Notes: generated by a model not told the origin, from the sequence alone. Positions 1 through 64,000 are shown, counted from the first letter of the stretch. The stretch is DNA of 64,000 nt from a virus (IMGVR_UViG_3300021378_000014:17417-81416); one strand, 5' to 3'. Translations and numbers: made by a program.

Positions 1-205
1 TTACAAAACTAGAATTTCCATACCTAGCTCCAACGCCAAATAATAACCAATCTTCATATCCAGCTTTTGTATACGCTGCTACACCAAAATCTACTTCCCA
101 AGTGGGTTGTGTTTTAAGTATATCTTGTTGTACAAGAATATACTGAATAATATTACCAATAGTATCTTTACCACTGCCGGCTTTACCGCTTATTCCAATT
201 ATCAT
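1..205 (-). CDS. deoxynucleoside monophosphate kinase (runs off the left edge)
   Basis: Manual translation from ATG at 205: MIIGISGKAGSGKDTIGNII, the N-terminal P-loop typical of T4 gp1-like dNMP kinases. Not in the ORF track. Confidence 0.8.
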   Translation of the reverse strand, partial: MIIGISGKAGSGKDTIGNIIQYILVQQDILKTQPTWEVDFGVAAYTKAGYEDWLLFGVGARYGNSSFV

Positions 206-219
206 AGTTTTATTATTTA

Positions 220-408
220 TTAATCAAATAAATCATTTAACTTTTTATTCTGTTTTTTGATTTTTTTTAATTCTTTTGGAATTTCTGTAGAATCTCCATC
301 AAGTATTTCTTTAGCTTGTTTAATATCTTTACCTGTAATTTTAGTTTTACGGTTATTCCAGATATTAGCTAATTCTTGTTCTTCTTTAGGTGTAAGTTTT
401 TTACCCAT
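220..408 (-). CDS. small basic hypothetical protein
   Basis: 62 aa ORF on the same strand as its neighbours, tightly packed. Confidence 0.55.
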   Translation of the reverse strand: MGKKLTPKEEQELANIWNNRKTKITGKDIKQAKEILDGDSTEIPKELKKIKKQNKKLNDLFD

Positions 409-429
409 TAGTTATTTAATTTTAAGTAT

Positions 430-460
430 AAAAAAACCTACTACCGTTTCCAGTAGTAGG
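430..460 (-). terminator. intrinsic terminator
   Basis: Minus strand reads CCTACTACTG-GAAA-CGGTAGTAGG-TTTTTTT, just after the 487 ORF stop. Confidence 0.75.
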
Positions 461-486
461 TCTAACATAATTCACACAACCCAATT

Positions 487-966
487 CTAATCTACAAAGT
501 AATAAAGAGTTACAGATTTTCCATCTTCTTTAACATCTTTAACTTTTTTTGTAGATACATTAGTAATTGTAACTAATTCGGATTCATACAAATAAGCAGT
601 AACATTCGATTCAATAAGATTATCGTATGTATCTAAACGTGATCTAACTTCTTTAAGAGTATCACGTAATTCAAGATTGGCTTTTTGCCATTTACTTATT
701 TCATCACTTTCAGCAACACTAGCTATTTTTAGTGTATTTAGTTCTCGCCTTGTTTCAGAATAATCAGATTCAAGTTGACTTAACTCTGCAAGTAACTTAT
801 CACGATTTTCAATTAAAGCATCTACAGAAACACTATTTGTATCAGCTACATCACTATCATTTTCTTTTACAGTATTACTAAATACTGGAAACATAGCGTG
901 AATAATAGCTCCTAATAGAATAAGTAGCATACTAGCTACAATATAAAAAATAGTTGAAGACATCAT
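487..966 (-). CDS. membrane-anchored coiled-coil protein
   Basis: Hydrophobic N-terminus (IFYIVASMLLILLGAIIHAMF) followed by a heptad-rich helix. Confidence 0.6.
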   Translation of the reverse strand: MMSSTIFYIVASMLLILLGAIIHAMFPVFSNTVKENDSDVADTNSVSVDALIENRDKLLAELSQLESDYSETRRELNTLKIASVAESDEISKWQKANLELRDTLKEVRSRLDTYDNLIESNVTAYLYESELVTITNVSTKKVKDVKEDGKSVTLYYFVD

Positions 967-999
967 AATAGTTAAATTATCATTAAATTAAGAAATAAA

Positions 1000-1644
1000 T
1001 TAAGAAAGTCGAATATAACCTTTTTCAGTATCTAGTTCTGCACCCGGTACTATAACGTTAGCTTTAAGTGCGGTATTAACGCGTTTATCATCAATTACCG
1101 CAGTAGGTTCAAATATATCTCCAAATGCTTTTGTACGATTAAGTACATCACAAATATATTCAGCGGTATGTTCAGGTAAATTAGTAAAATCTACTTCGAT
1201 ACGGTAAGTTTTATAATCATCTGGTACTTGCTTTTCATCTGTAATAACTGTAGGAAATTGTCGAATATATGTAACGTTAAGTAAAGGTGTTTCTAACTTT
1301 AAATTAGGTTTAATACTATCGTTAGTACCTTTAGTTTCATTTCCATACATTAATACAGCATCAGTAATACGTTGTTTAAGATAAGCAATATTAGCAGCTT
1401 TACGCTTTGCTAATTGTTGTAATCTTTTCATTTCGAGTTTAAGTACTGATTCTTGCGCTTTAAGTTGCTCTATCACTAAATAGTAATTACGAAGTTTATC
1501 GTTAACTTCATCTCTATTTACAGATAAACGTTCAAGAAATTCTTCAGGTACTTCATCAGTATCAGGATTATCGTAAAACCATTGTTCAAGTAACGCTAGT
1601 TCTTGTACGTATTCACTTTGAATTGTAAACAGTGATTTATCCAT
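1000..1644 (-). CDS. Siphovirus Gp157/Mu Gam-like protein
   Basis: Coiled coil LKLEMKRLQQLAKRKAANIAYLK, then VITDEKQVPDDY and C-terminal IDDKRVNTALKANVIVPGAEL, the Gp157 pattern. Confidence 0.7.
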   Translation of the reverse strand: MDKSLFTIQSEYVQELALLEQWFYDNPDTDEVPEEFLERLSVNRDEVNDKLRNYYLVIEQLKAQESVLKLEMKRLQQLAKRKAANIAYLKQRITDAVLMYGNETKGTNDSIKPNLKLETPLLNVTYIRQFPTVITDEKQVPDDYKTYRIEVDFTNLPEHTAEYICDVLNRTKAFGDIFEPTAVIDDKRVNTALKANVIVPGAELDTEKGYIRLS

Positions 1645-1787
1645 TATATTATTTTTTAGGTTTAGTAAGTTTTACGCCTCTAGCGCAAATACAAGTTATT
1701 TTAGTACTATAACACACAAGACAATGTGTTTTTTTAAGTGCTGCCATTTCCTTATGATAAGAAAAATTGGCAGCACTTGATTCAACT

Positions 1788-2363
1788 TTAATTTCTTGCG
1801 TATTCTTTTCGTAATTTTTTGGCATCGATAGTTGCAGGTTTACTTGAATAATCTCCAGTACGAATAGTACAATTTTCTTTGCCAAACCAATCAATTACAT
1901 AGATAGCAGCTTGTACAGCGTCTTTAACAAACTTTTTATACATTTTTGCATAAAGAACGTCTGTTAATTGATCAATACGTGCTCCAAAATCTTTGTTACG
2001 TTTAACGTACCAACTTTCTTTATCTTCATTCCTTATAGCTTCAATAAGTCGAAGTTTTTTCCAGGTAAAAGAGGGAATAAAAGTAAAAGCTATAAGTCCG
2101 TCATTATTATAGGCAGTATATACATCCATATACGAAGTATGAATTAAACGTACAGCGACTTGTTCACTAACGTTTTGATTATATAGTTCCATAGATTCGT
2201 AATTACTTCGTACTGTACTAGTATTAGGTAATGCTTTCTTAACGTTAGCTAATAAATGTGGTAATACATATCCATTATAATGAGCTGGGCTGACGTTGCT
2301 GTAAGCTTCAGTATAATACGTAACAGCAGGTAATCCATCTCGATCGGCAAATTGAATATTCAT
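1788..2363 (-). CDS. hypothetical protein
   Basis: 191 aa ORF coupled to the stop of the upstream gene. Confidence 0.65.
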   Translation of the reverse strand: MNIQFADRDGLPAVTYYTEAYSNVSPAHYNGYVLPHLLANVKKALPNTSTVRSNYESMELYNQNVSEQVAVRLIHTSYMDVYTAYNNDGLIAFTFIPSFTWKKLRLIEAIRNEDKESWYVKRNKDFGARIDQLTDVLYAKMYKKFVKDAVQAAIYVIDWFGKENCTIRTGDYSSKPATIDAKKLRKEYARN

Positions 2364-2653
2364 TACTGTGATTTTAGTTGTGAAATTAAATTTAGTATAT
2401 TTTTATAAGCTTTACGAATTAAAGCTTCAAGTTCAATTACAGTAGTAGCTGGTTTAGCAGCTTCAGATAAATATTTACGAGTAGCTTGTTCAATATTATT
2501 AAAATACCAAACATTTCTACTGGTAATTACTTTTTTATCTTCTCCGGGAGTTTCTTTAACCCAAATTAGTACCCAATTATCAGTGTCACTACGTAAATAG
2601 TATTCATCGTCTAATTGGATACTTCCTTGTGTTAATGTTTCTTTCATTGTCAT
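2363..2653 (-). CDS. hypothetical protein
   Basis: 96 aa ORF in a packed operon. Confidence 0.6.
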   Translation of the reverse strand: MTMKETLTQGSIQLDDEYYLRSDTDNWVLIWVKETPGEDKKVITSRNVWYFNNIEQATRKYLSEAAKPATTVIELEALIRKAYKNILNLISQLKSQ

Positions 2654-2654
2654 A

Positions 2655-3410
2655 TTACTGAATTAAATTAAGCGCTTTGTTAATTTTTACAATTACCGCA
2701 GCTTTAGTAGCTTCAGTGCGTGCAGCTATATATTTAAAGTCACCTCTAAGTAATGCTGCTTCAAACTTACGTTTTTTAGTCAAACCGGTATAAGGTTTAG
2801 GTCTGCACTTTTTACAATTCCTGCTGCAAGTATCACTATGTTTACGAGCTTTATTAAAACTCAAAATTTGTATTGCAGCTTTATTGTAATCACTTCTTTT
2901 AAGAGAAGTGTCTAATTTACTACTTTCTAAATTACCACTACCTACATTGTAAACAAATAAAGTAATAGCCCATCTAGCTTCAATAGTAATGTTAGGATAA
3001 CGTTTCCCTACGTAATTCCAGTCTTTATTAAAGTCTTGCTTAAATAACTCATCGGCTTGAGCTACAGTAAGTGTACCAAAACTTTCTCCTTCTTTAATCC
3101 AGTGTCCCCAACCAATCGTACGACGATTAGCAACACAACGATATTCTTTAAGTCTTAAACCTTCACTAGCTTTAAGAAACCAAATACAACTCTCATATAA
3201 ATTAATAGTAGGTTGAATTTCTTTTTTCTCTTCAATTAGTTCTGGTAAAGTAATAATACTCATCTCTTGAGCTTTTTCAATTAAAGGGTAATCTATTTTA
3301 ATTCTCGTACTTTTTATTTGGTACGGAATTGCTAACATTAACAATGCAATTACTGTTAATACTATTAGGTGTTTGTTTATCCCTTTTCGCGTTTCGTGGA
3401 TAATTATCAT
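2655..3410 (-). CDS. GH24-type lysozyme/endolysin with N-terminal membrane anchor (SAR-like)
   Basis: SEGLRLKEYRCVANRRTIGWGH catalytic region, FVYNVG and GLTKKRKFEA; hydrophobic LIVLTVIALLMLAI near the N-terminus. Confidence 0.85.
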   Translation of the reverse strand: MIIIHETRKGINKHLIVLTVIALLMLAIPYQIKSTRIKIDYPLIEKAQEMSIITLPELIEEKKEIQPTINLYESCIWFLKASEGLRLKEYRCVANRRTIGWGHWIKEGESFGTLTVAQADELFKQDFNKDWNYVGKRYPNITIEARWAITLFVYNVGSGNLESSKLDTSLKRSDYNKAAIQILSFNKARKHSDTCSRNCKKCRPKPYTGLTKKRKFEAALLRGDFKYIAARTEATKAAVIVKINKALNLIQ

Positions 3411-3433
3411 GATTGTAGTTTTTAGTTACATAG

Positions 3434-3658
3434 TTAAATGTTTAAAATTTCATTTAGTTTAGTAGTTACAGAATTAAATACTTGTGTTGCTTCAGCTTCA
3501 TTTACAATTTCATATTGAGCAGGAATACCACTCATGAAGTAAAATAATAAAGAAGTTGTACTGCAAACTAAGTATCCATTTAAATATTGTTTCATGTACA
3601 CTTCATCATGAAGTGTACTAGTTTTAGTCTTAATGTATTTAGGTAAATCTTTTGGCAT
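3434..3658 (-). CDS. hypothetical protein
   Basis: 74 aa ORF in the operon. Confidence 0.55.
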   Translation of the reverse strand: MPKDLPKYIKTKTSTLHDEVYMKQYLNGYLVCSTTSLLFYFMSGIPAQYEIVNEAEATQVFNSVTTKLNEILNI

Positions 3659-3669
3659 GGGTTTATACT

Positions 3670-3996
3670 TTAGTCTTTAATGGATAAGTCTTTTAATAGT
3701 TGTTCGTATTTTTTTAAATTAACTTTTATAGTTACCATTACATTAGCATTTATAAAATCTAATCTAGCTTCATGTAATCTCATTATATCTTCAGGAATAA
3801 TAAGAGTACCAAGTAAATTTGCTAATTCGCGATCAGCTCCTGGTAAAAAAATTACTCTGTTAATAATACAAGGAGATATTTTATCTGTACGTGAAATAAT
3901 AGGCATATTAACAACATTAGATTCTTTTTCTTGTTTAATCCATTCGTCGTATTGCTTCATATCTTTACACACTATTAACGATACTCTTTTTTGCAT
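3670..3996 (-). CDS. hypothetical protein
   Basis: 108 aa ORF in the operon. Confidence 0.6.
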   Translation of the reverse strand: MQKRVSLIVCKDMKQYDEWIKQEKESNVVNMPIISRTDKISPCIINRVIFLPGADRELANLLGTLIIPEDIMRLHEARLDFINANVMVTIKVNLKKYEQLLKDLSIKD

Positions 3997-4062
3997 AATT
4001 TACTTATTTAATTTATTATTAATACCGGCTATAACGGAAAGTGCTTGAATTTCACAAAGGTA

Positions 4063-4617
4063 CTAAAAATCTTCATAATAAGATTCAAGTTTATCTTTAA
4101 TATTTTCATCAAGATTTAAAGCTCGGCCAAATCTATTATTAAAAGTTGCAAATAATGTACTTAAAAATTCATAATCAAGTAGATGTACTTCATTATTTTT
4201 AATAAAGTATTCAAGAGTTTCAATTATACGTAATTCTTCAATTCCAGCAGTTACGTAAAGATCAGAACTAGTTACATCATATTCTGCATGAAGTAGATCA
4301 TGATGTACCCAAAAAATATGATCAACAACATAATCAACTTGAATATTATCACGCTGATCTAAAGCCCAAGCCAAGAATATAATAGTAGTATCATTACTAA
4401 TAACTACATCTTTTTCTTTAAGAATATTAAGATAATATTCAGCTAGTTGTTCATAATCTTGATTATCTATTAAATCAAAATAAGGAATGTTCCAATCAAA
4501 ATCAGAAGCAAACTCTTTAAAAGTTTCAGAATCAACTGTAATAGTTGTAGTACCTATTATTTCAACATTTTCACTTTTAATAATTACATTAAGTACTAAG
4601 TTTTTATAATAAAGCAT
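4063..4617 (-). CDS. acidic hypothetical protein with His cluster (HHDLLH), possibly metal binding
   Basis: 184 aa, D/E rich, DHIFWVHHDLLHAEYD. Confidence 0.6.
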   Translation of the reverse strand: MLYYKNLVLNVIIKSENVEIIGTTTITVDSETFKEFASDFDWNIPYFDLIDNQDYEQLAEYYLNILKEKDVVISNDTTIIFLAWALDQRDNIQVDYVVDHIFWVHHDLLHAEYDVTSSDLYVTAGIEELRIIETLEYFIKNNEVHLLDYEFLSTLFATFNNRFGRALNLDENIKDKLESYYEDF

Positions 4618-4629
4618 AACTATTGTTTT

Positions 4630-5898
4630 TTATTCATAATCTCTTACAGCTATTCCTACAGCATGAAAAGGCAGTTCTTTTGGTGGAACAGTCCTTTCAT
4701 AAAATTCTACTGTAAGTAATTTACCAATAAGAATATCACGATCAATAAAATATTGACGTTTTTGTTCAACAGTACCTTCAGGTACTACCGTAAACGTTTC
4801 ATGATTTAAATCGTTACGGCATACAAACATACCAAGTTCTGGCGCATCTCTACTATCAATTACATCTAAGATAATAAATTCTGCACTTTCTCTACGTTTT
4901 AGTTTAACAATAGTCATAGGACGTTTGCCAAATCCATATTCAGATTTATGATCTCGAAAAATAGCACCTTCGTATCCATTTTTAATACAAATATCTGTAT
5001 AGTATTGAGCTGTATCGTCGCTAGTAATATTAACACTAACTAAACCATGTACATTACTAAATCCCCAATTACCTATATTATTTTGTATAAATCTTAATCT
5101 AGCTTGTTGTTTAATATCGGCAACAGCTAAATCAAAAATGTAAAATTGTAATAACTGAGTTTTAAGATTAGGTTTAACAGCTGCACTACGTATTTCACTA
5201 AGATATTCACCATGAATATAAATTTCACCATCAAATATTAATTCAGTTCCTTCTGGTAATCCACTAGTTTCAGTAGCATAAAAATGATTTTCAGTAAATT
5301 GATCAGTAATTAATGGAAGATTATATTCTAATCCCATTTTACTAAATAGTACAGCACCACGTCCATCAACCCAGCGCATAAAAGCACGAATACCGTTAAT
5401 TTTAGGTTGACCTATACATGGAAATTTAATACGTGGTTCAATACGTTCAATTCCTTTAACTTTACGTGTAACATAATATTGTTGACATTTCATAGGTTTA
5501 ATATTACCTTTGTCGTCAGTATTATCTTTAGGTAAGTGTTTTTCTAAAAATGTAAGTAAACTCTGGTTTTGTATAAAAGTCATATGAACACCAGATTTAT
5601 TAATATTTAATGATACAGCTAATGTAGCATCTATATCACCAATACTTTTATAACCTTTTTTCTTTTGCCGAGCGATCTTTGAATTTGCCTCTAAAATAGC
5701 TTGCTGGAGCTGCGTAGTTTCGTTTAAACGGCCTATATTTTTGCCTTCGTGTATTGCTGTGATCTGCGGAGTTTGAATGCCGCCAAACAGCCCTGAACGA
5801 GTGACAATTTTAGGTACTGAACTTTCAGCATCATCAATAGTTATACTCCAAACTTTAATACTTCCATCGCTAGTTCTAGCATATAAAACTTCTTTCAT
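4630..5898 (-). CDS. lig: ATP-dependent DNA ligase with WGR-like N-terminal domain
   Basis: Motif I QPKINGIR, III IFDGEIY, IIIa FYIFD, IV GYEGAIFR, V VKLK, and an OB-fold end LLTVEFYE...PFHAVG..VRDYE. Confidence 0.9.
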   Translation of the reverse strand: MKEVLYARTSDGSIKVWSITIDDAESSVPKIVTRSGLFGGIQTPQITAIHEGKNIGRLNETTQLQQAILEANSKIARQKKKGYKSIGDIDATLAVSLNINKSGVHMTFIQNQSLLTFLEKHLPKDNTDDKGNIKPMKCQQYYVTRKVKGIERIEPRIKFPCIGQPKINGIRAFMRWVDGRGAVLFSKMGLEYNLPLITDQFTENHFYATETSGLPEGTELIFDGEIYIHGEYLSEIRSAAVKPNLKTQLLQFYIFDLAVADIKQQARLRFIQNNIGNWGFSNVHGLVSVNITSDDTAQYYTDICIKNGYEGAIFRDHKSEYGFGKRPMTIVKLKRRESAEFIILDVIDSRDAPELGMFVCRNDLNHETFTVVPEGTVEQKRQYFIDRDILIGKLLTVEFYERTVPPKELPFHAVGIAVRDYE

Positions 5899-5927
5899 AA
5901 TTTTAGTTTCAGTTTGTAAATTAAAAT

Positions 5928-5960
5928 GCCGCAGTCCTACTAGAAGACTGCGGCGAATTA
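5928..5960 (-). terminator. GC-rich hairpin, probable terminator
   Basis: GCCGCAGTC-N9-GACTGCGGC, followed by ATTTTAATTT on the minus strand. Confidence 0.55.
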
Positions 5961-5988
5961 CACAATTAGTATTAGCTCTTACTGTTAC

Positions 5989-6789
5989 TTAGAAAGTAAT
6001 ACCGAGCTTAATACCCAGTTGGGGTGCAATATCGTTTCGACCGGGGCCAAAACGAGCACCACCCCTTAAACCCCAAGCAAGCGGTTTCTTTACATTAAGA
6101 TATTCAAGGCTTGCACCTGGTTTAGTACTATTATCTGTATCCCATACATGAAAAATTTCCACACCAAGATAGTTATTACGAACTTTATTAGCCATAATAA
6201 TAGGACGAATAATATCTACGTTAGTAACTTTAGCGTCAAGTGCTACAAGTTTACCTTGCACTTCTGCTACATAGTCAATAATTTGAGATTCAGGTGTAGT
6301 AATTGTGCCTTTATAAATTTGATTACCTGTATCTCGTAGTTTATCAATTTCAGCTTGTACAAGTTTAGTTTGACAAGTTTTATTTTCATCTTGTGCTACA
6401 ATTAAACGAGATTCTACATCATCAAGAACATTAGTGTAAAATTCCTCAAGTTGAGCTGCTGTAGTGTTATATGACGTATCTGTTTTAATAAGTACAGGAC
6501 GAGGTTTACGCGTATAAGTAGTAGTATTAGCTTCTAGTTTACCCATACGACAATCAAGTAGTTCTTTAAGTATTTGTTCATGCTGTTCATTAGTTACATA
6601 ACCTACTTGTACAGGAATTACTTTCTCATCTTTTAATGCTAAGTATTCAAGTGTAAGGTTATCGTACTTCAATTGCAATTGATTGTACTTTTCCATACTA
6701 ATCATTTGTTCTACTTTAGGTCTGGAACAGAACATAATTACTAACGCTAACGTAATTGCTACTGCAATTACAGTTTTAATATTTTTCAT
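5989..6789 (-). CDS. membrane-anchored/lipoprotein coiled-coil protein, spanin-like
   Basis: MKNIK plus a hydrophobic stretch and Cys21, coiled coils, and C-terminal amphipathic beta-strands ending GIKLGITF. Confidence 0.5.
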   Translation of the reverse strand: MKNIKTVIAVAITLALVIMFCSRPKVEQMISMEKYNQLQLKYDNLTLEYLALKDEKVIPVQVGYVTNEQHEQILKELLDCRMGKLEANTTTYTRKPRPVLIKTDTSYNTTAAQLEEFYTNVLDDVESRLIVAQDENKTCQTKLVQAEIDKLRDTGNQIYKGTITTPESQIIDYVAEVQGKLVALDAKVTNVDIIRPIIMANKVRNNYLGVEIFHVWDTDNSTKPGASLEYLNVKKPLAWGLRGGARFGPGRNDIAPQLGIKLGITF

Positions 6790-6802
6790 TTGTAGTTTAT
6801 TT

Positions 6803-7663
6803 TTAATAGTTATGAAATTCTTTATAAAATTGATTACCTAAAACTAAAGCGTTAGTATCTGGTATAATACTAAAAACAAGTTTACGTTGTGATTCATCAT
6901 CTACAGGTATAAATCTAGCACCACAAGGATCTTGGGTGATAAACATAATATTATCATCCGGTAGTTTTGGCTCAAAATACTGTACGTATTCATTATTAGC
7001 TTTTTTACCAGTTTTACCGGTAGCTAATAAATCAAGAAAAGCTTTAGCGTACGGAAATGCTCTATTACCTACATCCCAAAATTGGGATATAGAGAGTTCA
7101 TCTAATACTCTATCAGTAGTTAATTTCGGAGTATCAAAGATAGTTAATTGAACTCGATAAGGAAAAGGTTTCTCTATTACTGGGAGAGTTTTTATATGTG
7201 GAATATAACTTTCTTTTATTGCTTGCATAACTTTACGTCTAGCAAACGGATTAAGATTACCACTATAAAAATCTTGTCCATTAATTGTGTAAACTTTTGG
7301 AGTTCCAGCTTGAGTATTATTAGCAAGTACTCGTTCATTAGTTTCTTTATTTACTAGAAACACTTTATGTGTTTGCATATACTCATGAACTCTTTTTCCT
7401 CTCCCAGTAATAGGAAAGGCTCGTACGGTATCAACTTGTTTATTACCTTTATATATACCAAGGTAATAATTATCCGCTATTTGATCAGGTTCTACAATTC
7501 CAGTATGTCCAATTTTCATTCTAGAGCCTGGATTAGTATACTTAACAAGTAACTTTTTACCTGCACCTTTGATCGTAATACCATCATACCGATAATATTT
7601 TGGTATCTGTTTCTTTGATAACTCTACTGTTCTGATATAATTAGGTATTATTACTTGATACAT
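6803..7663 (-). CDS. RusA-like Holliday junction resolvase
   Basis: WDVGN...YAKAFLDLL...LPDDNIMFI matches the RusA D-x-x-N/K/DD arrangement. Confidence 0.6.
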   Translation of the reverse strand: MYQVIIPNYIRTVELSKKQIPKYYRYDGITIKGAGKKLLVKYTNPGSRMKIGHTGIVEPDQIADNYYLGIYKGNKQVDTVRAFPITGRGKRVHEYMQTHKVFLVNKETNERVLANNTQAGTPKVYTINGQDFYSGNLNPFARRKVMQAIKESYIPHIKTLPVIEKPFPYRVQLTIFDTPKLTTDRVLDELSISQFWDVGNRAFPYAKAFLDLLATGKTGKKANNEYVQYFEPKLPDDNIMFITQDPCGARFIPVDDESQRKLVFSIIPDTNALVLGNQFYKEFHNY

Positions 7664-7665
7664 AG

Positions 7666-8115
7666 TTAAAGTTTAATTATTAAGATATAATCTGGATTAC
7701 GTAATATTGCTTTTATAGCAATATATTGTTCTTCAGTATTACCTACCATAGTAGTAGGTATATACGCGTTACCATAATGCCCTTCAACATTACTTTTTAA
7801 TGCAGCTAAATGATTTTTAGTTAAAGGCGCTTTTGTATATAAAAACTTTCTTACAATAGTAACACCTTCTTCTTTTACAGAATTACGATCTGGCATTACT
7901 ACTCTACTAAACTCAGCTGTATATCTATCTGTCATTAAAACAAGATGTTCTTTTTTAAGTTTTACTCTACGTATAGTACAAAACTCTTTTTCTTTAATTT
8001 GATGATAAGCGCGTTCAGCTTCGTCTTTAGTAAGAGGAACAGCAAATAGTAAATCTACTGTGTCATTAATAAGAAATCCACGAAGGATATTTTGAATGAT
8101 GTCTATTTTATTCAT
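7666..8115 (-). CDS. hypothetical protein
   Basis: 149 aa ORF overlapping the primase stop. Confidence 0.65.
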   Translation of the reverse strand: MNKIDIIQNILRGFLINDTVDLLFAVPLTKDEAERAYHQIKEKEFCTIRRVKLKKEHLVLMTDRYTAEFSRVVMPDRNSVKEEGVTIVRKFLYTKAPLTKNHLAALKSNVEGHYGNAYIPTTMVGNTEEQYIAIKAILRNPDYILIIKL

Positions 8116-9190
8116 AGTTATATTGTTGAAAATCTGAAAAATCTCTATTATTGAATTGATAAAAACCTTCAGATTTAATATAATCTATCAGGTTTTGTGT
8201 TCGTTTAATTCCATGTTTATCTACGTGTTCACTAAAGTCTTTAGCTTTATAATCATAAGTTTCAAACTTACCATTTGTAAAGAAAAGAGCAGGTATGTTT
8301 TGTTTACGTAATTGTACAGCTAGTTTAATACCAGCATAATCAAAATCCATCAAGCTATATATATTACTCCAAATACTACGTAAATATGCAATTTGAATTG
8401 GAGTAAGAATTACACTTTCTGCAGGTACTGCTACAGCTGTAATACCAAAACTATACAAAGACATTACATCTTTAAGAGATTTCGTAATAATTCCAGTATC
8501 AGCTTTTACTACTTGTTTAGTGCCTTGTACTTTATTACTATTAGTAATAAACTTATATTGTTTTCTACGTGGAAAGTATAATTTCCAATGTTCACCTTCA
8601 GTAGTCGTACCTAAATAATAAGCATAACAAGGATCATTCTCAAAGTAATGATAAATAGTGTTATTATTTAGATATGCAACTTGAACAGGAAATACTTGAT
8701 AATAATTAAGTATATCAAGATTTATATTAAATCTATCCCAGTAACAACGATCGGCATAATTCCAATCTCTAGTAAGTATATTAATAAGAGTAAATTCTCT
8801 AGGTTTATTAAAGTTTTTAACAGAAATTAAACCACTAGAACCAACTGTAGTATATTCATGAATTTTAAACTCTTTAGCTACAATGTGTAGAATTTTATTA
8901 AATCCTACTTTATCGTCAGCGTTAATACAGTTTTGATAGCCAACTACATCAAAACAATCTCCTGTAAAATAACCAGCAAAATCATTAAAAGTAATTCTAT
9001 TATCAGCTTTAACTAAAAATCCACAAGTAGGATTTTTATCAGCTCTAAGGGGTGATCTTATTAATTTATTTTTAGTTATACATTCATAAATAATATGAAT
9101 AGAAATACCTAAAAATCTAGCCAATATAGCTTCTTGAGTTATACGATCTAATATATACTCTCTTGTTAACTTTGGTAGTATTCCTATCAT
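8108..9190 (-). CDS. DnaG-family primase (crAss type)
   Basis: SPLRADKNPTC...FNDF...GDCFD Zn-finger-like region; TOPRIM ITKSLKDVM, MDFDYAG, KDFSE. Start placed at MIGILPK because the longer track start lies inside a terminator. Confidence 0.85.
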   Translation of the reverse strand: MIGILPKLTREYILDRITQEAILARFLGISIHIIYECITKNKLIRSPLRADKNPTCGFLVKADNRITFNDFAGYFTGDCFDVVGYQNCINADDKVGFNKILHIVAKEFKIHEYTTVGSSGLISVKNFNKPREFTLINILTRDWNYADRCYWDRFNINLDILNYYQVFPVQVAYLNNNTIYHYFENDPCYAYYLGTTTEGEHWKLYFPRRKQYKFITNSNKVQGTKQVVKADTGIITKSLKDVMSLYSFGITAVAVPAESVILTPIQIAYLRSIWSNIYSLMDFDYAGIKLAVQLRKQNIPALFFTNGKFETYDYKAKDFSEHVDKHGIKRTQNLIDYIKSEGFYQFNNRDFSDFQQYNYE

Positions 9191-9209
9191 AAACTCATGT
9201 TTTAAAGTG

Positions 9210-9243
9210 AAAAAAAAAGCCAGCACTAACTGGTAGTGCTGGC
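9210..9243 (-). terminator. intrinsic terminator after SSB
   Basis: GCCAGCACTA-N5-TAGTGCTGGC followed by T9 on the minus strand. Confidence 0.8.
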
Positions 9244-9279
9244 CTCAAAAAACGTTAATAACAAAATGTAATCTATTCT

Positions 9280-10080
9280 TTAGACATCAGGCCACAAATC
9301 ACCAGCTGGCGGTGCACTGGGAATACCCGCAGGTGTACCAGGCAAATTACCAGATGCCGTAGTTTCAGGAACTAATTCGTAAATATCTTTTGGAGACACT
9401 GAAAGAATACTAACTCCACCCTCTTTGATAGCTTCAATACAATTACCAAGGGGCATCTGTAATACGTTAGGACGCTTACCTTGCCCAGCACGTACTAATT
9501 TAATACGAACAGGGATAGCTTTTTCTCCTACTTTATAAACAGGAGTACCTTTACGTAATGTGTTGAACGCATTAGCAATAGCTTCAAAGTAGCCTTTATA
9601 ATAAAGACTAAGTTCATTTACTTCCGTAAATTTATTATCTTCAGTTTGAAGTGTAGCAGCTCCTAAATATTCAGCAGCTTTACCGGGAACAAACGCTTCA
9701 AAGATATGAGCAATACGTTCGTTAAGCATACGGTTTTTGTTGGTAAATTTAGGATCACCAGTTAACAAACTATATACTTGCTCAATATGAATAAAATGAC
9801 CACCATTATCTTGAAATACAAATTCAAGAGTAGTTTGACGGAATTTATCATCTACTTGGTGAAACTCTAATTCAGCTCCTTCAGCTACTTCTACACCATC
9901 AGAAGCAATAGCTCCTCGTTTAACTGCAGTACGTGCAAGTACATTCACTAATTCACATTCTACAAAAGGATGTGGGCGAGTTCCTGCTTTATATTCTCGG
10001 TAATATGTTTCAACGGGAAACGCCACATTAGAGACAGTTTTAGTTTCCTCATTAATACCCATATTTTTAAAATCCAGCAT
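9280..10080 (-). CDS. probable single-stranded DNA-binding protein
   Basis: Sits next to primase as in crAss-like phages; P/G/A-rich flexible tail ending GDLWPDV. Confidence 0.55.
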   Translation of the reverse strand: MLDFKNMGINEETKTVSNVAFPVETYYREYKAGTRPHPFVECELVNVLARTAVKRGAIASDGVEVAEGAELEFHQVDDKFRQTTLEFVFQDNGGHFIHIEQVYSLLTGDPKFTNKNRMLNERIAHIFEAFVPGKAAEYLGAATLQTEDNKFTEVNELSLYYKGYFEAIANAFNTLRKGTPVYKVGEKAIPVRIKLVRAGQGKRPNVLQMPLGNCIEAIKEGGVSILSVSPKDIYELVPETTASGNLPGTPAGIPSAPPAGDLWPDV

Positions 10081-10115
10081 AAGTTTAGTATTTAAAATAT
10101 TTGTACTAAATTAAT

Positions 10116-10148
10116 AAAAAAGGGGAGATCTTGCGATAAGACCTCCCC
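10116..10148 (-). terminator. intrinsic terminator
   Basis: GGGGAGGTCTT-ATCGC-AAGATCTCCCC-TTTTTT on the minus strand. Confidence 0.75.
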
Positions 10149-10181
10149 AATGACTCAATCAATGATTAGAATTGTCGACGC

Positions 10182-11057
10182 CTACAATTCAGTGTCAAAG
10201 TCGAAATCGGTATCTACAACAGGTGCAACTACAGGCTCAGGTGTAGGTGCGACTACAGGCTCAAGCGTGACTACAGGTGCAGGAGATTCATCACCTGAAA
10301 CTTCTACGTCATCGCTATCACCACCTTTTACGCTTTTTTCCTTAAAGTGGCTATACTTTAACACAAAGAAAGGATTTTCAAGAGCTTCTGCAGTTTCTTC
10401 AACACCAACCCAAACACCAGGCTCACCACTACGGCTAAGCATAGCTACACTTTTAATTTCTGGATTTGCTTTGTTTTCGTCGGTTAACAAAACAATTTCA
10501 CCAGAATTAAGTTCAGCAAGACCGTAAGCTTTAATGGTATCATAAAACTGACTTCCATCAGTAGTACCATTAAGTAATTGCCAAGGATTACGTGAACTGA
10601 ACTGGTAACCACTACCAGTTTTACGAACAAGAGCGCCGTTATTGCCATTATCAGCAAGACCGCGAGCTTCAAGTTCCATACCAATCCACAGTGCTTTTTC
10701 TTCTTCGTAAGCAGCAAGTTCTGCACTACCGGTAGCAAAAGATTGAGGATTAGCCATTTCAAATTCCATAGCAAGAATTTCACTATTAGACAGTTCACCG
10801 ACACCTACAGCGTAAGACATTCCAGTAATTTCTACAGTTACAGGAACACCGGTTACTTGTGGTACTTCTACCACGATCAGGCGTGAACCACTACCAGCTC
10901 CAAGTGCTTTCATCATCCAAGCATTAGCAGAACAGTTACCTTTAGTACTGGTCGTATAAAATTGCGGGAGGATCGTTGCGTCACTACCACCACGGGTATT
11001 TGTAACAGCATCAGAAGCGGCATTAATTTTGTTAAGAAAATCAAGGTTGAAAGACAT
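10182..11057 (-). CDS. hypothetical protein with acidic P/V-repeat tail
   Basis: 291 aa with PVVAP repeats and a DTDFDFDTEL end; flanked by a candidate promoter and a terminator. Confidence 0.75.
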   Translation of the reverse strand: MSFNLDFLNKINAASDAVTNTRGGSDATILPQFYTTSTKGNCSANAWMMKALGAGSGSRLIVVEVPQVTGVPVTVEITGMSYAVGVGELSNSEILAMEFEMANPQSFATGSAELAAYEEEKALWIGMELEARGLADNGNNGALVRKTGSGYQFSSRNPWQLLNGTTDGSQFYDTIKAYGLAELNSGEIVLLTDENKANPEIKSVAMLSRSGEPGVWVGVEETAEALENPFFVLKYSHFKEKSVKGGDSDDVEVSGDESPAPVVTLEPVVAPTPEPVVAPVVDTDFDFDTEL

Positions 11058-11161
11058 AGTTTAATAATTAACTAGTTAAAAAAATTGGTTGTTTTCAATG
11101 ATGTAAAGATACGTCATTGATTTAATAATAAGAAATATTCTTTAAGATTTGACTACTTAAA

Positions 11162-11944
11162 TTAATCTACATTCAAATAGTCTACATCTTCTGTTTTATA
11201 TTCAATGTTAGCTGCATCCATTAGTTCAGTTTTTTCATAAACTCCGAGTAATAAATCATCAGCTATTCTACGTGCGCCTTGTGTATAAGCTCTCCAATAA
11301 ATCATAACTTTTGGACGTTTCTTCCAGTTATCTTTACCAGTAAGATCAGCCATTGCAGCATCACTCCACTTATAAATACCATACTCTATACGTTCATACC
11401 ACTCACCGTTAGGTAATTGCATCCAACGTATAAATTTAATTTTAGTTTCATAATCAATTACTTGACTACGTAGTACAGGTATTCCAGTTTTAGATTCATC
11501 GTTAGCTGCATCGGCAACTTGTTTCATAGTAAAGCAAATATAAAATCTATCAGGATAAGCATCTATATCTTCTTGACTATATACTGTATCTTTAAACTGA
11601 TATTGATAAACAGGTCTATAATCATAAACTAGTTCATCTATAATACTAGCCCTTTGAATCATCGCTTTGATAAGATGAGCATCAGCTCCTACTTTACCTT
11701 GTATATTAGTAAGGTGAGCAATACAATCCATAATTGGAAAATTATGATCTTTTGCCCATAACATACTAGCCATAATACCTTGTTTAGTAGTATGATTACC
11801 AAAGCCAGCTTTAAGTAATTCTTGTGCATATTCACTAAACAGCGCAATATTATCAAAATCTTTAAATTCGTTGTATTTAGCTACGCCATATGTAACAGGA
11901 ACTTTAGCTACAGCTGTTACGCTTTTTTCTACTTCTTCACTCAT
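11162..11944 (-). CDS. RecT/Red-beta-like single-strand annealing protein
   Basis: IQGKVGADAHLIKAMI and KDNWKKRPKVMIYWRAYTQGARRIADDLLLGVY pattern. Start placed at MSEEVEK, giving an ATGA overlap with the helicase stop. Confidence 0.65.
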   Translation of the reverse strand: MSEEVEKSVTAVAKVPVTYGVAKYNEFKDFDNIALFSEYAQELLKAGFGNHTTKQGIMASMLWAKDHNFPIMDCIAHLTNIQGKVGADAHLIKAMIQRASIIDELVYDYRPVYQYQFKDTVYSQEDIDAYPDRFYICFTMKQVADAANDESKTGIPVLRSQVIDYETKIKFIRWMQLPNGEWYERIEYGIYKWSDAAMADLTGKDNWKKRPKVMIYWRAYTQGARRIADDLLLGVYEKTELMDAANIEYKTEDVDYLNVD

Positions 11945-13086
11945 AGCTTGTATTTTTTGTTGTTTAGAGTATGTCCAATACTCCAATTATGAAATTTACC
12001 TTTGTTATATTCTGGATAAGCTGGTAATAAATGACCATTAGCTAAATCATTATATAACCACAATTGACCATCATTATCATATCTTGATTTTATAAGGCCA
12101 AGATGTATAATATTTTGTGTTGTAACTTCACGCGGTCCATATTGCGGTATACCAAGTTTAGATGGCATAAGCATAGTAAAAACAAAATCACTAGCTTGAA
12201 ACAGTTGTCCACCACAATAAATATCACTTTTTAATGGATAATGAAGTCCAGGTTTACTTCTACGTCTATCATCTTCAATTTCATTATTGAATTGATTTAG
12301 TGGAATTACCATTGCTCCAAACACTTCGCGAAGAGAAATAAACATCTTACTTAAATTATTAATAAGTTCAGTATCTGATTTTTCTTTATCTTTAGCTACA
12401 AGTAATGTATGGTCTAATGTTACAATCAACTCTGTTGGTTCAGGATTATTACGTACATATTTATTATACGCAACTTCTACAGTTTTAAATATATCCATAA
12501 CTGTACCAGCGTGATTGAAAAACAATACATTTTTAGTACGCTGTAAATAATTTAAAATAGTAGTGGTAAACCTATGTTCTTCGCTGGTTAATACATTATA
12601 TTCATACACACCGTTACTTATCTTTTTAGCAAAAGAACTGTGCAAGTAGCTGTAATTCATACCAGCATAATCACAAACACTACGCGCTATTTCTTTACCA
12701 GGATTCATTTCAAAACCAAAATGAAGCATACATACTTTAAACGTAGCATCTTTATTTATAGCCGGAAATATGAGTTCTTTCCCAGTAAAAGAAATAGAAG
12801 CTTTAGTTTCAATATGTTTAATAAGTTCTTCATCATTAGTCTCAAAAGGAAGAATTATTTCTTCTGTACTTCTAAAATCATCACGAAGATTATTCAATAA
12901 GAAACTTTTTGCACTGCCACTTGCTCCCGCAATAGTATATATGCTAGCGAACCGCATATATTTCATCATTGCTTTGTTAAGCGGTGTAAATCTAGTAATT
13001 AAACCATTTTGATCACCACTTAACTCCCTAGTTATTTCTCGATTTGCTGTTTTAACAGCACTTGTATATGTAGTGGGAGTTAGCAT
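11941..13086 (-). CDS. DnaB-like replicative helicase (RecA-fold domain only)
   Basis: Walker A GASGSAKS, FGFEM, VTLDHTLL, PLNQFN, SDIY..GQLFQASD, KSR. Confidence 0.8.
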   Translation of the reverse strand: MLTPTTYTSAVKTANREITRELSGDQNGLITRFTPLNKAMMKYMRFASIYTIAGASGSAKSFLLNNLRDDFRSTEEIILPFETNDEELIKHIETKASISFTGKELIFPAINKDATFKVCMLHFGFEMNPGKEIARSVCDYAGMNYSYLHSSFAKKISNGVYEYNVLTSEEHRFTTTILNYLQRTKNVLFFNHAGTVMDIFKTVEVAYNKYVRNNPEPTELIVTLDHTLLVAKDKEKSDTELINNLSKMFISLREVFGAMVIPLNQFNNEIEDDRRRSKPGLHYPLKSDIYCGGQLFQASDFVFTMLMPSKLGIPQYGPREVTTQNIIHLGLIKSRYDNDGQLWLYNDLANGHLLPAYPEYNKGKFHNWSIGHTLNNKKYKL

Positions 13087-13089
13087 AGA

Positions 13090-13668
13090 TTAAAAATCTT
13101 GATCATGAACAATATATGTACCTGTTTGATTGTTTTCTAACCTACGTTGTCTAATATCCCACCAACCTTCAGATCGTACAAAGTTTTCAATGTTAACTTT
13201 AATAAGATCATGTCTTTTACCAAAATCAAGGTCTAGTAATATACGATCATGTTCAGCTTTACTGTAATTAATTCGTTGTGCGTAAAGATTACGTACAACT
13301 TCTCTATCACTATTTTTTAACGGGGCGTTACCTCCGTTAATTATAGTAAATCCAGGATAAGCAGCAATAAACTCTTGTCCTGCAATATACGTAGTTATAA
13401 AACTACTTGTAAATTTATCAGTCACTTCGTATCCTAGTTGACCCCCTAATCGAAGCCAACCGTGTTCTATAAGCATCACTTTATCTACTTCAGTAGTTAG
13501 TGATTTTTTATCTCCTATGGTTATACCATGTACTTCAATAAATTGCTTCATTAAAGCAAAGTTTGCTCTATCTTCTTTAGTAATGTAAAGAAAATAAAGC
13601 AAACTAAATTGTCGTTCATTTATCCTATTATTAATAAGATAAGTAGTGTATTCTTTAAAATCTATCAT
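13090..13668 (-). CDS. putative replication initiator/helicase loader-like protein
   Basis: Lies between the two helicases; HTH-like N-half followed by EFIAAYP. Confidence 0.45.
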   Translation of the reverse strand: MIDFKEYTTYLINNRINERQFSLLYFLYITKEDRANFALMKQFIEVHGITIGDKKSLTTEVDKVMLIEHGWLRLGGQLGYEVTDKFTSSFITTYIAGQEFIAAYPGFTIINGGNAPLKNSDREVVRNLYAQRINYSKAEHDRILLDLDFGKRHDLIKVNIENFVRSEGWWDIRQRRLENNQTGTYIVHDQDF

Positions 13669-15176
13669 AGTGACAATTTTGTGAAATCTAAATCAGAACT
13701 ACGCCCAGATCCAATTTCTTGTACAGTATTAATCCAATAAATAGTTTCTCCGCTAGATTGTACATTTTGTAATGTACGTTCTTCTTTGCTATTTCTAACG
13801 TACATACATATTATTAAAGCTTTTTTATTTTCTTCTAAAGGATTAATACGAATAGCTCTACCAAGTCGTTGAATAAACTGACTAGGATTAGACGTAAGAG
13901 ATGTAATTATAGCTAAATTAAGTCCAGGCATATTACTACCTTTGTCGAGTGCTGATGCGCTCATGATTACTCTAGCAACACCAGTTAATACAGCTTTAAG
14001 TATTAAGGTTTTTAGTACTTTAGTACCAAATAATTTAACTTCACCGTATTTTTGACTACTTTTAGTAGTATATGTAATATAAGGCCCACTACCAAATAAC
14101 GTAGGACTACCGGCTTCATCTTGACGAAGAGGTCGACTTTCTAAATTACTATGATAAGCTACAGAAACAATACCTTCGTTATTTAATTTAGCTGTTACGT
14201 TATCTGCAAAATCAGTCGATTGACCAAATCCAATAATTCTTGCTTTAGGTATAGCTTTGGCAATATCAATAAATAAATTTATTTTATTACTAGCTTGCCA
14301 TAAAATCTTATTTCTAATTTTAATATAACGAAATAATTCTTTGGCATAACCCATTACAAGATTAGGTGTCCATTGACTTAATACTTTTAATGCATACTCT
14401 TGAGTAGCTTTATTTGCTGGTATAGTACCATCTGCAATTTGAGCTAAATCCGGTCGCCATCCTAAATGACTAGCCCACATAATAGAACATTCATAAGCAC
14501 TATGATCATTACCTTTATCGTCTTTATGTCCAGATAAACATCTAGCAGCAAATTCAAAGTTATTATTAAATTTGCTTAGAGCTTTATCAATTACATCGCT
14601 AGCATGACTATACGCCTGTTCTTCTTCTTCAGTTAAATCAACTCCAAGATTATATATCTCGTAGTTACTAATCCAACCTTTTTCAATAGCCTCTTCTGTT
14701 GTTATTACATCAACAGTTGGATAAAGTTTTACAAATTCAGTATCTCGTTTTTGTTTATCAGCTGGTGTGGCACTAAGCCATAACAACCAATTAAACTTAA
14801 TCCAAGTGCCATTCCAAATATTACTTCTTCCAGCAGCAAAATATTCATCTACTTCATCAAGAATAAGAAGATCACAACTATATTGTAATCCTTTAGCTTG
14901 AAATGCTTGTACAGTATCTACATAAATTCTCCCTCGAAATTCGGGGATAAGTTTATCAATTTCATTACGCCATTGTGTACGTAAATTATCAAATGGTACA
15001 ACTACAATAACTCGAGTATTTGGTTTTTTAAGCAACATTTTACGAGCAGCTACAAATAGCGCTGTAAAAGTTTTCCCAAATCCTGTAGGACATTGAATAC
15101 CGCCTTTACCTTTATGCCATATCCATTTAGTAATTGTTTCCTCTTGCCGAAATAACTTACTTTCATCTATCTTCAT
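13665..15176 (-). CDS. superfamily 2 helicase
   Basis: PTGFGKT, ILDEVDE, LSATP, LDKGSNMP, QRLGRAIR. Confidence 0.9.
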   Translation of the reverse strand: MKIDESKLFRQEETITKWIWHKGKGGIQCPTGFGKTFTALFVAARKMLLKKPNTRVIVVVPFDNLRTQWRNEIDKLIPEFRGRIYVDTVQAFQAKGLQYSCDLLILDEVDEYFAAGRSNIWNGTWIKFNWLLWLSATPADKQKRDTEFVKLYPTVDVITTEEAIEKGWISNYEIYNLGVDLTEEEEQAYSHASDVIDKALSKFNNNFEFAARCLSGHKDDKGNDHSAYECSIMWASHLGWRPDLAQIADGTIPANKATQEYALKVLSQWTPNLVMGYAKELFRYIKIRNKILWQASNKINLFIDIAKAIPKARIIGFGQSTDFADNVTAKLNNEGIVSVAYHSNLESRPLRQDEAGSPTLFGSGPYITYTTKSSQKYGEVKLFGTKVLKTLILKAVLTGVARVIMSASALDKGSNMPGLNLAIITSLTSNPSQFIQRLGRAIRINPLEENKKALIICMYVRNSKEERTLQNVQSSGETIYWINTVQEIGSGRSSDLDFTKLSL

Positions 15177-15499
15177 AAGTCATAAACTTTAGCGTAATGG
15201 GCAAAATCTTTAACTGGTAAAAACATAGCAATAACATCACGTGGATTATTACAAACTTTTAAATCAGTTATAAGATTACTAACAGTAATTTGTACTTCTT
15301 CTTTAGTAAGGTTATTATAATCTTCGATAAAAATACAAGCATTATGTTTATAATATTGTAAACATATGTGAAAAGTATAATAATCACCGTAACGTTTATT
15401 ATTCCATATACTATACGTAATGGATGTAGTAATATTACTATTATCAAAAATACGATTTAACTCTTTTTGTAACAGTTTTTGTTGCGTTAAACTTAACAT
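15173..15499 (-). CDS. hypothetical protein
   Basis: 108 aa ORF between polA and the helicase. Confidence 0.6.
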   Translation of the reverse strand: MLSLTQQKLLQKELNRIFDNSNITTSITYSIWNNKRYGDYYTFHICLQYYKHNACIFIEDYNNLTKEEVQITVSNLITDLKVCNNPRDVIAMFLPVKDFAHYAKVYDL

Positions 15500-15505
15500 C
15501 AGTTT

Positions 15506-17950
15506 TTATTTTGTCCATGTATCTAATACTTCATAATCACATCCCATCTTATAATGTTTAAGATAACGATTAGCAGCATTAGTCATAGTATTTTTAACAA
15601 ATTCAGGATAATTACATTTAATAACATCACCTGTTTCCAGATATTTATCTAAATCTTTGTGTTTAGATATATCTACTGTTTGCAGTACACTTTTATTTGG
15701 TTGTAATTGTTTTTTTACAGTATCATTACACCAATATAAAGTAGGTTTAATTAACGGTTTCTCAAAACGAGAAACTAATTCATCATGTACCATTCCAGGT
15801 ACAGTAGCTTTAATTTGTAAACGTTTAAGTGCATAACTAAGCTCTACTATGCTTTCTTTCATCATATCAGCTTGAGTTCCTTGAAACGGAGCATTAGCAG
15901 CTGCACCACTAACTTCAGAAAGTAATCTCCAACTAGGCTCTTCGTTATTTTTATAACAACGAATAAGCTCTGGAAACCAAATACGACTATTAGTTCTAGT
16001 ATTTAGAACTAAATAACCTTGATTAATTGCTTTTCCTATGTTAGAATCTACAAAAGCAAATGTAGCGGGAATTGCATTTTTAATTGATTGGATGCCAACA
16101 GCACCCTCATCTTTTGATATATTAAGCGTTTGACCAGCTTTATCCGCTTTCATTTGATAAATAGTACCAAATGTCATTGGTTTAAAAGCAGTACGTAAAT
16201 CTTTATTTACGCTTTTATTAATTTCAAACGTTTGAGCATTACGCCAATCTGCTTTAATATCAGTATTTTTTAAACTAAAAGTATCAAGAAGAGCTTTAGC
16301 GTAAGTACTATGTTGTAATTTAAAAAACATAGTAGGATTAGTCCAAATACCGCATTTATAACCAGCGCGATACCAAAATATATCTCTCCATGTAGCTTGC
16401 GCTATTGGACTATGCGCATCATCATTAATAACAGCCCATTCATACAGTTGTTTATCGTGAGCAAAGTCACATACTATTGTAACTTCTGCCCCTGATAGAT
16501 CCGCTGTAAGTACAAATTCATCAGCACTACCGCGAAAACAATTTCTAATACGTTTTTCTCGTGGTATATTTTGTATATTAATTTTATCTGGAAGCATTGT
16601 ACCACCACCAGATTGATAACGTCCTGTTTTAGCAGTATCTGTTCGATATTGTGTATGTATTAAACCTGTAACTTCACTTATTTTAGCCATAAAACCAGCA
16701 CCGTAAGTTTGAAGTTGTTTAGTTACTTTACGATGTTTAATAAGAATACGCAATAAACTGTTACCTTTAGAGTGTGGTAATTCTATTGCCATTGCTTCAA
16801 GAGCACCCTCTTTAGTAGTATATTTACGAGCTTTATCGTCAATACACCATTTTGCTCCACCTTTGAGTGATTTTTTGTAAAATGTAGGTACGTGATATGG
16901 TACTCTACGATCATCAGTCGGTAGTTCAAATTTAAGTCTACCAAATAAATACTTTACTTCATCACTACTACCCCAATTAATAACATTGGTAGATTTAACA
17001 TTCTTATTACTGGGAGAGATGTCATCAAACAGACTATTCTGCGTAAAAGTATAATTACTACGATTATTATCGTATTTTTTTCCTTTTATATATATAGCTT
17101 CATCTTTAGATAAAATAGTATCTCTAAGTCTACGAAACTCTGTATCTAAGTCAATTTCTAATTGAAATTGCTTAGTTTTATTTTCTTCTATCATTGTAAG
17201 CCACTGCTCACAATCAAGATAAAAACCACTAAGTTCCATATCACCAACAGCCCAAGGTTGTTGTCTACCAATTTCATCAATATAAAACTCTAAATTATAC
17301 TTTGCAATGTCATATTTCTGTTGATCATAAATAGCTATTAGCCATTCAATATCTTCAGCTAAATAATTAAGATGTTGAAGTTCAATTGTATATCTATTTT
17401 TAGGTATACCGATAAATTGATCTCTTACATCTTTATCTAGTTCAATTGAATATTTCTTAAATCTACGTTTAAGTAATGCAGCAAGACTAAAACTAAATCC
17501 CATTTGATTACTAACTGATTTACCACAACCTTGCCATATTTTTTGATCAGCGATCATAGTACAATACCAGTTATCAATTATAACATTACAATTATAATTA
17601 AGAATAGTATAATCGTATTTAGCATTATGAGCTACATATTTGATAGTTGGTAAAATAAAAGATTCAATATTGTAAATAGATACAACATCTAATATATAAA
17701 CAATATTTTTATTACCAATACCAAGTAATAATACATCGTTCATTAACGGATCAAGTCCATTGCATTCAGTATCTAATCCTGCAATAGTATTATTTTGATA
17801 CCAATCAAGTATTTCTTTACGTCCAGTATCTTCAGTTACTACTTCTATATTATTTACACTATTAAAGTGCTTATAGCTAGAATTATTAGTTACTAAAATT
17901 ATCTGCTGCCCGGCTTGAACGTCCGAGAAAAGCGGGTCTAAATCGTTCAT
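15506..17950 (-). CDS. polA: family A DNA polymerase with 3'-5' exonuclease
   Basis: Exo motifs LDTECNGL, HNAKYD, YLAED; TGRYQS, NIQNIP, motif A ADLSGAE, motif B RTAFKPMTFGTIY, FQGTQADMMK, motif C VHDEL. Start placed at MNDLD. Confidence 0.93.
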   Translation of the reverse strand: MNDLDPLFSDVQAGQQIILVTNNSSYKHFNSVNNIEVVTEDTGRKEILDWYQNNTIAGLDTECNGLDPLMNDVLLLGIGNKNIVYILDVVSIYNIESFILPTIKYVAHNAKYDYTILNYNCNVIIDNWYCTMIADQKIWQGCGKSVSNQMGFSFSLAALLKRRFKKYSIELDKDVRDQFIGIPKNRYTIELQHLNYLAEDIEWLIAIYDQQKYDIAKYNLEFYIDEIGRQQPWAVGDMELSGFYLDCEQWLTMIEENKTKQFQLEIDLDTEFRRLRDTILSKDEAIYIKGKKYDNNRSNYTFTQNSLFDDISPSNKNVKSTNVINWGSSDEVKYLFGRLKFELPTDDRRVPYHVPTFYKKSLKGGAKWCIDDKARKYTTKEGALEAMAIELPHSKGNSLLRILIKHRKVTKQLQTYGAGFMAKISEVTGLIHTQYRTDTAKTGRYQSGGGTMLPDKINIQNIPREKRIRNCFRGSADEFVLTADLSGAEVTIVCDFAHDKQLYEWAVINDDAHSPIAQATWRDIFWYRAGYKCGIWTNPTMFFKLQHSTYAKALLDTFSLKNTDIKADWRNAQTFEINKSVNKDLRTAFKPMTFGTIYQMKADKAGQTLNISKDEGAVGIQSIKNAIPATFAFVDSNIGKAINQGYLVLNTRTNSRIWFPELIRCYKNNEEPSWRLLSEVSGAAANAPFQGTQADMMKESIVELSYALKRLQIKATVPGMVHDELVSRFEKPLIKPTLYWCNDTVKKQLQPNKSVLQTVDISKHKDLDKYLETGDVIKCNYPEFVKNTMTNAANRYLKHYKMGCDYEVLDTWTK

Positions 17951-17978
17951 AGCTTGTTTTGAGTTGTTGTATTGAAAT

Positions 17979-18014
17979 AAAAAGGGGTTACTAGTAGTAT
18001 ATACCAGCAACCCC
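17979..18014 (-). terminator. intrinsic terminator upstream of polA
   Basis: GGGGTTGCTGGTA...TACTAGTAACCCC-TTTTT on the minus strand. Confidence 0.65.
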
Positions 18015-18030
18015 ATAAAAGCCATTAAAA

Positions 18031-18435
18031 CTAAAAATTTACAGTAATTCGCCGCATGAACTCGGCAGCAATATCAGCTTTACTAACAAAACCATAAAAG
18101 AATATAGTATTGTTAGCGTGATCTACTCTTATCTTACCTATAATACCATCTTCTAGTTTAATACTAGCTATAATCATAGCCATTTCGGTAGATGGAAAAT
18201 CAAGAGAACTTACTTGAATGTAATTTACTGATTCAATAGCAGTATAAAAACAAATTTGCTTGTTGTTACTTATAATAGAGACATCACAATTACGTGATAG
18301 ATCAATTATAAGATATGTATTACTTGTTGTACTATTCCCCAGAATTATTGTCGGCTCTTTCGCCATTAACTGCGAGAATAAGGTCTGACTCAAGAACAAT
18401 AGAATTGCTATCGTCATTAACTTTAAGTTTTGCAT
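18031..18435 (-). CDS. putative exported hypothetical protein
   Basis: Signal-peptide-like LMTIAILLFLSQTLFSQ; overlaps the upstream ORF by about 100 nt. Confidence 0.5.
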   Translation of the reverse strand: MQNLKLMTIAILLFLSQTLFSQLMAKEPTIILGNSTTSNTYLIIDLSRNCDVSIISNNKQICFYTAIESVNYIQVSSLDFPSTEMAMIIASIKLEDGIIGKIRVDHANNTIFFYGFVSKADIAAEFMRRITVNF

Positions 18436-18925
18436 TGCTTTTATTTTTACGTTGTTTTTCAATAAAATAGTGTGTCCCACTATTAATGCGACTAGCAGTT
18501 AAAGCTTTAAGTTCAGCTTTAAGTTGTGTACTTTTATTAGGATCTTCGTTAGTTTTAAGTACGGTTTCTGCTGCAGCAATTAACGCTTGATGTTCTGTGT
18601 TTGTAGTATATCTTTTTTGTAAACTAAGTAATGCATCCATACCTTTTGGTACGACATACATACTTGTAACTCCATTACCATAAGTAGCAATAACTACATG
18701 ACTAGGAAGATCATTCCAATCAGTAATTCCGAGGTCAGCAGCTAATCTCATAGCTGCTGAAGTTTTCTTATATTGATTAAGAAAGGATTTCATTGTACCT
18801 TTACTTACATAAACAGCTGCTTCCATTTTTACAAGTAAATCACATTCTGTTTTGTATCGACGTACAACTACACCGGCCATAGGGCCAGTAGTAATACGAA
18901 TACACTTTTTCTTTTCAATTACCAT
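18332..18925 (-). CDS. hypothetical protein
   Basis: Start placed at MVIEKKK; AT-ending codons like the rest of the arm. Confidence 0.6.
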   Translation of the reverse strand: MVIEKKKCIRITTGPMAGVVVRRYKTECDLLVKMEAAVYVSKGTMKSFLNQYKKTSAAMRLAADLGITDWNDLPSHVVIATYGNGVTSMYVVPKGMDALLSLQKRYTTNTEHQALIAAAETVLKTNEDPNKSTQLKAELKALTASRINSGTHYFIEKQRKNKSNAKLKVNDDSNSIVLESDLILAVNGERADNNSGE

Positions 18926-18950
18926 TGTTTGTTTAATTGTGTAAATATGA

Positions 18951-19271
18951 TTAAATAATTTGATCAAGTCCATTAACAATAAACTCAAGTTTAGAGTTTA
19001 GTGTATTTAATGCGTCAGCAATATCTGATAATTTATGAATAGCACTATTACCAGGTAGCGGTTTTAGGGGTTTATCTGCTAACGCCATAGTTTCTCTAAA
19101 TATTTCAGACACATCTCCAAGATGATTTGTAATATCATCTACAATTTCTGACGTTGTATTGATTTTATCAGAAATAATAGTAATAAATCCTGTTAAATTA
19201 ATCGGTTCACAATTTACAAGAATATCATGATCTGTTTGTAGTTGTGGTTGTGATTCTGCTTTATTTTTCAT
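18951..19271 (-). CDS. hypothetical helical protein
   Basis: 106 aa ORF in the operon. Confidence 0.6.
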   Translation of the reverse strand: MKNKAESQPQLQTDHDILVNCEPINLTGFITIISDKINTTSEIVDDITNHLGDVSEIFRETMALADKPLKPLPGNSAIHKLSDIADALNTLNSKLEFIVNGLDQII

Positions 19272-19277
19272 TGTATC

Positions 19278-19790
19278 TTAATATGCATATTCATGTCTAC
19301 CACTACGATTAGTTTGGTATTTACTACGAATATAAGTTATAAATTTATGATTAGTTGCAATAGCTGGATTATAAAACCAGTATGTACTGGTTGGGAACGT
19401 ATGTGACTTCTTTCCCAGTAATAGAGAAGTGGCTAGAGTTAGCACCTCATTACTTATTACTTTATTATAATTAGTAGTTCTATAACCATTAAATTGGCTA
19501 CGTTGAGTTACTACTCCATGTACAGTGTTAGGCCATTTGTTAGAACGCATACGGTTAAGTACCGTCTCCATTACTAACGTCATACCTAGCATACCTTCAC
19601 CGATAGCTTCGCCTTGAGCTATTCTGGCGAGTATTTTGATTTCAGCTTCTGTTTGTACAGAAAGCGCAGTAACGAATATAGTTACACTTGTGTAACTATA
19701 GATTTCATCAACTGCAGGTTCATTACTAACACTAGAAGCTAAAATAGCTACTAAAATTAGTAATGCAAAGATAATATTTGCATTTCTCAT
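19278..19790 (-). CDS. SleB-like cell wall hydrolase (Hydrolase_2) with signal peptide
   Basis: LARIAQGEAIGE...VLNRM...WPNTVHGVVTQRSQF...WFYNP...GRHEY; hydrophobic N-terminus. Confidence 0.88.
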   Translation of the reverse strand: MRNANIIFALLILVAILASSVSNEPAVDEIYSYTSVTIFVTALSVQTEAEIKILARIAQGEAIGEGMLGMTLVMETVLNRMRSNKWPNTVHGVVTQRSQFNGYRTTNYNKVISNEVLTLATSLLLGKKSHTFPTSTYWFYNPAIATNHKFITYIRSKYQTNRSGRHEYAY

Positions 19791-19795
19791 TTTAA

Positions 19796-20134
19796 TTAAT
19801 TAAGTTCATATGTTGAGATATACACACGTTGCATATCTTTTTTTCTTTCGTCAGATAGTACAGTAAAATACCAATGATGAAGAGTGGGAGGGTTCCCAAA
19901 CATGGCTGTAACCATGCTAGTTTCTTCATCATCGGTATTAGCAAATAGAGGATTATAGTTATTTATATAAGAAACGTAATCTTCCAAATCCTCCGGTTCT
20001 AGTATTACACGAGTTTCTAAATAGTATAAACCATTTGGAAATCTAATGTAAGGTTTAGCTATTACTTGATCGTATTGCCAATTAGTAATAACTAATTTAT
20101 TCTTAGACATAGATAATACTTTTCTCTTTAGCAC
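19796..20134 (-). CDS. hypothetical protein
   Basis: About 104-112 aa ORF in the operon. Confidence 0.6.
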   Translation of the reverse strand: MLKRKVLSMSKNKLVITNWQYDQVIAKPYIRFPNGLYYLETRVILEPEDLEDYVSYINNYNPLFANTDDEETSMVTAMFGNPPTLHHWYFTVLSDERKKDMQRVYISTYELN

Positions 20135-21635
20135 GACTAAGTGCTACGTATAAAAGATTAAAATATTGTATCTTTTTTATACGTAGTTCTTCATCTCCAA
20201 CTTTAAGTCGAATTGCAATATTTTTACCATCAACAAAACTATTGCTGTAAGTACTACCTTGTGATTTATGGGTAGTGATTACGTAGCCATAATCTATATC
20301 TTTTTTAGGTAAATTTTTAAGAACAATATTATTAGCTTTAGCGTATTTAGCTACAGGACTAGTTTTATAATCATTAAAACTATCAAGTAATAAATAATTT
20401 TTACGCCATTTAAAATATTCAACCCAAGCTCTACCTTTTTGGGTACGAGCAGTATAATGAATACTTTCATGCAATAAAGCAAAATTATCATACGATTCAG
20501 GTTTAACAATATTTAACCAAGGAGTTAGTTCTTGATTACCTGTGTTTTGTAATTGTACTTGCCATGATTTAATAGCGTCTTTATCGTTATGTTCTAATTT
20601 AACTACTTCGTATTCTTGTGAATTAGTTACAATTTCACTTCCTTTTCCTGCAGATACAGTAGTGTAACACATCAATAAATCGTTAAGTGTTATAATCTCA
20701 TCAGTACCAATAATGGCACTACGTACTATGTTATTCCATTCTTTTACTGATTCATTAGTAAAAGTACAAAGTCTTGCGTAATTAGGATCAAATTTAAACT
20801 GTTCATTGCCAAATGTATCTAATACTTTATCTGTAAAATACTTTTTATCTCTAGTAAATTCATACCCTTGTCCATATTGATTATAAATCATTGAGTGATT
20901 AATACAAATGTATCGAAAGAGATGTTCACGGATTAATTGACCTCTATCGTCACGATCATTATTTACACGTAAGAAATTAAAACCAGGTACAAGATGTTCA
21001 GCACTTTCTGTAAATTTAGCGTATTCATCTGTATTAAAACCACTAGTAAGAGTAGTAATATCACAACGTATAGCGTTAGCTAGAAATACCAATGGATTAT
21101 CGGGTTTCTGACGTACTGGTTGTCTTAATTCAAATATATAATCAGATAGTATAAATACAGGACTAGCAGCTTCACCAACAGGAGGTACTTGATAACCATC
21201 ACCAATAAACAGAATTTTAGTCTTAAATCGGTATGCTAGTTCTTTAATAAATTCAAACAGTTCAGTATTAATCATACTAGCTTCGTCAATCAGAAGCAGT
21301 TTATATAATCCCATTTGTGGCTCATTTCTACGAGCAAACTTTGGGTTATTTATATCGAAATTGTCAAGTAAAGTATTAGGAGCAAGACCACAAAGAGCTT
21401 GTACAGTAACAGCTTCAAGTCCAGTTACTAAACGTATAACATTCTTTGCTTTGTGAGTAGGTGCTGATACAGCAACTCCAAATTTATATTTAGAGTTCTT
21501 TGTAATTAGTTCAGACAAAAAAGTCTTACCAGTACCAGCAGGACCGATAAGACTACAAAGATAAGTATCAGTATCGTTATTAATCCATTCAACTATCCTA
21601 GTTAGAGCAGTTTCCTGGTCATTGGTTAAAGTCAT
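20103..21635 (-). CDS. Dda/RecD-like SF1B helicase
   Basis: GPAGTGKT, APTHKA, IDEASM, IGDGYQVPPV, VRQ, TTHKSQGST, LYVALSRA. Confidence 0.92.
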   Translation of the reverse strand: MTLTNDQETALTRIVEWINNDTDTYLCSLIGPAGTGKTFLSELITKNSKYKFGVAVSAPTHKAKNVIRLVTGLEAVTVQALCGLAPNTLLDNFDINNPKFARRNEPQMGLYKLLLIDEASMINTELFEFIKELAYRFKTKILFIGDGYQVPPVGEAASPVFILSDYIFELRQPVRQKPDNPLVFLANAIRCDITTLTSGFNTDEYAKFTESAEHLVPGFNFLRVNNDRDDRGQLIREHLFRYICINHSMIYNQYGQGYEFTRDKKYFTDKVLDTFGNEQFKFDPNYARLCTFTNESVKEWNNIVRSAIIGTDEIITLNDLLMCYTTVSAGKGSEIVTNSQEYEVVKLEHNDKDAIKSWQVQLQNTGNQELTPWLNIVKPESYDNFALLHESIHYTARTQKGRAWVEYFKWRKNYLLLDSFNDYKTSPVAKYAKANNIVLKNLPKKDIDYGYVITTHKSQGSTYSNSFVDGKNIAIRLKVGDEELRIKKIQYFNLLYVALSRAKEKSIIYV

Positions 21636-21650
21636 AATTTTGTTTATTAT

Positions 21651-22049
21651 TTAAAATGGCGTTTTATCCATTATATGTTCATTTAAAAATTTAAAAGCAT
21701 AAGCAAGTGCTTGTAAATATATTTCACTTGTAGTATTAATTACAGGATATGGTTTTTGATAGGCTATATATAGTATATTAAGATCAACATCAATATAGTC
21801 TAAATTACTATCTTGTGGTAATGTTCCTAACAATACATTATGTATAACAAATACATCGTAGTTATTTGCATAAATACTACAACATATATTATGAGCATAG
21901 AGAAAGTCTATAAATATACCTATTTGATAATCAAAATCTAGTGCAAGAAAACTTGCAATAGGCATTTGACCAGCTTTATGCTGAGTATACCATTTTATAA
22001 ATACTTCTCTTGTTTTAAGTAAAGTTCCAAGATACTTAGCGATATTCAT
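21651..22049 (-). CDS. hypothetical protein
   Basis: 132 aa ORF coupled to the RepL-like gene. Confidence 0.6.
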   Translation of the reverse strand: MNIAKYLGTLLKTREVFIKWYTQHKAGQMPIASFLALDFDYQIGIFIDFLYAHNICCSIYANNYDVFVIHNVLLGTLPQDSNLDYIDVDLNILYIAYQKPYPVINTTSEIYLQALAYAFKFLNEHIMDKTPF

Positions 22050-22510
22050 ATATCTAGTATTAACGGTTTAACATTTAAAAAATTACCTTTAAACAAAATA
22101 TTCGGATTAATCCAATATACTGTTTTTACTTTGATATGTTGAGCTATAATATCATTATCCTTAAGGTCTTTAATACCTCTAAAATATTTATTACGTTCAA
22201 TTGGAATATTATTGTTTAATACTATACAATCCCTTTCGTACTCTAAGTTTTTAAAGATATACCAAAAGACTTCAAGTCCAGCACTATTAAGTTTTTCTAT
22301 TTCATCAATAGAAAATATTTTAGTGAATGGTCTTTTATCAACTTCTTTTAATATAATAGTTTCACTATCAAGTTCAATTCCCGTTGCTCTTTCAAACACT
22401 TGAAAGTGCCCAAGTCTAAGTCTACCTGCTTCTATCTTTCCTACTTTGGTTTCTACAACAAACGGATTTGTTGTTCCAGTATCCATTAATATTTTAAGGC
22501 TACTACTCAT
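22046..22510 (-). CDS. RepL-like winged-helix protein
   Basis: FTKIF...YFRGIKDLKDNDII...VYWINPNILFKGN, the C-terminal signature of the RepL family. Confidence 0.7.
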   Translation of the reverse strand: MSSSLKILMDTGTTNPFVVETKVGKIEAGRLRLGHFQVFERATGIELDSETIILKEVDKRPFTKIFSIDEIEKLNSAGLEVFWYIFKNLEYERDCIVLNNNIPIERNKYFRGIKDLKDNDIIAQHIKVKTVYWINPNILFKGNFLNVKPLILDI

Positions 22511-22563
22511 TGCAGTATTAATTTTAACATTATTAATAATGTAAATTTACGAAATTTAGTTGT

Positions 22564-22602
22564 AAAAAGTGAGATTTCCGGCTATCGAAAATCTCACTTT
22601 TT
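22564..22602. terminator. bidirectional hairpin/terminator or operator upstream of the RepL-like gene
   Basis: AAAAAGTGAGATTT-N11-AAATCTCACTTTTT, perfect 14-bp arms. Confidence 0.6.
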
Positions 22603-22682
22603 GAACTTGAAAACTACTGATTATCAGCGAGTTATGAAGGTTTCCTTCTTAAAGAAGGGAGGGTGTAAAAATTAACACCAGT

Positions 22683-23123
22683 CTAATCTTCATCTTCATC
22701 ATTAGAATCAGTTTCAGCTTCACCAGAATCAATATGATTTTCATGAAAAAACACTTGATTTTCGTGTTCATCATAGATACGTATTGCTATTCTATTATCA
22801 CCTTTAAGAAGAACCTGTAGTTCAATCTTTTCCTCAAAATATATAAATAAAGCTTTTCTTTTAAACTCTAGCCCTTTGAATATAGCATTATTAATAAGTT
22901 CGTAAATAGTTTCATTACGAACAATAATGGTTTGCGTATATTTCCAAAGTTCACGAGCACTAATACTAAAGTAACAATCCACGTATTGCTTATTGTCACG
23001 TATCTTATTCTTATACTTAGTCGGTATACTAGTGATAGTTTTACTAGTTGTTTTTACAGCAGCTGTATTTTTAATTAACGGCGCTATGCTATTTGCTTTA
23101 GCGATAAGATTTTGTAAATCCAT
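22683..23123 (-). CDS. hypothetical protein with acidic tail
   Basis: 146 aa; starts about 10 nt from the motif inverted repeat. Confidence 0.65.
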   Translation of the reverse strand: MDLQNLIAKANSIAPLIKNTAAVKTTSKTITSIPTKYKNKIRDNKQYVDCYFSISARELWKYTQTIIVRNETIYELINNAIFKGLEFKRKALFIYFEEKIELQVLLKGDNRIAIRIYDEHENQVFFHENHIDSGEAETDSNDEDED

Positions 23124-23199
23124 CGAGGTATATTTCTATTACTGGGAAAGATTAAGGCAGTCCTAACTTCTTTCCCAGTAATAAGAAAGGGCTGCTTAG

Positions 23200-23463
23200 T
23201 TATAACTTGATTACTGCGTTAGCAGTAGTTTTAAGCTTATACGTAGCTTTATTACGTTGTACAGTAAGCGGTTTACCAAATCTAGCTCTTTGCCATTGTT
23301 TAGGCGTAAGCTTAAAATGCATTATACCACTAGTTTTAAGTTCTTTATCTTCAAAGTGTTCGTATTGAGCTACCACATCTATGGCAGATGTAACTGGTTT
23401 TAAATAATTATAATTACTTCTTTCCAACTGCACCCCGCCCGTGGCATAATGCGCATTCTTCAT
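23200..23463 (-). CDS. hypothetical basic protein (start uncertain)
   Basis: 3' part of the 115 aa track ORF; its 5' part overlaps the Zn-finger ORF. Confidence 0.4.
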   Translation of the reverse strand: MKNAHYATGGVQLERSNYNYLKPVTSAIDVVAQYEHFEDKELKTSGIMHFKLTPKQWQRARFGKPLTVQRNKATYKLKTTANAVIKL

Positions 23464-23605
23464 GTCTTCCTCTATTTCCACAACAACTACATTTACCTCC
23501 AACAATTTTAGCCTTACAGCATTTACTGACTTGACCTCTACCGCCACAAATAAAACAAGTTGTTGCTTTGATTATTTCAATTAAATTAGTTATAAGTTTA
23601 ATCAT
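23414..23605 (-). CDS. DnaJ-type zinc-finger miniprotein
   Basis: CFICGGRG, CSCCGNRG, CALCHGRG (CxxCxGxG-like repeats). Confidence 0.65.
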   Translation of the reverse strand: MIKLITNLIEIIKATTCFICGGRGQVSKCCKAKIVGGKCSCCGNRGRHEECALCHGRGAVGKK

Positions 23606-23711
23606 GGTTTATTGATTAATAATGCCGACTTCAACAATCAAGTCAAAGCCGGCATAAGTTTATTACTATCGGTCACCAATACTCATACCAGTACTGGTAA
23701 TGATGTCATAT

Positions 23712-23945
23712 TCACCCATGTTGTTTAGGTTTACGGAGTTTTTGCTTAAATTTAAACGTATCTCCTTCCTTGATTAATTTATTAAGATGTTCTTTTGCAG
23801 CTTCAGACGTACGAAAGCCATTTGCAGGTTGATTTGCTATATCAGCATTACTTACGTTTTGTTGAATAGCGAAAGAACTAGTATTATTTTTCTTAATTAC
23901 TTTAATGTAAAAAGGAATTGCAAATACACGCTTTTCGTTTTTCAT
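23712..23945 (-). CDS. small basic hypothetical protein
   Basis: 77 aa, coupled to the upstream ORF. Confidence 0.55.
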   Translation of the reverse strand: MKNEKRVFAIPFYIKVIKKNNTSSFAIQQNVSNADIANQPANGFRTSEAAKEHLNKLIKEGDTFKFKQKLRKPKQHG

Positions 23946-24265
23946 TATTTTGTAGTTTTAGCTGCAATTTCATGAGCATAGGCCATTCTCCACATATTAC
24001 CACCCATACAAATCATTTTATCTAATTCATATACATTTTGATGTGGTTCGCGGGCAGTTTCAGCTCCAACACGAGTTTGATATGTATCAATCAACGTCCC
24101 TTGACGATCAGTTACAAAACGAAACACTCCAAATTCTTTACCAGTATATGGATTTTTACCGGTAGCGTAATTTTTTGTTTTTCCATTGTTATTACGTCCA
24201 AGTTTACGATTAGCTGCTTTTACACCGCTGGACTTAGTACTACTTCTTTTCTTAATTGCCATCAT
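23945..24265 (-). CDS. basic hypothetical protein
   Basis: 106 aa with a K/R/S-rich N-terminus. Confidence 0.6.
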   Translation of the reverse strand: MMAIKKRSSTKSSGVKAANRKLGRNNNGKTKNYATGKNPYTGKEFGVFRFVTDRQGTLIDTYQTRVGAETAREPHQNVYELDKMICMGGNMWRMAYAHEIAAKTTK

Positions 24266-24314
24266 GTAATTGTTTGTGTTATAACTTATAGGTTATAACG
24301 GATTAATAAATTAG

Positions 24315-24483
24315 TGGGAATAGTGGGATTCGAACCCTGATATATATTTATTACAACTAGTATTATGTAATATCAATCATTTTACTTAGTTAACCAACAG
24401 CGTAACAATTTCAGTTACTAGTACTGCTAAAATTAACACTAGAGTTTGTATCTAGTCTAACTCTCCAACGTTAGCGTATTCCC
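24315..24483 (-). pseudogene. tRNA-like element with about 100-nt insertion in the variable region
   Basis: Acceptor GGGAATA/TATTCCC+A, D arm CTAAC-GTTGGAGA-GTTAG, anticodon arm CTAGA-TACAAAC-TCTAG, T loop GGTTCGAATCCC. Confidence 0.7.
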
Positions 24484-24517
24484 CCCAGTACCGTAGGTAC
24501 AGAACTTTAATTAATAG

Positions 24518-24601
24518 TACCGGGAAAGGGACTTGAACCCTCAATTCCAGATGGAAACAGGATTTTAAGTCCTGCGTGTCTACCAATTTCACCACCCCGG
24601 T
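24518..24601 (-). tRNA. tRNA-Leu(TAA)
   Basis: ACCGGGG/TCCCGGT acceptor, GTGAAATTGGTAGACAC D arm, CAGGA-CTTAAAA-TCCTG, long variable arm, GAGGG-TTCAAGT-CCCTT; no encoded CCA. Confidence 0.93.
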
Positions 24602-24628
24602 ATGTAATGCAGTAATCAATACATTTAT

Positions 24629-24796
24629 TTATCGTATAATCAATTTGTGTAACTGAAATATAATAATAAACAAAAGTATAGCTTCAATGTTTACATCTAG
24701 CACTGTAGATACAATAGCTATTATACCGAATATAATTACTAGTACTAATAGTGTAAACATTAGTTTCTCTATTTGCAGTTTGTTTATTTTAATCAT
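24629..24796 (-). CDS. small two-TM membrane protein
   Basis: Manual translation MIKINKLQIEKLMFTLLVLVIIFGIIAIVSTVLDVNIEAILLFIIIFQLHKLIIR (55 aa, below the track cut-off). Confidence 0.5.
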   Translation of the reverse strand: MIKINKLQIEKLMFTLLVLVIIFGIIAIVSTVLDVNIEAILLFIIIFQLHKLIIR

Positions 24797-25020
24797 AACG
24801 AGTATACAGGTGAATGAATAAAAAGTCTATTTGGAATTGGTATCCATCATAGGTGATAGATAGTAAACTACGTTCATTAAAGCTGGTAATAAACGTAGCT
24901 ATTGCAATTCCATAACGAAAACTAAGTAGTTCAAATTTCATTATCTTGCGTTTATAGATATAGGAGCAGTTATCTTATATTGATAAGCTCTATACCGGAT
25001 TGTATATAAAGTTTTCAGTC

Positions 25021-25203
25021 TCATAATCGTACGTTTAACAATAATAATAATCCTGTGAATATTCCAATGACAACTATAATTAGCTGTAAGCCTAATATTA
25101 TATCATTGTCATAGGTATATTTACATACTGGATATATACATATAATACATAGAATAATAAATGCTGTATATAGTATATTTAATCGTTGTTTAGTTATTTT
25201 CAT
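25021..25203 (-). CDS. small two-TM membrane protein
   Basis: Two hydrophobic stretches in 60 aa. Confidence 0.55.
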   Translation of the reverse strand: MKITKQRLNILYTAFIILCIICIYPVCKYTYDNDIILGLQLIIVVIGIFTGLLLLLNVRL

Positions 25204-25341
25204 CTAGTAATTGTTTTGTTTTGTTTGTCATTGTATTATGTTTTTCGTCAGTGCTACAATATTATAGCAGACTACCACCCGTAAAGGTACAAGAACTTTA
25301 ACTTGTTTATTGGTAGTTTCGATCAGTTTTTTATGTTAAAA

Positions 25342-25623
25342 TTATTCAGGCAAAAGTATCGTGATATTTACACTTTCTTCCGTAATTGTAACATCAATGT
25401 TGTATTTAGTGAATAATTGTGAGTTCTGTAGTTGTAATCCTAGTATGAATAACAAATCAGTTGCAAAATTATTTGTTACTATCATATTGGAATTGAACAT
25501 ATCACGTATTACAATTACTAGTCGGGCTTCAATAGTACCTTTAGGGTATGCATGGGTTATTTTCATGGTATTAGTTTTAGTAGTTATTTTATGTCTTGAG
25601 GTTTGCGATGTATTGCGGAACAT
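25342..25623 (-). CDS. hypothetical protein (likely start at MKITHAY)
   Basis: Same strand as its neighbours. Confidence 0.5.
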   Translation of the reverse strand: MFRNTSQTSRHKITTKTNTMKITHAYPKGTIEARLVIVIRDMFNSNMIVTNNFATDLLFILGLQLQNSQLFTKYNIDVTITEESVNITILLPE

Positions 25624-25784
25624 TGAAGTTACGCTTTAATAATAAGAGGGTGATGGGTAATAGTATGATTATGGTTAATAAAAAGGGAATTAATATTAGG
25701 GATTTGGGTATGGTTAAGGGGAAGAGTACGGAGTACAGGAACACTATCACCTATCCTAATCTCCGTACTCTTACCAATTCACTT

Positions 25785-25979
25785 CTAATTCACTACTGTA
25801 ATTCTTCCGCATTCTGGACATTTGCAATTACCTTTAGGTTCTTTTCTAGTTCTAGTTACAGAACCACACCATTTGCATATCCACAAGTAAGCCTTATTCA
25901 TCGCCGATGTAAGTTTCACATCCACATTCGTCACATTCTTTAGTACCTCTTGGTTTAAATAATGTACGATGAATAGCAC
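25785..25979 (-). CDS. zinc-ribbon miniprotein
   Basis: CKWCG...CPECG; start uncertain. Confidence 0.55.
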   Translation of the reverse strand: MLFIVHYLNQEVLKNVTNVDVKLTSAMNKAYLWICKWCGSVTRTRKEPKGNCKCPECGRITVVN

Positions 25980-26017
25980 TACACCATTTACATATCCAGA
26001 AATGAGATTTAAGTTTG

Positions 26018-26311
26018 TTAAACATTGCTTATAGCATTAAAGGTTTCATTAATAGCTTCATACGATCGCTTAATCGTAATCCACGTTCCAACTTCGGTAA
26101 TAGCGTTAAATATATGCTCGCTATTACCATTCATTTCCGTAAGCATATCTACGGCAGTATTCCAGTTCTCTATTAGTTGATTACTATGTGTAATCAAGTT
26201 ATGAACTACATCTCTATTACTATTGGTAGCTACAGTATCTCTGTAAACTACCATTTCTTCTATCAGTAATCTTAGTGTATTAATAGAGAACTGATTAGTT
26301 TCAGTTCTCAT
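26018..26311 (-). CDS. hypothetical protein
   Basis: 97 aa helical ORF. Confidence 0.6.
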   Translation of the reverse strand: MRTETNQFSINTLRLLIEEMVVYRDTVATNSNRDVVHNLITHSNQLIENWNTAVDMLTEMNGNSEHIFNAITEVGTWITIKRSYEAINETFNAISNV

Positions 26312-26508
26312 AGTTATATATTTAATTTATAGTTGTACGATGTTTGCAACTTATTTAATAGTACGATGTTTGCAGCTACGTTGGGTAGCAGAAACAATTG
26401 TACATCTAAGTGTGCATTTAAGAACACTTCACATATTAGTAGGTAGTTCTTTATTGAGGTTGCGATTAACAGCATCACGAGTTCAGTTAAGAACGCGTGA
26501 TATTGCTG

Positions 26509-26691
26509 CTATTGAGAGATAAAAACAGATGTTCCTGTGCCAGTATTACCTAAATACACACCAAGTTTACCGTTAGGTAACGTTTCGGTGTATTCTTCAG
26601 AATACTCTACACATACCATATTTGGATGGTTTTGTTTAGCTTCAGCTACTGTATTATATACGTAGTAAGCTTTAGTTGCTGGATAGTACAT
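26509..26691 (-). CDS. hypothetical protein
   Basis: 60 aa, adjacent to the 26694 ORF. Confidence 0.5.
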   Translation of the reverse strand: MYYPATKAYYVYNTVAEAKQNHPNMVCVEYSEEYTETLPNGKLGVYLGNTGTGTSVFISQ

Positions 26692-26693
26692 AG

Positions 26694-26933
26694 TTAAAAA
26701 ATTTGGGTATAATCGTGTACAATATAAGTATAACCAAGGCTATTACCTTCTGGCACATTTTCCCAATCCTGATGAAGTAGCTGCTGTACTAGCAGCAGTA
26801 ACTTCAGCGTAATATCGTAATATTTAGCAGCGGCTTCTTTAGCTTCCTCTACAGTTTCAAATTCTCCTACAGGCGCTGACCACGCAATGTGGTTACTTTG
26901 AATTTGATCACTAACTTGAGCTACAGTAAACAT
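26694..26933 (-). CDS. hypothetical protein
   Basis: 79 aa containing GEFETVEEAKEAA. Confidence 0.55.
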   Translation of the reverse strand: MFTVAQVSDQIQSNHIAWSAPVGEFETVEEAKEAAAKYYDITLKLLLLVQQLLHQDWENVPEGNSLGYTYIVHDYTQIF

Positions 26934-26943
26934 AGTTAATTCA

Positions 26944-26996
26944 TTTAAAAGATTAATAAAAAGGGTAGCAGCCTTACGACTACTACCCCTAATTCA
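26944..26996 (-). terminator. terminator cassette, copy 1 of a 53-bp direct repeat
   Basis: GGGTAGTAGTC-GTAA-GGCTGCTACCC-TTTTTATTAATCTTTTAAA on the minus strand. Confidence 0.8.
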
Positions 26997-27007
26997 AAAT
27001 GTTATCG

Positions 27008-27241
27008 TTAAGCTATTCGTCTAACACTTAACGGCATAATCTTTTCTTTTAGAATCTTCCGATTATAAAGATTATCCGTTTCTTTTTTATTAATACAGCT
27101 AACTTCTACGTTAACTGTATCTTTTTCTTTATCGTAATTAAAGATTTTTTCTACTTTCCAATCACCTATCCCAGATTGGATCATAGAGTGCATATGATGC
27201 ACTTTCATAATAAAAGTTCTTGTTTTCTTTGAATTATTCAT
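27008..27241 (-). CDS. hypothetical protein
   Basis: Start placed at MNNSKK; lies between the two terminator repeats. Confidence 0.55.
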   Translation of the reverse strand: MNNSKKTRTFIMKVHHMHSMIQSGIGDWKVEKIFNYDKEKDTVNVEVSCINKKETDNLYNRKILKEKIMPLSVRRIA

Positions 27242-27251
27242 TGTTGTTTTG

Positions 27252-27304
27252 TTTAAAAGATTAATAAAAAGAGTAGCAGTCATAAGACCACTACTCCTAA
27301 TTCA
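27252..27304 (-). terminator. terminator cassette, copy 2
   Basis: GAGTAGTGGTC-TTAT-GACTGCTACTC-TTTTTATTAATCTTTTAAA on the minus strand. Confidence 0.8.
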
Positions 27305-27316
27305 TTAAATACTAGA

Positions 27317-27964
27317 CTACGGATTTACTTCTTCCAAATCTAGCTCTTCAGCAGGCACTTCTACTTTACTAGCAGATGGTACATTAGATGTAGTCATCAT
27401 GCTAACAAACATCTGTGTTGCTGCATTCTCGGTCATACGGCCAAGTTTACCTGCAACTTCAGCAGACGGAATGTAAGTAAAGCCAGTAATTGAAAGAAAA
27501 GTGCTGGTATAAGTACCAGTAACTTTACGGCCAGCTTTCTTTCCAGTATACGTTTCACCTTCGATATTAAGTTTAACATCAAGAGTAAATCGACCTTGGT
27601 CAATCGCGCCAGTTGTTGCAATACCCATGTGCGAAAAATTAGCGAAACGTGCATTTTTAGCTACAACATCGGCACGTCCAGGTGCTAACAAAATAGTGTC
27701 ATGCTTTTCGCCGACGCACAAGCCACGAGCAAAGGTTTCATCCATATCATCAGGATCAATACCAATAGATACACGTGGCGCACCATTTACCATATTAGGT
27801 ATAATGCCTAATGTAGTAATGCCTACTGTTACTTGTGCAATACCAGTTGGATTGTCAATACGAAACTGCTTTATGTAAGCAGCCAACGCTGCTGCATAAG
27901 TTGCAGCATCTTCATCACTTAAAGCCGCTACTTGGGCTTTAGTAAGAAATTGAAATGTGTTCAT
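27317..27964 (-). CDS. hypothetical protein with acidic tail, first large gene of the left arm
   Basis: 215 aa, A/T/G rich, ends EELDLEEVNP, followed by its own terminator. Confidence 0.75.
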   Translation of the reverse strand: MNTFQFLTKAQVAALSDEDAATYAAALAAYIKQFRIDNPTGIAQVTVGITTLGIIPNMVNGAPRVSIGIDPDDMDETFARGLCVGEKHDTILLAPGRADVVAKNARFANFSHMGIATTGAIDQGRFTLDVKLNIEGETYTGKKAGRKVTGTYTSTFLSITGFTYIPSAEVAGKLGRMTENAATQMFVSMMTTSNVPSASKVEVPAEELDLEEVNP

Positions 27965-28076
27965 ACTAAAAGTGTTTAAAGGTTAAAAAGAATATGTCAA
28001 GTATTAGTAGGTGGTTTACGATTAAGGTTACGTCTAAACAGAGGAATATTACTATTGCTAGTAATATTCCTTACTG

Positions 28077-28289
28077 TTAGAACTGTTGTACGTCAGTTAA
28101 GAGGCTCGCGCATACTTCAAATATAGCAATGCTATTAGTTATATAAACTAATACAGCAATACCAGATTTAAATTCAGAATGTACTCTTTGGTTTAGTATT
28201 CTAACCGTTGTACCTCTAGCATAATGAGTACCGAGGGGTTTAGTACTAGTTCTGCAAGGTACAATATCGGCAGCTAGGTATCTGCGCAT
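28077..28289 (-). CDS. small beta-rich hypothetical protein
   Basis: 70 aa, followed by the hairpin AGGAATATTACTA-TTGC-TAGTAATATTCCT (28042-28071). Confidence 0.4.
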   Translation of the reverse strand: MRRYLAADIVPCRTSTKPLGTHYARGTTVRILNQRVHSEFKSGIAVLVYITNSIAIFEVCASLLTDVQQF

Positions 28290-29127
28290 TTTTTGTGAGA
28301 ATTGCGGCTGTTTTTACCAACCAGATTGAAAATAAGGCACCTAAGAGCTGTTTTGAGCGACTTGAGGCAAGGGCTAAGGTATTAATACCTGTTAGCGTTC
28401 CGTGTCAGCACAACAGCACAAAGGTGCCCATTTGAAATGAAAATCGCAATCTCGATGCCTATTAGTATAGATGATCGAGATTTAACGACTAATAGTAAAC
28501 AATCAAGCATTGTATTAATACAATACTTGTTAGAATTTAAAATAGAGTGAAGTATCTAAGCATTTGTGAATCTAGTGATAGATTACAACTACTTAGAATT
28601 AATAATAATAAGATGTAGATCACCATTGCCAGGGCAAGGATCAAGACATTTCTACATATTAATTCCCCAAAAAACTTTTGTTAAAGTTGCTATAGGGGAT
28701 ACTTCAACTCCAAACATTAGTAGGGGGTTGATGTTATGGTGGGTCACGACCCCTCTGTTAAAACATAACCCAAAAATTTTAAACATAATTTTTTAAAATC
28801 AAATTATAACTAATCTTTAACTTACTGTTAAAACTTCCCTTAAAAAATATACTATAAAAATTTTTAAAACTAATTTCTAACTTAATTTTTTACTTATAGT
28901 TAAACCTACTGTTAAAACATAACCTAATAATCTTACAACTAGTCCAACTATTAATATTCCACATATACCTCCAAACATCACCAAACATACCCTTATTATA
29001 TAACGTTATATAACGTTACAACAAGTCTTAACTTATCTTTTACTCACGATATTCTTACTATATCTTATAATGTGTATATTTACATAGAAAATAATCTACA
29101 ATTAATTTTACAACTAAAAACTAAACA
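28290..29127. other. non-coding divergence region (candidate origin, genome end or control region)
   Basis: Coding strand switches here; palindromes at 28377-28390 and 28504-28529, tandem TATAACGTTA at about 28999-29018, G-poor plus strand at 28770-29127. Confidence 0.6.
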
Positions 29128-29547
29128 ATGAATTTTGATAGAGTTGATGATAAACTAATTATTAAAATGCAAGAACGGTTAAATCAAAACCGGCTAGTAC
29201 CTTTGAGTGTAGAACAAATTAAAGCAGTAATACGAGGACAAAGTGCTTCTATAAAAGCTGCTATTGAAATAGGAGTACCTATTCGTTTATTGTATACTGG
29301 TAGTTTTACTTTAAAACCTGCAGTACTATTAAGACAAAATCAAGGAAGAACTTTTACGGGAATTACTGATGATTTAAATTTAATGGAAGATAAGAAAGTA
29401 AGTAAAAAACTAACGGCCTCTAAAGCTGAAGAATTAACTAGACTAGAAGGAGTACTTAAATATAAATATACAGTTGCTCCTGAAGCTAAATCAAGTTTCT
29501 TATCTGAACTTAATAAAAACAAGTCTATTACTCAACGTAGAAACTAA
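29128..29547 (+). CDS. HU/IHF-like DNA-binding protein
   Basis: LSVEQIKAVI...IKAAIEIGVPIRLLYTGSFTLK resembles the HU helix and beta arm; position upstream of TerL fits crAss-like synteny. Confidence 0.6.
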   Translation: MNFDRVDDKLIIKMQERLNQNRLVPLSVEQIKAVIRGQSASIKAAIEIGVPIRLLYTGSFTLKPAVLLRQNQGRTFTGITDDLNLMEDKKVSKKLTASKAEELTRLEGVLKYKYTVAPEAKSSFLSELNKNKSITQRRN

Positions 29548-29552
29548 TAATA

Positions 29553-29586
29553 ACTTGCATTATATACTAGAACACCTTATCTTTGT
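29553..29586 (+). promoter_or_regulatory. candidate Bacteroidota sigma-A-type promoter
   Basis: TATCTTTG at 29578 matches the -7 TAnnTTTG consensus, with TTG about 20 bp upstream. Related TAnnTTTACA sites at about 29076(+), 11102-11111(-) and 22540-22550(-). Confidence 0.45.
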
Positions 29587-29640
29587 ACTATACTTAACGA
29601 ATTAAGTATTTAATCTTTTAAATCAAAATTGATATGTGTT

Positions 29641-29847
29641 ATGAAAACTTTGCAAATTACAGATTGTATTTTTAATCGTTATTCTGGTTTTTACGTCCAG
29701 AATAAGGGTGTATCACCAAATGACGCTTATAAGTTTGTAATGAACGCTAGGCTTCGTAATATAAATGATTTCAATATTGCTCGAATGGTTAAAGTGCAAG
29801 TTGGTGATAGTATAGAATCTTTATTGAATCTACTTACTAAAGTATAA
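29641..29847 (+). CDS. hypothetical protein
   Basis: ATG at 29641 within the track ORF. Confidence 0.55.
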   Translation: MKTLQITDCIFNRYSGFYVQNKGVSPNDAYKFVMNARLRNINDFNIARMVKVQVGDSIESLLNLLTKV

Positions 29848-29856
29848 CTACTACAA

Positions 29857-30549
29857 ATGAAACTATTTAAAGTTGATGTACTACAAGGAACAATAGAGTT
29901 CCTGGAGAATGAGTTTGGGGCCATACGAGAATTTAAAGCGGTAATGTCAAAACTGCGAAAGGTACAAGGCGACTCACAAGGTCGGTACAAGTTGCAGAAC
30001 AAACGAGAACTACTATATATATTCTTTATGGCCGACTGGACTGGAGCTAATCCTTATCATAGTTTAACTGAAGTAGAACGGCATCATAAAGCTGTTGAGG
30101 CTGCTGGGTTAGAACGTGGTTATGTTCCTGATGAGATAGTTCTTGATGCTTGTAATAAGTATATTGAACTACAGCAAGAAATGTCACCTACTACTAAGAT
30201 TCTTGTTTCTCTTAAACGTAATATGCAACAAAGTAGTAATTACTTTGAAGGACTTGCTGAAGAGAATGAAAAACTTATTAATGTTAAGAAAAGTTTAACT
30301 CTTGAATTAGGAGGACAAACTGATGCAACATTATTAGAAAGTATTAGTGAGATTAATAAGATGTTACAAAGTAATATCTCTGCTGCTCAAAAATTTACAG
30401 TTAGTCTTGAACAAGCTATTGAAAAAATAGATAAACTTCAAGATAAAGCTAGATTTGAAATGACTAATAGCCGTCGGATAACTGGCGGTGGTGATTTGAA
30501 CAATAGAGAACTTCCCAGTAATAGAGAAGATATTTCGGGTAATAGATAA
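29857..30549 (+). CDS. helical protein, candidate terminase small subunit
   Basis: RELLYIFFMADW..NPY...YVPDEIVLDACNKY and C-terminal RITGG; located upstream of TerL. Confidence 0.5.
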   Translation: MKLFKVDVLQGTIEFLENEFGAIREFKAVMSKLRKVQGDSQGRYKLQNKRELLYIFFMADWTGANPYHSLTEVERHHKAVEAAGLERGYVPDEIVLDACNKYIELQQEMSPTTKILVSLKRNMQQSSNYFEGLAEENEKLINVKKSLTLELGGQTDATLLESISEINKMLQSNISAAQKFTVSLEQAIEKIDKLQDKARFEMTNSRRITGGGDLNNRELPSNREDISGNR

Positions 30550-30625
30550 TGATACTAACCAGTAATATTCCTATTACTGGGAAAGATTTCTTAACTTTAA
30601 TTATTAATTAATTAAATTAGAACTC

Positions 30626-30799
30626 ATGAAAGGCGATAAAAAGAAACAACTAATACCACAAACAACTAGAACTAAAGCAGTACGAGAAGTTGAAGAGGCA
30701 ATTAGAGATAATAAGATAAGTAAACAATTTGTTAAAGATCACCTTTGTTCTGATCCTAATTGTAAAACTTGTAACGCTTTTCGTGCAGTAATAAAATAA
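30626..30799 (+). CDS. small Zn-binding protein
   Basis: Manual translation MKGDKKKQ...KDHLCSDPNCKTCNAFRAVIK (57 aa). Confidence 0.55.
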   Translation: MKGDKKKQLIPQTTRTKAVREVEEAIRDNKISKQFVKDHLCSDPNCKTCNAFRAVIK

Positions 30800-30805
30800 T
30801 GAATT

Positions 30806-31858
30806 ATGACAATGCAACAACGTACTATTACGTTTGATCCTGGACCGCATACTTATACTGATGAAACTGGTGCTCCTTATATTAGTGTTACTACTTTAAT
30901 TGGTAGTGTAGAGCCTGAGTATCCTGCAAGATTTTGGGCTATGTATAGAGCTGTAGATCAAGTAGGTATATATAAGCCTAGACCTTTTTTAGAACATGAT
31001 AGTATCGAAGTTACATTTAGAGGTAAAAGGATTAAATTTGGATTAGATGCTCTTTACAACGGAGTTATACCGTTAAACAAATCAGCAGCTAGTATTAATG
31101 CTGAATGGGAAGAAGAAAAAGATTTAGCTTGTGAATGGGGTACTAATAAACATGATTACCTTGAAGGTTGTATTAATAAATTTGCTACCACAAATTATGT
31201 AAATGTACACGAGATATACGAACGTAGTAACTCTTTAGGTTTTGCTTATAAAGTTACTAATATGGAAGAGCTGGAAGCTAGTCCATTACGTTTAATGTAT
31301 CCTACTATTTATGAGCAAATTGCTCGTTATATTAAAGCTGGATGGATAGCGTATGCAGAGAAACGTATATATTCTAGTATTCATAAAGTAGCCGGAACAA
31401 TTGATTTATTATTAGTTAAAAATGGTAAGTTTCTTATTATTGATTGGAAAACCAATAAAGATAAGTTAACTTGGGAAGCTGGTTATTATAAGAAAGAGTG
31501 GAACGCTGATCGTAGCCGTAAAGTTAAAACTAGTGAGTTTATTAAACGTAACGATTGTTTTCTTTTTCCATTAAATAAACTACCATTATGTAAAGGTAAT
31601 ATTTACACACTTCAACTTTCACTATATACTTATATATGTGAACTATGGGGATTAAAAAGTGTAGGTACTTTACTTTGTCATATACGACCACATCTATCTA
31701 ACGATGGAGAAGTGCTGTATGAAGCTGATGGTATTACTCGTAAAGAACATGAACCTGAATTTTATAAGATTGCTTATAAGAAAGCTGAGGTTGCCCGGTT
31801 ATTATCTTGGCGATTAGGCGAAATACACCGTTTTCAGCAACCTGAATTTAGTATCTGA
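30806..31858 (+). CDS. PD-(D/E)XK exonuclease (RecB/Cas4-like fold)
   Basis: YISVTTLI, GTNKH, AEKRIYS...AGTIDLL...IIDWKTN, YTLQLSLY. Confidence 0.88.
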   Translation: MTMQQRTITFDPGPHTYTDETGAPYISVTTLIGSVEPEYPARFWAMYRAVDQVGIYKPRPFLEHDSIEVTFRGKRIKFGLDALYNGVIPLNKSAASINAEWEEEKDLACEWGTNKHDYLEGCINKFATTNYVNVHEIYERSNSLGFAYKVTNMEELEASPLRLMYPTIYEQIARYIKAGWIAYAEKRIYSSIHKVAGTIDLLLVKNGKFLIIDWKTNKDKLTWEAGYYKKEWNADRSRKVKTSEFIKRNDCFLFPLNKLPLCKGNIYTLQLSLYTYICELWGLKSVGTLLCHIRPHLSNDGEVLYEADGITRKEHEPEFYKIAYKKAEVARLLSWRLGEIHRFQQPEFSI

Positions 31859-31945
31859 CCATTAGTATGGGATTGATAGTCAAATTCACTGGTACAGCTC
31901 AAAACAACGTATAAAGGAATTGGATGTGAGGATTTGGTATATTTC

Positions 31946-31975
31946 AGCCCGGCGGTCTAACTGTCGGGCTTTTTT
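31946..31975 (+). terminator. intrinsic terminator
   Basis: AGCCCGGCGG-TCTAA-CTGTCGGGCT-TTTTT. Confidence 0.8.
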
Positions 31976-32033
31976 TGTACCTAGTGTAATAAGAAATAAA
32001 ACTATTATAAAATATTAAATTAGAAACGATGTT

Positions 32034-34349
32034 ATGAATCCTTTTAGTACTACGCTTGAAGAAGAGAAAGCGAATAATAATCCAGCACATTCTTTTAGGT
32101 GGGTAGCTAATAACTTTGAAAAGACTGGGCTTTATCGTACTGAAGATATTACTTTTGCTAATACCGATATAATTAAAGAAGCAAGTAGGCATTTTCAAAA
32201 ATACGGTATTTACAATGATATTGATCCTAAAACTGATCCTATTGCTTTTTCGAGGTGGTGGGATAGATGGGAATATCGACGTAAACATGGAATGGTAGTT
32301 AATTGTAAATTAGATAAATCTGGAGGTAATTCAGATAAAGATTTGCAACCTCTTTGGATTCCTGGTAAAATGGTAGGTCTTATGAATTTCGGACCCATTC
32401 TTCGTACTGCTGATCCTGATGATCTAACTATATTAGATGCTAATACTGCTACGTTAGATCAACGTAAAAGACTAGGGATTGATGAAGAAATGGAACAACT
32501 ATTTAGTAAAATCAAAGTAAACGAAACTGCTGATATTACACATGACTTTATGGATTTCTGGGATGGTCACTTTCATTATTGGGTTGCTCAAGATTTTAGT
32601 GAACGTATTGGATTAGATATGGTTGTAGTTAAAGCCCGACGTAAAGGTTTTAGTTATATAGGTGCGTGGGATGCTTGGGATGAAGTTTACATGAATCCTT
32701 TTATTAGTATCTTTTTAGTAGCTTATGATATGAAATATCTTACAGCTTCTGGTGGTCTTTTTTCGTTAGTTCAACAGTATTTTAACTTTGAACAAAAATA
32801 TACAGACTGGCGTAAACGTACACTTAGTAAAACTAAAGATCATATTAAGTTTGGATTTACATTTACTGGCGATCAAGAAGAGTATGGTTTCCTAAGTAGT
32901 ATTACTTGTTTTTCTGCTATGGATAATCCAGATTGTTTACGTGGTAAAATGGCTAAAAAGATTAAATGGGAAGAAACAGGTACGTTTCCTAATCTACAAC
33001 AGACAAGAGAAATTGCATATTCGGCTGCTGAAGCTGGGGGATACAAACTTGGACATAGCACTTATTGGGGTACTGCTGGTAGTAAAGATGGAGATTATGG
33101 TCCACTTCGTAGTGCTTTTTATAAACCTATTAGTTTTGAAGCTTTACCGTTTGATAATATTTGGGATATTAATAAAGAAGGTACAGAAGCTGCTTTATTC
33201 TTTGGTCAACTTCAAAATCTAGTTTATGATAAAGATGGTAATACAGATATAGAAGCCGGTAAACAATTCCATTTACGTAAAACAGAAAGAGCACGTAATA
33301 GTAAAACTGCTAGTCAATTCCAGCAATGGTCTGCTGAAAGAGCTACTACTCCTGCTGAAGCTTTGAACAGACAAGGTGATAATATCTTTTCTGCTTTAGC
33401 GGGCAGACTACAAATGCAAGTTGATCGTTTAGATATAGACCCTGTACTTAAATCAATTGGTCGTTGTGGAAGATTAGAAGAAACAACTAGTGGTATTCGT
33501 TTAATTACAAACGAAGAATTAAAACTACAAGGTAAACCTTATCATCTACCAATTAATGATACACCTGAAGCTTTAAGTAGAGATATGGATATGCATGGTT
33601 GTGTAGTTGAATGGTTTAGTCCACATACTATATCTTATGTTGATCCTCATGATCCATTCTCTTTTACTGGGAAAGTAAATTCAGTTGTACCCAAAGGATT
33701 ATACTATATTTGGCATGATCCGTATGCAACTGATAAAGATAGTACTCAAATTACTATTAAAGATTCTCTTGGTGTTGCTTATGTATACGAAAAAGCAAAC
33801 GGATTTACTCCGAGTAAAGGTGATCGTATAGTAGCTAGTTGGATTGGTAGACCTGATACAACTGATGGTTATAACTCTCAACTTTTACTTTTATGTAAGT
33901 ATTATAATACAATAGATGGTTTACTTTTTGAGAATGACCGAGGTGATGTTTATCCTTATTTTAAACATCATAAAGCTTTACGTTATTTAATGGAAGAACC
34001 TGAAATGTTAACACTTAAAGAACTTAGTGGTAAGACAGGTAGAAATTATGGTTTATCTATTGGTAAAAACTTTAGACGTAAAGCGGAAGGTGCTCGTATG
34101 CTTAAAGATATGCTTAGTTCAGTATTTAGTAAAAATCAAGAAACTAATATTGAAACTACGTTTATAGAGTATATATACTGTAAACGTTTATTGAAAGAGT
34201 TATTACGATGGAATAAAGATGGTAACTTTGATTGTGTTTCTGCTTGTATTGTAGGTCAATTTATGATTAGAGAAATAGAAGAAAGAGAAACAGAAACTGA
34301 AGATACATTTAAAGAAGTAGATGATTTCTTTACGCGTGCTCATTTTTAA
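32034..34349 (+). CDS. terL: terminase large subunit
   Basis: crAss-type Walker A KARRKGFS, Walker B WEETG, GTAG, nuclease HDPY, FENDRG, GNFDCVSA. Confidence 0.92.
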   Translation: MNPFSTTLEEEKANNNPAHSFRWVANNFEKTGLYRTEDITFANTDIIKEASRHFQKYGIYNDIDPKTDPIAFSRWWDRWEYRRKHGMVVNCKLDKSGGNSDKDLQPLWIPGKMVGLMNFGPILRTADPDDLTILDANTATLDQRKRLGIDEEMEQLFSKIKVNETADITHDFMDFWDGHFHYWVAQDFSERIGLDMVVVKARRKGFSYIGAWDAWDEVYMNPFISIFLVAYDMKYLTASGGLFSLVQQYFNFEQKYTDWRKRTLSKTKDHIKFGFTFTGDQEEYGFLSSITCFSAMDNPDCLRGKMAKKIKWEETGTFPNLQQTREIAYSAAEAGGYKLGHSTYWGTAGSKDGDYGPLRSAFYKPISFEALPFDNIWDINKEGTEAALFFGQLQNLVYDKDGNTDIEAGKQFHLRKTERARNSKTASQFQQWSAERATTPAEALNRQGDNIFSALAGRLQMQVDRLDIDPVLKSIGRCGRLEETTSGIRLITNEELKLQGKPYHLPINDTPEALSRDMDMHGCVVEWFSPHTISYVDPHDPFSFTGKVNSVVPKGLYYIWHDPYATDKDSTQITIKDSLGVAYVYEKANGFTPSKGDRIVASWIGRPDTTDGYNSQLLLLCKYYNTIDGLLFENDRGDVYPYFKHHKALRYLMEEPEMLTLKELSGKTGRNYGLSIGKNFRRKAEGARMLKDMLSSVFSKNQETNIETTFIEYIYCKRLLKELLRWNKDGNFDCVSACIVGQFMIREIEERETETEDTFKEVDDFFTRAHF

Positions 34350-34379
34350 AGTTACTAAATAATTAAAACTAATAATGTA

Positions 34380-36821
34380 ATGAATGGTTATCCTAGTCAG
34401 TATATTTCTCTAAGTGAGAAATTAAAAATAGCCCCACATAAAAAAGTACCAGATTGGATTATAGCTAATTATAATTACTGGTCACAACAAGCTTCACCTC
34501 ATATAGCAGATATTGATATTTTTCAAGAATTAGAATCTGTAGCTGAAGGAAAGATTAGTACTAACAAGTACAAATATATTGAAAATCCTTTTAATACAGA
34601 TAATCCTGATTATAAACGCTATCCAGCAAGAATTAGGAATTATGATATTATCAAACCTATTCTTGAACGTTATATTGGAGAACGTCTTGAACGACCAGAT
34701 ACACAACAAGTATACGCTAAGAATGAGGAAGTAGTTAATGAATTTAAAGTAGCTCGTAGTCAATTCTTTGAAGGAATTTTACAGCAACAATTTATTAACG
34801 AATTAAATAGTCTAGGTATGGATACTGGTATGGACTCAAAAGAGATACCAGGTATGAAAGACTTAGAGGATGAATTTATTCTTAATTATACTAAGAAACG
34901 AGCTAAGTATGGTAGTGAAAGTCTTGAGCTTTTAAAATCACAACTATTATTAAAAGAGAAGTATCAAAAAGCATTTTACTATTGGTTAGTCTTTGGTAGA
35001 GTTTATGCGATGAAAGGCATTAATTATGATGATGTTCAGTATAGTATACTTGATCCTAAAGATGTAACTGTAATTGGTTGGAATGACGATAGTAGATATG
35101 CAGAAGATGCTCAAGCTAGTATTGTTACTAAGCAATGGTCTTTAGCTAGTATTATAGATAATTGGGGACCTCAATTAATAGAGCGTTACGGTAAAGGTAT
35201 TATTAAACAATTAGAAACCAGAATGGGTAGTCAAAGACTTCCTACTTCAGGTGCTGTTGTTCGTAATGGTGAATTTGTTTATACTCCGTCTGGTGATCGT
35301 TATGGTTTAGAAAATACAGCAATGTTAGATGTTCAATATATTAATTGGAAATCTATTGCTAAACGTGGTATTCTTACTTTTATAAATGAGAAAGGTTTAC
35401 CTGATACAGCTATTGTTGATGATGAATATCGTCCTGATCCAATGGCTGGAGAAGTAAATATTGAATGGATACCGGAGAATGAAGTATGGCAAATGATAGT
35501 TATAGCTGATGGCTTAACTAGCACTAATACTACATTTGGAACTAACGCTAATTTAAACGAATTAACCGGAGATAGTGAAGGTTTTGCTGGAGCTATATTC
35601 TTAGAGTATGGTCCTGTTCCTGTACAAAGGAATATGATTAATAATAGTTCAATTTGTAAGTTACCACTTAATGGTACTTATTTTGGTTACGATCCTTCTA
35701 TTATTGACAGTATTGTTAAAAAAGGAATTAGTTACCAAGAACTATATAATATATTTCATTATAGGTTTGAACTTACACTAGCTAAGAATAAAGATAAACT
35801 GATGCTATTTCCATTAGGTCTTATACCTAAAGATAAAGGTTGGACTGTTGATACTTGGATGTATCAAGTTCATGCTTTTAGTTTAGCATTCTTTGATGAA
35901 ACTAGCGAAAAAGCTATGGCTGCTATGCAAGCTATGAAAAGTATTGATATGAGTTTAAGTCAGTACATGGGGCAGATGTGGGAGTTTATGCAAGGTATTC
36001 GACAAGAGTGGTGGGATAGCATTGGTATGAATAATCAACGTTATGGAGACATAAGTTCTAGTGCTGGTAAAGGAACTACACAACAAGCAGTTTATCGTAG
36101 TAGTGTTAGTACTAAAGAATTAAACTTTCAATTTGATTGTTTCTTAGATCAAGAAGCAAATGGTTTAATTGATTACAGTAAATATGCTTGGGCAGAAGGT
36201 AAAAAAGGTAGTTACATTACTAGTACTGGAAGTCAAGTATTTTATGATATTAATGCGGAAGATCACGCTACTACTGAATATGGTGTTTTTTCTACTTCTT
36301 CTATTGAAGAATATGATAACGTTCAATTCTTAAAAAATGTATTACTTCAACCTATGGCTCAGAATGGTACTCCTGGTAGTATTGTTACTAAAGTTATTAA
36401 AAGTAATAATTTAGCTAAGATTGAGGAGTTGATGGAAAAAGGAGAACAAATACAACAGAAGTTAGTGGCAGATCAGCAAGAACAACAAAATGAAACTCAA
36501 CGTTATATTGCTGATAGCGCTAACAAAATGACAGCTGATTCTAATCAAGTTAAACTTGATATTGCAAATATTGCAGCAGATAGTCGAATTGAAGTGGCAA
36601 AAATTACAGCTGATAGTTTTAATGCTGCAGCTGGAGATGCTGACGGTGACGGTATACCAGAATCTGATGAAATAATGGCAAGAGCTTACCAAAGACAATT
36701 AGCTAGAGAACAACTACAAGAACAAAAAAGAGCGTCTTTAGCTAAGGAAGACTTAGCGCGGCAAAAGGTCAATACATCGTTAGCAGTAGCAAAAGAAAAT
36801 AAAAATAAACATGATAACTAA
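34380..36821 (+). CDS. portal protein
   Basis: Follows TerL; PARIRNYDIIKP, YQELYNIFHY, GMNNQRYG, C-terminal helical barrel with DADGDGIP. Confidence 0.88.
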   Translation: MNGYPSQYISLSEKLKIAPHKKVPDWIIANYNYWSQQASPHIADIDIFQELESVAEGKISTNKYKYIENPFNTDNPDYKRYPARIRNYDIIKPILERYIGERLERPDTQQVYAKNEEVVNEFKVARSQFFEGILQQQFINELNSLGMDTGMDSKEIPGMKDLEDEFILNYTKKRAKYGSESLELLKSQLLLKEKYQKAFYYWLVFGRVYAMKGINYDDVQYSILDPKDVTVIGWNDDSRYAEDAQASIVTKQWSLASIIDNWGPQLIERYGKGIIKQLETRMGSQRLPTSGAVVRNGEFVYTPSGDRYGLENTAMLDVQYINWKSIAKRGILTFINEKGLPDTAIVDDEYRPDPMAGEVNIEWIPENEVWQMIVIADGLTSTNTTFGTNANLNELTGDSEGFAGAIFLEYGPVPVQRNMINNSSICKLPLNGTYFGYDPSIIDSIVKKGISYQELYNIFHYRFELTLAKNKDKLMLFPLGLIPKDKGWTVDTWMYQVHAFSLAFFDETSEKAMAAMQAMKSIDMSLSQYMGQMWEFMQGIRQEWWDSIGMNNQRYGDISSSAGKGTTQQAVYRSSVSTKELNFQFDCFLDQEANGLIDYSKYAWAEGKKGSYITSTGSQVFYDINAEDHATTEYGVFSTSSIEEYDNVQFLKNVLLQPMAQNGTPGSIVTKVIKSNNLAKIEELMEKGEQIQQKLVADQQEQQNETQRYIADSANKMTADSNQVKLDIANIAADSRIEVAKITADSFNAAAGDADGDGIPESDEIMARAYQRQLAREQLQEQKRASLAKEDLARQKVNTSLAVAKENKNKHDN

Positions 36822-36860
36822 AAGTTATCCTTATTATTGTAACACTAAATTAATTTAATT

Positions 36861-38069
36861 ATGCCCACAGAAACGGATACTAACGTAGGGAATGAAGGTA
36901 ATGCTGATTTTGGAAACATCACTATTGGTAATGTTTTTAGTGCCGGAGGTACTCCTCCTTCACAACTGGATAATAAAGATACTAAAGCTAATCCAGACGG
37001 TGAACCTACAACGCCAATTACTACAGACACTAAACCTGTAGAAACTGTTGTTACTGATACTAAAGCTGATCCTGCAGAAGAAGAGATTGTTGAAGAATAT
37101 TCTCAAAATACTGCTGGTGATCTTTTAGATAAAGATGGTAAAGTTGTAGCTAAAAAAGGAGAGTATGAAGTTGACGCAGAGGGAACCATTTCTTTTACTG
37201 GGAAAGAAGACAATCTTAGTCCTGTTCTTAATATAGCTAAAGAAAAAGGTTATGACCTAGTCGATGAGGATGGTAATCCTATGGAGTTTGAAAATACGCC
37301 AGACGGTGTATTTGCATTAGCAACTACTATTGGTGAACGTATGATTGATGAGTATGAAATTAAACTTCTTACTACCTTTCCTATTGTTGAAGAAATTGTT
37401 AATCACCTTAAAGCAGGAAAAAGTCCTGAAGACTTTTTTAAAAGTAAAGTAGAAACTACCGATTATACTAAAATGACTTTTAGTAAAGATGATGTTGGAA
37501 CACAACGTAATTTAATTAGAAATTATTATACCAACGTTGGCAATCTTACTGCAGAAGATGCAGAAGAAGCTATTAAGTTATTTGAAGATTCTGGTAAATT
37601 AGAAGAAAAATCTAAATCTGCTTTAGAAAGATTAAAACAACACCAGATTACTACTGAGAATGCTCGTAAAGCTGCTAATCAAGAAGCTATTCGCGTAAAA
37701 GAAGCTAATACAGCTCAGTATTGGGATGGTGTTAAACAAACAATTAATACAGGTAATCTTGGAGATATTACTATTCCTGAAAAGGATAAGAATGATTTCT
37801 TAAAGTTTATTGCTGTACCTAATAAAGATGGTGTAGTTGGAGTTTCTAAAAAATACAATGAACTACCTACTGATAAGAAACTTATGATTGATTATCTTTT
37901 ATATAAAGATTTATCTTTAGAAGATTTAGTTAGTCTTAAAGTCAATCAAAAACAAGTTAATGATTTGCGTAAACGTAAAGCTGTTCTTACTCCTACAGCA
38001 GGTTCACGTAAAGTTATTAAAAGTTCTGGTGCCGAAGGAGGTGACTACACTCTTGGTAATTTAGCATAA
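36861..38069 (+). CDS. acidic scaffold-like protein
   Basis: Acidic low-complexity N-terminus; lies between portal and MCP. Confidence 0.7.
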   Translation: MPTETDTNVGNEGNADFGNITIGNVFSAGGTPPSQLDNKDTKANPDGEPTTPITTDTKPVETVVTDTKADPAEEEIVEEYSQNTAGDLLDKDGKVVAKKGEYEVDAEGTISFTGKEDNLSPVLNIAKEKGYDLVDEDGNPMEFENTPDGVFALATTIGERMIDEYEIKLLTTFPIVEEIVNHLKAGKSPEDFFKSKVETTDYTKMTFSKDDVGTQRNLIRNYYTNVGNLTAEDAEEAIKLFEDSGKLEEKSKSALERLKQHQITTENARKAANQEAIRVKEANTAQYWDGVKQTINTGNLGDITIPEKDKNDFLKFIAVPNKDGVVGVSKKYNELPTDKKLMIDYLLYKDLSLEDLVSLKVNQKQVNDLRKRKAVLTPTAGSRKVIKSSGAEGGDYTLGNLA

Positions 38070-38103
38070 TTGATTTTTTTATTTTAAAATTAAACTTAAA
38101 CGT

Positions 38104-39594
38104 ATGTCTGATTTTCAATCTCGCATTGTAGTCCATAATGAGACTTTTGATGCAAGTGGTATTAGTGATCAAAATCGACTTGATCGAGCTTTGATGTCTA
38201 AACCTGATCAACTAACTCCTGTTATTACTGCTCTTATGGGTGGTTGGAGTTCTAATTTTCCTCTGCTTTCATTAACTGAAGGTCAGATGGGCGGAACTAA
38301 GGAGAATGCAATTAATGATATTCAATACGAGTATCCTGTAATTACTAAACCTAAGCGTAGCGAACGTCTTGTTCGTTATGATGGCCCTGCTGGAGTTGCA
38401 AAAGGAGTTAACTTTACTCCTATTTTTGTAGTATTTCCTAGTGCTTGGTTTCCTTTCCAATCTTCACTCCGTAGTCGTAGTGGTACACAAGTTCGTGTAT
38501 CTGCTGAACCTATTAAAGTTAGTGGAGGTTATCGGTATGAATTGAATCACTTTGAACCTAATGCTGATTTTACTCTACCTGATAGTGACTTTGAACCTGG
38601 CGCTGTTTGGGCTCGCGTAGGTGGTAGTACTGTTACTGAAAGCCGGTCTATTGGTAATAGTAATCCTGTACAGAATCCCGGTAAACGTAAAAACCAAATT
38701 GGTATTTTGCGTGAATCTTATCATTATGCTGGTAATATTGCTAACAAAACTGTAGAGTTTCAATTGTATAACGGTGGTGGTAAATCCAGTAGCCTTTATA
38801 TTGATTGGGAAAACTTTCAGCATATGTTGAACTGGCGCCAGTATAAGGAAGAGCAATTGTGGGTATCACGTTATTCACGTAATGCTGACGGTAGTAACCC
38901 TTTACGTGATAGCCGTTTAAATCAAATTATTCCTACGGGTGCTGGTTTGCTTCAGCAGATTGTTAATAGTGATACTTATTCTACCCTTACGGAGAAGAAA
39001 GTTCGTAGCATTATTAGTGATGTATTCCGTGGTGCTCCTGATACCGGAGCTATGGATATTATCCTGTATACTGGTACTGGCGGCAAGGATGAATTTGACG
39101 CAGCTTTCAAAGATAGCAATATCTTTAAACTGGTAGCTGAAGGTGTAGGTGATAAATTTGTACGTAGTGCAGGTGGTAACTTACAACTTGGTGGTTACTT
39201 TACTTCTTATAAGCATATTGATGGTCACTTTGTTACTATCAAAACTCTTCCCATGTTGAACTTGGGTGGTTATGCTGATGCAAGTGGTATTCATCCTGTA
39301 AGTGGTTTGCCTATTTCTAGTTACGAAATGTATTTCATTGATCAATCTCGTTATGACGGTGTACCTAACGTACAAATGGTCTATCAAAAAGGTCGTATGG
39401 AAGTTCGTGGTATTCAACAAGGTATGACTATCTTGAATGAATCTACTTATGGTGACTTTAAAGGAATGCAAAAATCTGGTTATTTAAACTTAGCAACTGA
39501 ACAAGATGAAACTAGTGTTCACTATCTTTGTACCGCTGGTATTCAAATGATGCGTGATACTCATAGTTTTTCTTTGCTTCCTTCTATTGGGTAA
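38104..39594 (+). CDS. major capsid protein (crAss type)
   Basis: 496 aa; FPLLSLTEG, RKNQIGILRESY, GAGLLQQI, LYTGTGG, GYFTSYKHIDGH; synteny. Confidence 0.9.
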   Translation: MSDFQSRIVVHNETFDASGISDQNRLDRALMSKPDQLTPVITALMGGWSSNFPLLSLTEGQMGGTKENAINDIQYEYPVITKPKRSERLVRYDGPAGVAKGVNFTPIFVVFPSAWFPFQSSLRSRSGTQVRVSAEPIKVSGGYRYELNHFEPNADFTLPDSDFEPGAVWARVGGSTVTESRSIGNSNPVQNPGKRKNQIGILRESYHYAGNIANKTVEFQLYNGGGKSSSLYIDWENFQHMLNWRQYKEEQLWVSRYSRNADGSNPLRDSRLNQIIPTGAGLLQQIVNSDTYSTLTEKKVRSIISDVFRGAPDTGAMDIILYTGTGGKDEFDAAFKDSNIFKLVAEGVGDKFVRSAGGNLQLGGYFTSYKHIDGHFVTIKTLPMLNLGGYADASGIHPVSGLPISSYEMYFIDQSRYDGVPNVQMVYQKGRMEVRGIQQGMTILNESTYGDFKGMQKSGYLNLATEQDETSVHYLCTAGIQMMRDTHSFSLLPSIG

Positions 39595-39639
39595 GTAACT
39601 AAATAATCTATAAATTAATATAAAATAAAGATTAACAAT

Positions 39640-40596
39640 ATGTCTACAATTAATGATACAGTAAGCAGTGGCGATAAACCATCTGAAGGTGCCGCCACTG
39701 CTTCACCAGTTACAATACCAGAGTTTAATAACTTCCCATATACTGTTCGTAAATCTGTTACAATTAAACCTAAACGAACAACAACTGTACTTCCTGAAAT
39801 AAACACCCTTGGTAATACAGCTGAATTTTATATTCAAAAGATTGGAGGAGCTTTTGCTGGTCATGGTAGTACTTTACCGCTTGGCCGTCGAGCTTTAACG
39901 CGTGAAGAAGAAAAAGCGTGGTTTCCTATTATTTTAGGTATTGCGCCTACTCACCAAGATTGGGATAAATATTTAAATAATTATTGGCATGATATTTCTG
40001 TTCCTGTTCCTTTAGAAGGATTAGAACTAAATTGTAATTTAGTTATTGAATATGAAGGTCATGTTGGAACTCCAGCTAATGCTGTGCATTACATACTTTA
40101 TAAGTATTGTTTAATTTACGGGGATGTTGCTAATACGGTAGAAGATGTTAATAAATCTCCTAAAATTCGTTTTTATCTTTGGACTAAAGAAGAAGATGTT
40201 AAACTGAAATTAACTAAACAACAACTTACCGATGCTGCCTTTATTGCTCGTCTAAAACTAGATAAAACACCTCAACGTGCTGAATCTATTATTATTATGT
40301 TTAATAAAGAATTGCCTCTTAATGATGGAGATAAAAAGTTAATGCTTGCTGAACTTCAAGATAGCGAACCTGCTAAGTTTTTAGAGTTTGCTAATGATGA
40401 AAATTTACAAGATAAAGCTTTTATTCAACGATGTATTAATGCGGCTTTACTGCGTCGACCTTTGAATAGTCAAATGATTATGTATAAAGATGAAGTTATT
40501 GGTAATAGTTTTTCAGAAGCTATCGGATGGCTTAACCAAGCTGGTAATAGTGTAACTAAAGCTGAACTACAAAACTCACTTAAAATTAGTAGGTAA
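39640..40596 (+). CDS. conserved crAss-like protein downstream of MCP
   Basis: Synteny and 318 aa length. Confidence 0.7.
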   Translation: MSTINDTVSSGDKPSEGAATASPVTIPEFNNFPYTVRKSVTIKPKRTTTVLPEINTLGNTAEFYIQKIGGAFAGHGSTLPLGRRALTREEEKAWFPIILGIAPTHQDWDKYLNNYWHDISVPVPLEGLELNCNLVIEYEGHVGTPANAVHYILYKYCLIYGDVANTVEDVNKSPKIRFYLWTKEEDVKLKLTKQQLTDAAFIARLKLDKTPQRAESIIIMFNKELPLNDGDKKLMLAELQDSEPAKFLEFANDENLQDKAFIQRCINAALLRRPLNSQMIMYKDEVIGNSFSEAIGWLNQAGNSVTKAELQNSLKISR

Positions 40597-41657
40597 TGAC
40601 TATACAAGAAATGCACATCGACTTTCAGTTAAAACTGCAAGAAGTGTATGCTTATACTTTTGGTGATTTTACTAAAGAAGAAATTGATTGGGTATTAAAT
40701 GAACATATGTTTAAGTTTATTGAGTATCGTTCTGATCCTAAAAGTAATAGAAAACAAGAAGGATTTGAAAGTACTCAAAAACGTTATGACGATATTGAAA
40801 GTTTAATAACTACAACCTCTCTCCCAGTAATAGAGAATGTGGGGTATGTAAGTGCATTTCTTCCTAGTAATTATTTTAAACTAGTTAGTGAAAGACCTGT
40901 AGTGTCTTGTTCTCCTAAAGTTATTGTAGAACAATCATTATCAAGTTTAGGAATTAATTTAATTAATTCAACTCAAACATCTGTAGCTACTTATCAACTT
41001 ACAATTAGTACTAATGGTGATAGTTTTTTATTGTTTGATAAAGCCGATTATACAACAAAAGTTTTAGGACAAAGTGAAATTCCTTTTTTAACGGCTTTAG
41101 TTATAAATAAACTAAGTAGTTATAAACCAGGTCAGCTTATAGCTGCTTGGGAATCTATTGGGGATTTTCACACCCCTAATAAAACTGCTGTTGTTGGTTA
41201 TTATGATAATATAACTATCACCATTACTAGTACTAATAGTACTGGTAATACGTTTACGACAACCTTTACTTTTTCAGCTACTACTATTAATAAAGCACAA
41301 GTTGCTAATGATAGTAAAGAGGTTGATGCAAGGTTACTTAATCATGAGTTTCTTCATCGTCTATTAGGTAATTATTTTAGTAGAACTAGACCTGATTCGC
41401 CAGTGTGTGTAATAGAAGATGGTATAATTAAGGTTTACTATTCAAATTTTAGCGTTAGTAGTGTTAATATAACTTATGTTAAATCTCCTAGATTAATGAG
41501 TAATTCTTTAAGTATAGATTGCGAATTAGGAAGTAGAACTGGTCAACGTTACAATATTTGTAGACAGATTGTAGATGCTGCTGTAGCGAGTGTTGCTGGT
41601 AGAATTTCTGCTGGTAACACTCCTATTTTAACTGAAAATTTTTTAATAACTGAATAA
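40596..41657 (+). CDS. tail ring/connector protein
   Basis: MTIQEMHIDF...EEIDWVLN...GFESTQKRYDDI...ITYVKSP...CEL. Confidence 0.75.
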   Translation: MTIQEMHIDFQLKLQEVYAYTFGDFTKEEIDWVLNEHMFKFIEYRSDPKSNRKQEGFESTQKRYDDIESLITTTSLPVIENVGYVSAFLPSNYFKLVSERPVVSCSPKVIVEQSLSSLGINLINSTQTSVATYQLTISTNGDSFLLFDKADYTTKVLGQSEIPFLTALVINKLSSYKPGQLIAAWESIGDFHTPNKTAVVGYYDNITITITSTNSTGNTFTTTFTFSATTINKAQVANDSKEVDARLLNHEFLHRLLGNYFSRTRPDSPVCVIEDGIIKVYYSNFSVSSVNITYVKSPRLMSNSLSIDCELGSRTGQRYNICRQIVDAAVASVAGRISAGNTPILTENFLITE

Positions 41658-41668
41658 ACATATAATAT

Positions 41669-42661
41669 ATGTATCCTGTTGAATTGTTTGTAGCACGTGA
41701 TGTACTTTACGGAGCTAAGCAAGGAGGTGGTACTATTGCAAATTTAGGTGAAATTGATGATCTCGTCGTTGGCGGTATTGCTCTTTTTGCTGATAATGGT
41801 AGTATCATTTTAGCAGCTACTACAGCTGCAAGTCTTAAAAATGTTAGTCAATTTCGTATTGCGATTAACGACGGTAACGGTGTTCGTTTAAGTGCGCCTA
41901 TTGATCGTGAAGCGTATAACGCTACTAAGCAAGGTTACGTTGCTGCTGTAAAACAAGTAGTAGTTGTAGGAGAAAGTTCTACCACCAACGGTGATATGAA
42001 CTACCCTACCACTTTGGTACCTGGTACAGTTGCTGAACTAGTTATCACTGATACTACAACTGCTGATTATCGTGTTAATTTGACTAAACGATATTACGCT
42101 GAAGTTACTGCTGCTAGTACAGCAGCTACGTTGAATGCCGCTTTAATTGCAGCTATTAACGCAGATCCAACTTCAATTGTAGTAGCTAGTGCTCAAGGTA
42201 CTGTGGGTATTATCTTAACAGCTAAGTTGTTTGCAACTACGTTTGTTGTGGGTGTTACTGAAATTATCGAATCTGCTACTATTTGGAAAGATGGAACTAA
42301 CGGTTCTGTTATTTTCAATCCTGGTCGTGGTAATGTTTCTCAGCTACTTGAACTTCAAACTGAAAGTGATATTCTTTTAGGTAAATCTAATTTTGCTGGT
42401 CAACAACAATATTGGTGGAGTCGTCAAGATGAAGTTGCTGCAAGTGGTATTACTGGATTTGAAATGTTTATTTTCCAAGATGCTAGCGAGGCTCGTAAAG
42501 CAGGTAAAGTAATGAATGTAGCTACGAAAGATACAGTTCTTGCTTATCCTACGGGAACCACTGCAACTACTGGTATTGAAGATGTTTTAACTGGTATTCT
42601 TGCTGTTGTACTGAAAGGAGCCGAATCTAGTTCTGGTTCTTCTACTGATTCTAATAATTAA
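41669..42661 (+). CDS. auxiliary capsid/structural protein
   Basis: A/T/V/G-rich 330 aa protein in the expected crAss-like position. Confidence 0.65.
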   Translation: MYPVELFVARDVLYGAKQGGGTIANLGEIDDLVVGGIALFADNGSIILAATTAASLKNVSQFRIAINDGNGVRLSAPIDREAYNATKQGYVAAVKQVVVVGESSTTNGDMNYPTTLVPGTVAELVITDTTTADYRVNLTKRYYAEVTAASTAATLNAALIAAINADPTSIVVASAQGTVGIILTAKLFATTFVVGVTEIIESATIWKDGTNGSVIFNPGRGNVSQLLELQTESDILLGKSNFAGQQQYWWSRQDEVAASGITGFEMFIFQDASEARKAGKVMNVATKDTVLAYPTGTTATTGIEDVLTGILAVVLKGAESSSGSSTDSNN

Positions 42662-42682
42662 TAATCTTATAACCTCATTAAT

Positions 42683-44269
42683 ATGAAATATCGTTTCAAA
42701 ATATATGAGGTTAGTAAAGACGGGGGGACTGGCCTAGTATGTGGACAGGCCCCCTTTCTTATTACTAATTTCTCAACATTAACTATAGCACTAGCTGTTA
42801 ATGGTACTGAAATACATAATGGTGTATTTGCAGTAGGAGGTGCAAATCCTTCTGTAGTTGTTACAACTACTATAGTTGGGAGTATTACAGTTACTTTAAC
42901 TGTTCAAGATACTGGTCAATTATTAATAGAAATTCCATCTACTCAATACGATTTACCTAATAATCTTTATATTAAAGTTGCTAAAGTTGGAGGTAGTGCT
43001 AATACGTACGAAAACAATTTAATTGTATACGGATATGATTTAGGTAATGATGCAACAGTAACAAATGATTTAGGTTTACCTGTTACTAATAATCCAGATA
43101 TGGATATTGTACTTGTAGACGAAACAGCAACTGATACATTTACTAAATTTGTAGGTTATAATATACCATTAACAAGTAATGTAGCTTTAGTAGAACTTGC
43201 AAGTGGTGATGGGCTTACTACTTATCATAAAGCATTAACAGCAGAAGTTGTCGGTACTGGTTTAGTTACAACTGCAAGTATTCAAAATTTAGATTATTAT
43301 TCTAAAAGCTATCGTGCTGATAGTAATGTCAGTTGTGTTTCTAACAATTTACCATTACGTTTGTGGAATTATTGTCCTCATATTAATATGAGCATTATTA
43401 ATGGTAGATATGATGAAGTGATGGTTCTTTCTAGAGTAACTGGGCCTGCTTTACGCACTTCTTTAGATTTTATGGATATAGCACGACTTAGTATTGATGA
43501 TGTAGTTACAGTTCCTTTTATCTCTCCACGTATTGTTTACACATTACGTAATAGATTAGGAGAAGTTGTAACTGCTACTACGTTTGCTTTAAACTTTAGT
43601 ACAATTTTTACAGCTGGTTCTGATAATACATTTTACGATTGGTTGTTACCTACTCTTGATATTACTCAGAATTATACAATAACAGCTGAAATTATTAGTG
43701 ATTGTCAATTCAATTGTGTTTCTACTCTTACAATTCCTTTTTGTTATACTGAAGATATTACTCACGTAGAGTGTAATAGTTACGTACTTACAAACAATAT
43801 TCCAGTAACGGTTACAGTTAGTATAAACAAATGGAATGGTACAACGTTTGTTGAAGATGCAAATTATATTTTAGTAGCAGATAGTAGTAGAGCTATTGAA
43901 TTAACTGATGGTGTTTATCAAATTAGATTTACACGAGGTGAAGAATTTTACAATAGAATAGTATTAGCTGATTGTGGTATTCGTACCTGCATCATGACTC
44001 TTATTCAAGATTTTGTATGTAAAGTTGCTACTATTGATTGTGATTGTGAAAGCACTTGCTCTTGTACTAATGTTCAATATGTAAATGATAAAGATCTGTT
44101 TGATGTTAATATGATTAATATTCAGTATATTCAATATTTGAATTTAGTTAATCATCTTCTTAATCTTAATCCTATCTTTACTACACTTAATAACGAAACT
44201 GAAGCTGCTATTATTCAAATTGATAAACTAATACAAGCTTTTAGCGTGTATTGTGAAACTTGTAAATAA
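42683..44269 (+). CDS. structural protein, tail hub-like
   Basis: Beta-rich with DGVYQI and a Cys-rich C-terminus (DCDCESTCSC, CETCK). Confidence 0.6.
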   Translation: MKYRFKIYEVSKDGGTGLVCGQAPFLITNFSTLTIALAVNGTEIHNGVFAVGGANPSVVVTTTIVGSITVTLTVQDTGQLLIEIPSTQYDLPNNLYIKVAKVGGSANTYENNLIVYGYDLGNDATVTNDLGLPVTNNPDMDIVLVDETATDTFTKFVGYNIPLTSNVALVELASGDGLTTYHKALTAEVVGTGLVTTASIQNLDYYSKSYRADSNVSCVSNNLPLRLWNYCPHINMSIINGRYDEVMVLSRVTGPALRTSLDFMDIARLSIDDVVTVPFISPRIVYTLRNRLGEVVTATTFALNFSTIFTAGSDNTFYDWLLPTLDITQNYTITAEIISDCQFNCVSTLTIPFCYTEDITHVECNSYVLTNNIPVTVTVSINKWNGTTFVEDANYILVADSSRAIELTDGVYQIRFTRGEEFYNRIVLADCGIRTCIMTLIQDFVCKVATIDCDCESTCSCTNVQYVNDKDLFDVNMINIQYIQYLNLVNHLLNLNPIFTTLNNETEAAIIQIDKLIQAFSVYCETCK

Positions 44270-44631
44270 TGATAATAGGAGAAGTAGCTACTGCTAATAT
44301 CGCTTTAAACACGATTTTTGTTAAATACAAGAGTCGTGTTTTTGCTATGTTAGCTAAAGTAGAAAAAGAACTTTGTGAAGTAGGAAAAACTAAAGCTCAT
44401 GTAGATATAGCTATTTATAATTCTGCTTTAGTTTATCTTACTTTAATATATACAGATGTTAATACTAATACACTAAGTGTTCGAGATACTACTTATTTCC
44501 AGTGTAAGTACAACTGGACTGCGATGGTAGCTTGGTATAAGTGTTTAGGTATTAACATAGAAGAAATGGCTAATTTAATTAATTTATTTACAAAACAAAG
44601 TGGTATTGAATATACTGAACTTTGCGCATAA
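44269..44631 (+). CDS. small structural protein, tail hub-like
   Basis: Coupled to the previous gene; helical with Cys residues. Confidence 0.55.
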   Translation: MIIGEVATANIALNTIFVKYKSRVFAMLAKVEKELCEVGKTKAHVDIAIYNSALVYLTLIYTDVNTNTLSVRDTTYFQCKYNWTAMVAWYKCLGINIEEMANLINLFTKQSGIEYTELCA

Positions 44632-44640
44632 TCTAAACCT

Positions 44641-45777
44641 ATGTCTAATTTTGGAACAACTAGCTTTACTGTAACTCCTGCAACAGGTTCTTGTAGAGAA
44701 GCTCTTATTGCGCAAATTACAGATGCTTTAGGAGGAGAAATTACAAATGAAAGCTTACATAACATTCTTATCAGTTTAATTGAATGTTTAAATAATACAA
44801 GCACCGGAACTGGTGATAGTGATGGAGTAATTACAGGAATTACAATTTCAGGTAATCTTGTAACAGTAACTCGGAGTGCTGGCTTAGGTACAATTACAGC
44901 AGCTGTTGATATCAGTGGTAATAGTACAATTGTAACAATCAATGGTAATGTTACTGCTTTAGATACTCGTATAACTACAAATGAAGGAGATATAGCAGCT
45001 ATTACTGCTGCTCTTACACCGTTACTTGATAGCGTCGTCGTAGATCCCTCTCTACTGGGAAATGGTACTGTTGGTAATGAACTTAGTGTTAAACTAGGAG
45101 CAGAAGCTGATAATATTGTTGTACGCGGTGCAAATGGTGGATTATATGTACCGCCTCCTGGTTTATCTGTTAATGTTGTAGAATATCTAGCAGATAATCT
45201 AGCTCGTTTAGCTCTTGTATCTCCACTTCAAGAAGTTATTTATACTGTACTTGATAGTGATGGTAATGGATTACGAGAATCTTATACTTGGAATGGTACA
45301 GATTGGATTTTACTACGTGGGCCTGTTGTAAGTGCTCCTGGTAATATGTTAATTTATACTGATGGTAATATGCTTACTAAAGCAGACGGACTTGGTATTA
45401 ATTATGTATTAGCCGGCAATGTGGCTACTGTTATTATTCCTAATGGCGTAATGCCTGATCGTATTCGTATTAATGAAAGCTACGCTAGTATTGGCAATAG
45501 TGAAACGTTTTATGTAAAGATTGTTGATAATGGCGGAGTTGTTAATGAAAGTCTTGCTACATTTTATCCTTTTGATGCTACAGTAATAGAGCGTGATTTA
45601 CTGAGTGGAACTTTACCAGATAATAGTGGTTCTACATTTAGATACGAATCTGGTAATGTAGCTCTTAATAGTAGAGCTAGTAAGGATATTGTTGAAATTA
45701 ATACTATTAGTAATTATATTTTGTACCGATTTACGAATTTAGGTACAGATACAAAATGGTCTATTTTGCTCACCTAA
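44641..45777 (+). CDS. tail fibre/baseplate-type protein
   Basis: G/T/V/N-rich with a short coiled coil LDTRITTNEGDIAAI and YTWNGTDW. Confidence 0.65.
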   Translation: MSNFGTTSFTVTPATGSCREALIAQITDALGGEITNESLHNILISLIECLNNTSTGTGDSDGVITGITISGNLVTVTRSAGLGTITAAVDISGNSTIVTINGNVTALDTRITTNEGDIAAITAALTPLLDSVVVDPSLLGNGTVGNELSVKLGAEADNIVVRGANGGLYVPPPGLSVNVVEYLADNLARLALVSPLQEVIYTVLDSDGNGLRESYTWNGTDWILLRGPVVSAPGNMLIYTDGNMLTKADGLGINYVLAGNVATVIIPNGVMPDRIRINESYASIGNSETFYVKIVDNGGVVNESLATFYPFDATVIERDLLSGTLPDNSGSTFRYESGNVALNSRASKDIVEINTISNYILYRFTNLGTDTKWSILLT

Positions 45778-45817
45778 GCCGTTTACAGCGGATTTGCTAA
45801 CACTTAAAAATTATACT

Positions 45818-47062
45818 ATGTTACGATATTGCTTGCTCTTTTTTATGGCTTTATATGGGCTACAAACAAGCGCACAAACAACAACGATTGAAACTTTTAA
45901 TGGTTATGGTATTATTGGATTACTTGATAGTACAACTGTTAATGGTGGAGATTATACTGTTACTATTCCTTTTCGAAATGATAGTGGTAAATATTCAGCA
46001 GATTCTGTTTCTGTTGGAGATTTTATATGGGATACTAAATGTGATCGTTATATGATTGTTCATATTAATGATACATCTCCTTTTTTAGAAGCAGAAGTTA
46101 CTATACAAAATAGTAACGGATCGCCACCGGCCGTTGGTGGTGGAAATGCTTTGATTTATCGACCTACTCCTAACTATGGCTATATGCCTAGTTTAAGTAA
46201 ACTTAATAATACGCTACGAGATTGTATTGATAATTATCGTATGAATGAATTAGATACTGATATTTACACAGCAAGTCAAAGTGGCGGCGGTGGTGTTGAT
46301 AGTTTTGATTTTAATAGACCGATACTTCGTTTACCTTTAGTTGGTACTACTGTTGGTGTACAAACTATTGAAGAATATTTTGAATGGCAGTTTTTTACGG
46401 CTCCTACACTAGCTTTAACGTTAGCTCCAACTACTACTGTTTATGAAGTAGGAGATACAGCAACTATTAATTTAATTACTAATGTTATTAATCCAGCCTC
46501 TGCTGTTCTTACGCTTGGGGTGTTACTTAAAACTGTTGGAGGTACAGTAGATACAATTACTAATATTGGAACAACAGCTGGCAATGTTACCAGTATTTTT
46601 TATGAACCTACTCAAGATAGTTTAAGCAATTTTAAACGAAGTACTTATAGCTTTCAAAGTAAACAAACATATAACGGAGCTGAAGAATCTGGAGTTGTAA
46701 ATAGTAATACACGAAGCATATCAGCTGTTTATCCAGTTTTATACGGAGTAAGTGCAACAGATTTAATAGTTGGCGGAGATGCTTATGCAACATTAACTAA
46801 ATTAGTACAAACTGAAGGGAATAAATCAGTAGTTATGAATGGTAGTGGATTTATTTATTATGCAGTTCCAAGCACTTGGACTGATGTAAATTTATCTAGT
46901 ATTATTGATGCTAATGGCTTTAATGTTACTCCAAGTTTTACTAGTTCGACAATAGCAGTGACGAGTTCTAGTCTAGCAAATAACTGGACTATAAACTACA
47001 CAATATACAAATTAAATAACCTAACAACAATTAGTAATGGAACGTACACATTTAATCGTTAA
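45818..47062 (+). CDS. beta-rich fibre-associated protein with signal-peptide-like N-terminus
   Basis: MLRYCLLFFMALYGLQTSA/Q; Ig-like T-rich C-half. Confidence 0.65.
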   Translation: MLRYCLLFFMALYGLQTSAQTTTIETFNGYGIIGLLDSTTVNGGDYTVTIPFRNDSGKYSADSVSVGDFIWDTKCDRYMIVHINDTSPFLEAEVTIQNSNGSPPAVGGGNALIYRPTPNYGYMPSLSKLNNTLRDCIDNYRMNELDTDIYTASQSGGGGVDSFDFNRPILRLPLVGTTVGVQTIEEYFEWQFFTAPTLALTLAPTTTVYEVGDTATINLITNVINPASAVLTLGVLLKTVGGTVDTITNIGTTAGNVTSIFYEPTQDSLSNFKRSTYSFQSKQTYNGAEESGVVNSNTRSISAVYPVLYGVSATDLIVGGDAYATLTKLVQTEGNKSVVMNGSGFIYYAVPSTWTDVNLSSIIDANGFNVTPSFTSSTIAVTSSSLANNWTINYTIYKLNNLTTISNGTYTFNR

Positions 47063-48818
47063 GATATTTTTATTACTGCTATTGCCAATAGTAGGGTTTG
47101 GACAAATAGAAATACAAACTAATTTTGAACCAGCTATTGCAGCTCCTTTAGATACACGACTTACTATTGCTACTCTTGCCGATACTTCAACTATTGTATT
47201 TCCTTATTTAGGATTAGTAACATGGGTTACTAATATTGCTCAAGAATGGCAATATTCTGGTAGTTGGAATCGTAAAGTTAGTAGTGGTATTGACAACAGA
47301 GTACCTGATATTCTTACAAGTTTAGGTGTAGTTGCTTATGCTGATAACATGGGCAGTTATCCTGGGACTATTGTGCCGGATGCAGGATCGGTGAAAGATA
47401 ATATTATTGCTTTGGAGGAAGCAGCACAAGCTGCTAGAGACAGTATAGCAGCACTTAGGGTAGATATTGGTGCTGGCGCGGCTGATGGTGTTGTTACTGG
47501 CGGCAGTGTATCGGGTACAAACTTGACACTTACTAGGTCTATCGGTGGGGATATTACTATCGCAGGATTACCAAGCGGAAACACTGTTGATAGTGTTGTT
47601 TTTGCTTATACCACATCTCAAATTAATGATGGGTTTGTTTCTTGGGACGACGGGGAAACGTTAGTAAATATAACTAAAAAAGATACAGTTATCGTCCATT
47701 TTAGTTTTAATGATAATTCAATAACAACGCTGTTTAATACTGCTTCAAATGACAGTATAGTAGTAAACTATAACGAAGGAAATGGTTGGGAAAAGATAGC
47801 TGAAAACCAAAACGTTACAAAAACATTTGGCACATTTTCGGAGAGGTTTTTATCGGTAAAAATGCCAAAGCAGGATTTAATCGCAGTTGACTTTTTAGGA
47901 GGTTTCAATTTTAATATTGCTGAGTTTTTGGTTTTTGAAAACATGACTGGTATTGATATACACGACAGAAATACAGTTACAGGGGATATAAATAATCTTC
48001 CTTCAAATATAGGCACATTAGATGTTAGAGGGAATAATACTTTATACGGCACTTTTACAGCGACTACAAATTTACCGACAGTGTTTTTTCGTATAACAGG
48101 AGCGAATACTGTAACTGGGGATATGGCAGATATTCCGTCGAGTGTGGTTTATTTCGGTTTAACAGGCGGAATAAATATAACTGGGGATATTGCAGATATG
48201 CCGCCAAACCTAGTGCATACTGATATAACAGGAACAAGTACATTTTCAGGAAACTTAGCAAACATACCACCTGGACTTACAGGTAACTTTACATTAGGAG
48301 GACAGAACACTATAACGGGGGATATTGCGAACATACCTGTTGGGGTAAGTGATGTAACTATATCAGGAAACAATACAGTTTCTGGTAATATTGGAGATAT
48401 TACAGCACCTTATACAAGATTGGTATTAACTGGGCAATCAGCACCAACCGGAACGTTAGCAGACATTAATAGTGTTTGTACTTACATCTATATAGATACC
48501 CCAAACGCAACGATAACAGGAGATATTGCAGATATTAACGCTGGTACCACTTTTCTATATGCCAGAGGTTTGTCAACAATAGAGGATTATTCTGCTAATC
48601 CTGGATGGCCTTCTGTTATGTCAGGTATTAATATTAGCTGTAACACTAATTTCACAACAACAGAACTAGATAACCTTTTAATTGACTTAGATGCCGCAAC
48701 GACTAGTTGGAACGGAGTATTGCTTGTAGCGGTAAATGGTGCGCAAACAAGGTCAGCAGCAAGCGATGCGGCAGTAACTTCATTACAATCTAAAGGCGTT
48801 ACGGTAACGCTTAACTAA
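47037..48818 (+). CDS. chimeric fibre/receptor-binding protein with LRR-like repeats
   Basis: Hydrophobic N-terminus, PLDTR motif, then about 22-aa repeats of the form xNTxTGDIxxxP. Confidence 0.7.
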   Translation: MERTHLIVKIFLLLLLPIVGFGQIEIQTNFEPAIAAPLDTRLTIATLADTSTIVFPYLGLVTWVTNIAQEWQYSGSWNRKVSSGIDNRVPDILTSLGVVAYADNMGSYPGTIVPDAGSVKDNIIALEEAAQAARDSIAALRVDIGAGAADGVVTGGSVSGTNLTLTRSIGGDITIAGLPSGNTVDSVVFAYTTSQINDGFVSWDDGETLVNITKKDTVIVHFSFNDNSITTLFNTASNDSIVVNYNEGNGWEKIAENQNVTKTFGTFSERFLSVKMPKQDLIAVDFLGGFNFNIAEFLVFENMTGIDIHDRNTVTGDINNLPSNIGTLDVRGNNTLYGTFTATTNLPTVFFRITGANTVTGDMADIPSSVVYFGLTGGINITGDIADMPPNLVHTDITGTSTFSGNLANIPPGLTGNFTLGGQNTITGDIANIPVGVSDVTISGNNTVSGNIGDITAPYTRLVLTGQSAPTGTLADINSVCTYIYIDTPNATITGDIADINAGTTFLYARGLSTIEDYSANPGWPSVMSGINISCNTNFTTTELDNLLIDLDAATTSWNGVLLVAVNGAQTRSAASDAAVTSLQSKGVTVTLN

Positions 48819-48832
48819 ATAAAACATATAAA

Positions 48833-49984
48833 ATGAAAAATATAATTTTTGCAGTTATTGCAATTTTTACGGTGATGCTAGTCGCATTTAAAAGCGCAAG
48901 CGAAGCAAATGGAAAAGGTGTCATATCTGTTCAAACAGAACCGATACACGGAGATAACATAGAATGGGATGAAACTATGAAATTTTGGAAGTCCAGCAAT
49001 AGACTTGATTATAGAGTAGATACTACATACAACAATCTATTCGATAGTCTTTATTTGCTAGGAAGTCAATTAGCGGCAGTAGAAACTACTGCTAATAACG
49101 CCGAAACATCAGCTTTAGGTGCTTGGAAAATAGGAGGTAATACGGTAGGCGCATCATCTTACTTAGGTACAAACTCATCACAAAATTTAGTCATAGGGGC
49201 TAACAATGTCTCTAATTTAACACTTTTTCCTAATGCAAACGCAAACTTTACTGGTTTAGTAGAAGTTGCAAAAGTCGCAGCTAACACAACTGTAAATACT
49301 CTAACTCTGCGTAATAATGGTGGAGGCGGGACGGATGCTGCGAGCGTTCTTTTTCAAATCGGGAATGCGGCAGCAGGATCAGGCGTTAGGATTAAAGGAA
49401 CTAGGTCTACTGCTAGTTTTCTGTATGATTTTGTAGTAGAAATGTCTACTAGCTCAAGCGGGTCGCCTGTAGAGCGTTTACGATTAAAAAACAACGGTAG
49501 GTTAGAAATAGCAGGCTTGTCGGGCACGGGTGATAGAATATTAGCAGCTAACACAACGGGCGAATTAATTACAACAAAATCCCCTATAATAGAAACGATT
49601 TCAGGTTTGCAAGCGTCTGGGTTAACACCCGTAAATGGAATGATAATAAATGTATCTAGCAATAACGGGGTATTTAACGAAACGGGTTTTTGGTATTACG
49701 AGAACGCTAGTTGGAACAAATTAAATAGCAGGAAGATTGTAAATATTAATTTAGATTTTCCAAGCACAGCGGCTAATTTTTATTCGGATATAATAGTACC
49801 TTTTACGGGTGCAGCAAACGGTGACATAGTCCAAATATCAACCGAAAACAGCAATAGAAATACGGCTGGTTTTTACGATGCTTGGGTAAGTAGTGCAGAT
49901 AATGTTACGGTAAGATTTTACAACCCCACGGTGTCGGCAATAAATCCGTTAGGTGGAACTGTTAGGATTTCGATTCAAAAGTAA
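48833..49984 (+). CDS. tail fibre-like protein with signal-peptide-like N-terminus
   Basis: WKIGGN..YLGT, ERLRLKNNGRL, GFWYYENASW, C-terminal AWVSSADNVTVR domain. Confidence 0.7.
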   Translation: MKNIIFAVIAIFTVMLVAFKSASEANGKGVISVQTEPIHGDNIEWDETMKFWKSSNRLDYRVDTTYNNLFDSLYLLGSQLAAVETTANNAETSALGAWKIGGNTVGASSYLGTNSSQNLVIGANNVSNLTLFPNANANFTGLVEVAKVAANTTVNTLTLRNNGGGGTDAASVLFQIGNAAAGSGVRIKGTRSTASFLYDFVVEMSTSSSGSPVERLRLKNNGRLEIAGLSGTGDRILAANTTGELITTKSPIIETISGLQASGLTPVNGMIINVSSNNGVFNETGFWYYENASWNKLNSRKIVNINLDFPSTAANFYSDIIVPFTGAANGDIVQISTENSNRNTAGFYDAWVSSADNVTVRFYNPTVSAINPLGGTVRISIQK

Positions 49985-49989
49985 AGTAA

Positions 49990-50115
49990 CCTCCTTACTT
50001 TTTAAGATGCCATTCAGAAGATGCTACTAATTTTAAAATACGTGTTCTAGATAATACTGGTGTTGCAATAACTACTGGAACAGTAGTAGTTTCTTGGAGT
50101 GCTAAACCAATTTAA
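49990..50115 (+). pseudogene. orphan 3' remnant of a tail-fibre gene
   Basis: Start-less open frame PPYFLRCHSEDATNFKIRVLDNTGVAITTGTVVVSWSAKPI* with native A/T-ending codons. Confidence 0.6.
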
Positions 50116-50177
50116 GCTTATTACACTATAAACACTATTATTAAATTAAAACTATAAATTTTGATTAATTAATAAAT

Positions 50178-50783
50178 ATGCTAACTATCTATGTTATTAC
50201 TTGTCTAAGTTGTATGGGTTTTGGTGCTATTCTTTATCATCTTATTTTTATTCCTCAACATAGACGTACTACATCATTCTATCAAATGAATTTGTTTTAT
50301 AGAGAAGCTAGAGTTATCTTAGATGATGTAAGAATGAAAACAGTTCTTACTAATGCTTTATTACTTCATGCTCATAATGGAGGAGAAGAACTTTTTGCAA
50401 ATAGCTTTCATAAAAGTAGTGTATTAGAAGAATCTCCTGGACATCCAGAAGTAAGTGCTATTAAGAATTGGATTAATAGACCAATAGATCGAGCATATAG
50501 AAATTTACTTGAAGAAGTAGAAACTCAACCTTATGCTTATGTATCTATAGACACTATGCAAGAAGGAGATTTAAAATCTATTTATATACTTTATGGTATT
50601 AAAGGTTCTTTGATTTTTAAAATCTATAATAAAACTAAAGCAAGTTTTTTTTATGCAAGTTTTGTAACAAAAGGTGATATACAAGACTTTAGGTATAGTA
50701 AAGATTATGCTAGAGTTTTAATAGCTGTTCAAAGACTTACTGAACTATGCGATAAATACTATCGTAAAAATATTTTAAAATAA
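50178..50783 (+). CDS. single-TM protein with soluble domain, holin/antiholin candidate
   Basis: N-terminal hydrophobic helix, then AHNGG and an alpha/beta domain. Confidence 0.5.
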   Translation: MLTIYVITCLSCMGFGAILYHLIFIPQHRRTTSFYQMNLFYREARVILDDVRMKTVLTNALLLHAHNGGEELFANSFHKSSVLEESPGHPEVSAIKNWINRPIDRAYRNLLEEVETQPYAYVSIDTMQEGDLKSIYILYGIKGSLIFKIYNKTKASFFYASFVTKGDIQDFRYSKDYARVLIAVQRLTELCDKYYRKNILK

Positions 50784-50836
50784 ACTTAGTAGTTAAATTA
50801 CTACTATTATTTTTATTACTAATTAAATAATTTAAC

Positions 50837-51169
50837 ATGAGTTTTAACCCTTTAGATTTTATTAAAGCGTTACCTGCTGGTATTATTACGTTTTTACGTA
50901 CTATTATTGATGGGTTTCGAGTTAAAAATGAAAAGCAGTTTACTGTTATCATAATGATTATTATCGGACTTGTAACTTTAATTTATCAATTACTGTACGG
51001 ACAATTGTCTGAAGCAATTGCTATTAATGCTAGAGTTACCAACATTTTAGAACAAGTAGGTATTTGGTTAACTGTTCTTGGTTTTCTTTTAAATGTAGAT
51101 TTACCAGAAAAATCACCAGTTATTATTGAACCTACTGAAGAACCTAATACAACACCTGAATTAAAATAA
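50837..51169 (+). CDS. two-TM holin-like protein
   Basis: FTVIIMIIIGLVTLIYQLL and VGIWLTVLGFLL. Confidence 0.55.
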   Translation: MSFNPLDFIKALPAGIITFLRTIIDGFRVKNEKQFTVIIMIIIGLVTLIYQLLYGQLSEAIAINARVTNILEQVGIWLTVLGFLLNVDLPEKSPVIIEPTEEPNTTPELK

Positions 51170-51186
51170 TTAATTTAATAACCTAC

Positions 51187-51224
51187 GGCGTAGATTGACT
51201 TTATGGTTAGTCTACGCCTTTTTT
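51187..51224 (+). terminator. intrinsic terminator
   Basis: GGCGTAGATTGAC-TTTATG-GTTAGTCTACGCC-TTTTTT. Confidence 0.85.
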
Positions 51225-51234
51225 AGTTTTAACT

Positions 51235-51888
51235 ATGAATGATAAATCACTAAATACGATCGCTACTTTTATTGCAGGTAGATTAGATCAAGCCAATAAT
51301 TTATATTTAAGAGAAGAATTAAAACTTGCTATTAAATATTACAGAGCTTTATTATTTAAAAGAGATTTTGATAAAAGAGGTAATTTAGGTTTATTTGCTC
51401 AACATTTTATTGTAGAACTTGAAAGAGTTGCTGAAACAGATTGTAATACTTTAATTGTAGGTAATTGTAAACTTAGTAAAACTAAAGTGAAGATACCTTT
51501 CCCAGTAAGAAAGAATGGAGGGCCGATATTCCAATATGTAGGAGATAAACTATTTACTGGTAGTTATCAAGAACAATATCCTGAAACATTAAACGTTAGT
51601 TTATTTGATAGGTTTATTGGTAATAAAATTAAGTATTATTATAACGATGGTTATATTTATGTTTACGGTAATAAATACTTAAAAAGTATTGCTGTAAGAG
51701 ATGCTTGGGAAAACCCAAGTGATTTATTACCTTTATGTTTAAATAGTACTAATTGTTTTGCTGATGATGAACCTTTTCCAGTACCTATGGATATGCTACA
51801 GACTATCATTACTAGTATTATTTCTGGAGAATTTAGTATTAAAATTCCTAACGACCAAGAAACTACAATAAGCAATGTTACGACTTAA
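51235..51888 (+). CDS. tail ring protein
   Basis: YYRALL, YYYNDGYIYV, WENP, DDEPFPVP..IPND pattern; synteny. Confidence 0.65.
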   Translation: MNDKSLNTIATFIAGRLDQANNLYLREELKLAIKYYRALLFKRDFDKRGNLGLFAQHFIVELERVAETDCNTLIVGNCKLSKTKVKIPFPVRKNGGPIFQYVGDKLFTGSYQEQYPETLNVSLFDRFIGNKIKYYYNDGYIYVYGNKYLKSIAVRDAWENPSDLLPLCLNSTNCFADDEPFPVPMDMLQTIITSIISGEFSIKIPNDQETTISNVTT

Positions 51889-52678
51889 AGATATGTATGA
51901 TATTTATAAAAAATATTATTCTAATAAACAGACTAAAGCAGAACAAGAATTAACAAAGATAGTTACTGCACGTAAAGAATTAAAAGCTAATATTATTTTA
52001 CATGAATCGGTATTTAAAGAAAGTAATATTACTTTAAGTACAGCTTTAAGTATTACTGATAGTAGAACGATCAAGGCCATTTCTTTTACTGGGAAAGTAT
52101 CCTTAACTACTGTTGATATTCTTACACAACATCTTAAAGATATATCTTATCTTAATAAAAGACTTAAAGCTTTAGTAGAAGAAATTAATTCTTATAAACA
52201 TATAGTTGTAGAGTATGAAGTTTTTAAAGAAATTCTTCAGCTATATAATAAAACTAAAGTTAATCTTCTTATTACTAAAGGTTACTCTTGGAATCTTGGT
52301 AGTGGACTTGGAACTATTAGTGTAGTATTAAAAAAGATACCTGTTAAAAAAGATTTAGCTGGTAATGTAATGATAAGACCTAATTGGCCAGCAAGTAAAA
52401 AGAATAAACGAGAACTTGAAAAACAAGGTGTATCTTTATATTCTGAAGATAATCCTACAGGAGTAAAATGGATTGTTGCTCATACTGATGAAACTCAAGC
52501 TTACTTCGATTGGCGAGGAGCTAATCCTTTATTTATAGCCAATGTTAAAGATATGAAGTTTAAACCAACTAAAGGTGAAAATGGAATTTGTGGTAAACTT
52601 AGTAGATATCGAAAAGCTAATCCAGAAGTAGATAATTATTACATTAACAATATAAATTCTGCATATAATGTCAGCTAA
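51875..52678 (+). CDS. IHF-like protein of the crAss tail block
   Basis: FKEILQLYN...LITKGYSWNLGSGLGTISV...PNWPAS...MKFKP; precedes the tail tubular gene. Confidence 0.65.
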   Translation: MLRLKDMYDIYKKYYSNKQTKAEQELTKIVTARKELKANIILHESVFKESNITLSTALSITDSRTIKAISFTGKVSLTTVDILTQHLKDISYLNKRLKALVEEINSYKHIVVEYEVFKEILQLYNKTKVNLLITKGYSWNLGSGLGTISVVLKKIPVKKDLAGNVMIRPNWPASKKNKRELEKQGVSLYSEDNPTGVKWIVAHTDETQAYFDWRGANPLFIANVKDMKFKPTKGENGICGKLSRYRKANPEVDNYYINNINSAYNVS

Positions 52679-53318
52679 TAATTTAGTTTCTATAAATAGA
52701 GTTTTGTCTAAAGTTAGTAGAGATTTTGGTTTAACTAGCGGACATTGGCATAACTCAGCAATTGAATGGGTAGCAGAAGCAATTAGAGAAATTGGAACTA
52801 TTGTGCCTTTTGAAGAAATTCCTGTTACTAAACTTGTAAATGATTATAAACTATTATTGCCTTGTAACTTTAATTTAATTATTCAAGTTAAAGATAAAAA
52901 TGGTTGTGAATTATACCCTTATAATGTAACTGTACATGATGTTCGTAATTATGAACAGACATTTAATTCTCCATCTGTAGATCGAGCCCATTATACTATT
53001 AATGGACGCTATTTAAATTTTAGTTTTACAGGAGAAGAAGTAACAATTGTTTATACTGATTTTGCTGTAGATGAAGAAGGTTATCCTATGATAGTAGATA
53101 CAAGTGAAAATATAGAAGCTTTAAGCTGGTATATTATTTATAAATATTTACTATCTGGTAATCCTCATGGCGTATTAAATTGGAAAGAGTCTTATACAAT
53201 GTGGATTAAATATCGAGATAAAGCTACTAATAGCATAATGATGCCTGGGCCTGATAATATGAAAAGTATTATGACAGGTTGGCTTGGTAGTATTCCTAAT
53301 TTTAATTTAAAACCTTAA
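52668..53318 (+). CDS. tail tubular/ring protein (P22 gp4-like)
   Basis: IEWVAEAI, LPCNF, DEEGYPMI, EALSWYI. Confidence 0.75.
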   Translation: MSANNLVSINRVLSKVSRDFGLTSGHWHNSAIEWVAEAIREIGTIVPFEEIPVTKLVNDYKLLLPCNFNLIIQVKDKNGCELYPYNVTVHDVRNYEQTFNSPSVDRAHYTINGRYLNFSFTGEEVTIVYTDFAVDEEGYPMIVDTSENIEALSWYIIYKYLLSGNPHGVLNWKESYTMWIKYRDKATNSIMMPGPDNMKSIMTGWLGSIPNFNLKP

Positions 53319-53320
53319 TT

Positions 53321-56300
53321 ATGTTTAAAGGGTATAATAAAGATACTACTTATGCTAATATGCAAACAGGAGAAAGTCCTTTTGCTAGAAACATAGTAGT
53401 AACTAAAAAGTTTTTATCTCCTAGTAATGAACCCGGTTTTACTCAACAAGTAGTCCTTACTGGATTATTAATAGGAGGTATTGCTACTTCGTATAAAGAT
53501 GTTTTGTTTATTAAAAATGGGGCTATCGATGAAATTGGAATATTTGAAGGAACTACTTATACTTGTGTAGTTAAAGGTAGTTTTGGTTTTGATATTAATT
53601 TTCCAATTGAAGGTACGTTTAAATATAACTTTGGTCAACAACTTATTATTGCTTGGACAGATAATTTAAATAGTCCTCGGATTTTAAATGTTGATTGTTT
53701 ACCTTTTGACGTTAATCCTGATTGTACGTTAGTAAACATAACAGATTCTCGATTAATGGATTTAACTCCAGAGTTAAGCATCCCAGTAATTGATTTATTA
53801 CCTCATGCTGTTGGCGGTAGTGTAGAAGTAGGAGCTTATTGGGCTTTTATTGCTTATGAATATTTAGATGGTACTCGTACTAATTGGGTTAAAATGTCTA
53901 ATACTATTTTAGTAACAGATAACAAACCAAACGAAATATTTATTAATTACGAAGGGGCAGAAGGAGGTACACCTACTAATAAAATAATTCAATTATCTAT
54001 ATCTAATATAGATACTGCTTTTAGTAAAATAGTGTTAGGTATTATTCGACAACGTAATGGTATTCAAGATGCATTTATAGTAAATTCTTTTACTATCGAA
54101 GCAGATACTCAAACAATACGTTACGAAGGTACTGAAACTACTATTGCTGTTAGTATAGAAGAATTATTAGTTCCTAATCAAACTTACATTAAAGCTAAAA
54201 CCATAACATCATTAGATGATCGTTTATATTTAGGTAATGTAAAAACAGAAGATACTATTGATTGGCAACAATATGCTAACAATGTTACTATTGATTGGGT
54301 TTACGGTAATCCTTTTAATTTATTAGATACTACAGATTCTTACGAAAATCCTGTGGTTTTCTTTAATGAACGTACATTTAGAAGTGATGAAGTATATGAT
54401 TTTTACGCTGTAGCTAAACTTAAAACAGGAAGTTACAGTGAAGCTTTTCATATACCTGGTATTGAAGAGGGTGTAATAAACGTATCAGGTACTAATTTTC
54501 CTCAAAGTCTTGGTTTACAAGAATTTAAAAATTTAGGTTATACTTTACCTGATTTAGATGAATATCTTGCTATCGCTCCAGATGCTAAACTTTATCATTT
54601 AGTAAATACCGCTAAAGTAAATACTAATTTTGGAGGAGTACTTATTGGTAATATGGGATTTTATCAGAATGAAGATGTAAGATATTCTGATGAAGCTTGC
54701 AGTTTAATTAAAGATTGTGATGAAAACATAATTGGTAATTTAGCTGGAGTTAGACGTAGATTTCATCGTTTTCCTTCTATTAGCCAAATACATACTGCAT
54801 TAAATGAATACGTAGAGTATGGTAAAGTTACTAGTAAAACTGCATTATTACACGCAACTGGATTTACTATTATACCTGGTAGTCCTACTACTGCAGTACT
54901 AGATTACGATATTGTAAATAGTACTTTATCGCCTACTATAGATGCAGACGCTTCTCCTGATGGAAGTATTCGTTATACTCCTACCGTAGCTAGTATTTTT
55001 AGGTTTGAAATTGACACTAGAATTTTTGACTATCGTAATCAACTTGAAGTTAAAATTGGTTACGTAAAAGGAGGAATTACTACATTATTAATTGATATTG
55101 ATGAACCTTCTTCTATTAATAATAGAGACAGGTTACTGACTGTTAATGAAGTAGTAGCTTTAGATGTAGGTGATTTCTTTTTTATTGATGTACATATTAT
55201 CGCTACAGGTATTTATTTTGGCGGAGAAGTAAGTAATACTGCTAATATTTTTAGAATTACTGATATTAGCTTTAATGGTATTGAAACTAAAATGAAAAGA
55301 TTCGGTATACGTTTAAATAATTTATGTATTCCTAATGAAATTGCAGCTAAAATAGATCATCTTGAAGTTTTTTATGCTAAACGTACTTTTAATAATAGTA
55401 CAATTGTAGGTCAATCGTTAATTGATATTATCAATGGAGCGGATGTTCGCAGTTATGATTTTGATTTATTAGCTACTAAAGCTTCTGTAGGTATTACGCA
55501 TATTAATGCAGAAATTGCATTTGATAGTGGAAATACAGATTTTATTACTTATGCGTTTACTAACGTAATAAATAAAATAAAACAAGTAAAAACTCATAAA
55601 TATGTAGCAGCTAATGTTTCAGGAACTCCAGATAATAGAAAACGTGAAGAGTATTTACAACTTGAATTATCTAATATTACATCATTACCTAATGATAAAT
55701 TAGTATTAGCTAACCTTAAAGTACATAAACGTAATCTTTACCAGCAAGTAGAATTAGTACCTACTGGAGAAATAATTTTACATAATTATACAGGAGGAAG
55801 TATTCCAGCTACGTATATTAATACGCTTACTTTATACGGAGGTGATACAGTAATTTCAACATATGGTCATCTTCATAGTGCTTTATTGCCTAAAGGATTT
55901 TATACAATAACAGCACCAGAAGTTGAAGCTATTGGACAATTTAGTACTTTTGGTACTACTAGACTTGGCGCTATTCCTAATCCTAGTATTGTAGATTTAG
56001 CTACCCTTATTATATTTAGTGTGTGGTTTTATCCAGTAGAATCTATATTTAATATAGGGTTACGTCATGATAATGAATTAATTGATCTTGATGATTATTT
56101 TCCAAAAACAAATCAATTACCCGTTACAATTGATTTAGCTATTGATAAAACTTTATCTCCATTAATTGAAGATAATGATTATTATACTGGAGAAAGTCAA
56201 ATAACTTATAATTACGATTTTCATGCTTTTCCGCCTAATCTTAATATACAACAATTTAATTGTATTAGAGGTTGTTATGATAATCAAGTTATTTATCCAA

Positions 56301-57514
56301 CTCGAGTTGCTCGATCTATTGTATCTAATAATGAAGAATATGAGTTATCTTGGCGTACGTTTTTAGTTAATGATTATTATGAAATGCCTAAAGATAAAGG
56401 TGTAATTTGGAAACTTACTGTTTATAATCAAGCTTTAATTATACATCTTGAGTATTCTTTATATGTTGCTTTAGTTAAAGATCGTCTTGCACTTAATATA
56501 CAAGAAATCTTTCTTGGAACAGGTGATATATTTGATAGACGTCCTGATGAAATTATAGGTACTCCTGAAGGCTACGCTGGTTGTCAATCTCAATGGGCTG
56601 CGTTTACTTGTAAACTTGGTTATGTATTTATTGATCTTAATCAAGGTAAAGTATTTCTATTTAATGGTAAATTAAAAGAACTAAGTAACGATAAAATGCG
56701 TACTTGGTTCTATACTAATTTTACTACTAATGAAACTTTAACGGATTTGACCACTTTCCCAGTAATAGATAATCCTCGTACACAATCTGGTGCTATTGCT
56801 TGGTATGATGAGATTTATAATAGAATTATGATTGGATATACTTATCGTACTTCTAGTGGAGTAGATAAATTTCGTAGTCGTCAATTAAGTTATTATCCTG
56901 ATTTAGAAGCTTGGGTAAGTGAACATGACTATAATCCATCTATAGCTTATGCTACGCGTCGTGGTATCTTTAGTGTAGATGTAAATAAAATAAATAATAC
57001 TTCTACTATTTATTTACATAATCAAAGGAATTACGGAGTATTTTATAATAATGATCGTTATAGTGCGTCAATTGATGTAATACTTAAAACTCCAGGAGCT
57101 GAACAAGTAAGATGGGATGGAGTTCTTTGGAATAGTTTAGTTACTGATGGTGTACGTACTTTTAAAGATGAAACGTTTACTTTTATTGTTATATACACTG
57201 AAGATCAATGTACTGGATCTATTGAATTAGTAGATAAAAAAGATCTTTACGCTAATGATTCTCGTAGTACTCGAAATACTAAATACACTTGGAAATTTAG
57301 TAAAATACGAGATATTGTTGTAAATAAAGATGATATTATTATTACTAATGAAGGTTTTCTGAATATATTTAATTTAAAAAATAATCCTAATTGGTATGAA
57401 CTTTCAAAGTTTTATAATAACTTTATCGTTGTTAGGTTTATTTATGATAATGCTGATCAAAAAGAAATATTTCTTAATGATCTTAATGTAAATATTATAA
57501 AAACACGAAGATGA
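53321..57514 (+). CDS. tail stabilization/muzzle protein
   Basis: 1397 aa beta-rich; SNEPG, WTDNLNSPR, RLYLGN, GYAGCQSQW, WVSEHDY. Confidence 0.8.
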   Translation: MFKGYNKDTTYANMQTGESPFARNIVVTKKFLSPSNEPGFTQQVVLTGLLIGGIATSYKDVLFIKNGAIDEIGIFEGTTYTCVVKGSFGFDINFPIEGTFKYNFGQQLIIAWTDNLNSPRILNVDCLPFDVNPDCTLVNITDSRLMDLTPELSIPVIDLLPHAVGGSVEVGAYWAFIAYEYLDGTRTNWVKMSNTILVTDNKPNEIFINYEGAEGGTPTNKIIQLSISNIDTAFSKIVLGIIRQRNGIQDAFIVNSFTIEADTQTIRYEGTETTIAVSIEELLVPNQTYIKAKTITSLDDRLYLGNVKTEDTIDWQQYANNVTIDWVYGNPFNLLDTTDSYENPVVFFNERTFRSDEVYDFYAVAKLKTGSYSEAFHIPGIEEGVINVSGTNFPQSLGLQEFKNLGYTLPDLDEYLAIAPDAKLYHLVNTAKVNTNFGGVLIGNMGFYQNEDVRYSDEACSLIKDCDENIIGNLAGVRRRFHRFPSISQIHTALNEYVEYGKVTSKTALLHATGFTIIPGSPTTAVLDYDIVNSTLSPTIDADASPDGSIRYTPTVASIFRFEIDTRIFDYRNQLEVKIGYVKGGITTLLIDIDEPSSINNRDRLLTVNEVVALDVGDFFFIDVHIIATGIYFGGEVSNTANIFRITDISFNGIETKMKRFGIRLNNLCIPNEIAAKIDHLEVFYAKRTFNNSTIVGQSLIDIINGADVRSYDFDLLATKASVGITHINAEIAFDSGNTDFITYAFTNVINKIKQVKTHKYVAANVSGTPDNRKREEYLQLELSNITSLPNDKLVLANLKVHKRNLYQQVELVPTGEIILHNYTGGSIPATYINTLTLYGGDTVISTYGHLHSALLPKGFYTITAPEVEAIGQFSTFGTTRLGAIPNPSIVDLATLIIFSVWFYPVESIFNIGLRHDNELIDLDDYFPKTNQLPVTIDLAIDKTLSPLIEDNDYYTGESQITYNYDFHAFPPNLNIQQFNCIRGCYDNQVIYPTRVARSIVSNNEEYELSWRTFLVNDYYEMPKDKGVIWKLTVYNQALIIHLEYSLYVALVKDRLALNIQEIFLGTGDIFDRRPDEIIGTPEGYAGCQSQWAAFTCKLGYVFIDLNQGKVFLFNGKLKELSNDKMRTWFYTNFTTNETLTDLTTFPVIDNPRTQSGAIAWYDEIYNRIMIGYTYRTSSGVDKFRSRQLSYYPDLEAWVSEHDYNPSIAYATRRGIFSVDVNKINNTSTIYLHNQRNYGVFYNNDRYSASIDVILKTPGAEQVRWDGVLWNSLVTDGVRTFKDETFTFIVIYTEDQCTGSIELVDKKDLYANDSRSTRNTKYTWKFSKIRDIVVNKDDIIITNEGFLNIFNLKNNPNWYELSKFYNNFIVVRFIYDNADQKEIFLNDLNVNIIKTRR

Positions 57515-59343
57515 AAAGATTAAAGAAATATGGTGTTGGAGGGTTACTATCTGGTATAGGTGGACTTGCTGATGCTTATAGTAATCAATCTGACGGTTCT
57601 ACTGATCCTGCTAGTTCTTTTATTAGTGGAGCTACTAACGGAGCTAGTGTTGGTTCTTTACTTGGACCAGTTGGTGGCGTTGTTGGCGGTATAGTAGGAG
57701 GAGTTAAAGGCATGATGGGAGCTGAAAGTGCTAATCGTGAATTACTTAAACGTAAAAAGAAAATGCGCTTGTTTGAGGAAGAAATGCAATCAAATAACGA
57801 TAAAGCTTATCTTCAAACTTATCCTACTAATGGAGTAGCAAGTAGCGGATTTTACGCTAAAGGTGGTAATCTTGTTGATCCGCCCGGTACTGATTCTAAT
57901 ATGGCTAGATTAATAAAACCAGTAGCTAGAGAAACTACAGCTGTTAATTTACCAATTGAAGATTTACAAAGTACGTTAAAGCAACAACCTCTTTGGAAAT
58001 ACGAAGATCATCCTTATTTACCTAAAGAAGCTATAGATATTTATAATAAAAGTAGAACTACTCAAAATAAAAGAATTGTAGATTCTGGTTATGAAAATAG
58101 ATTTATTGCTCGTAATAGTGAAGGATTTTTATCTTATGCTGCAGGAGGCGAGCTCACTCCTATTACTGGGAAAGTAGACCAAGTCGTAGGAGATACGCAT
58201 AGTCAAGACACTAATATGGACGGTCAAACTGGTGTTATGTTACCTACACCTCAAGGAGGTCAAGCTGAAGTTGAAGGCGGTGAAGTAATGAAAGATGGCC
58301 GTTATGTTTTTAGTAATCGTCTTGGTATGGGTGGACGTTCTTATGCTAATTTAGCTAAAGAAATTGCTATTACACCAGAATATCAAAAACAAGAACAAAT
58401 GAAAAGTAAAGCGGAAAAACGTATGGGTAAAAATTTAGGTGGAGTTTATGATACTAGTAGTAAACGATTGTTAGCTCGTAAAGATGCTTTAGATATTCTT
58501 TTTGATAAACAAGAAGATAGTAAAGCTGCAGAATCTAATCAACAATACGCTGCATTAGGTGCTGATCTTGGCACACTATCTGATAAATTTAAAGGTAGAT
58601 TATTAGATATTGCACCTTATGCTGATAATATTGCTAATTCTATTATTAATAAACAAACTCCTGAAATTCCATTACCTCGATTAACTAATGCGCCTAGACT
58701 GCAAACAGAATTTAGAGTAGACGATCAACTATCAGCTATTGATAGAGCAGGTTCAGCTAGAGATCGTAACATTCGACAAACTAGTGGAAATGCCGCTACA
58801 ACTCGTGCTAATTTATTAGCTGGAAGTAGTCAAGATATTCAAACTACTAATCAAGTTCTTGGTGAAAAACAACGTCAAGAGTTAAGTTTACAGAATGCTC
58901 AAATTGGAGCTACTTACCAAAATACAGTAAATAATAACGCATTAATGAGTAATTATGATACAAATCAAATGTATCGTACTGATGATATGCAGCAACGAGT
59001 TAGTCAGAATGTGGCTGACGCTTCTACTAATGCTATGCAACAAGGTAGAGATCGTATGTTAGATGTTAGAGATAATCAAGCTCTAGCACTTACAGCTATG
59101 AAATATCTTGAATCCGGTGTATTAGATCGTTCAGGCTATTCTAAGGTACTGAAAGCTTTGAGTGAAGGGAAAGGTTTAGACGAAGCCTTAGCTTTGTTAG
59201 AACAAGCCAAAACAGCCGTATCGCAATCCGGGGCATTAAATACTGGTTCATTGTCGCTCAAAAAGTCACCTAAAGGTCGGCTTTGGAGTACTAATAATAT
59301 TTATGATAATATTTATGGAGGTATTCAGCCCAATGATGTTTAA
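57511..59343 (+). CDS. cargo/ejection protein with glycine zipper
   Basis: GASVGSLLGPVGGVVGGIVGG, AEVEGGEV, YVFSNRL, Q/N-rich helical C-half. Confidence 0.75.
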   Translation: MKRLKKYGVGGLLSGIGGLADAYSNQSDGSTDPASSFISGATNGASVGSLLGPVGGVVGGIVGGVKGMMGAESANRELLKRKKKMRLFEEEMQSNNDKAYLQTYPTNGVASSGFYAKGGNLVDPPGTDSNMARLIKPVARETTAVNLPIEDLQSTLKQQPLWKYEDHPYLPKEAIDIYNKSRTTQNKRIVDSGYENRFIARNSEGFLSYAAGGELTPITGKVDQVVGDTHSQDTNMDGQTGVMLPTPQGGQAEVEGGEVMKDGRYVFSNRLGMGGRSYANLAKEIAITPEYQKQEQMKSKAEKRMGKNLGGVYDTSSKRLLARKDALDILFDKQEDSKAAESNQQYAALGADLGTLSDKFKGRLLDIAPYADNIANSIINKQTPEIPLPRLTNAPRLQTEFRVDDQLSAIDRAGSARDRNIRQTSGNAATTRANLLAGSSQDIQTTNQVLGEKQRQELSLQNAQIGATYQNTVNNNALMSNYDTNQMYRTDDMQQRVSQNVADASTNAMQQGRDRMLDVRDNQALALTAMKYLESGVLDRSGYSKVLKALSEGKGLDEALALLEQAKTAVSQSGALNTGSLSLKKSPKGRLWSTNNIYDNIYGGIQPNDV

Positions 59344-59364
59344 CAATTTGATATAACAACAATT

Positions 59365-59396
59365 AACCGCTATCTTGCAAAGGATAGCGGTTTTTT
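59365..59396 (+). terminator. intrinsic terminator
   Basis: AACCGCTATCTT-GCAA-AGGATAGCGGTT-TTTT. Confidence 0.85.
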
Positions 59397-59414
59397 AATT
59401 TAAACTATACACTA

Positions 59415-61952
59415 ATGCCTAAACTATTTAATAGTCTTTCTAATAATCAATATGTTAGTCAGCACGTAGGACTTCCTATTAAAGAGTTAGATACTCTAGG
59501 AACTACGCTAGAAACAAGATACAACGATAATATAGCTACAGCAGATAAGCTAGAAGTTGGACTTGCAAATTTAAAAGTACGTGATGTAAATCGTCCTATT
59601 GTTCAGGGGCAATTAGATAATGTACGTAAAGGTTTAGCTTCAACTGTAGAAGCAGGTAACTGGGAAAATGCTAGTATGTTAGTTAGACAACAAGCTAAAG
59701 CTGTAGCTACTAGTCCTGAACTTGCTGGAGCGTTAGAAGATAAAGCTCAATATGATGCTTGGACTGCTGAACTTAATGCTGGTTTAAAAGATGGTACTTA
59801 TAACAAAGAGCAGTACGATTTTTATTTAACTAAAGCTGCAGAACAAAATGGTAAACCTATTGAAGTTGATCCTGATACTGGTTCGGTATCTAATGTTTTT
59901 AATTTTGGCAAGCCTACTAAGGATATGTCAGAAGAAATCAAAAAGTACATGACTGAACTAAGTAGGTTATGGAAATCTAATACTGTTGACAGTCCAGTAT
60001 CTGTTACATATACCGATAAAGCAGGAAAACAAGTTCAAGGTTCTATTATGTATAAAGATGGTAAAACAGGAGCACCTCCTGGTTACTATGACGTAGAACA
60101 AAAAAAATACATAACTGAAGATGAAGTTCGTAGTGCTATGACAGCTGCAGTTATGGGTGATCCTAAATATCGTTCTTTTGTTGAAGAATCAAGTAGAATT
60201 AAAGCTTGGCAAGCAGAAAAAACTAACGGAGGAGTATTTACTATAAATGATCTTGCCGGACCAACTAATCCTAATGCTGTATTTACTTTAGAAGAATTTA
60301 GTGCTCTTGAGGCCTCTTTACTTGCAGAAGGTAAAGATCCAGACGCTATATTAGCTGATCCTGATATGGTGAAAGCTTACTTTATGTTAGGTAGTCGTAA
60401 TGAAATTATTAACGGCATGATTGAAGCTCCAGTTCAAGCTACAGCATTTCAAGAAACTGAACATAAATTTATGGTTGATATACAGTTTCAAGAAGCTTTA
60501 AGATTACGTAATGATTTAGCTAAAGTAAGAGAACAAGGACGTCAAGCTAGACAAACACAGCGAGCAAAGCAAGATTATGAAAAAGAAGCTGCTGCTCAAT
60601 TTGTAGTTAAAAATAGAGGTCCAGTTATTGATAAACAAGCTACTGATAATGCTAGTATTGCTGCTGGAGTTGCTGAACGTCAAACAGAATTAAAGCAAGT
60701 TCAAGCAGAAATAGCAAGACACCAAGCTGCTGGTACTAATCCTAATGATATTGCACAATTAATGCAAAAAGAAGCTCAACTCAAAACTCAAATTAGTATC
60801 TCTGGAGGACAAGTAGCTAGTAAAGCAATAGCATATTATAATACACCAGAAGGTAATGATTTAGCTAAAGAACTTTATACCAGATATAAAGAATTTAATC
60901 CTAAAGTTAGAGGAAAAGAATTAAGTTTTGAAGAATTTAAAAATCAGATTGTAACACCAGATCAGAAAGCTTCTGGATGGTGGGGACGTTTACTTAATAA
61001 AACAGTGGCTTTTACAGAAGGATTAGCACCAGAAAATAATGCTAATAGTTTTAATGATTTTATGCAAACTAGTCATAATAAATTAATGCGTCGTATTGAC
61101 AAAGTAGAAGCTGCTAATGAACTTCCAGGACTTTCTGGTTTTACTTATGATAGTGAAGATTTAGGAAATAAATCTGCTATTTTTAGAGTAGCTAATGAAA
61201 CTAAAACTAGAGCGTATGAACAAAACCGTACAGGTTATTATATACCTAATGGTAATGGGGGTGAATTATCAGCTGTAGAGTGGGAAACAGCTTTACGTAA
61301 AAAGTATGCAGCTCAAGATTTAGAAGTTAAAATTGTAACATCAGATGCTGATCATAGTAGTAATGGAGTTGCTTTATTTCCTGATAAAATTGCAGTAGTT
61401 GATAAAAAAACAGGAGCTACAATAAGAGAAGAATGGATTTATCCTATTGACGGAGGTGCTGATGAAATGCTACAAATTGGTATACGTGGACGTAAAGAAT
61501 TTCCACGTGGTACTCAAGCGCATGAAGATGCTACTCGTATGGCTGCAATGGGTACATATACTAATTTAATTCAAGCAGATTTGAATAAAGCTAGTGCTGA
61601 TGTTAAACCTGGAAGCGGTCGTACTTGGAAAGGTGAGCCTATTGATATATCAGATGGTGGAGGTACATTACGAGTAATTCCAGTGAAAGTAGATCAACCA
61701 AATTATGATCCACAAACTGGAGCTAAAATTGGTAATAATACTAGATGGCAATTTCAAGCTGTTGATGCTGACGGTAATACTACAGATGCTCACGGTAAAC
61801 CTTATGGATTTATTCCAAATAGGGCGTATTTTGATGCTAATGGTAATATTAATGTAGATGGAATTGATAGTCCGACGGATATTCGTTTATATCAATTTGA
61901 AAATGTTAATGACGCAAAAGTAAGTATTTACAAATTAAATAACGGAGAGTAA
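59415..61952 (+). CDS. cargo/ejection protein
   Basis: 845 aa helical protein with a YVSQHVGLP N-terminus, between the first cargo gene and the giant ORF. Confidence 0.7.
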   Translation: MPKLFNSLSNNQYVSQHVGLPIKELDTLGTTLETRYNDNIATADKLEVGLANLKVRDVNRPIVQGQLDNVRKGLASTVEAGNWENASMLVRQQAKAVATSPELAGALEDKAQYDAWTAELNAGLKDGTYNKEQYDFYLTKAAEQNGKPIEVDPDTGSVSNVFNFGKPTKDMSEEIKKYMTELSRLWKSNTVDSPVSVTYTDKAGKQVQGSIMYKDGKTGAPPGYYDVEQKKYITEDEVRSAMTAAVMGDPKYRSFVEESSRIKAWQAEKTNGGVFTINDLAGPTNPNAVFTLEEFSALEASLLAEGKDPDAILADPDMVKAYFMLGSRNEIINGMIEAPVQATAFQETEHKFMVDIQFQEALRLRNDLAKVREQGRQARQTQRAKQDYEKEAAAQFVVKNRGPVIDKQATDNASIAAGVAERQTELKQVQAEIARHQAAGTNPNDIAQLMQKEAQLKTQISISGGQVASKAIAYYNTPEGNDLAKELYTRYKEFNPKVRGKELSFEEFKNQIVTPDQKASGWWGRLLNKTVAFTEGLAPENNANSFNDFMQTSHNKLMRRIDKVEAANELPGLSGFTYDSEDLGNKSAIFRVANETKTRAYEQNRTGYYIPNGNGGELSAVEWETALRKKYAAQDLEVKIVTSDADHSSNGVALFPDKIAVVDKKTGATIREEWIYPIDGGADEMLQIGIRGRKEFPRGTQAHEDATRMAAMGTYTNLIQADLNKASADVKPGSGRTWKGEPIDISDGGGTLRVIPVKVDQPNYDPQTGAKIGNNTRWQFQAVDADGNTTDAHGKPYGFIPNRAYFDANGNINVDGIDSPTDIRLYQFENVNDAKVSIYKLNNGE

Positions 61953-64000
61953 TGGAAGATAACAAACCAACAAATAGCGTAGAACCAGGAAATGCAGTAG
62001 ATAACAGTGTAAAACCTGGAGATATAGCTACTACAAATACTGACCCGTCGCAAGGTACTACTACTCAAGGAGTATCTCGTGTAAGTCAATTACAGCAGTT
62101 AAATCCGTTTAATAATAGAAATGCATTTATTAAATCTAATGTTGCTACAGATACTGGTGCATTTGCAGATACTACTTCATATTCTCCAGTTAGCGCTAAA
62201 GAGTATGCTAAATATTTTAGCGAAGGTGTTAGTGAACTACCTAATATTCAACAAGCAAAAGCTCGTAATCAAGCTGCTTATAGTCAATTATTTAATTGGG
62301 CAGTACAAGCTACAGGTGAAGTAGTTGGTGGTACTATTAGTGGAGTTGGTAGTATTTACGAAGGATTAGATTATGCAATGTCATCTTATGATAGACAAAA
62401 TGCAGATTTTACCAATATTATCATGAATGTTGGTGAAGGTATTAGTCAATGGAGTAGAGAAATTGCTCCTATTCATCGTATGAATCCTAATCGAGCTTTT
62501 GATCCAGGAGATTTTGGTTGGTGGGCTGAAAATGGAGTTAGTATTGCTAGTAGTCTTTCAATGATTATTCCTGCGCGTATGGTCGTAGGGGGTGCTCGCT
62601 GGCTTGGACGGATAGCTAAATTAACTGATAAAGTTGGAGATACTGCTAAGTTCATTGGTGATGCTGCACTTAGTGCTGTTGTTATGCGTAACGCAGAAAA
62701 TATGCGTGAAAGTATGCAAGTTGCAGCTACTGCTAAAAAAGATGTATATGAACGTTTACAAGGAATGGACGATGAAACTTACGCTGATTATCTTAAAACT
62801 GATATTGGGCAAGAGTGGTTATCTAGTAATAAAGGTCAAGGTACTAAAGAAGATTTAGCTAGATATGTAGCTGCTCAATCTGGTTGGCATAGTTATAATG
62901 TTAATTCTGTAAATATTGTATTTGATTTTTTGCAAACTGCGACGGCCCTTAAAGCTTTAAGTGGAGCCAGTAGAACTGGAGCTGCTGGAAGTAGAGCTGT
63001 AGCAAAAGCTCAAGTTGCTGCTATAGGTAAACCTTTAAGTAGAGTTGGTAGATTTGCTGCAATGGCTTCTCCGACAGTTGGAGCTTTTGGTGCACAACTT
63101 ACAGAAGGTATCGAAGAAATTATCAATTCAATTGGTAGTGCTGAAGGTGCAGCTTTTACTAAGCAAGCTTTAGGTGAAGATATTGGTACGTTTGATCAAC
63201 GACTTGAAAAGAATTTACAAGATCCTCATACTTGGAATGCTGGTTTATGGGGAGTACTTGGAGGTGTAGCTTTTCATGGTGTACAACGTCTTATTGAAAG
63301 TAAAGGTATTAAAGCAGTTACTCAGCAAAAAGTTGCTGAAATTGGTAATCGTGCTAGTTTGATGAAAAATACTCTTACTACATTACCTATTTTAGAAAAA
63401 CAATACGCTGATGGTAAAATTAGTAAAACTGATTACGATAGTAATAAACGTGTAATGTTTAATACTCTTGGTTATCAGATGGGACTTAGTGCTGCTATGT
63501 CAGGTAATATGAATTTACTTGAAGATCAACTACATTCTCCTGAATATCAAAAGCAACTTGAAGATTCTTTAACCGAAGAACAGAAACAAAGTTTAGGTCT
63601 TACTGATACTGTAGGTATTGATTCTGTAATGCAAAAGCTAATAGAAAAAGCTAGAGCCGCTGAACGTATTTATAATAAATATAACAACCGAGTAATTAAA
63701 CCTGGTGTTAGTGAAGAAGTTGTAGCAAGGCAACGCGCTTTGCAGATGGATGCTGAATTTAATTTAGATACACAACGTGATGAATTAACTAAAGCTGAAT
63801 TAGAAGTTGAACGTTTAATGCCAAATATGAGCATTACTACTTCTTTCTTTAGAGAAAGTATTCAATTAAAAGCTAATCGTGAAGCTAAAGCTATTTTAGA
63901 AACAGCACTTACAAATAAAAATACTACAGATAAAGCTAAAGCTTCTATTGTTAAGCAAATTCAATTGCTTAAAGAAAACAATGAAACATTAGCGGCTAGT
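61952..64000 (+). CDS. giant cargo protein, N-terminal part (virion RNA polymerase block expected downstream); runs off the right edge
   Basis: ATG overlaps the previous stop (TAATG); reads MEDNKPTNS...DFGWWAENG...EGIEEII and no stop was seen to 64000. RNAP motifs are not visible in this window. Confidence 0.75.
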   Translation, partial: MEDNKPTNSVEPGNAVDNSVKPGDIATTNTDPSQGTTTQGVSRVSQLQQLNPFNNRNAFIKSNVATDTGAFADTTSYSPVSAKEYAKYFSEGVSELPNIQQAKARNQAAYSQLFNWAVQATGEVVGGTISGVGSIYEGLDYAMSSYDRQNADFTNIIMNVGEGISQWSREIAPIHRMNPNRAFDPGDFGWWAENGVSIASSLSMIIPARMVVGGARWLGRIAKLTDKVGDTAKFIGDAALSAVVMRNAENMRESMQVAATAKKDVYERLQGMDDETYADYLKTDIGQEWLSSNKGQGTKEDLARYVAAQSGWHSYNVNSVNIVFDFLQTATALKALSGASRTGAAGSRAVAKAQVAAIGKPLSRVGRFAAMASPTVGAFGAQLTEGIEEIINSIGSAEGAAFTKQALGEDIGTFDQRLEKNLQDPHTWNAGLWGVLGGVAFHGVQRLIESKGIKAVTQQKVAEIGNRASLMKNTLTTLPILEKQYADGKISKTDYDSNKRVMFNTLGYQMGLSAAMSGNMNLLEDQLHSPEYQKQLEDSLTEEQKQSLGLTDTVGIDSVMQKLIEKARAAERIYNKYNNRVIKPGVSEEVVARQRALQMDAEFNLDTQRDELTKAELEVERLMPNMSITTSFFRESIQLKANREAKAILETALTNKNTTDKAKASIVKQIQLLKENNETLAAS

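Follow-up and report, generated by a model that had tools for sequence, protein, structure and literature searches.

A single 12-mer, TTACTGGGARAG, recurs throughout the 81,416-bp genome of an aquatic crAss-like phage (G000), which raises the question of what this word does and which protein reads it. In the 64-kb window analysed here (G000 17417-81416), the 15 exact copies given in a preliminary description of this DNA are all present, with about 0.01 expected from dinucleotide shuffles. The whole genome holds 21 copies (11 forward and 10 reverse), again with about 0.01 expected. The full conserved site is asymmetric and spans about 19 bp, from -7 to +11 (WTYYCTWTTACTGGGARAG); in G000, the flanks beyond it carry no conserved sequence. 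The first coordinates placed the starts of the + copies 6 nt early because the 5' flank had been counted in; the corrected starts are given in Table 1. The mismatch spectrum is all-or-none, with 21 copies without mismatch, three with one (1.05 expected) and 20 with two (14.1 expected). A near copy reported at about 30511 (-) is real: it differs from the word in the last 3 nt, has a complete 5' flank and reaches a PWM score of 19.4. The three other weaker copies proposed (8733-, 45048+ and 53779-) look like chance. A second good near copy, with TAT in place of TAC, lies just beyond the window at genome position 16107 (+), and the two best near copies of G000 (16107+ and 47926-, genome coordinates) sit in its largest same-strand gaps. 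Exact copies are absent from window positions 40831-51496, a span including the variable fibre region. The word had not been recognised as a described crAss element, and a search of the available literature library likewise found no publication describing it.

Table 1. Copies of the word in the 64-kb window (window coordinates)
Site	Position	Strand	12-mer (start or span)	Location
1	7170..7188	+	7177-7188 (TTACTGGGAGAG)	antisense in 286-aa gene 6803-7663(-)
2	7399..7417	-		sense in 286-aa gene 6803-7663(-), FPITGR; 222 bp from site 1, opposite strand
3	12777..12795	-		sense in DnaB-like helicase gene 11941-13086(-)
4	17000..17018	+	17007	antisense in family A DNA polymerase gene 15506-18025(-)
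5	19410..19428	-		sense in cell-wall hydrolase gene 19278-19790(-); sole sense copy in LLGK frame
6 and 7	23132..23188	6 +, 7 -	23139-23150 and 23170-23181	tight intergenic inverted pair, 19 bp between 12-mers; flanking genes 22683-23123(-) and 23200-23547(-)
near copy and 8	30510..30585	near copy -, 8 +	30510-30521 and 30574-30585	inverted pair in gap upstream of RecB-type nuclease gene 30806-31858(+)
9	33657..33675	+	33664	sense in large terminase gene 32034-34349(+)
10	37188..37206	+	37195	sense in 402-aa head-module gene 36861-38069(+)
11	40819..40837	-		antisense in 353-aa gene 40596-41657(+)
12	51497..51515	-		antisense in tail ring protein 2 gene 51235-51888(+)
13	52079..52097	+	52086	sense in 267-aa HU/IHF-like candidate gene 51875-52678(+)
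14	56754..56772	-		antisense in 1397-aa conserved tail gene 53321-57514(+)
15	58156..58174	+	58163	sense in 610-aa gene 57511-59343(+)

Whether the word serves the proteins it is written through was assessed with 300 synonymous-codon shuffles of G000. These gave 3.36 copies against the 21 observed, with a maximum of 6; three of the 3.36 are the intergenic copies, which were left unshuffled. For the coding copies alone, 18 were observed against 0.36 in the shuffles. The sites also use rare codons, GGG making up 6.4% of the Gly codons and CCC 5.0% of the Pro codons. Together, these results place the constraint on the DNA and not on the protein, as had been proposed. More than one reading frame is indeed used, yet each orientation has one dominant frame: nine of the ten sense copies are read as [IF][SP][IF]TGK, and six of the eight antisense copies are FPVIE-like. 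Relative to transcription, the orientation is mixed, with 10-11 sense, 7-8 antisense and 3 intergenic sites in G000, varying with gene calls, and 109, 73 and 63, respectively, when genomes are pooled. The pooled sites have a modest coding-strand bias (109:73, p=0.009) and are enriched in intergenic DNA (26% vs 10%). Selection maintains the word as a signal in the DNA, irrespective of coding and of transcription direction. This separates it, as previously held, from the L5 stoperators of cluster A mycobacteriophages, which are asymmetric, mostly intergenic and point in one direction relative to transcription.

A role of the words in transcription, as promoter, pause or terminator signals for either the virion RNA polymerase or a host polymerase in modified form, is very unlikely. 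The intergenic enrichment and some sense bias would suit such signals, divergent pairs resemble two-way promoters, and two G000 sites precede genes by 30-230 nt, with extra shared similarity downstream of the sites. Around the start point there is also what we take to be a likeness to T7-class promoters (TAYAGGGAGA vs TACAGGGAGA in G028). However, 40% of the genic sites are antisense and mid-gene, the even per-strand spacing described below is not a promoter property, and no single-subunit RNA polymerase was found in the searches of the phage genes. In phi14:2, moreover, no common motif precedes the transcripts of the virion polymerase, and the middle and late promoters are sigma-70-like (bioRxiv 10.1101/2020.03.07.982082). 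DNA folding in five genomes revealed no stem-loop on the word-bearing strand of the N4 virion-polymerase promoter or ssi/sso type (-0.6 to -1.6 kcal/mol for sites vs -0.7 to -1.2 for shuffles), and the G032 spelling has no pyrimidine/purine symmetry.

Relatives carry lineage-specific spellings around a shared core YTAC-N-GG, including TCTACAGGGAR, TTTACAGGGAGA, TTACAGGCAAAG, RCAAYTTTAGTACRGGCGA and TTCTACGGGGGAGC. The prototype human-gut crAssphage, p-crAssphage, has 31 copies spelled CCATCCTCYACGGGGRGT, and the word family is also present in crAss002 and Rudgehvirus; none was found in crAss001, phi14:2 and G030. Site positions are partly kept at 30-50% protein identity (6 vs 1.07 expected, P=0.001). 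Site 1 recurs in the G028 orthologue with place and orientation unchanged (LPVIEK; CCCAGTA vs CCCTGTA), a G026 core lies within 5 aa of the place of site 9, and a G026 site occupies the place of site 15 on the opposite strand, between the conserved AAGG and VVGDTH. At one orthologous site, a synonymous change from CCA to CCT matches that genome's own spelling. An architecture kept under altered spellings is the pattern expected if the word co-evolves with a reader that the phage encodes. Insertion of a miniature mobile element or repeat was rejected, as the presence of the word makes no difference to the length of orthologous protein segments and nothing is conserved beyond about 19 bp.

The spellings also recall the DNA uptake sequences of Neisseria (DUS) and Haemophilus (USS), which can spread by drive and whose dialects co-evolve with a receptor. 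Like these, the word is multicopy and occurs in either orientation, favours certain frames and tolerant places within genes, forms inverted pairs in intergenic DNA and has lineage-specific spellings. DUS and USS, however, are cellular, serve DNA uptake and are thought to be indifferent to orientation, whereas here a lytic phage carries the word and copies of the same orientation exclude each other. The dialects and the build-up in tolerant protein parts, both reminiscent of uptake sequences, speak for a selfish or drive-generated sequence without phage function (miniature mobile element, homing footprint or biased gene conversion). This is nevertheless a highly improbable explanation: the word covers about 19 bp only, lacks terminal repeats and target duplications and lies in frame without added length, some places are conserved at 30-50% protein identity, and drive does not predict strict per-strand spacing.

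The copies had been described as roughly evenly spaced, which is true for each strand taken separately: neighbouring copies on one strand of G000 are never closer than 3,090 bp (P<0.0002), and their gaps have a CV of 0.52 (P=0.003). It does not hold across strands, with opposite-strand copies as close as 31 bp. Both strands carry the word in all 13 genomes analysed, and most of these obey the per-strand rule. Pooled over the 13 genomes, one same-strand pair lies less than 1 kb apart where 26.7 are expected, while opposite-strand inverted pairs closer than 150 bp number 19 against 4.0 expected (P=6e-8), about five times the chance frequency. Within 300 bp, 19 of 28 pairs are arranged '- then +' and hence point outward; about one third of the tight pairs face inward instead, among them the window's most perfect pair. 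Same-strand exclusion combined with opposite-strand clustering points to some factor that reads the DNA one strand at a time.

A duplex-binding protein should ignore the strand of the word, so this result argues against the suggested analogy with parS, NBS and matS, which are read as duplex and usually palindromic or clustered, unlike the asymmetric word dispersed over the whole genome. Accordingly, it is very improbable that the words are duplex sites at which an architectural protein (HU/IHF-like or the RepL-like wHTH) organises, condenses or packages the genome. An asymmetric site of about 19 bp is as expected for IHF, and the Crassvirales structural block includes an HU/IHF-like gene as a hallmark (PMC10136315). 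The 267-aa protein encoded at 51875 corresponds to this gene in position, lying between the two ring-protein genes; its AF2 model (pLDDT 89) gives only weak Foldseek matches to HU/IHF (E 0.09-0.9, TM 0.5-0.6), and the protein is found in all motif-bearing genomes. Its family is also present in seven of nine motif-free genomes, however, the all-or-none mismatch spectrum is unlike that of typical binding-site families, and duplex binding leaves both same-orientation repulsion and opposite-orientation attraction unexplained. Of the other candidate readers, the 22046 protein has a RepL match slightly under the Pfam cut-off and the 29128 protein had no match in searches including Pfam; none of the three tracks the presence of the motif across the 25 genomes compared.

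Strand-by-strand reading by a moving enzyme is known from Chi, which acts on one strand in one orientation and for which spacing matters. The words could be Chi-like signals that a phage helicase-nuclease meets as it moves inward from a DNA end on one strand, and that switch it from degradation to recombination, with even spacing limiting the loss per break. This fits the per-strand, orientation-specific, evenly spaced pattern, and a RecB-family nuclease (AF2 pLDDT 92; best matches MGME1, Cas4, AdnAB and RecE), an SF1 RecD/PIF1-like helicase and a RecT-like protein are encoded in all 12 motif-bearing genomes, while the three most distant motif-free genomes (crAss001, phi14:2 and G030) lack the word and all three genes. 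Still, we regard it as improbable. Six other genomes have the three genes and no obvious word, the helicase and nuclease genes are non-adjacent and a complex of the two is only putative, and the excess of tight inverted pairs is left without a reason. Known Chi sites have 5-8 nt, are set by the host enzyme (RecBCD/AddAB), over-represented in the host genome and biased with replication direction; the word, which the preliminary description had set apart from Chi for its mixed orientation relative to transcription, is strand-balanced, with about 19 conserved positions and a spelling that changes between related phages.

The main rival, possible though rather unlikely, is that a phage nickase recognises the words, which would mark localized single-strand interruptions in the strand that bears them, comparable to those of T5, phiKMV-like phages and tf/Rembedalsseter. 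After entry, the phage ligase would close such nicks, or they would serve as 3'-OH starts for strand-displacement synthesis. The defining feature of this class is a physical nick with 3'-OH and 5'-P ends at the motif in virion DNA. The nick motifs of T5/BF23, of phiKMV-like phages (CGACNNNNNCCTA/CTCCGG) and of tf and Rembedalsseter (TACT/RTGMC, WACTRTGAC) are among the closest known systems, being strict short words far above chance that run through coding sequence, with a core containing TAC. Published cases have similar positions and altered spellings in relatives, interpreted by their authors as co-evolution of nickase and site (PMC3517423, PMC11780129), and the word shares these hallmarks. 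The cores are alike (TACT/RTGMC in tf and CCTA/CTCCGG in phiKMV vs TTACT-GGGA here), G000 and 11 of the 12 motif-bearing genomes encode an ATP-dependent ligase, compared with five of nine motif-free ones, and the coding-strand bias agrees with the report for Rembedalsseter. Known nick motifs, however, comprise 4-14 unevenly spaced sites and in every described case lie on one strand, whereas the present word has about 20-31 sites on both strands (11:10 in G000), evenly spaced per strand and with tight inverted pairs favoured. If nicked, such pairs would hold the genome together by only about 16-35 bp (G032 2393/2411, window 23139/23170). Same-strand avoidance together with these pairs thus makes nicks in packaged DNA less likely. 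Furthermore, 40% of the genic sites would nick the template strand, G028 has the word without a detectable ligase, the phage gene searches turned up no HNH, GIY-YIG or other nickase-like gene, and the one nuclease modelled resembles ssDNA exonucleases and not site-specific endonucleases.

Our best guess, held tentatively, is that the words are strand-specific start signals for nucleic-acid synthesis, i.e. priming. A phage-encoded enzyme acting on one DNA strand at a time would recognise the word and begin a new strand there; we infer strand initiation as the most likely act at the site, and the reader could be a DnaG/T7-type Toprim primase of the phage or an RNA polymerase. The template would be the core complement 5'-CC-N-GTA-3', and the primer would start pppAC-N-GG... 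and extend the way the word reads. With about 7 kb between copies on each strand, the words could serve forks moving either way, and the tight inverted pairs, two thirds of them outward-pointing, may act as two-way start points. Sites of DnaG/T7-type primases, too, are specific to a strand and have to occur on both, and these enzymes begin a primer opposite the middle base of a template trinucleotide. The recognition sequence of T7 primase is 5'-GTC-3', with a cryptic 3' base; at 5'-GGGTC-3' it produces pppAC primers, these strong sites giving pppACCC. By analogy, a primer made at the conserved T-A-C and the G run after it would also start with pppAC and be stable and G-rich. For the maturation of discontinuous strands, the phage is equipped with a Toprim primase, a DnaB-like helicase, an MGME1/Cas4-like ssDNA nuclease and a ligase. 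Several points count against priming. Primase sites are frequent and have 3-5 nt, whereas the word is rare, letter-perfect and about 19 nt long, and we know of no primase that requires such a length. The primase gene is present in 25 of 25 genomes, including the motif-free crAss001, phi14:2 and G030, and therefore does not track the word. The inward-pointing third of the tight pairs fits poorly, Okazaki fragments are expected to be shorter than the resulting pieces of about 7 kb, and GC and AT skew have no step at 227 sites (p=0.25 and 0.18).

A broader proposal, which we consider unlikely, is a sequence-coded replication system in a large part of the Crassvirales. In such a system, a phage enzyme would start or open strands only at words of about 20 nt, placed about 7 kb apart per strand, with the inverted pairs as two-way origins and with the specificity of the enzyme and all 20-30 words changing together. 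New here is an aquatic lineage with an AT-rich spelling of the word; if true, sequence-coded replication would be common to this lineage and to the human gut's most abundant virus.

Based on dinucleotide-preserving shuffles, 0.01 copies of the word TTACTGGGARAG are expected in the window, where 15 are found. The whole record of the crAss-like phage G000 (81,416 bp, 98% complete), of which the window covers bases 17417-81416, has 21 copies (11 on the forward strand, 10 on the reverse). The 15 exact copies noted in the preliminary description are all present in the places it listed, although the forward copies truly start 6 nt later, the flank having been included in its coordinates. Alignment of the G000 copies shows a conserved stretch of about 19 bp, from -7 to +11 (WTYYCTWTTACTGGGARAG), in which a pyrimidine tract leads into TTAC and, after a single base, a run of purines. 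The mismatch spectrum is all-or-none, with three copies having one mismatch (1.05 expected) and 20 having two (14.1 expected) next to the 21 perfect ones. Two near copies with the whole flank kept both lie inside the largest same-strand gaps, one of them with TAT replacing TAC. No copy falls in the variable fibre region, at 40.8-51.5 kb of the window. The motif observation is real and robust. Two copies just 5' of genes also share an extended downstream sequence, TTACTGGGAAAG-wttt-st-TAACTTTAATTAwTT, which may be a composite regulatory element.

Eighteen of the copies in G000 lie within ORFs and three are intergenic. Most sense copies (9/10) are read as [IF][SP][IF]TGK and most antisense copies (6/8) as a FPVIE-like peptide, one antisense reading frame being shut by TAA. 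When synonymous codons were shuffled within each gene (n = 300), retaining every protein and the per-gene codon usage, 3.36 copies were left, three of them the unshuffled intergenic ones, with a maximum of 6 compared to the 21 observed. The codons used at the sites are GGG, which makes up 6.4% of Gly codons, or CCC, at 5.0% of those for Pro. Since the word survives only without shuffling and relies on such rare codons, the frame preference reflects where the word fits and not a peptide motif. This bears out the earlier proposal that the constraint is on DNA rather than protein; the word overrides codon preference within essential genes. Pooled over genomes, the sites are enriched in intergenic DNA (26% vs 10%), and those within genes lean modestly towards the sense strand (109:73, p = 0.009). 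Transcription signals are nevertheless a very unlikely explanation, with classical promoters and stoperators being excluded by the 40% antisense and mid-gene copies.

Relatives were collected from IMG/VR using capsid, terminase and nuclease profiles, and their words were identified by de novo k-mer enrichment. Each motif-bearing relative has its own strict word with the same build as that of G000, the core shared by all spellings being YTAC-N-GG (see the table). No such word was seen in crAss001, phi14:2 or several aquatic genomes (G029/G030, G031 and G045-G048). Scanning IMG/VR for the exact G000 word yielded nothing beyond isolated chance matches on unrelated contigs, and a metagenome scan with the capsid profile only distant relatives, all motif-free. 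Full-text literature searches for these words and for nicks in Crassvirales turned up no description of the phenomenon, in agreement with the initial impression that the word is undescribed for crAss phages. Other enriched words were observed as well. G031 (IMG/VR 3300020596_000023), without a TAC-N-GG word, has 30 copies of YAGGATCA, 22 on one strand and with unconserved flanks. This enrichment is of another kind and may be related to codons or methylation. The k-mer screen also returned GAGATAAAGGAGA in G044 (IMG/VR 3300031953_000003; 8-10 copies) and CTCCAGAAG in crAss001 (NC_049977.1; 29 copies vs 1.8 expected).

Positions of genes and segments in G000 and spellings of the word in related genomes
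Genome	Feature	Position	Remarks
G000	ATP-dependent ligase	left arm	
G000	Toprim primase (window 8108-9226)	left arm	
G000	DnaB-like helicase	left arm	
G000	SNF2 helicase	left arm	
G000	Family A polymerase	left arm	
G000	RecD/PIF1-like SF1 helicase	left arm	
G000	RepL-like protein	left arm	marginal match
G000	Near copy of the word	genome 16107(+)	TAT variant
G000	Gene-upstream copy	genome 16727-16690	left of the window
G000	286-aa protein	window 6803-7663	no known family; gene carries two word copies
G000	Variable segment	window 18605-19110	218-aa and 106-aa genes
G000	tRNA-like stretch	window 24343-25009	loose contig ends at 24558-24597
G000	Near copy of the word	genome 47926(-)	window 30510
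G000	Gene-upstream copy	window 30574-30625	
G000	RecB-family nuclease, 350 aa	window 30806-31858	adjoins terminase gene
G000	267-aa protein	window 51875-52678	between two ring-protein genes
G026	word TCTACAGGGAR		
G028	word TTTACAGGGAGA		
G033	word TTACAGGCAAAG		
G032	word RCAAYTTTAGTACRGGCGA		
G043	word CTATTACAGGGRA		
G036	word TATTACAGGCTA		
G054	word TTTACAGGCAGTT		
G051	word TTCTACGGGGGAGC		
G055	word CCTCTACGGGGGAAC		
p-crAssphage (BK010471)	word CCATCCTCYACGGGGRGT		31 copies: 10 intergenic, 11 sense, 10 antisense
crAss002	word CTCCTTTAYGGGGGAA		
Rudgehvirus jaberico	word TCCTYTACRGGGG		

When the sites of G026, G028 and G032 were mapped onto the G000 proteins, six of them came to lie no more than 12 residues from a site of G000, compared to 1.07 expected (P=0.001). 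In the 286-aa gene, an antisense copy gives LPVIEK in the identical place in G000 and G028, with a synonymous CCA to CCT change that follows each genome's spelling (TACT vs TACA). In the 610-aa gene (window 57511-59343), the G000 and G026 sites, on opposite strands, share a place flanked by the conserved blocks AAGG and VVGDTH. Together, this indicates that the sites are old, follow the spelling of their genome and occupy tolerant protein stretches. The signal has persisted, with changes of spelling, across genomes whose proteins are now 30-50% identical.

With a major capsid protein 31-35% identical to its gut Crassvirales counterparts, a terminase at 24-32% identity across the listed records, tail ring proteins 1 and 2 matching crAss-specific Pfam families, and DNA recovered by 15 studies (23 runs) in metagenomes of seawater, freshwater and estuaries, G000 is a distant aquatic member of the Crassvirales. 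Closer relatives are known only from protein matches (major capsid protein 60-74% identical). The RecB-family nuclease, conserved across the clade, has an invariant E-D-DWK-QxxxY signature. The best matches to its AF2 model (pLDDT 92) are ssDNA exonucleases, namely MGME1 (mitochondrial) and Cas4, which are the closest, and AdnAB and RecE. The 286-aa protein, whose gene is conserved in G026, G028 and G030, contains a WDVGN...K..LD.L stretch that by eye is RusA-type resolvase-like. As for the G000 sequence itself, three of four metagenome runs differ from it densely in the variable segment, by more than 30 substitutions in 500 bp along with small indels, within near-identical surroundings; this looks like a strain-variable or recombined segment. 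Over the tRNA-like stretch, which is conserved and common to unrelated genomes, contig depth from other organisms is up 5- to 100-fold (maximum 514, run X4) and loose contig ends are numerous.

Same-strand copies in G000 keep at least 3,090 bp apart (P<0.0002), with gaps more even than a random arrangement would give (CV 0.52, P=0.003). This spacing rule holds in most of 13 genomes analysed, which together have one same-strand pair below 1 kb vs 26.7 expected (P=7e-11). Opposite-strand pairs below 150 bp are, in contrast, enriched (19 vs 4.0 expected, P=6e-8). In 19 of the 28 tight pairs (<300 bp) the order is '- then +', so that the words face outward; the other nine have the reverse order. 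Neighbouring copies in G000 switch strand 16 out of 20 times (P=0.008). Such alternation reaches significance in G000, G032, Rudgehvirus and p-crAssphage but is not universal, and it is regarded as a consequence of the two rules on spacing.

The reading we tentatively prefer is that the words are strand-specific start signals for strand synthesis. These would account for both spacing rules. A T7-like pppAC primer would result from the conserved T-A-C and the G run after it, and outward-pointing pairs would be two-way start points. The phage encodes a primase, a helicase, a flap-type nuclease and a ligase. However, one third of the tight pairs point inward, no step in GC or AT skew was found at the sites, and the primase gene is also present in motif-free relatives. 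No G000 protein occurs in all motif-bearing genomes while missing from all motif-free ones; only the ligase shows a weak trend with motif presence.

Somewhat less likely, the words might be nick sites in the strand that bears them. The closest thing described is the nick motifs of phages tf, phiKMV and T5, which are likewise strict words with a TAC core, respelled in relatives at similar positions, but confined to one strand, whereas the crAss word is on both (PMC3517423, PMC11780129). Nicks at the favoured tight inverted pairs would leave the genome held by 16-35 bp, so selection should avoid such pairs rather than favour them. Furthermore, no nickase-like gene was found: Pfam and PHROGs profiles gave no HNH or GIY-YIG domain in about 40 proteins, and PDB sequence searches with three candidate families had no matches. 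Assembled contigs of 4 of the 23 metagenome runs had no pile-up of ends. The only apparent joint between copies of the word, from 19429 to 23130, proved to be an artefact: a short contig belonging to the motif pair at 30.5 kb had aligned to other copies.

A Chi-like signal for the phage helicase and RecB-type nuclease would fit a per-strand reading, but neither the word length nor the tight pairs agree with it, making it improbable. Binding of an architectural protein, as in the genome-organising sites of the preliminary description, is more doubtful still. The 267-aa protein is modelled with a long N-terminal coiled-coil hairpin and a C-terminal domain with weak HU/IHF matches, and is probably an unusual fused form of the Crassvirales 'IHF' hallmark gene; matches listed in a VIA-align fold search all concern the coiled coil and leave the C-terminal domain uncovered. 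However, a mere duplex binder has no reason to show same-orientation repulsion and opposite-orientation attraction, so the strand rules do not support such sites and the parS/matS/NBS analogy is weak. Type III restriction logic, which predicts avoidance of the inverted pairs seen enriched here, was rejected, as were site-specific recombinase sites, because same-strand direct repeats would delete essential DNA. A hairpin or cruciform signal was excluded by folding, and mobile elements because no length is added. A selfish sequence is hardly credible, and the remaining probability goes to something beyond these readings.

CrAss-like phages, the dominant group in the human gut virome, are also frequent in water. 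To our knowledge, almost nothing is known about their replication and DNA handling. With its exact copies, strand specificity and even spacing, the signal indicates a definite step of this biology that can be put to the test, and the lineage-specific word is a compact marker to classify crAss-like contigs. As three carriers are among cultured phages or reference genomes (crAss002, Rudgehvirus jaberico and p-crAssphage-like isolates), experiments are feasible now; strain Bc11 of R. jaberico has already been sequenced with a rapid native kit (PMC10028833). The phenomenon reaches beyond the gut Intestiviridae, since a distant lineage from seawater and freshwater shares it and spells the word in an AT-rich form.
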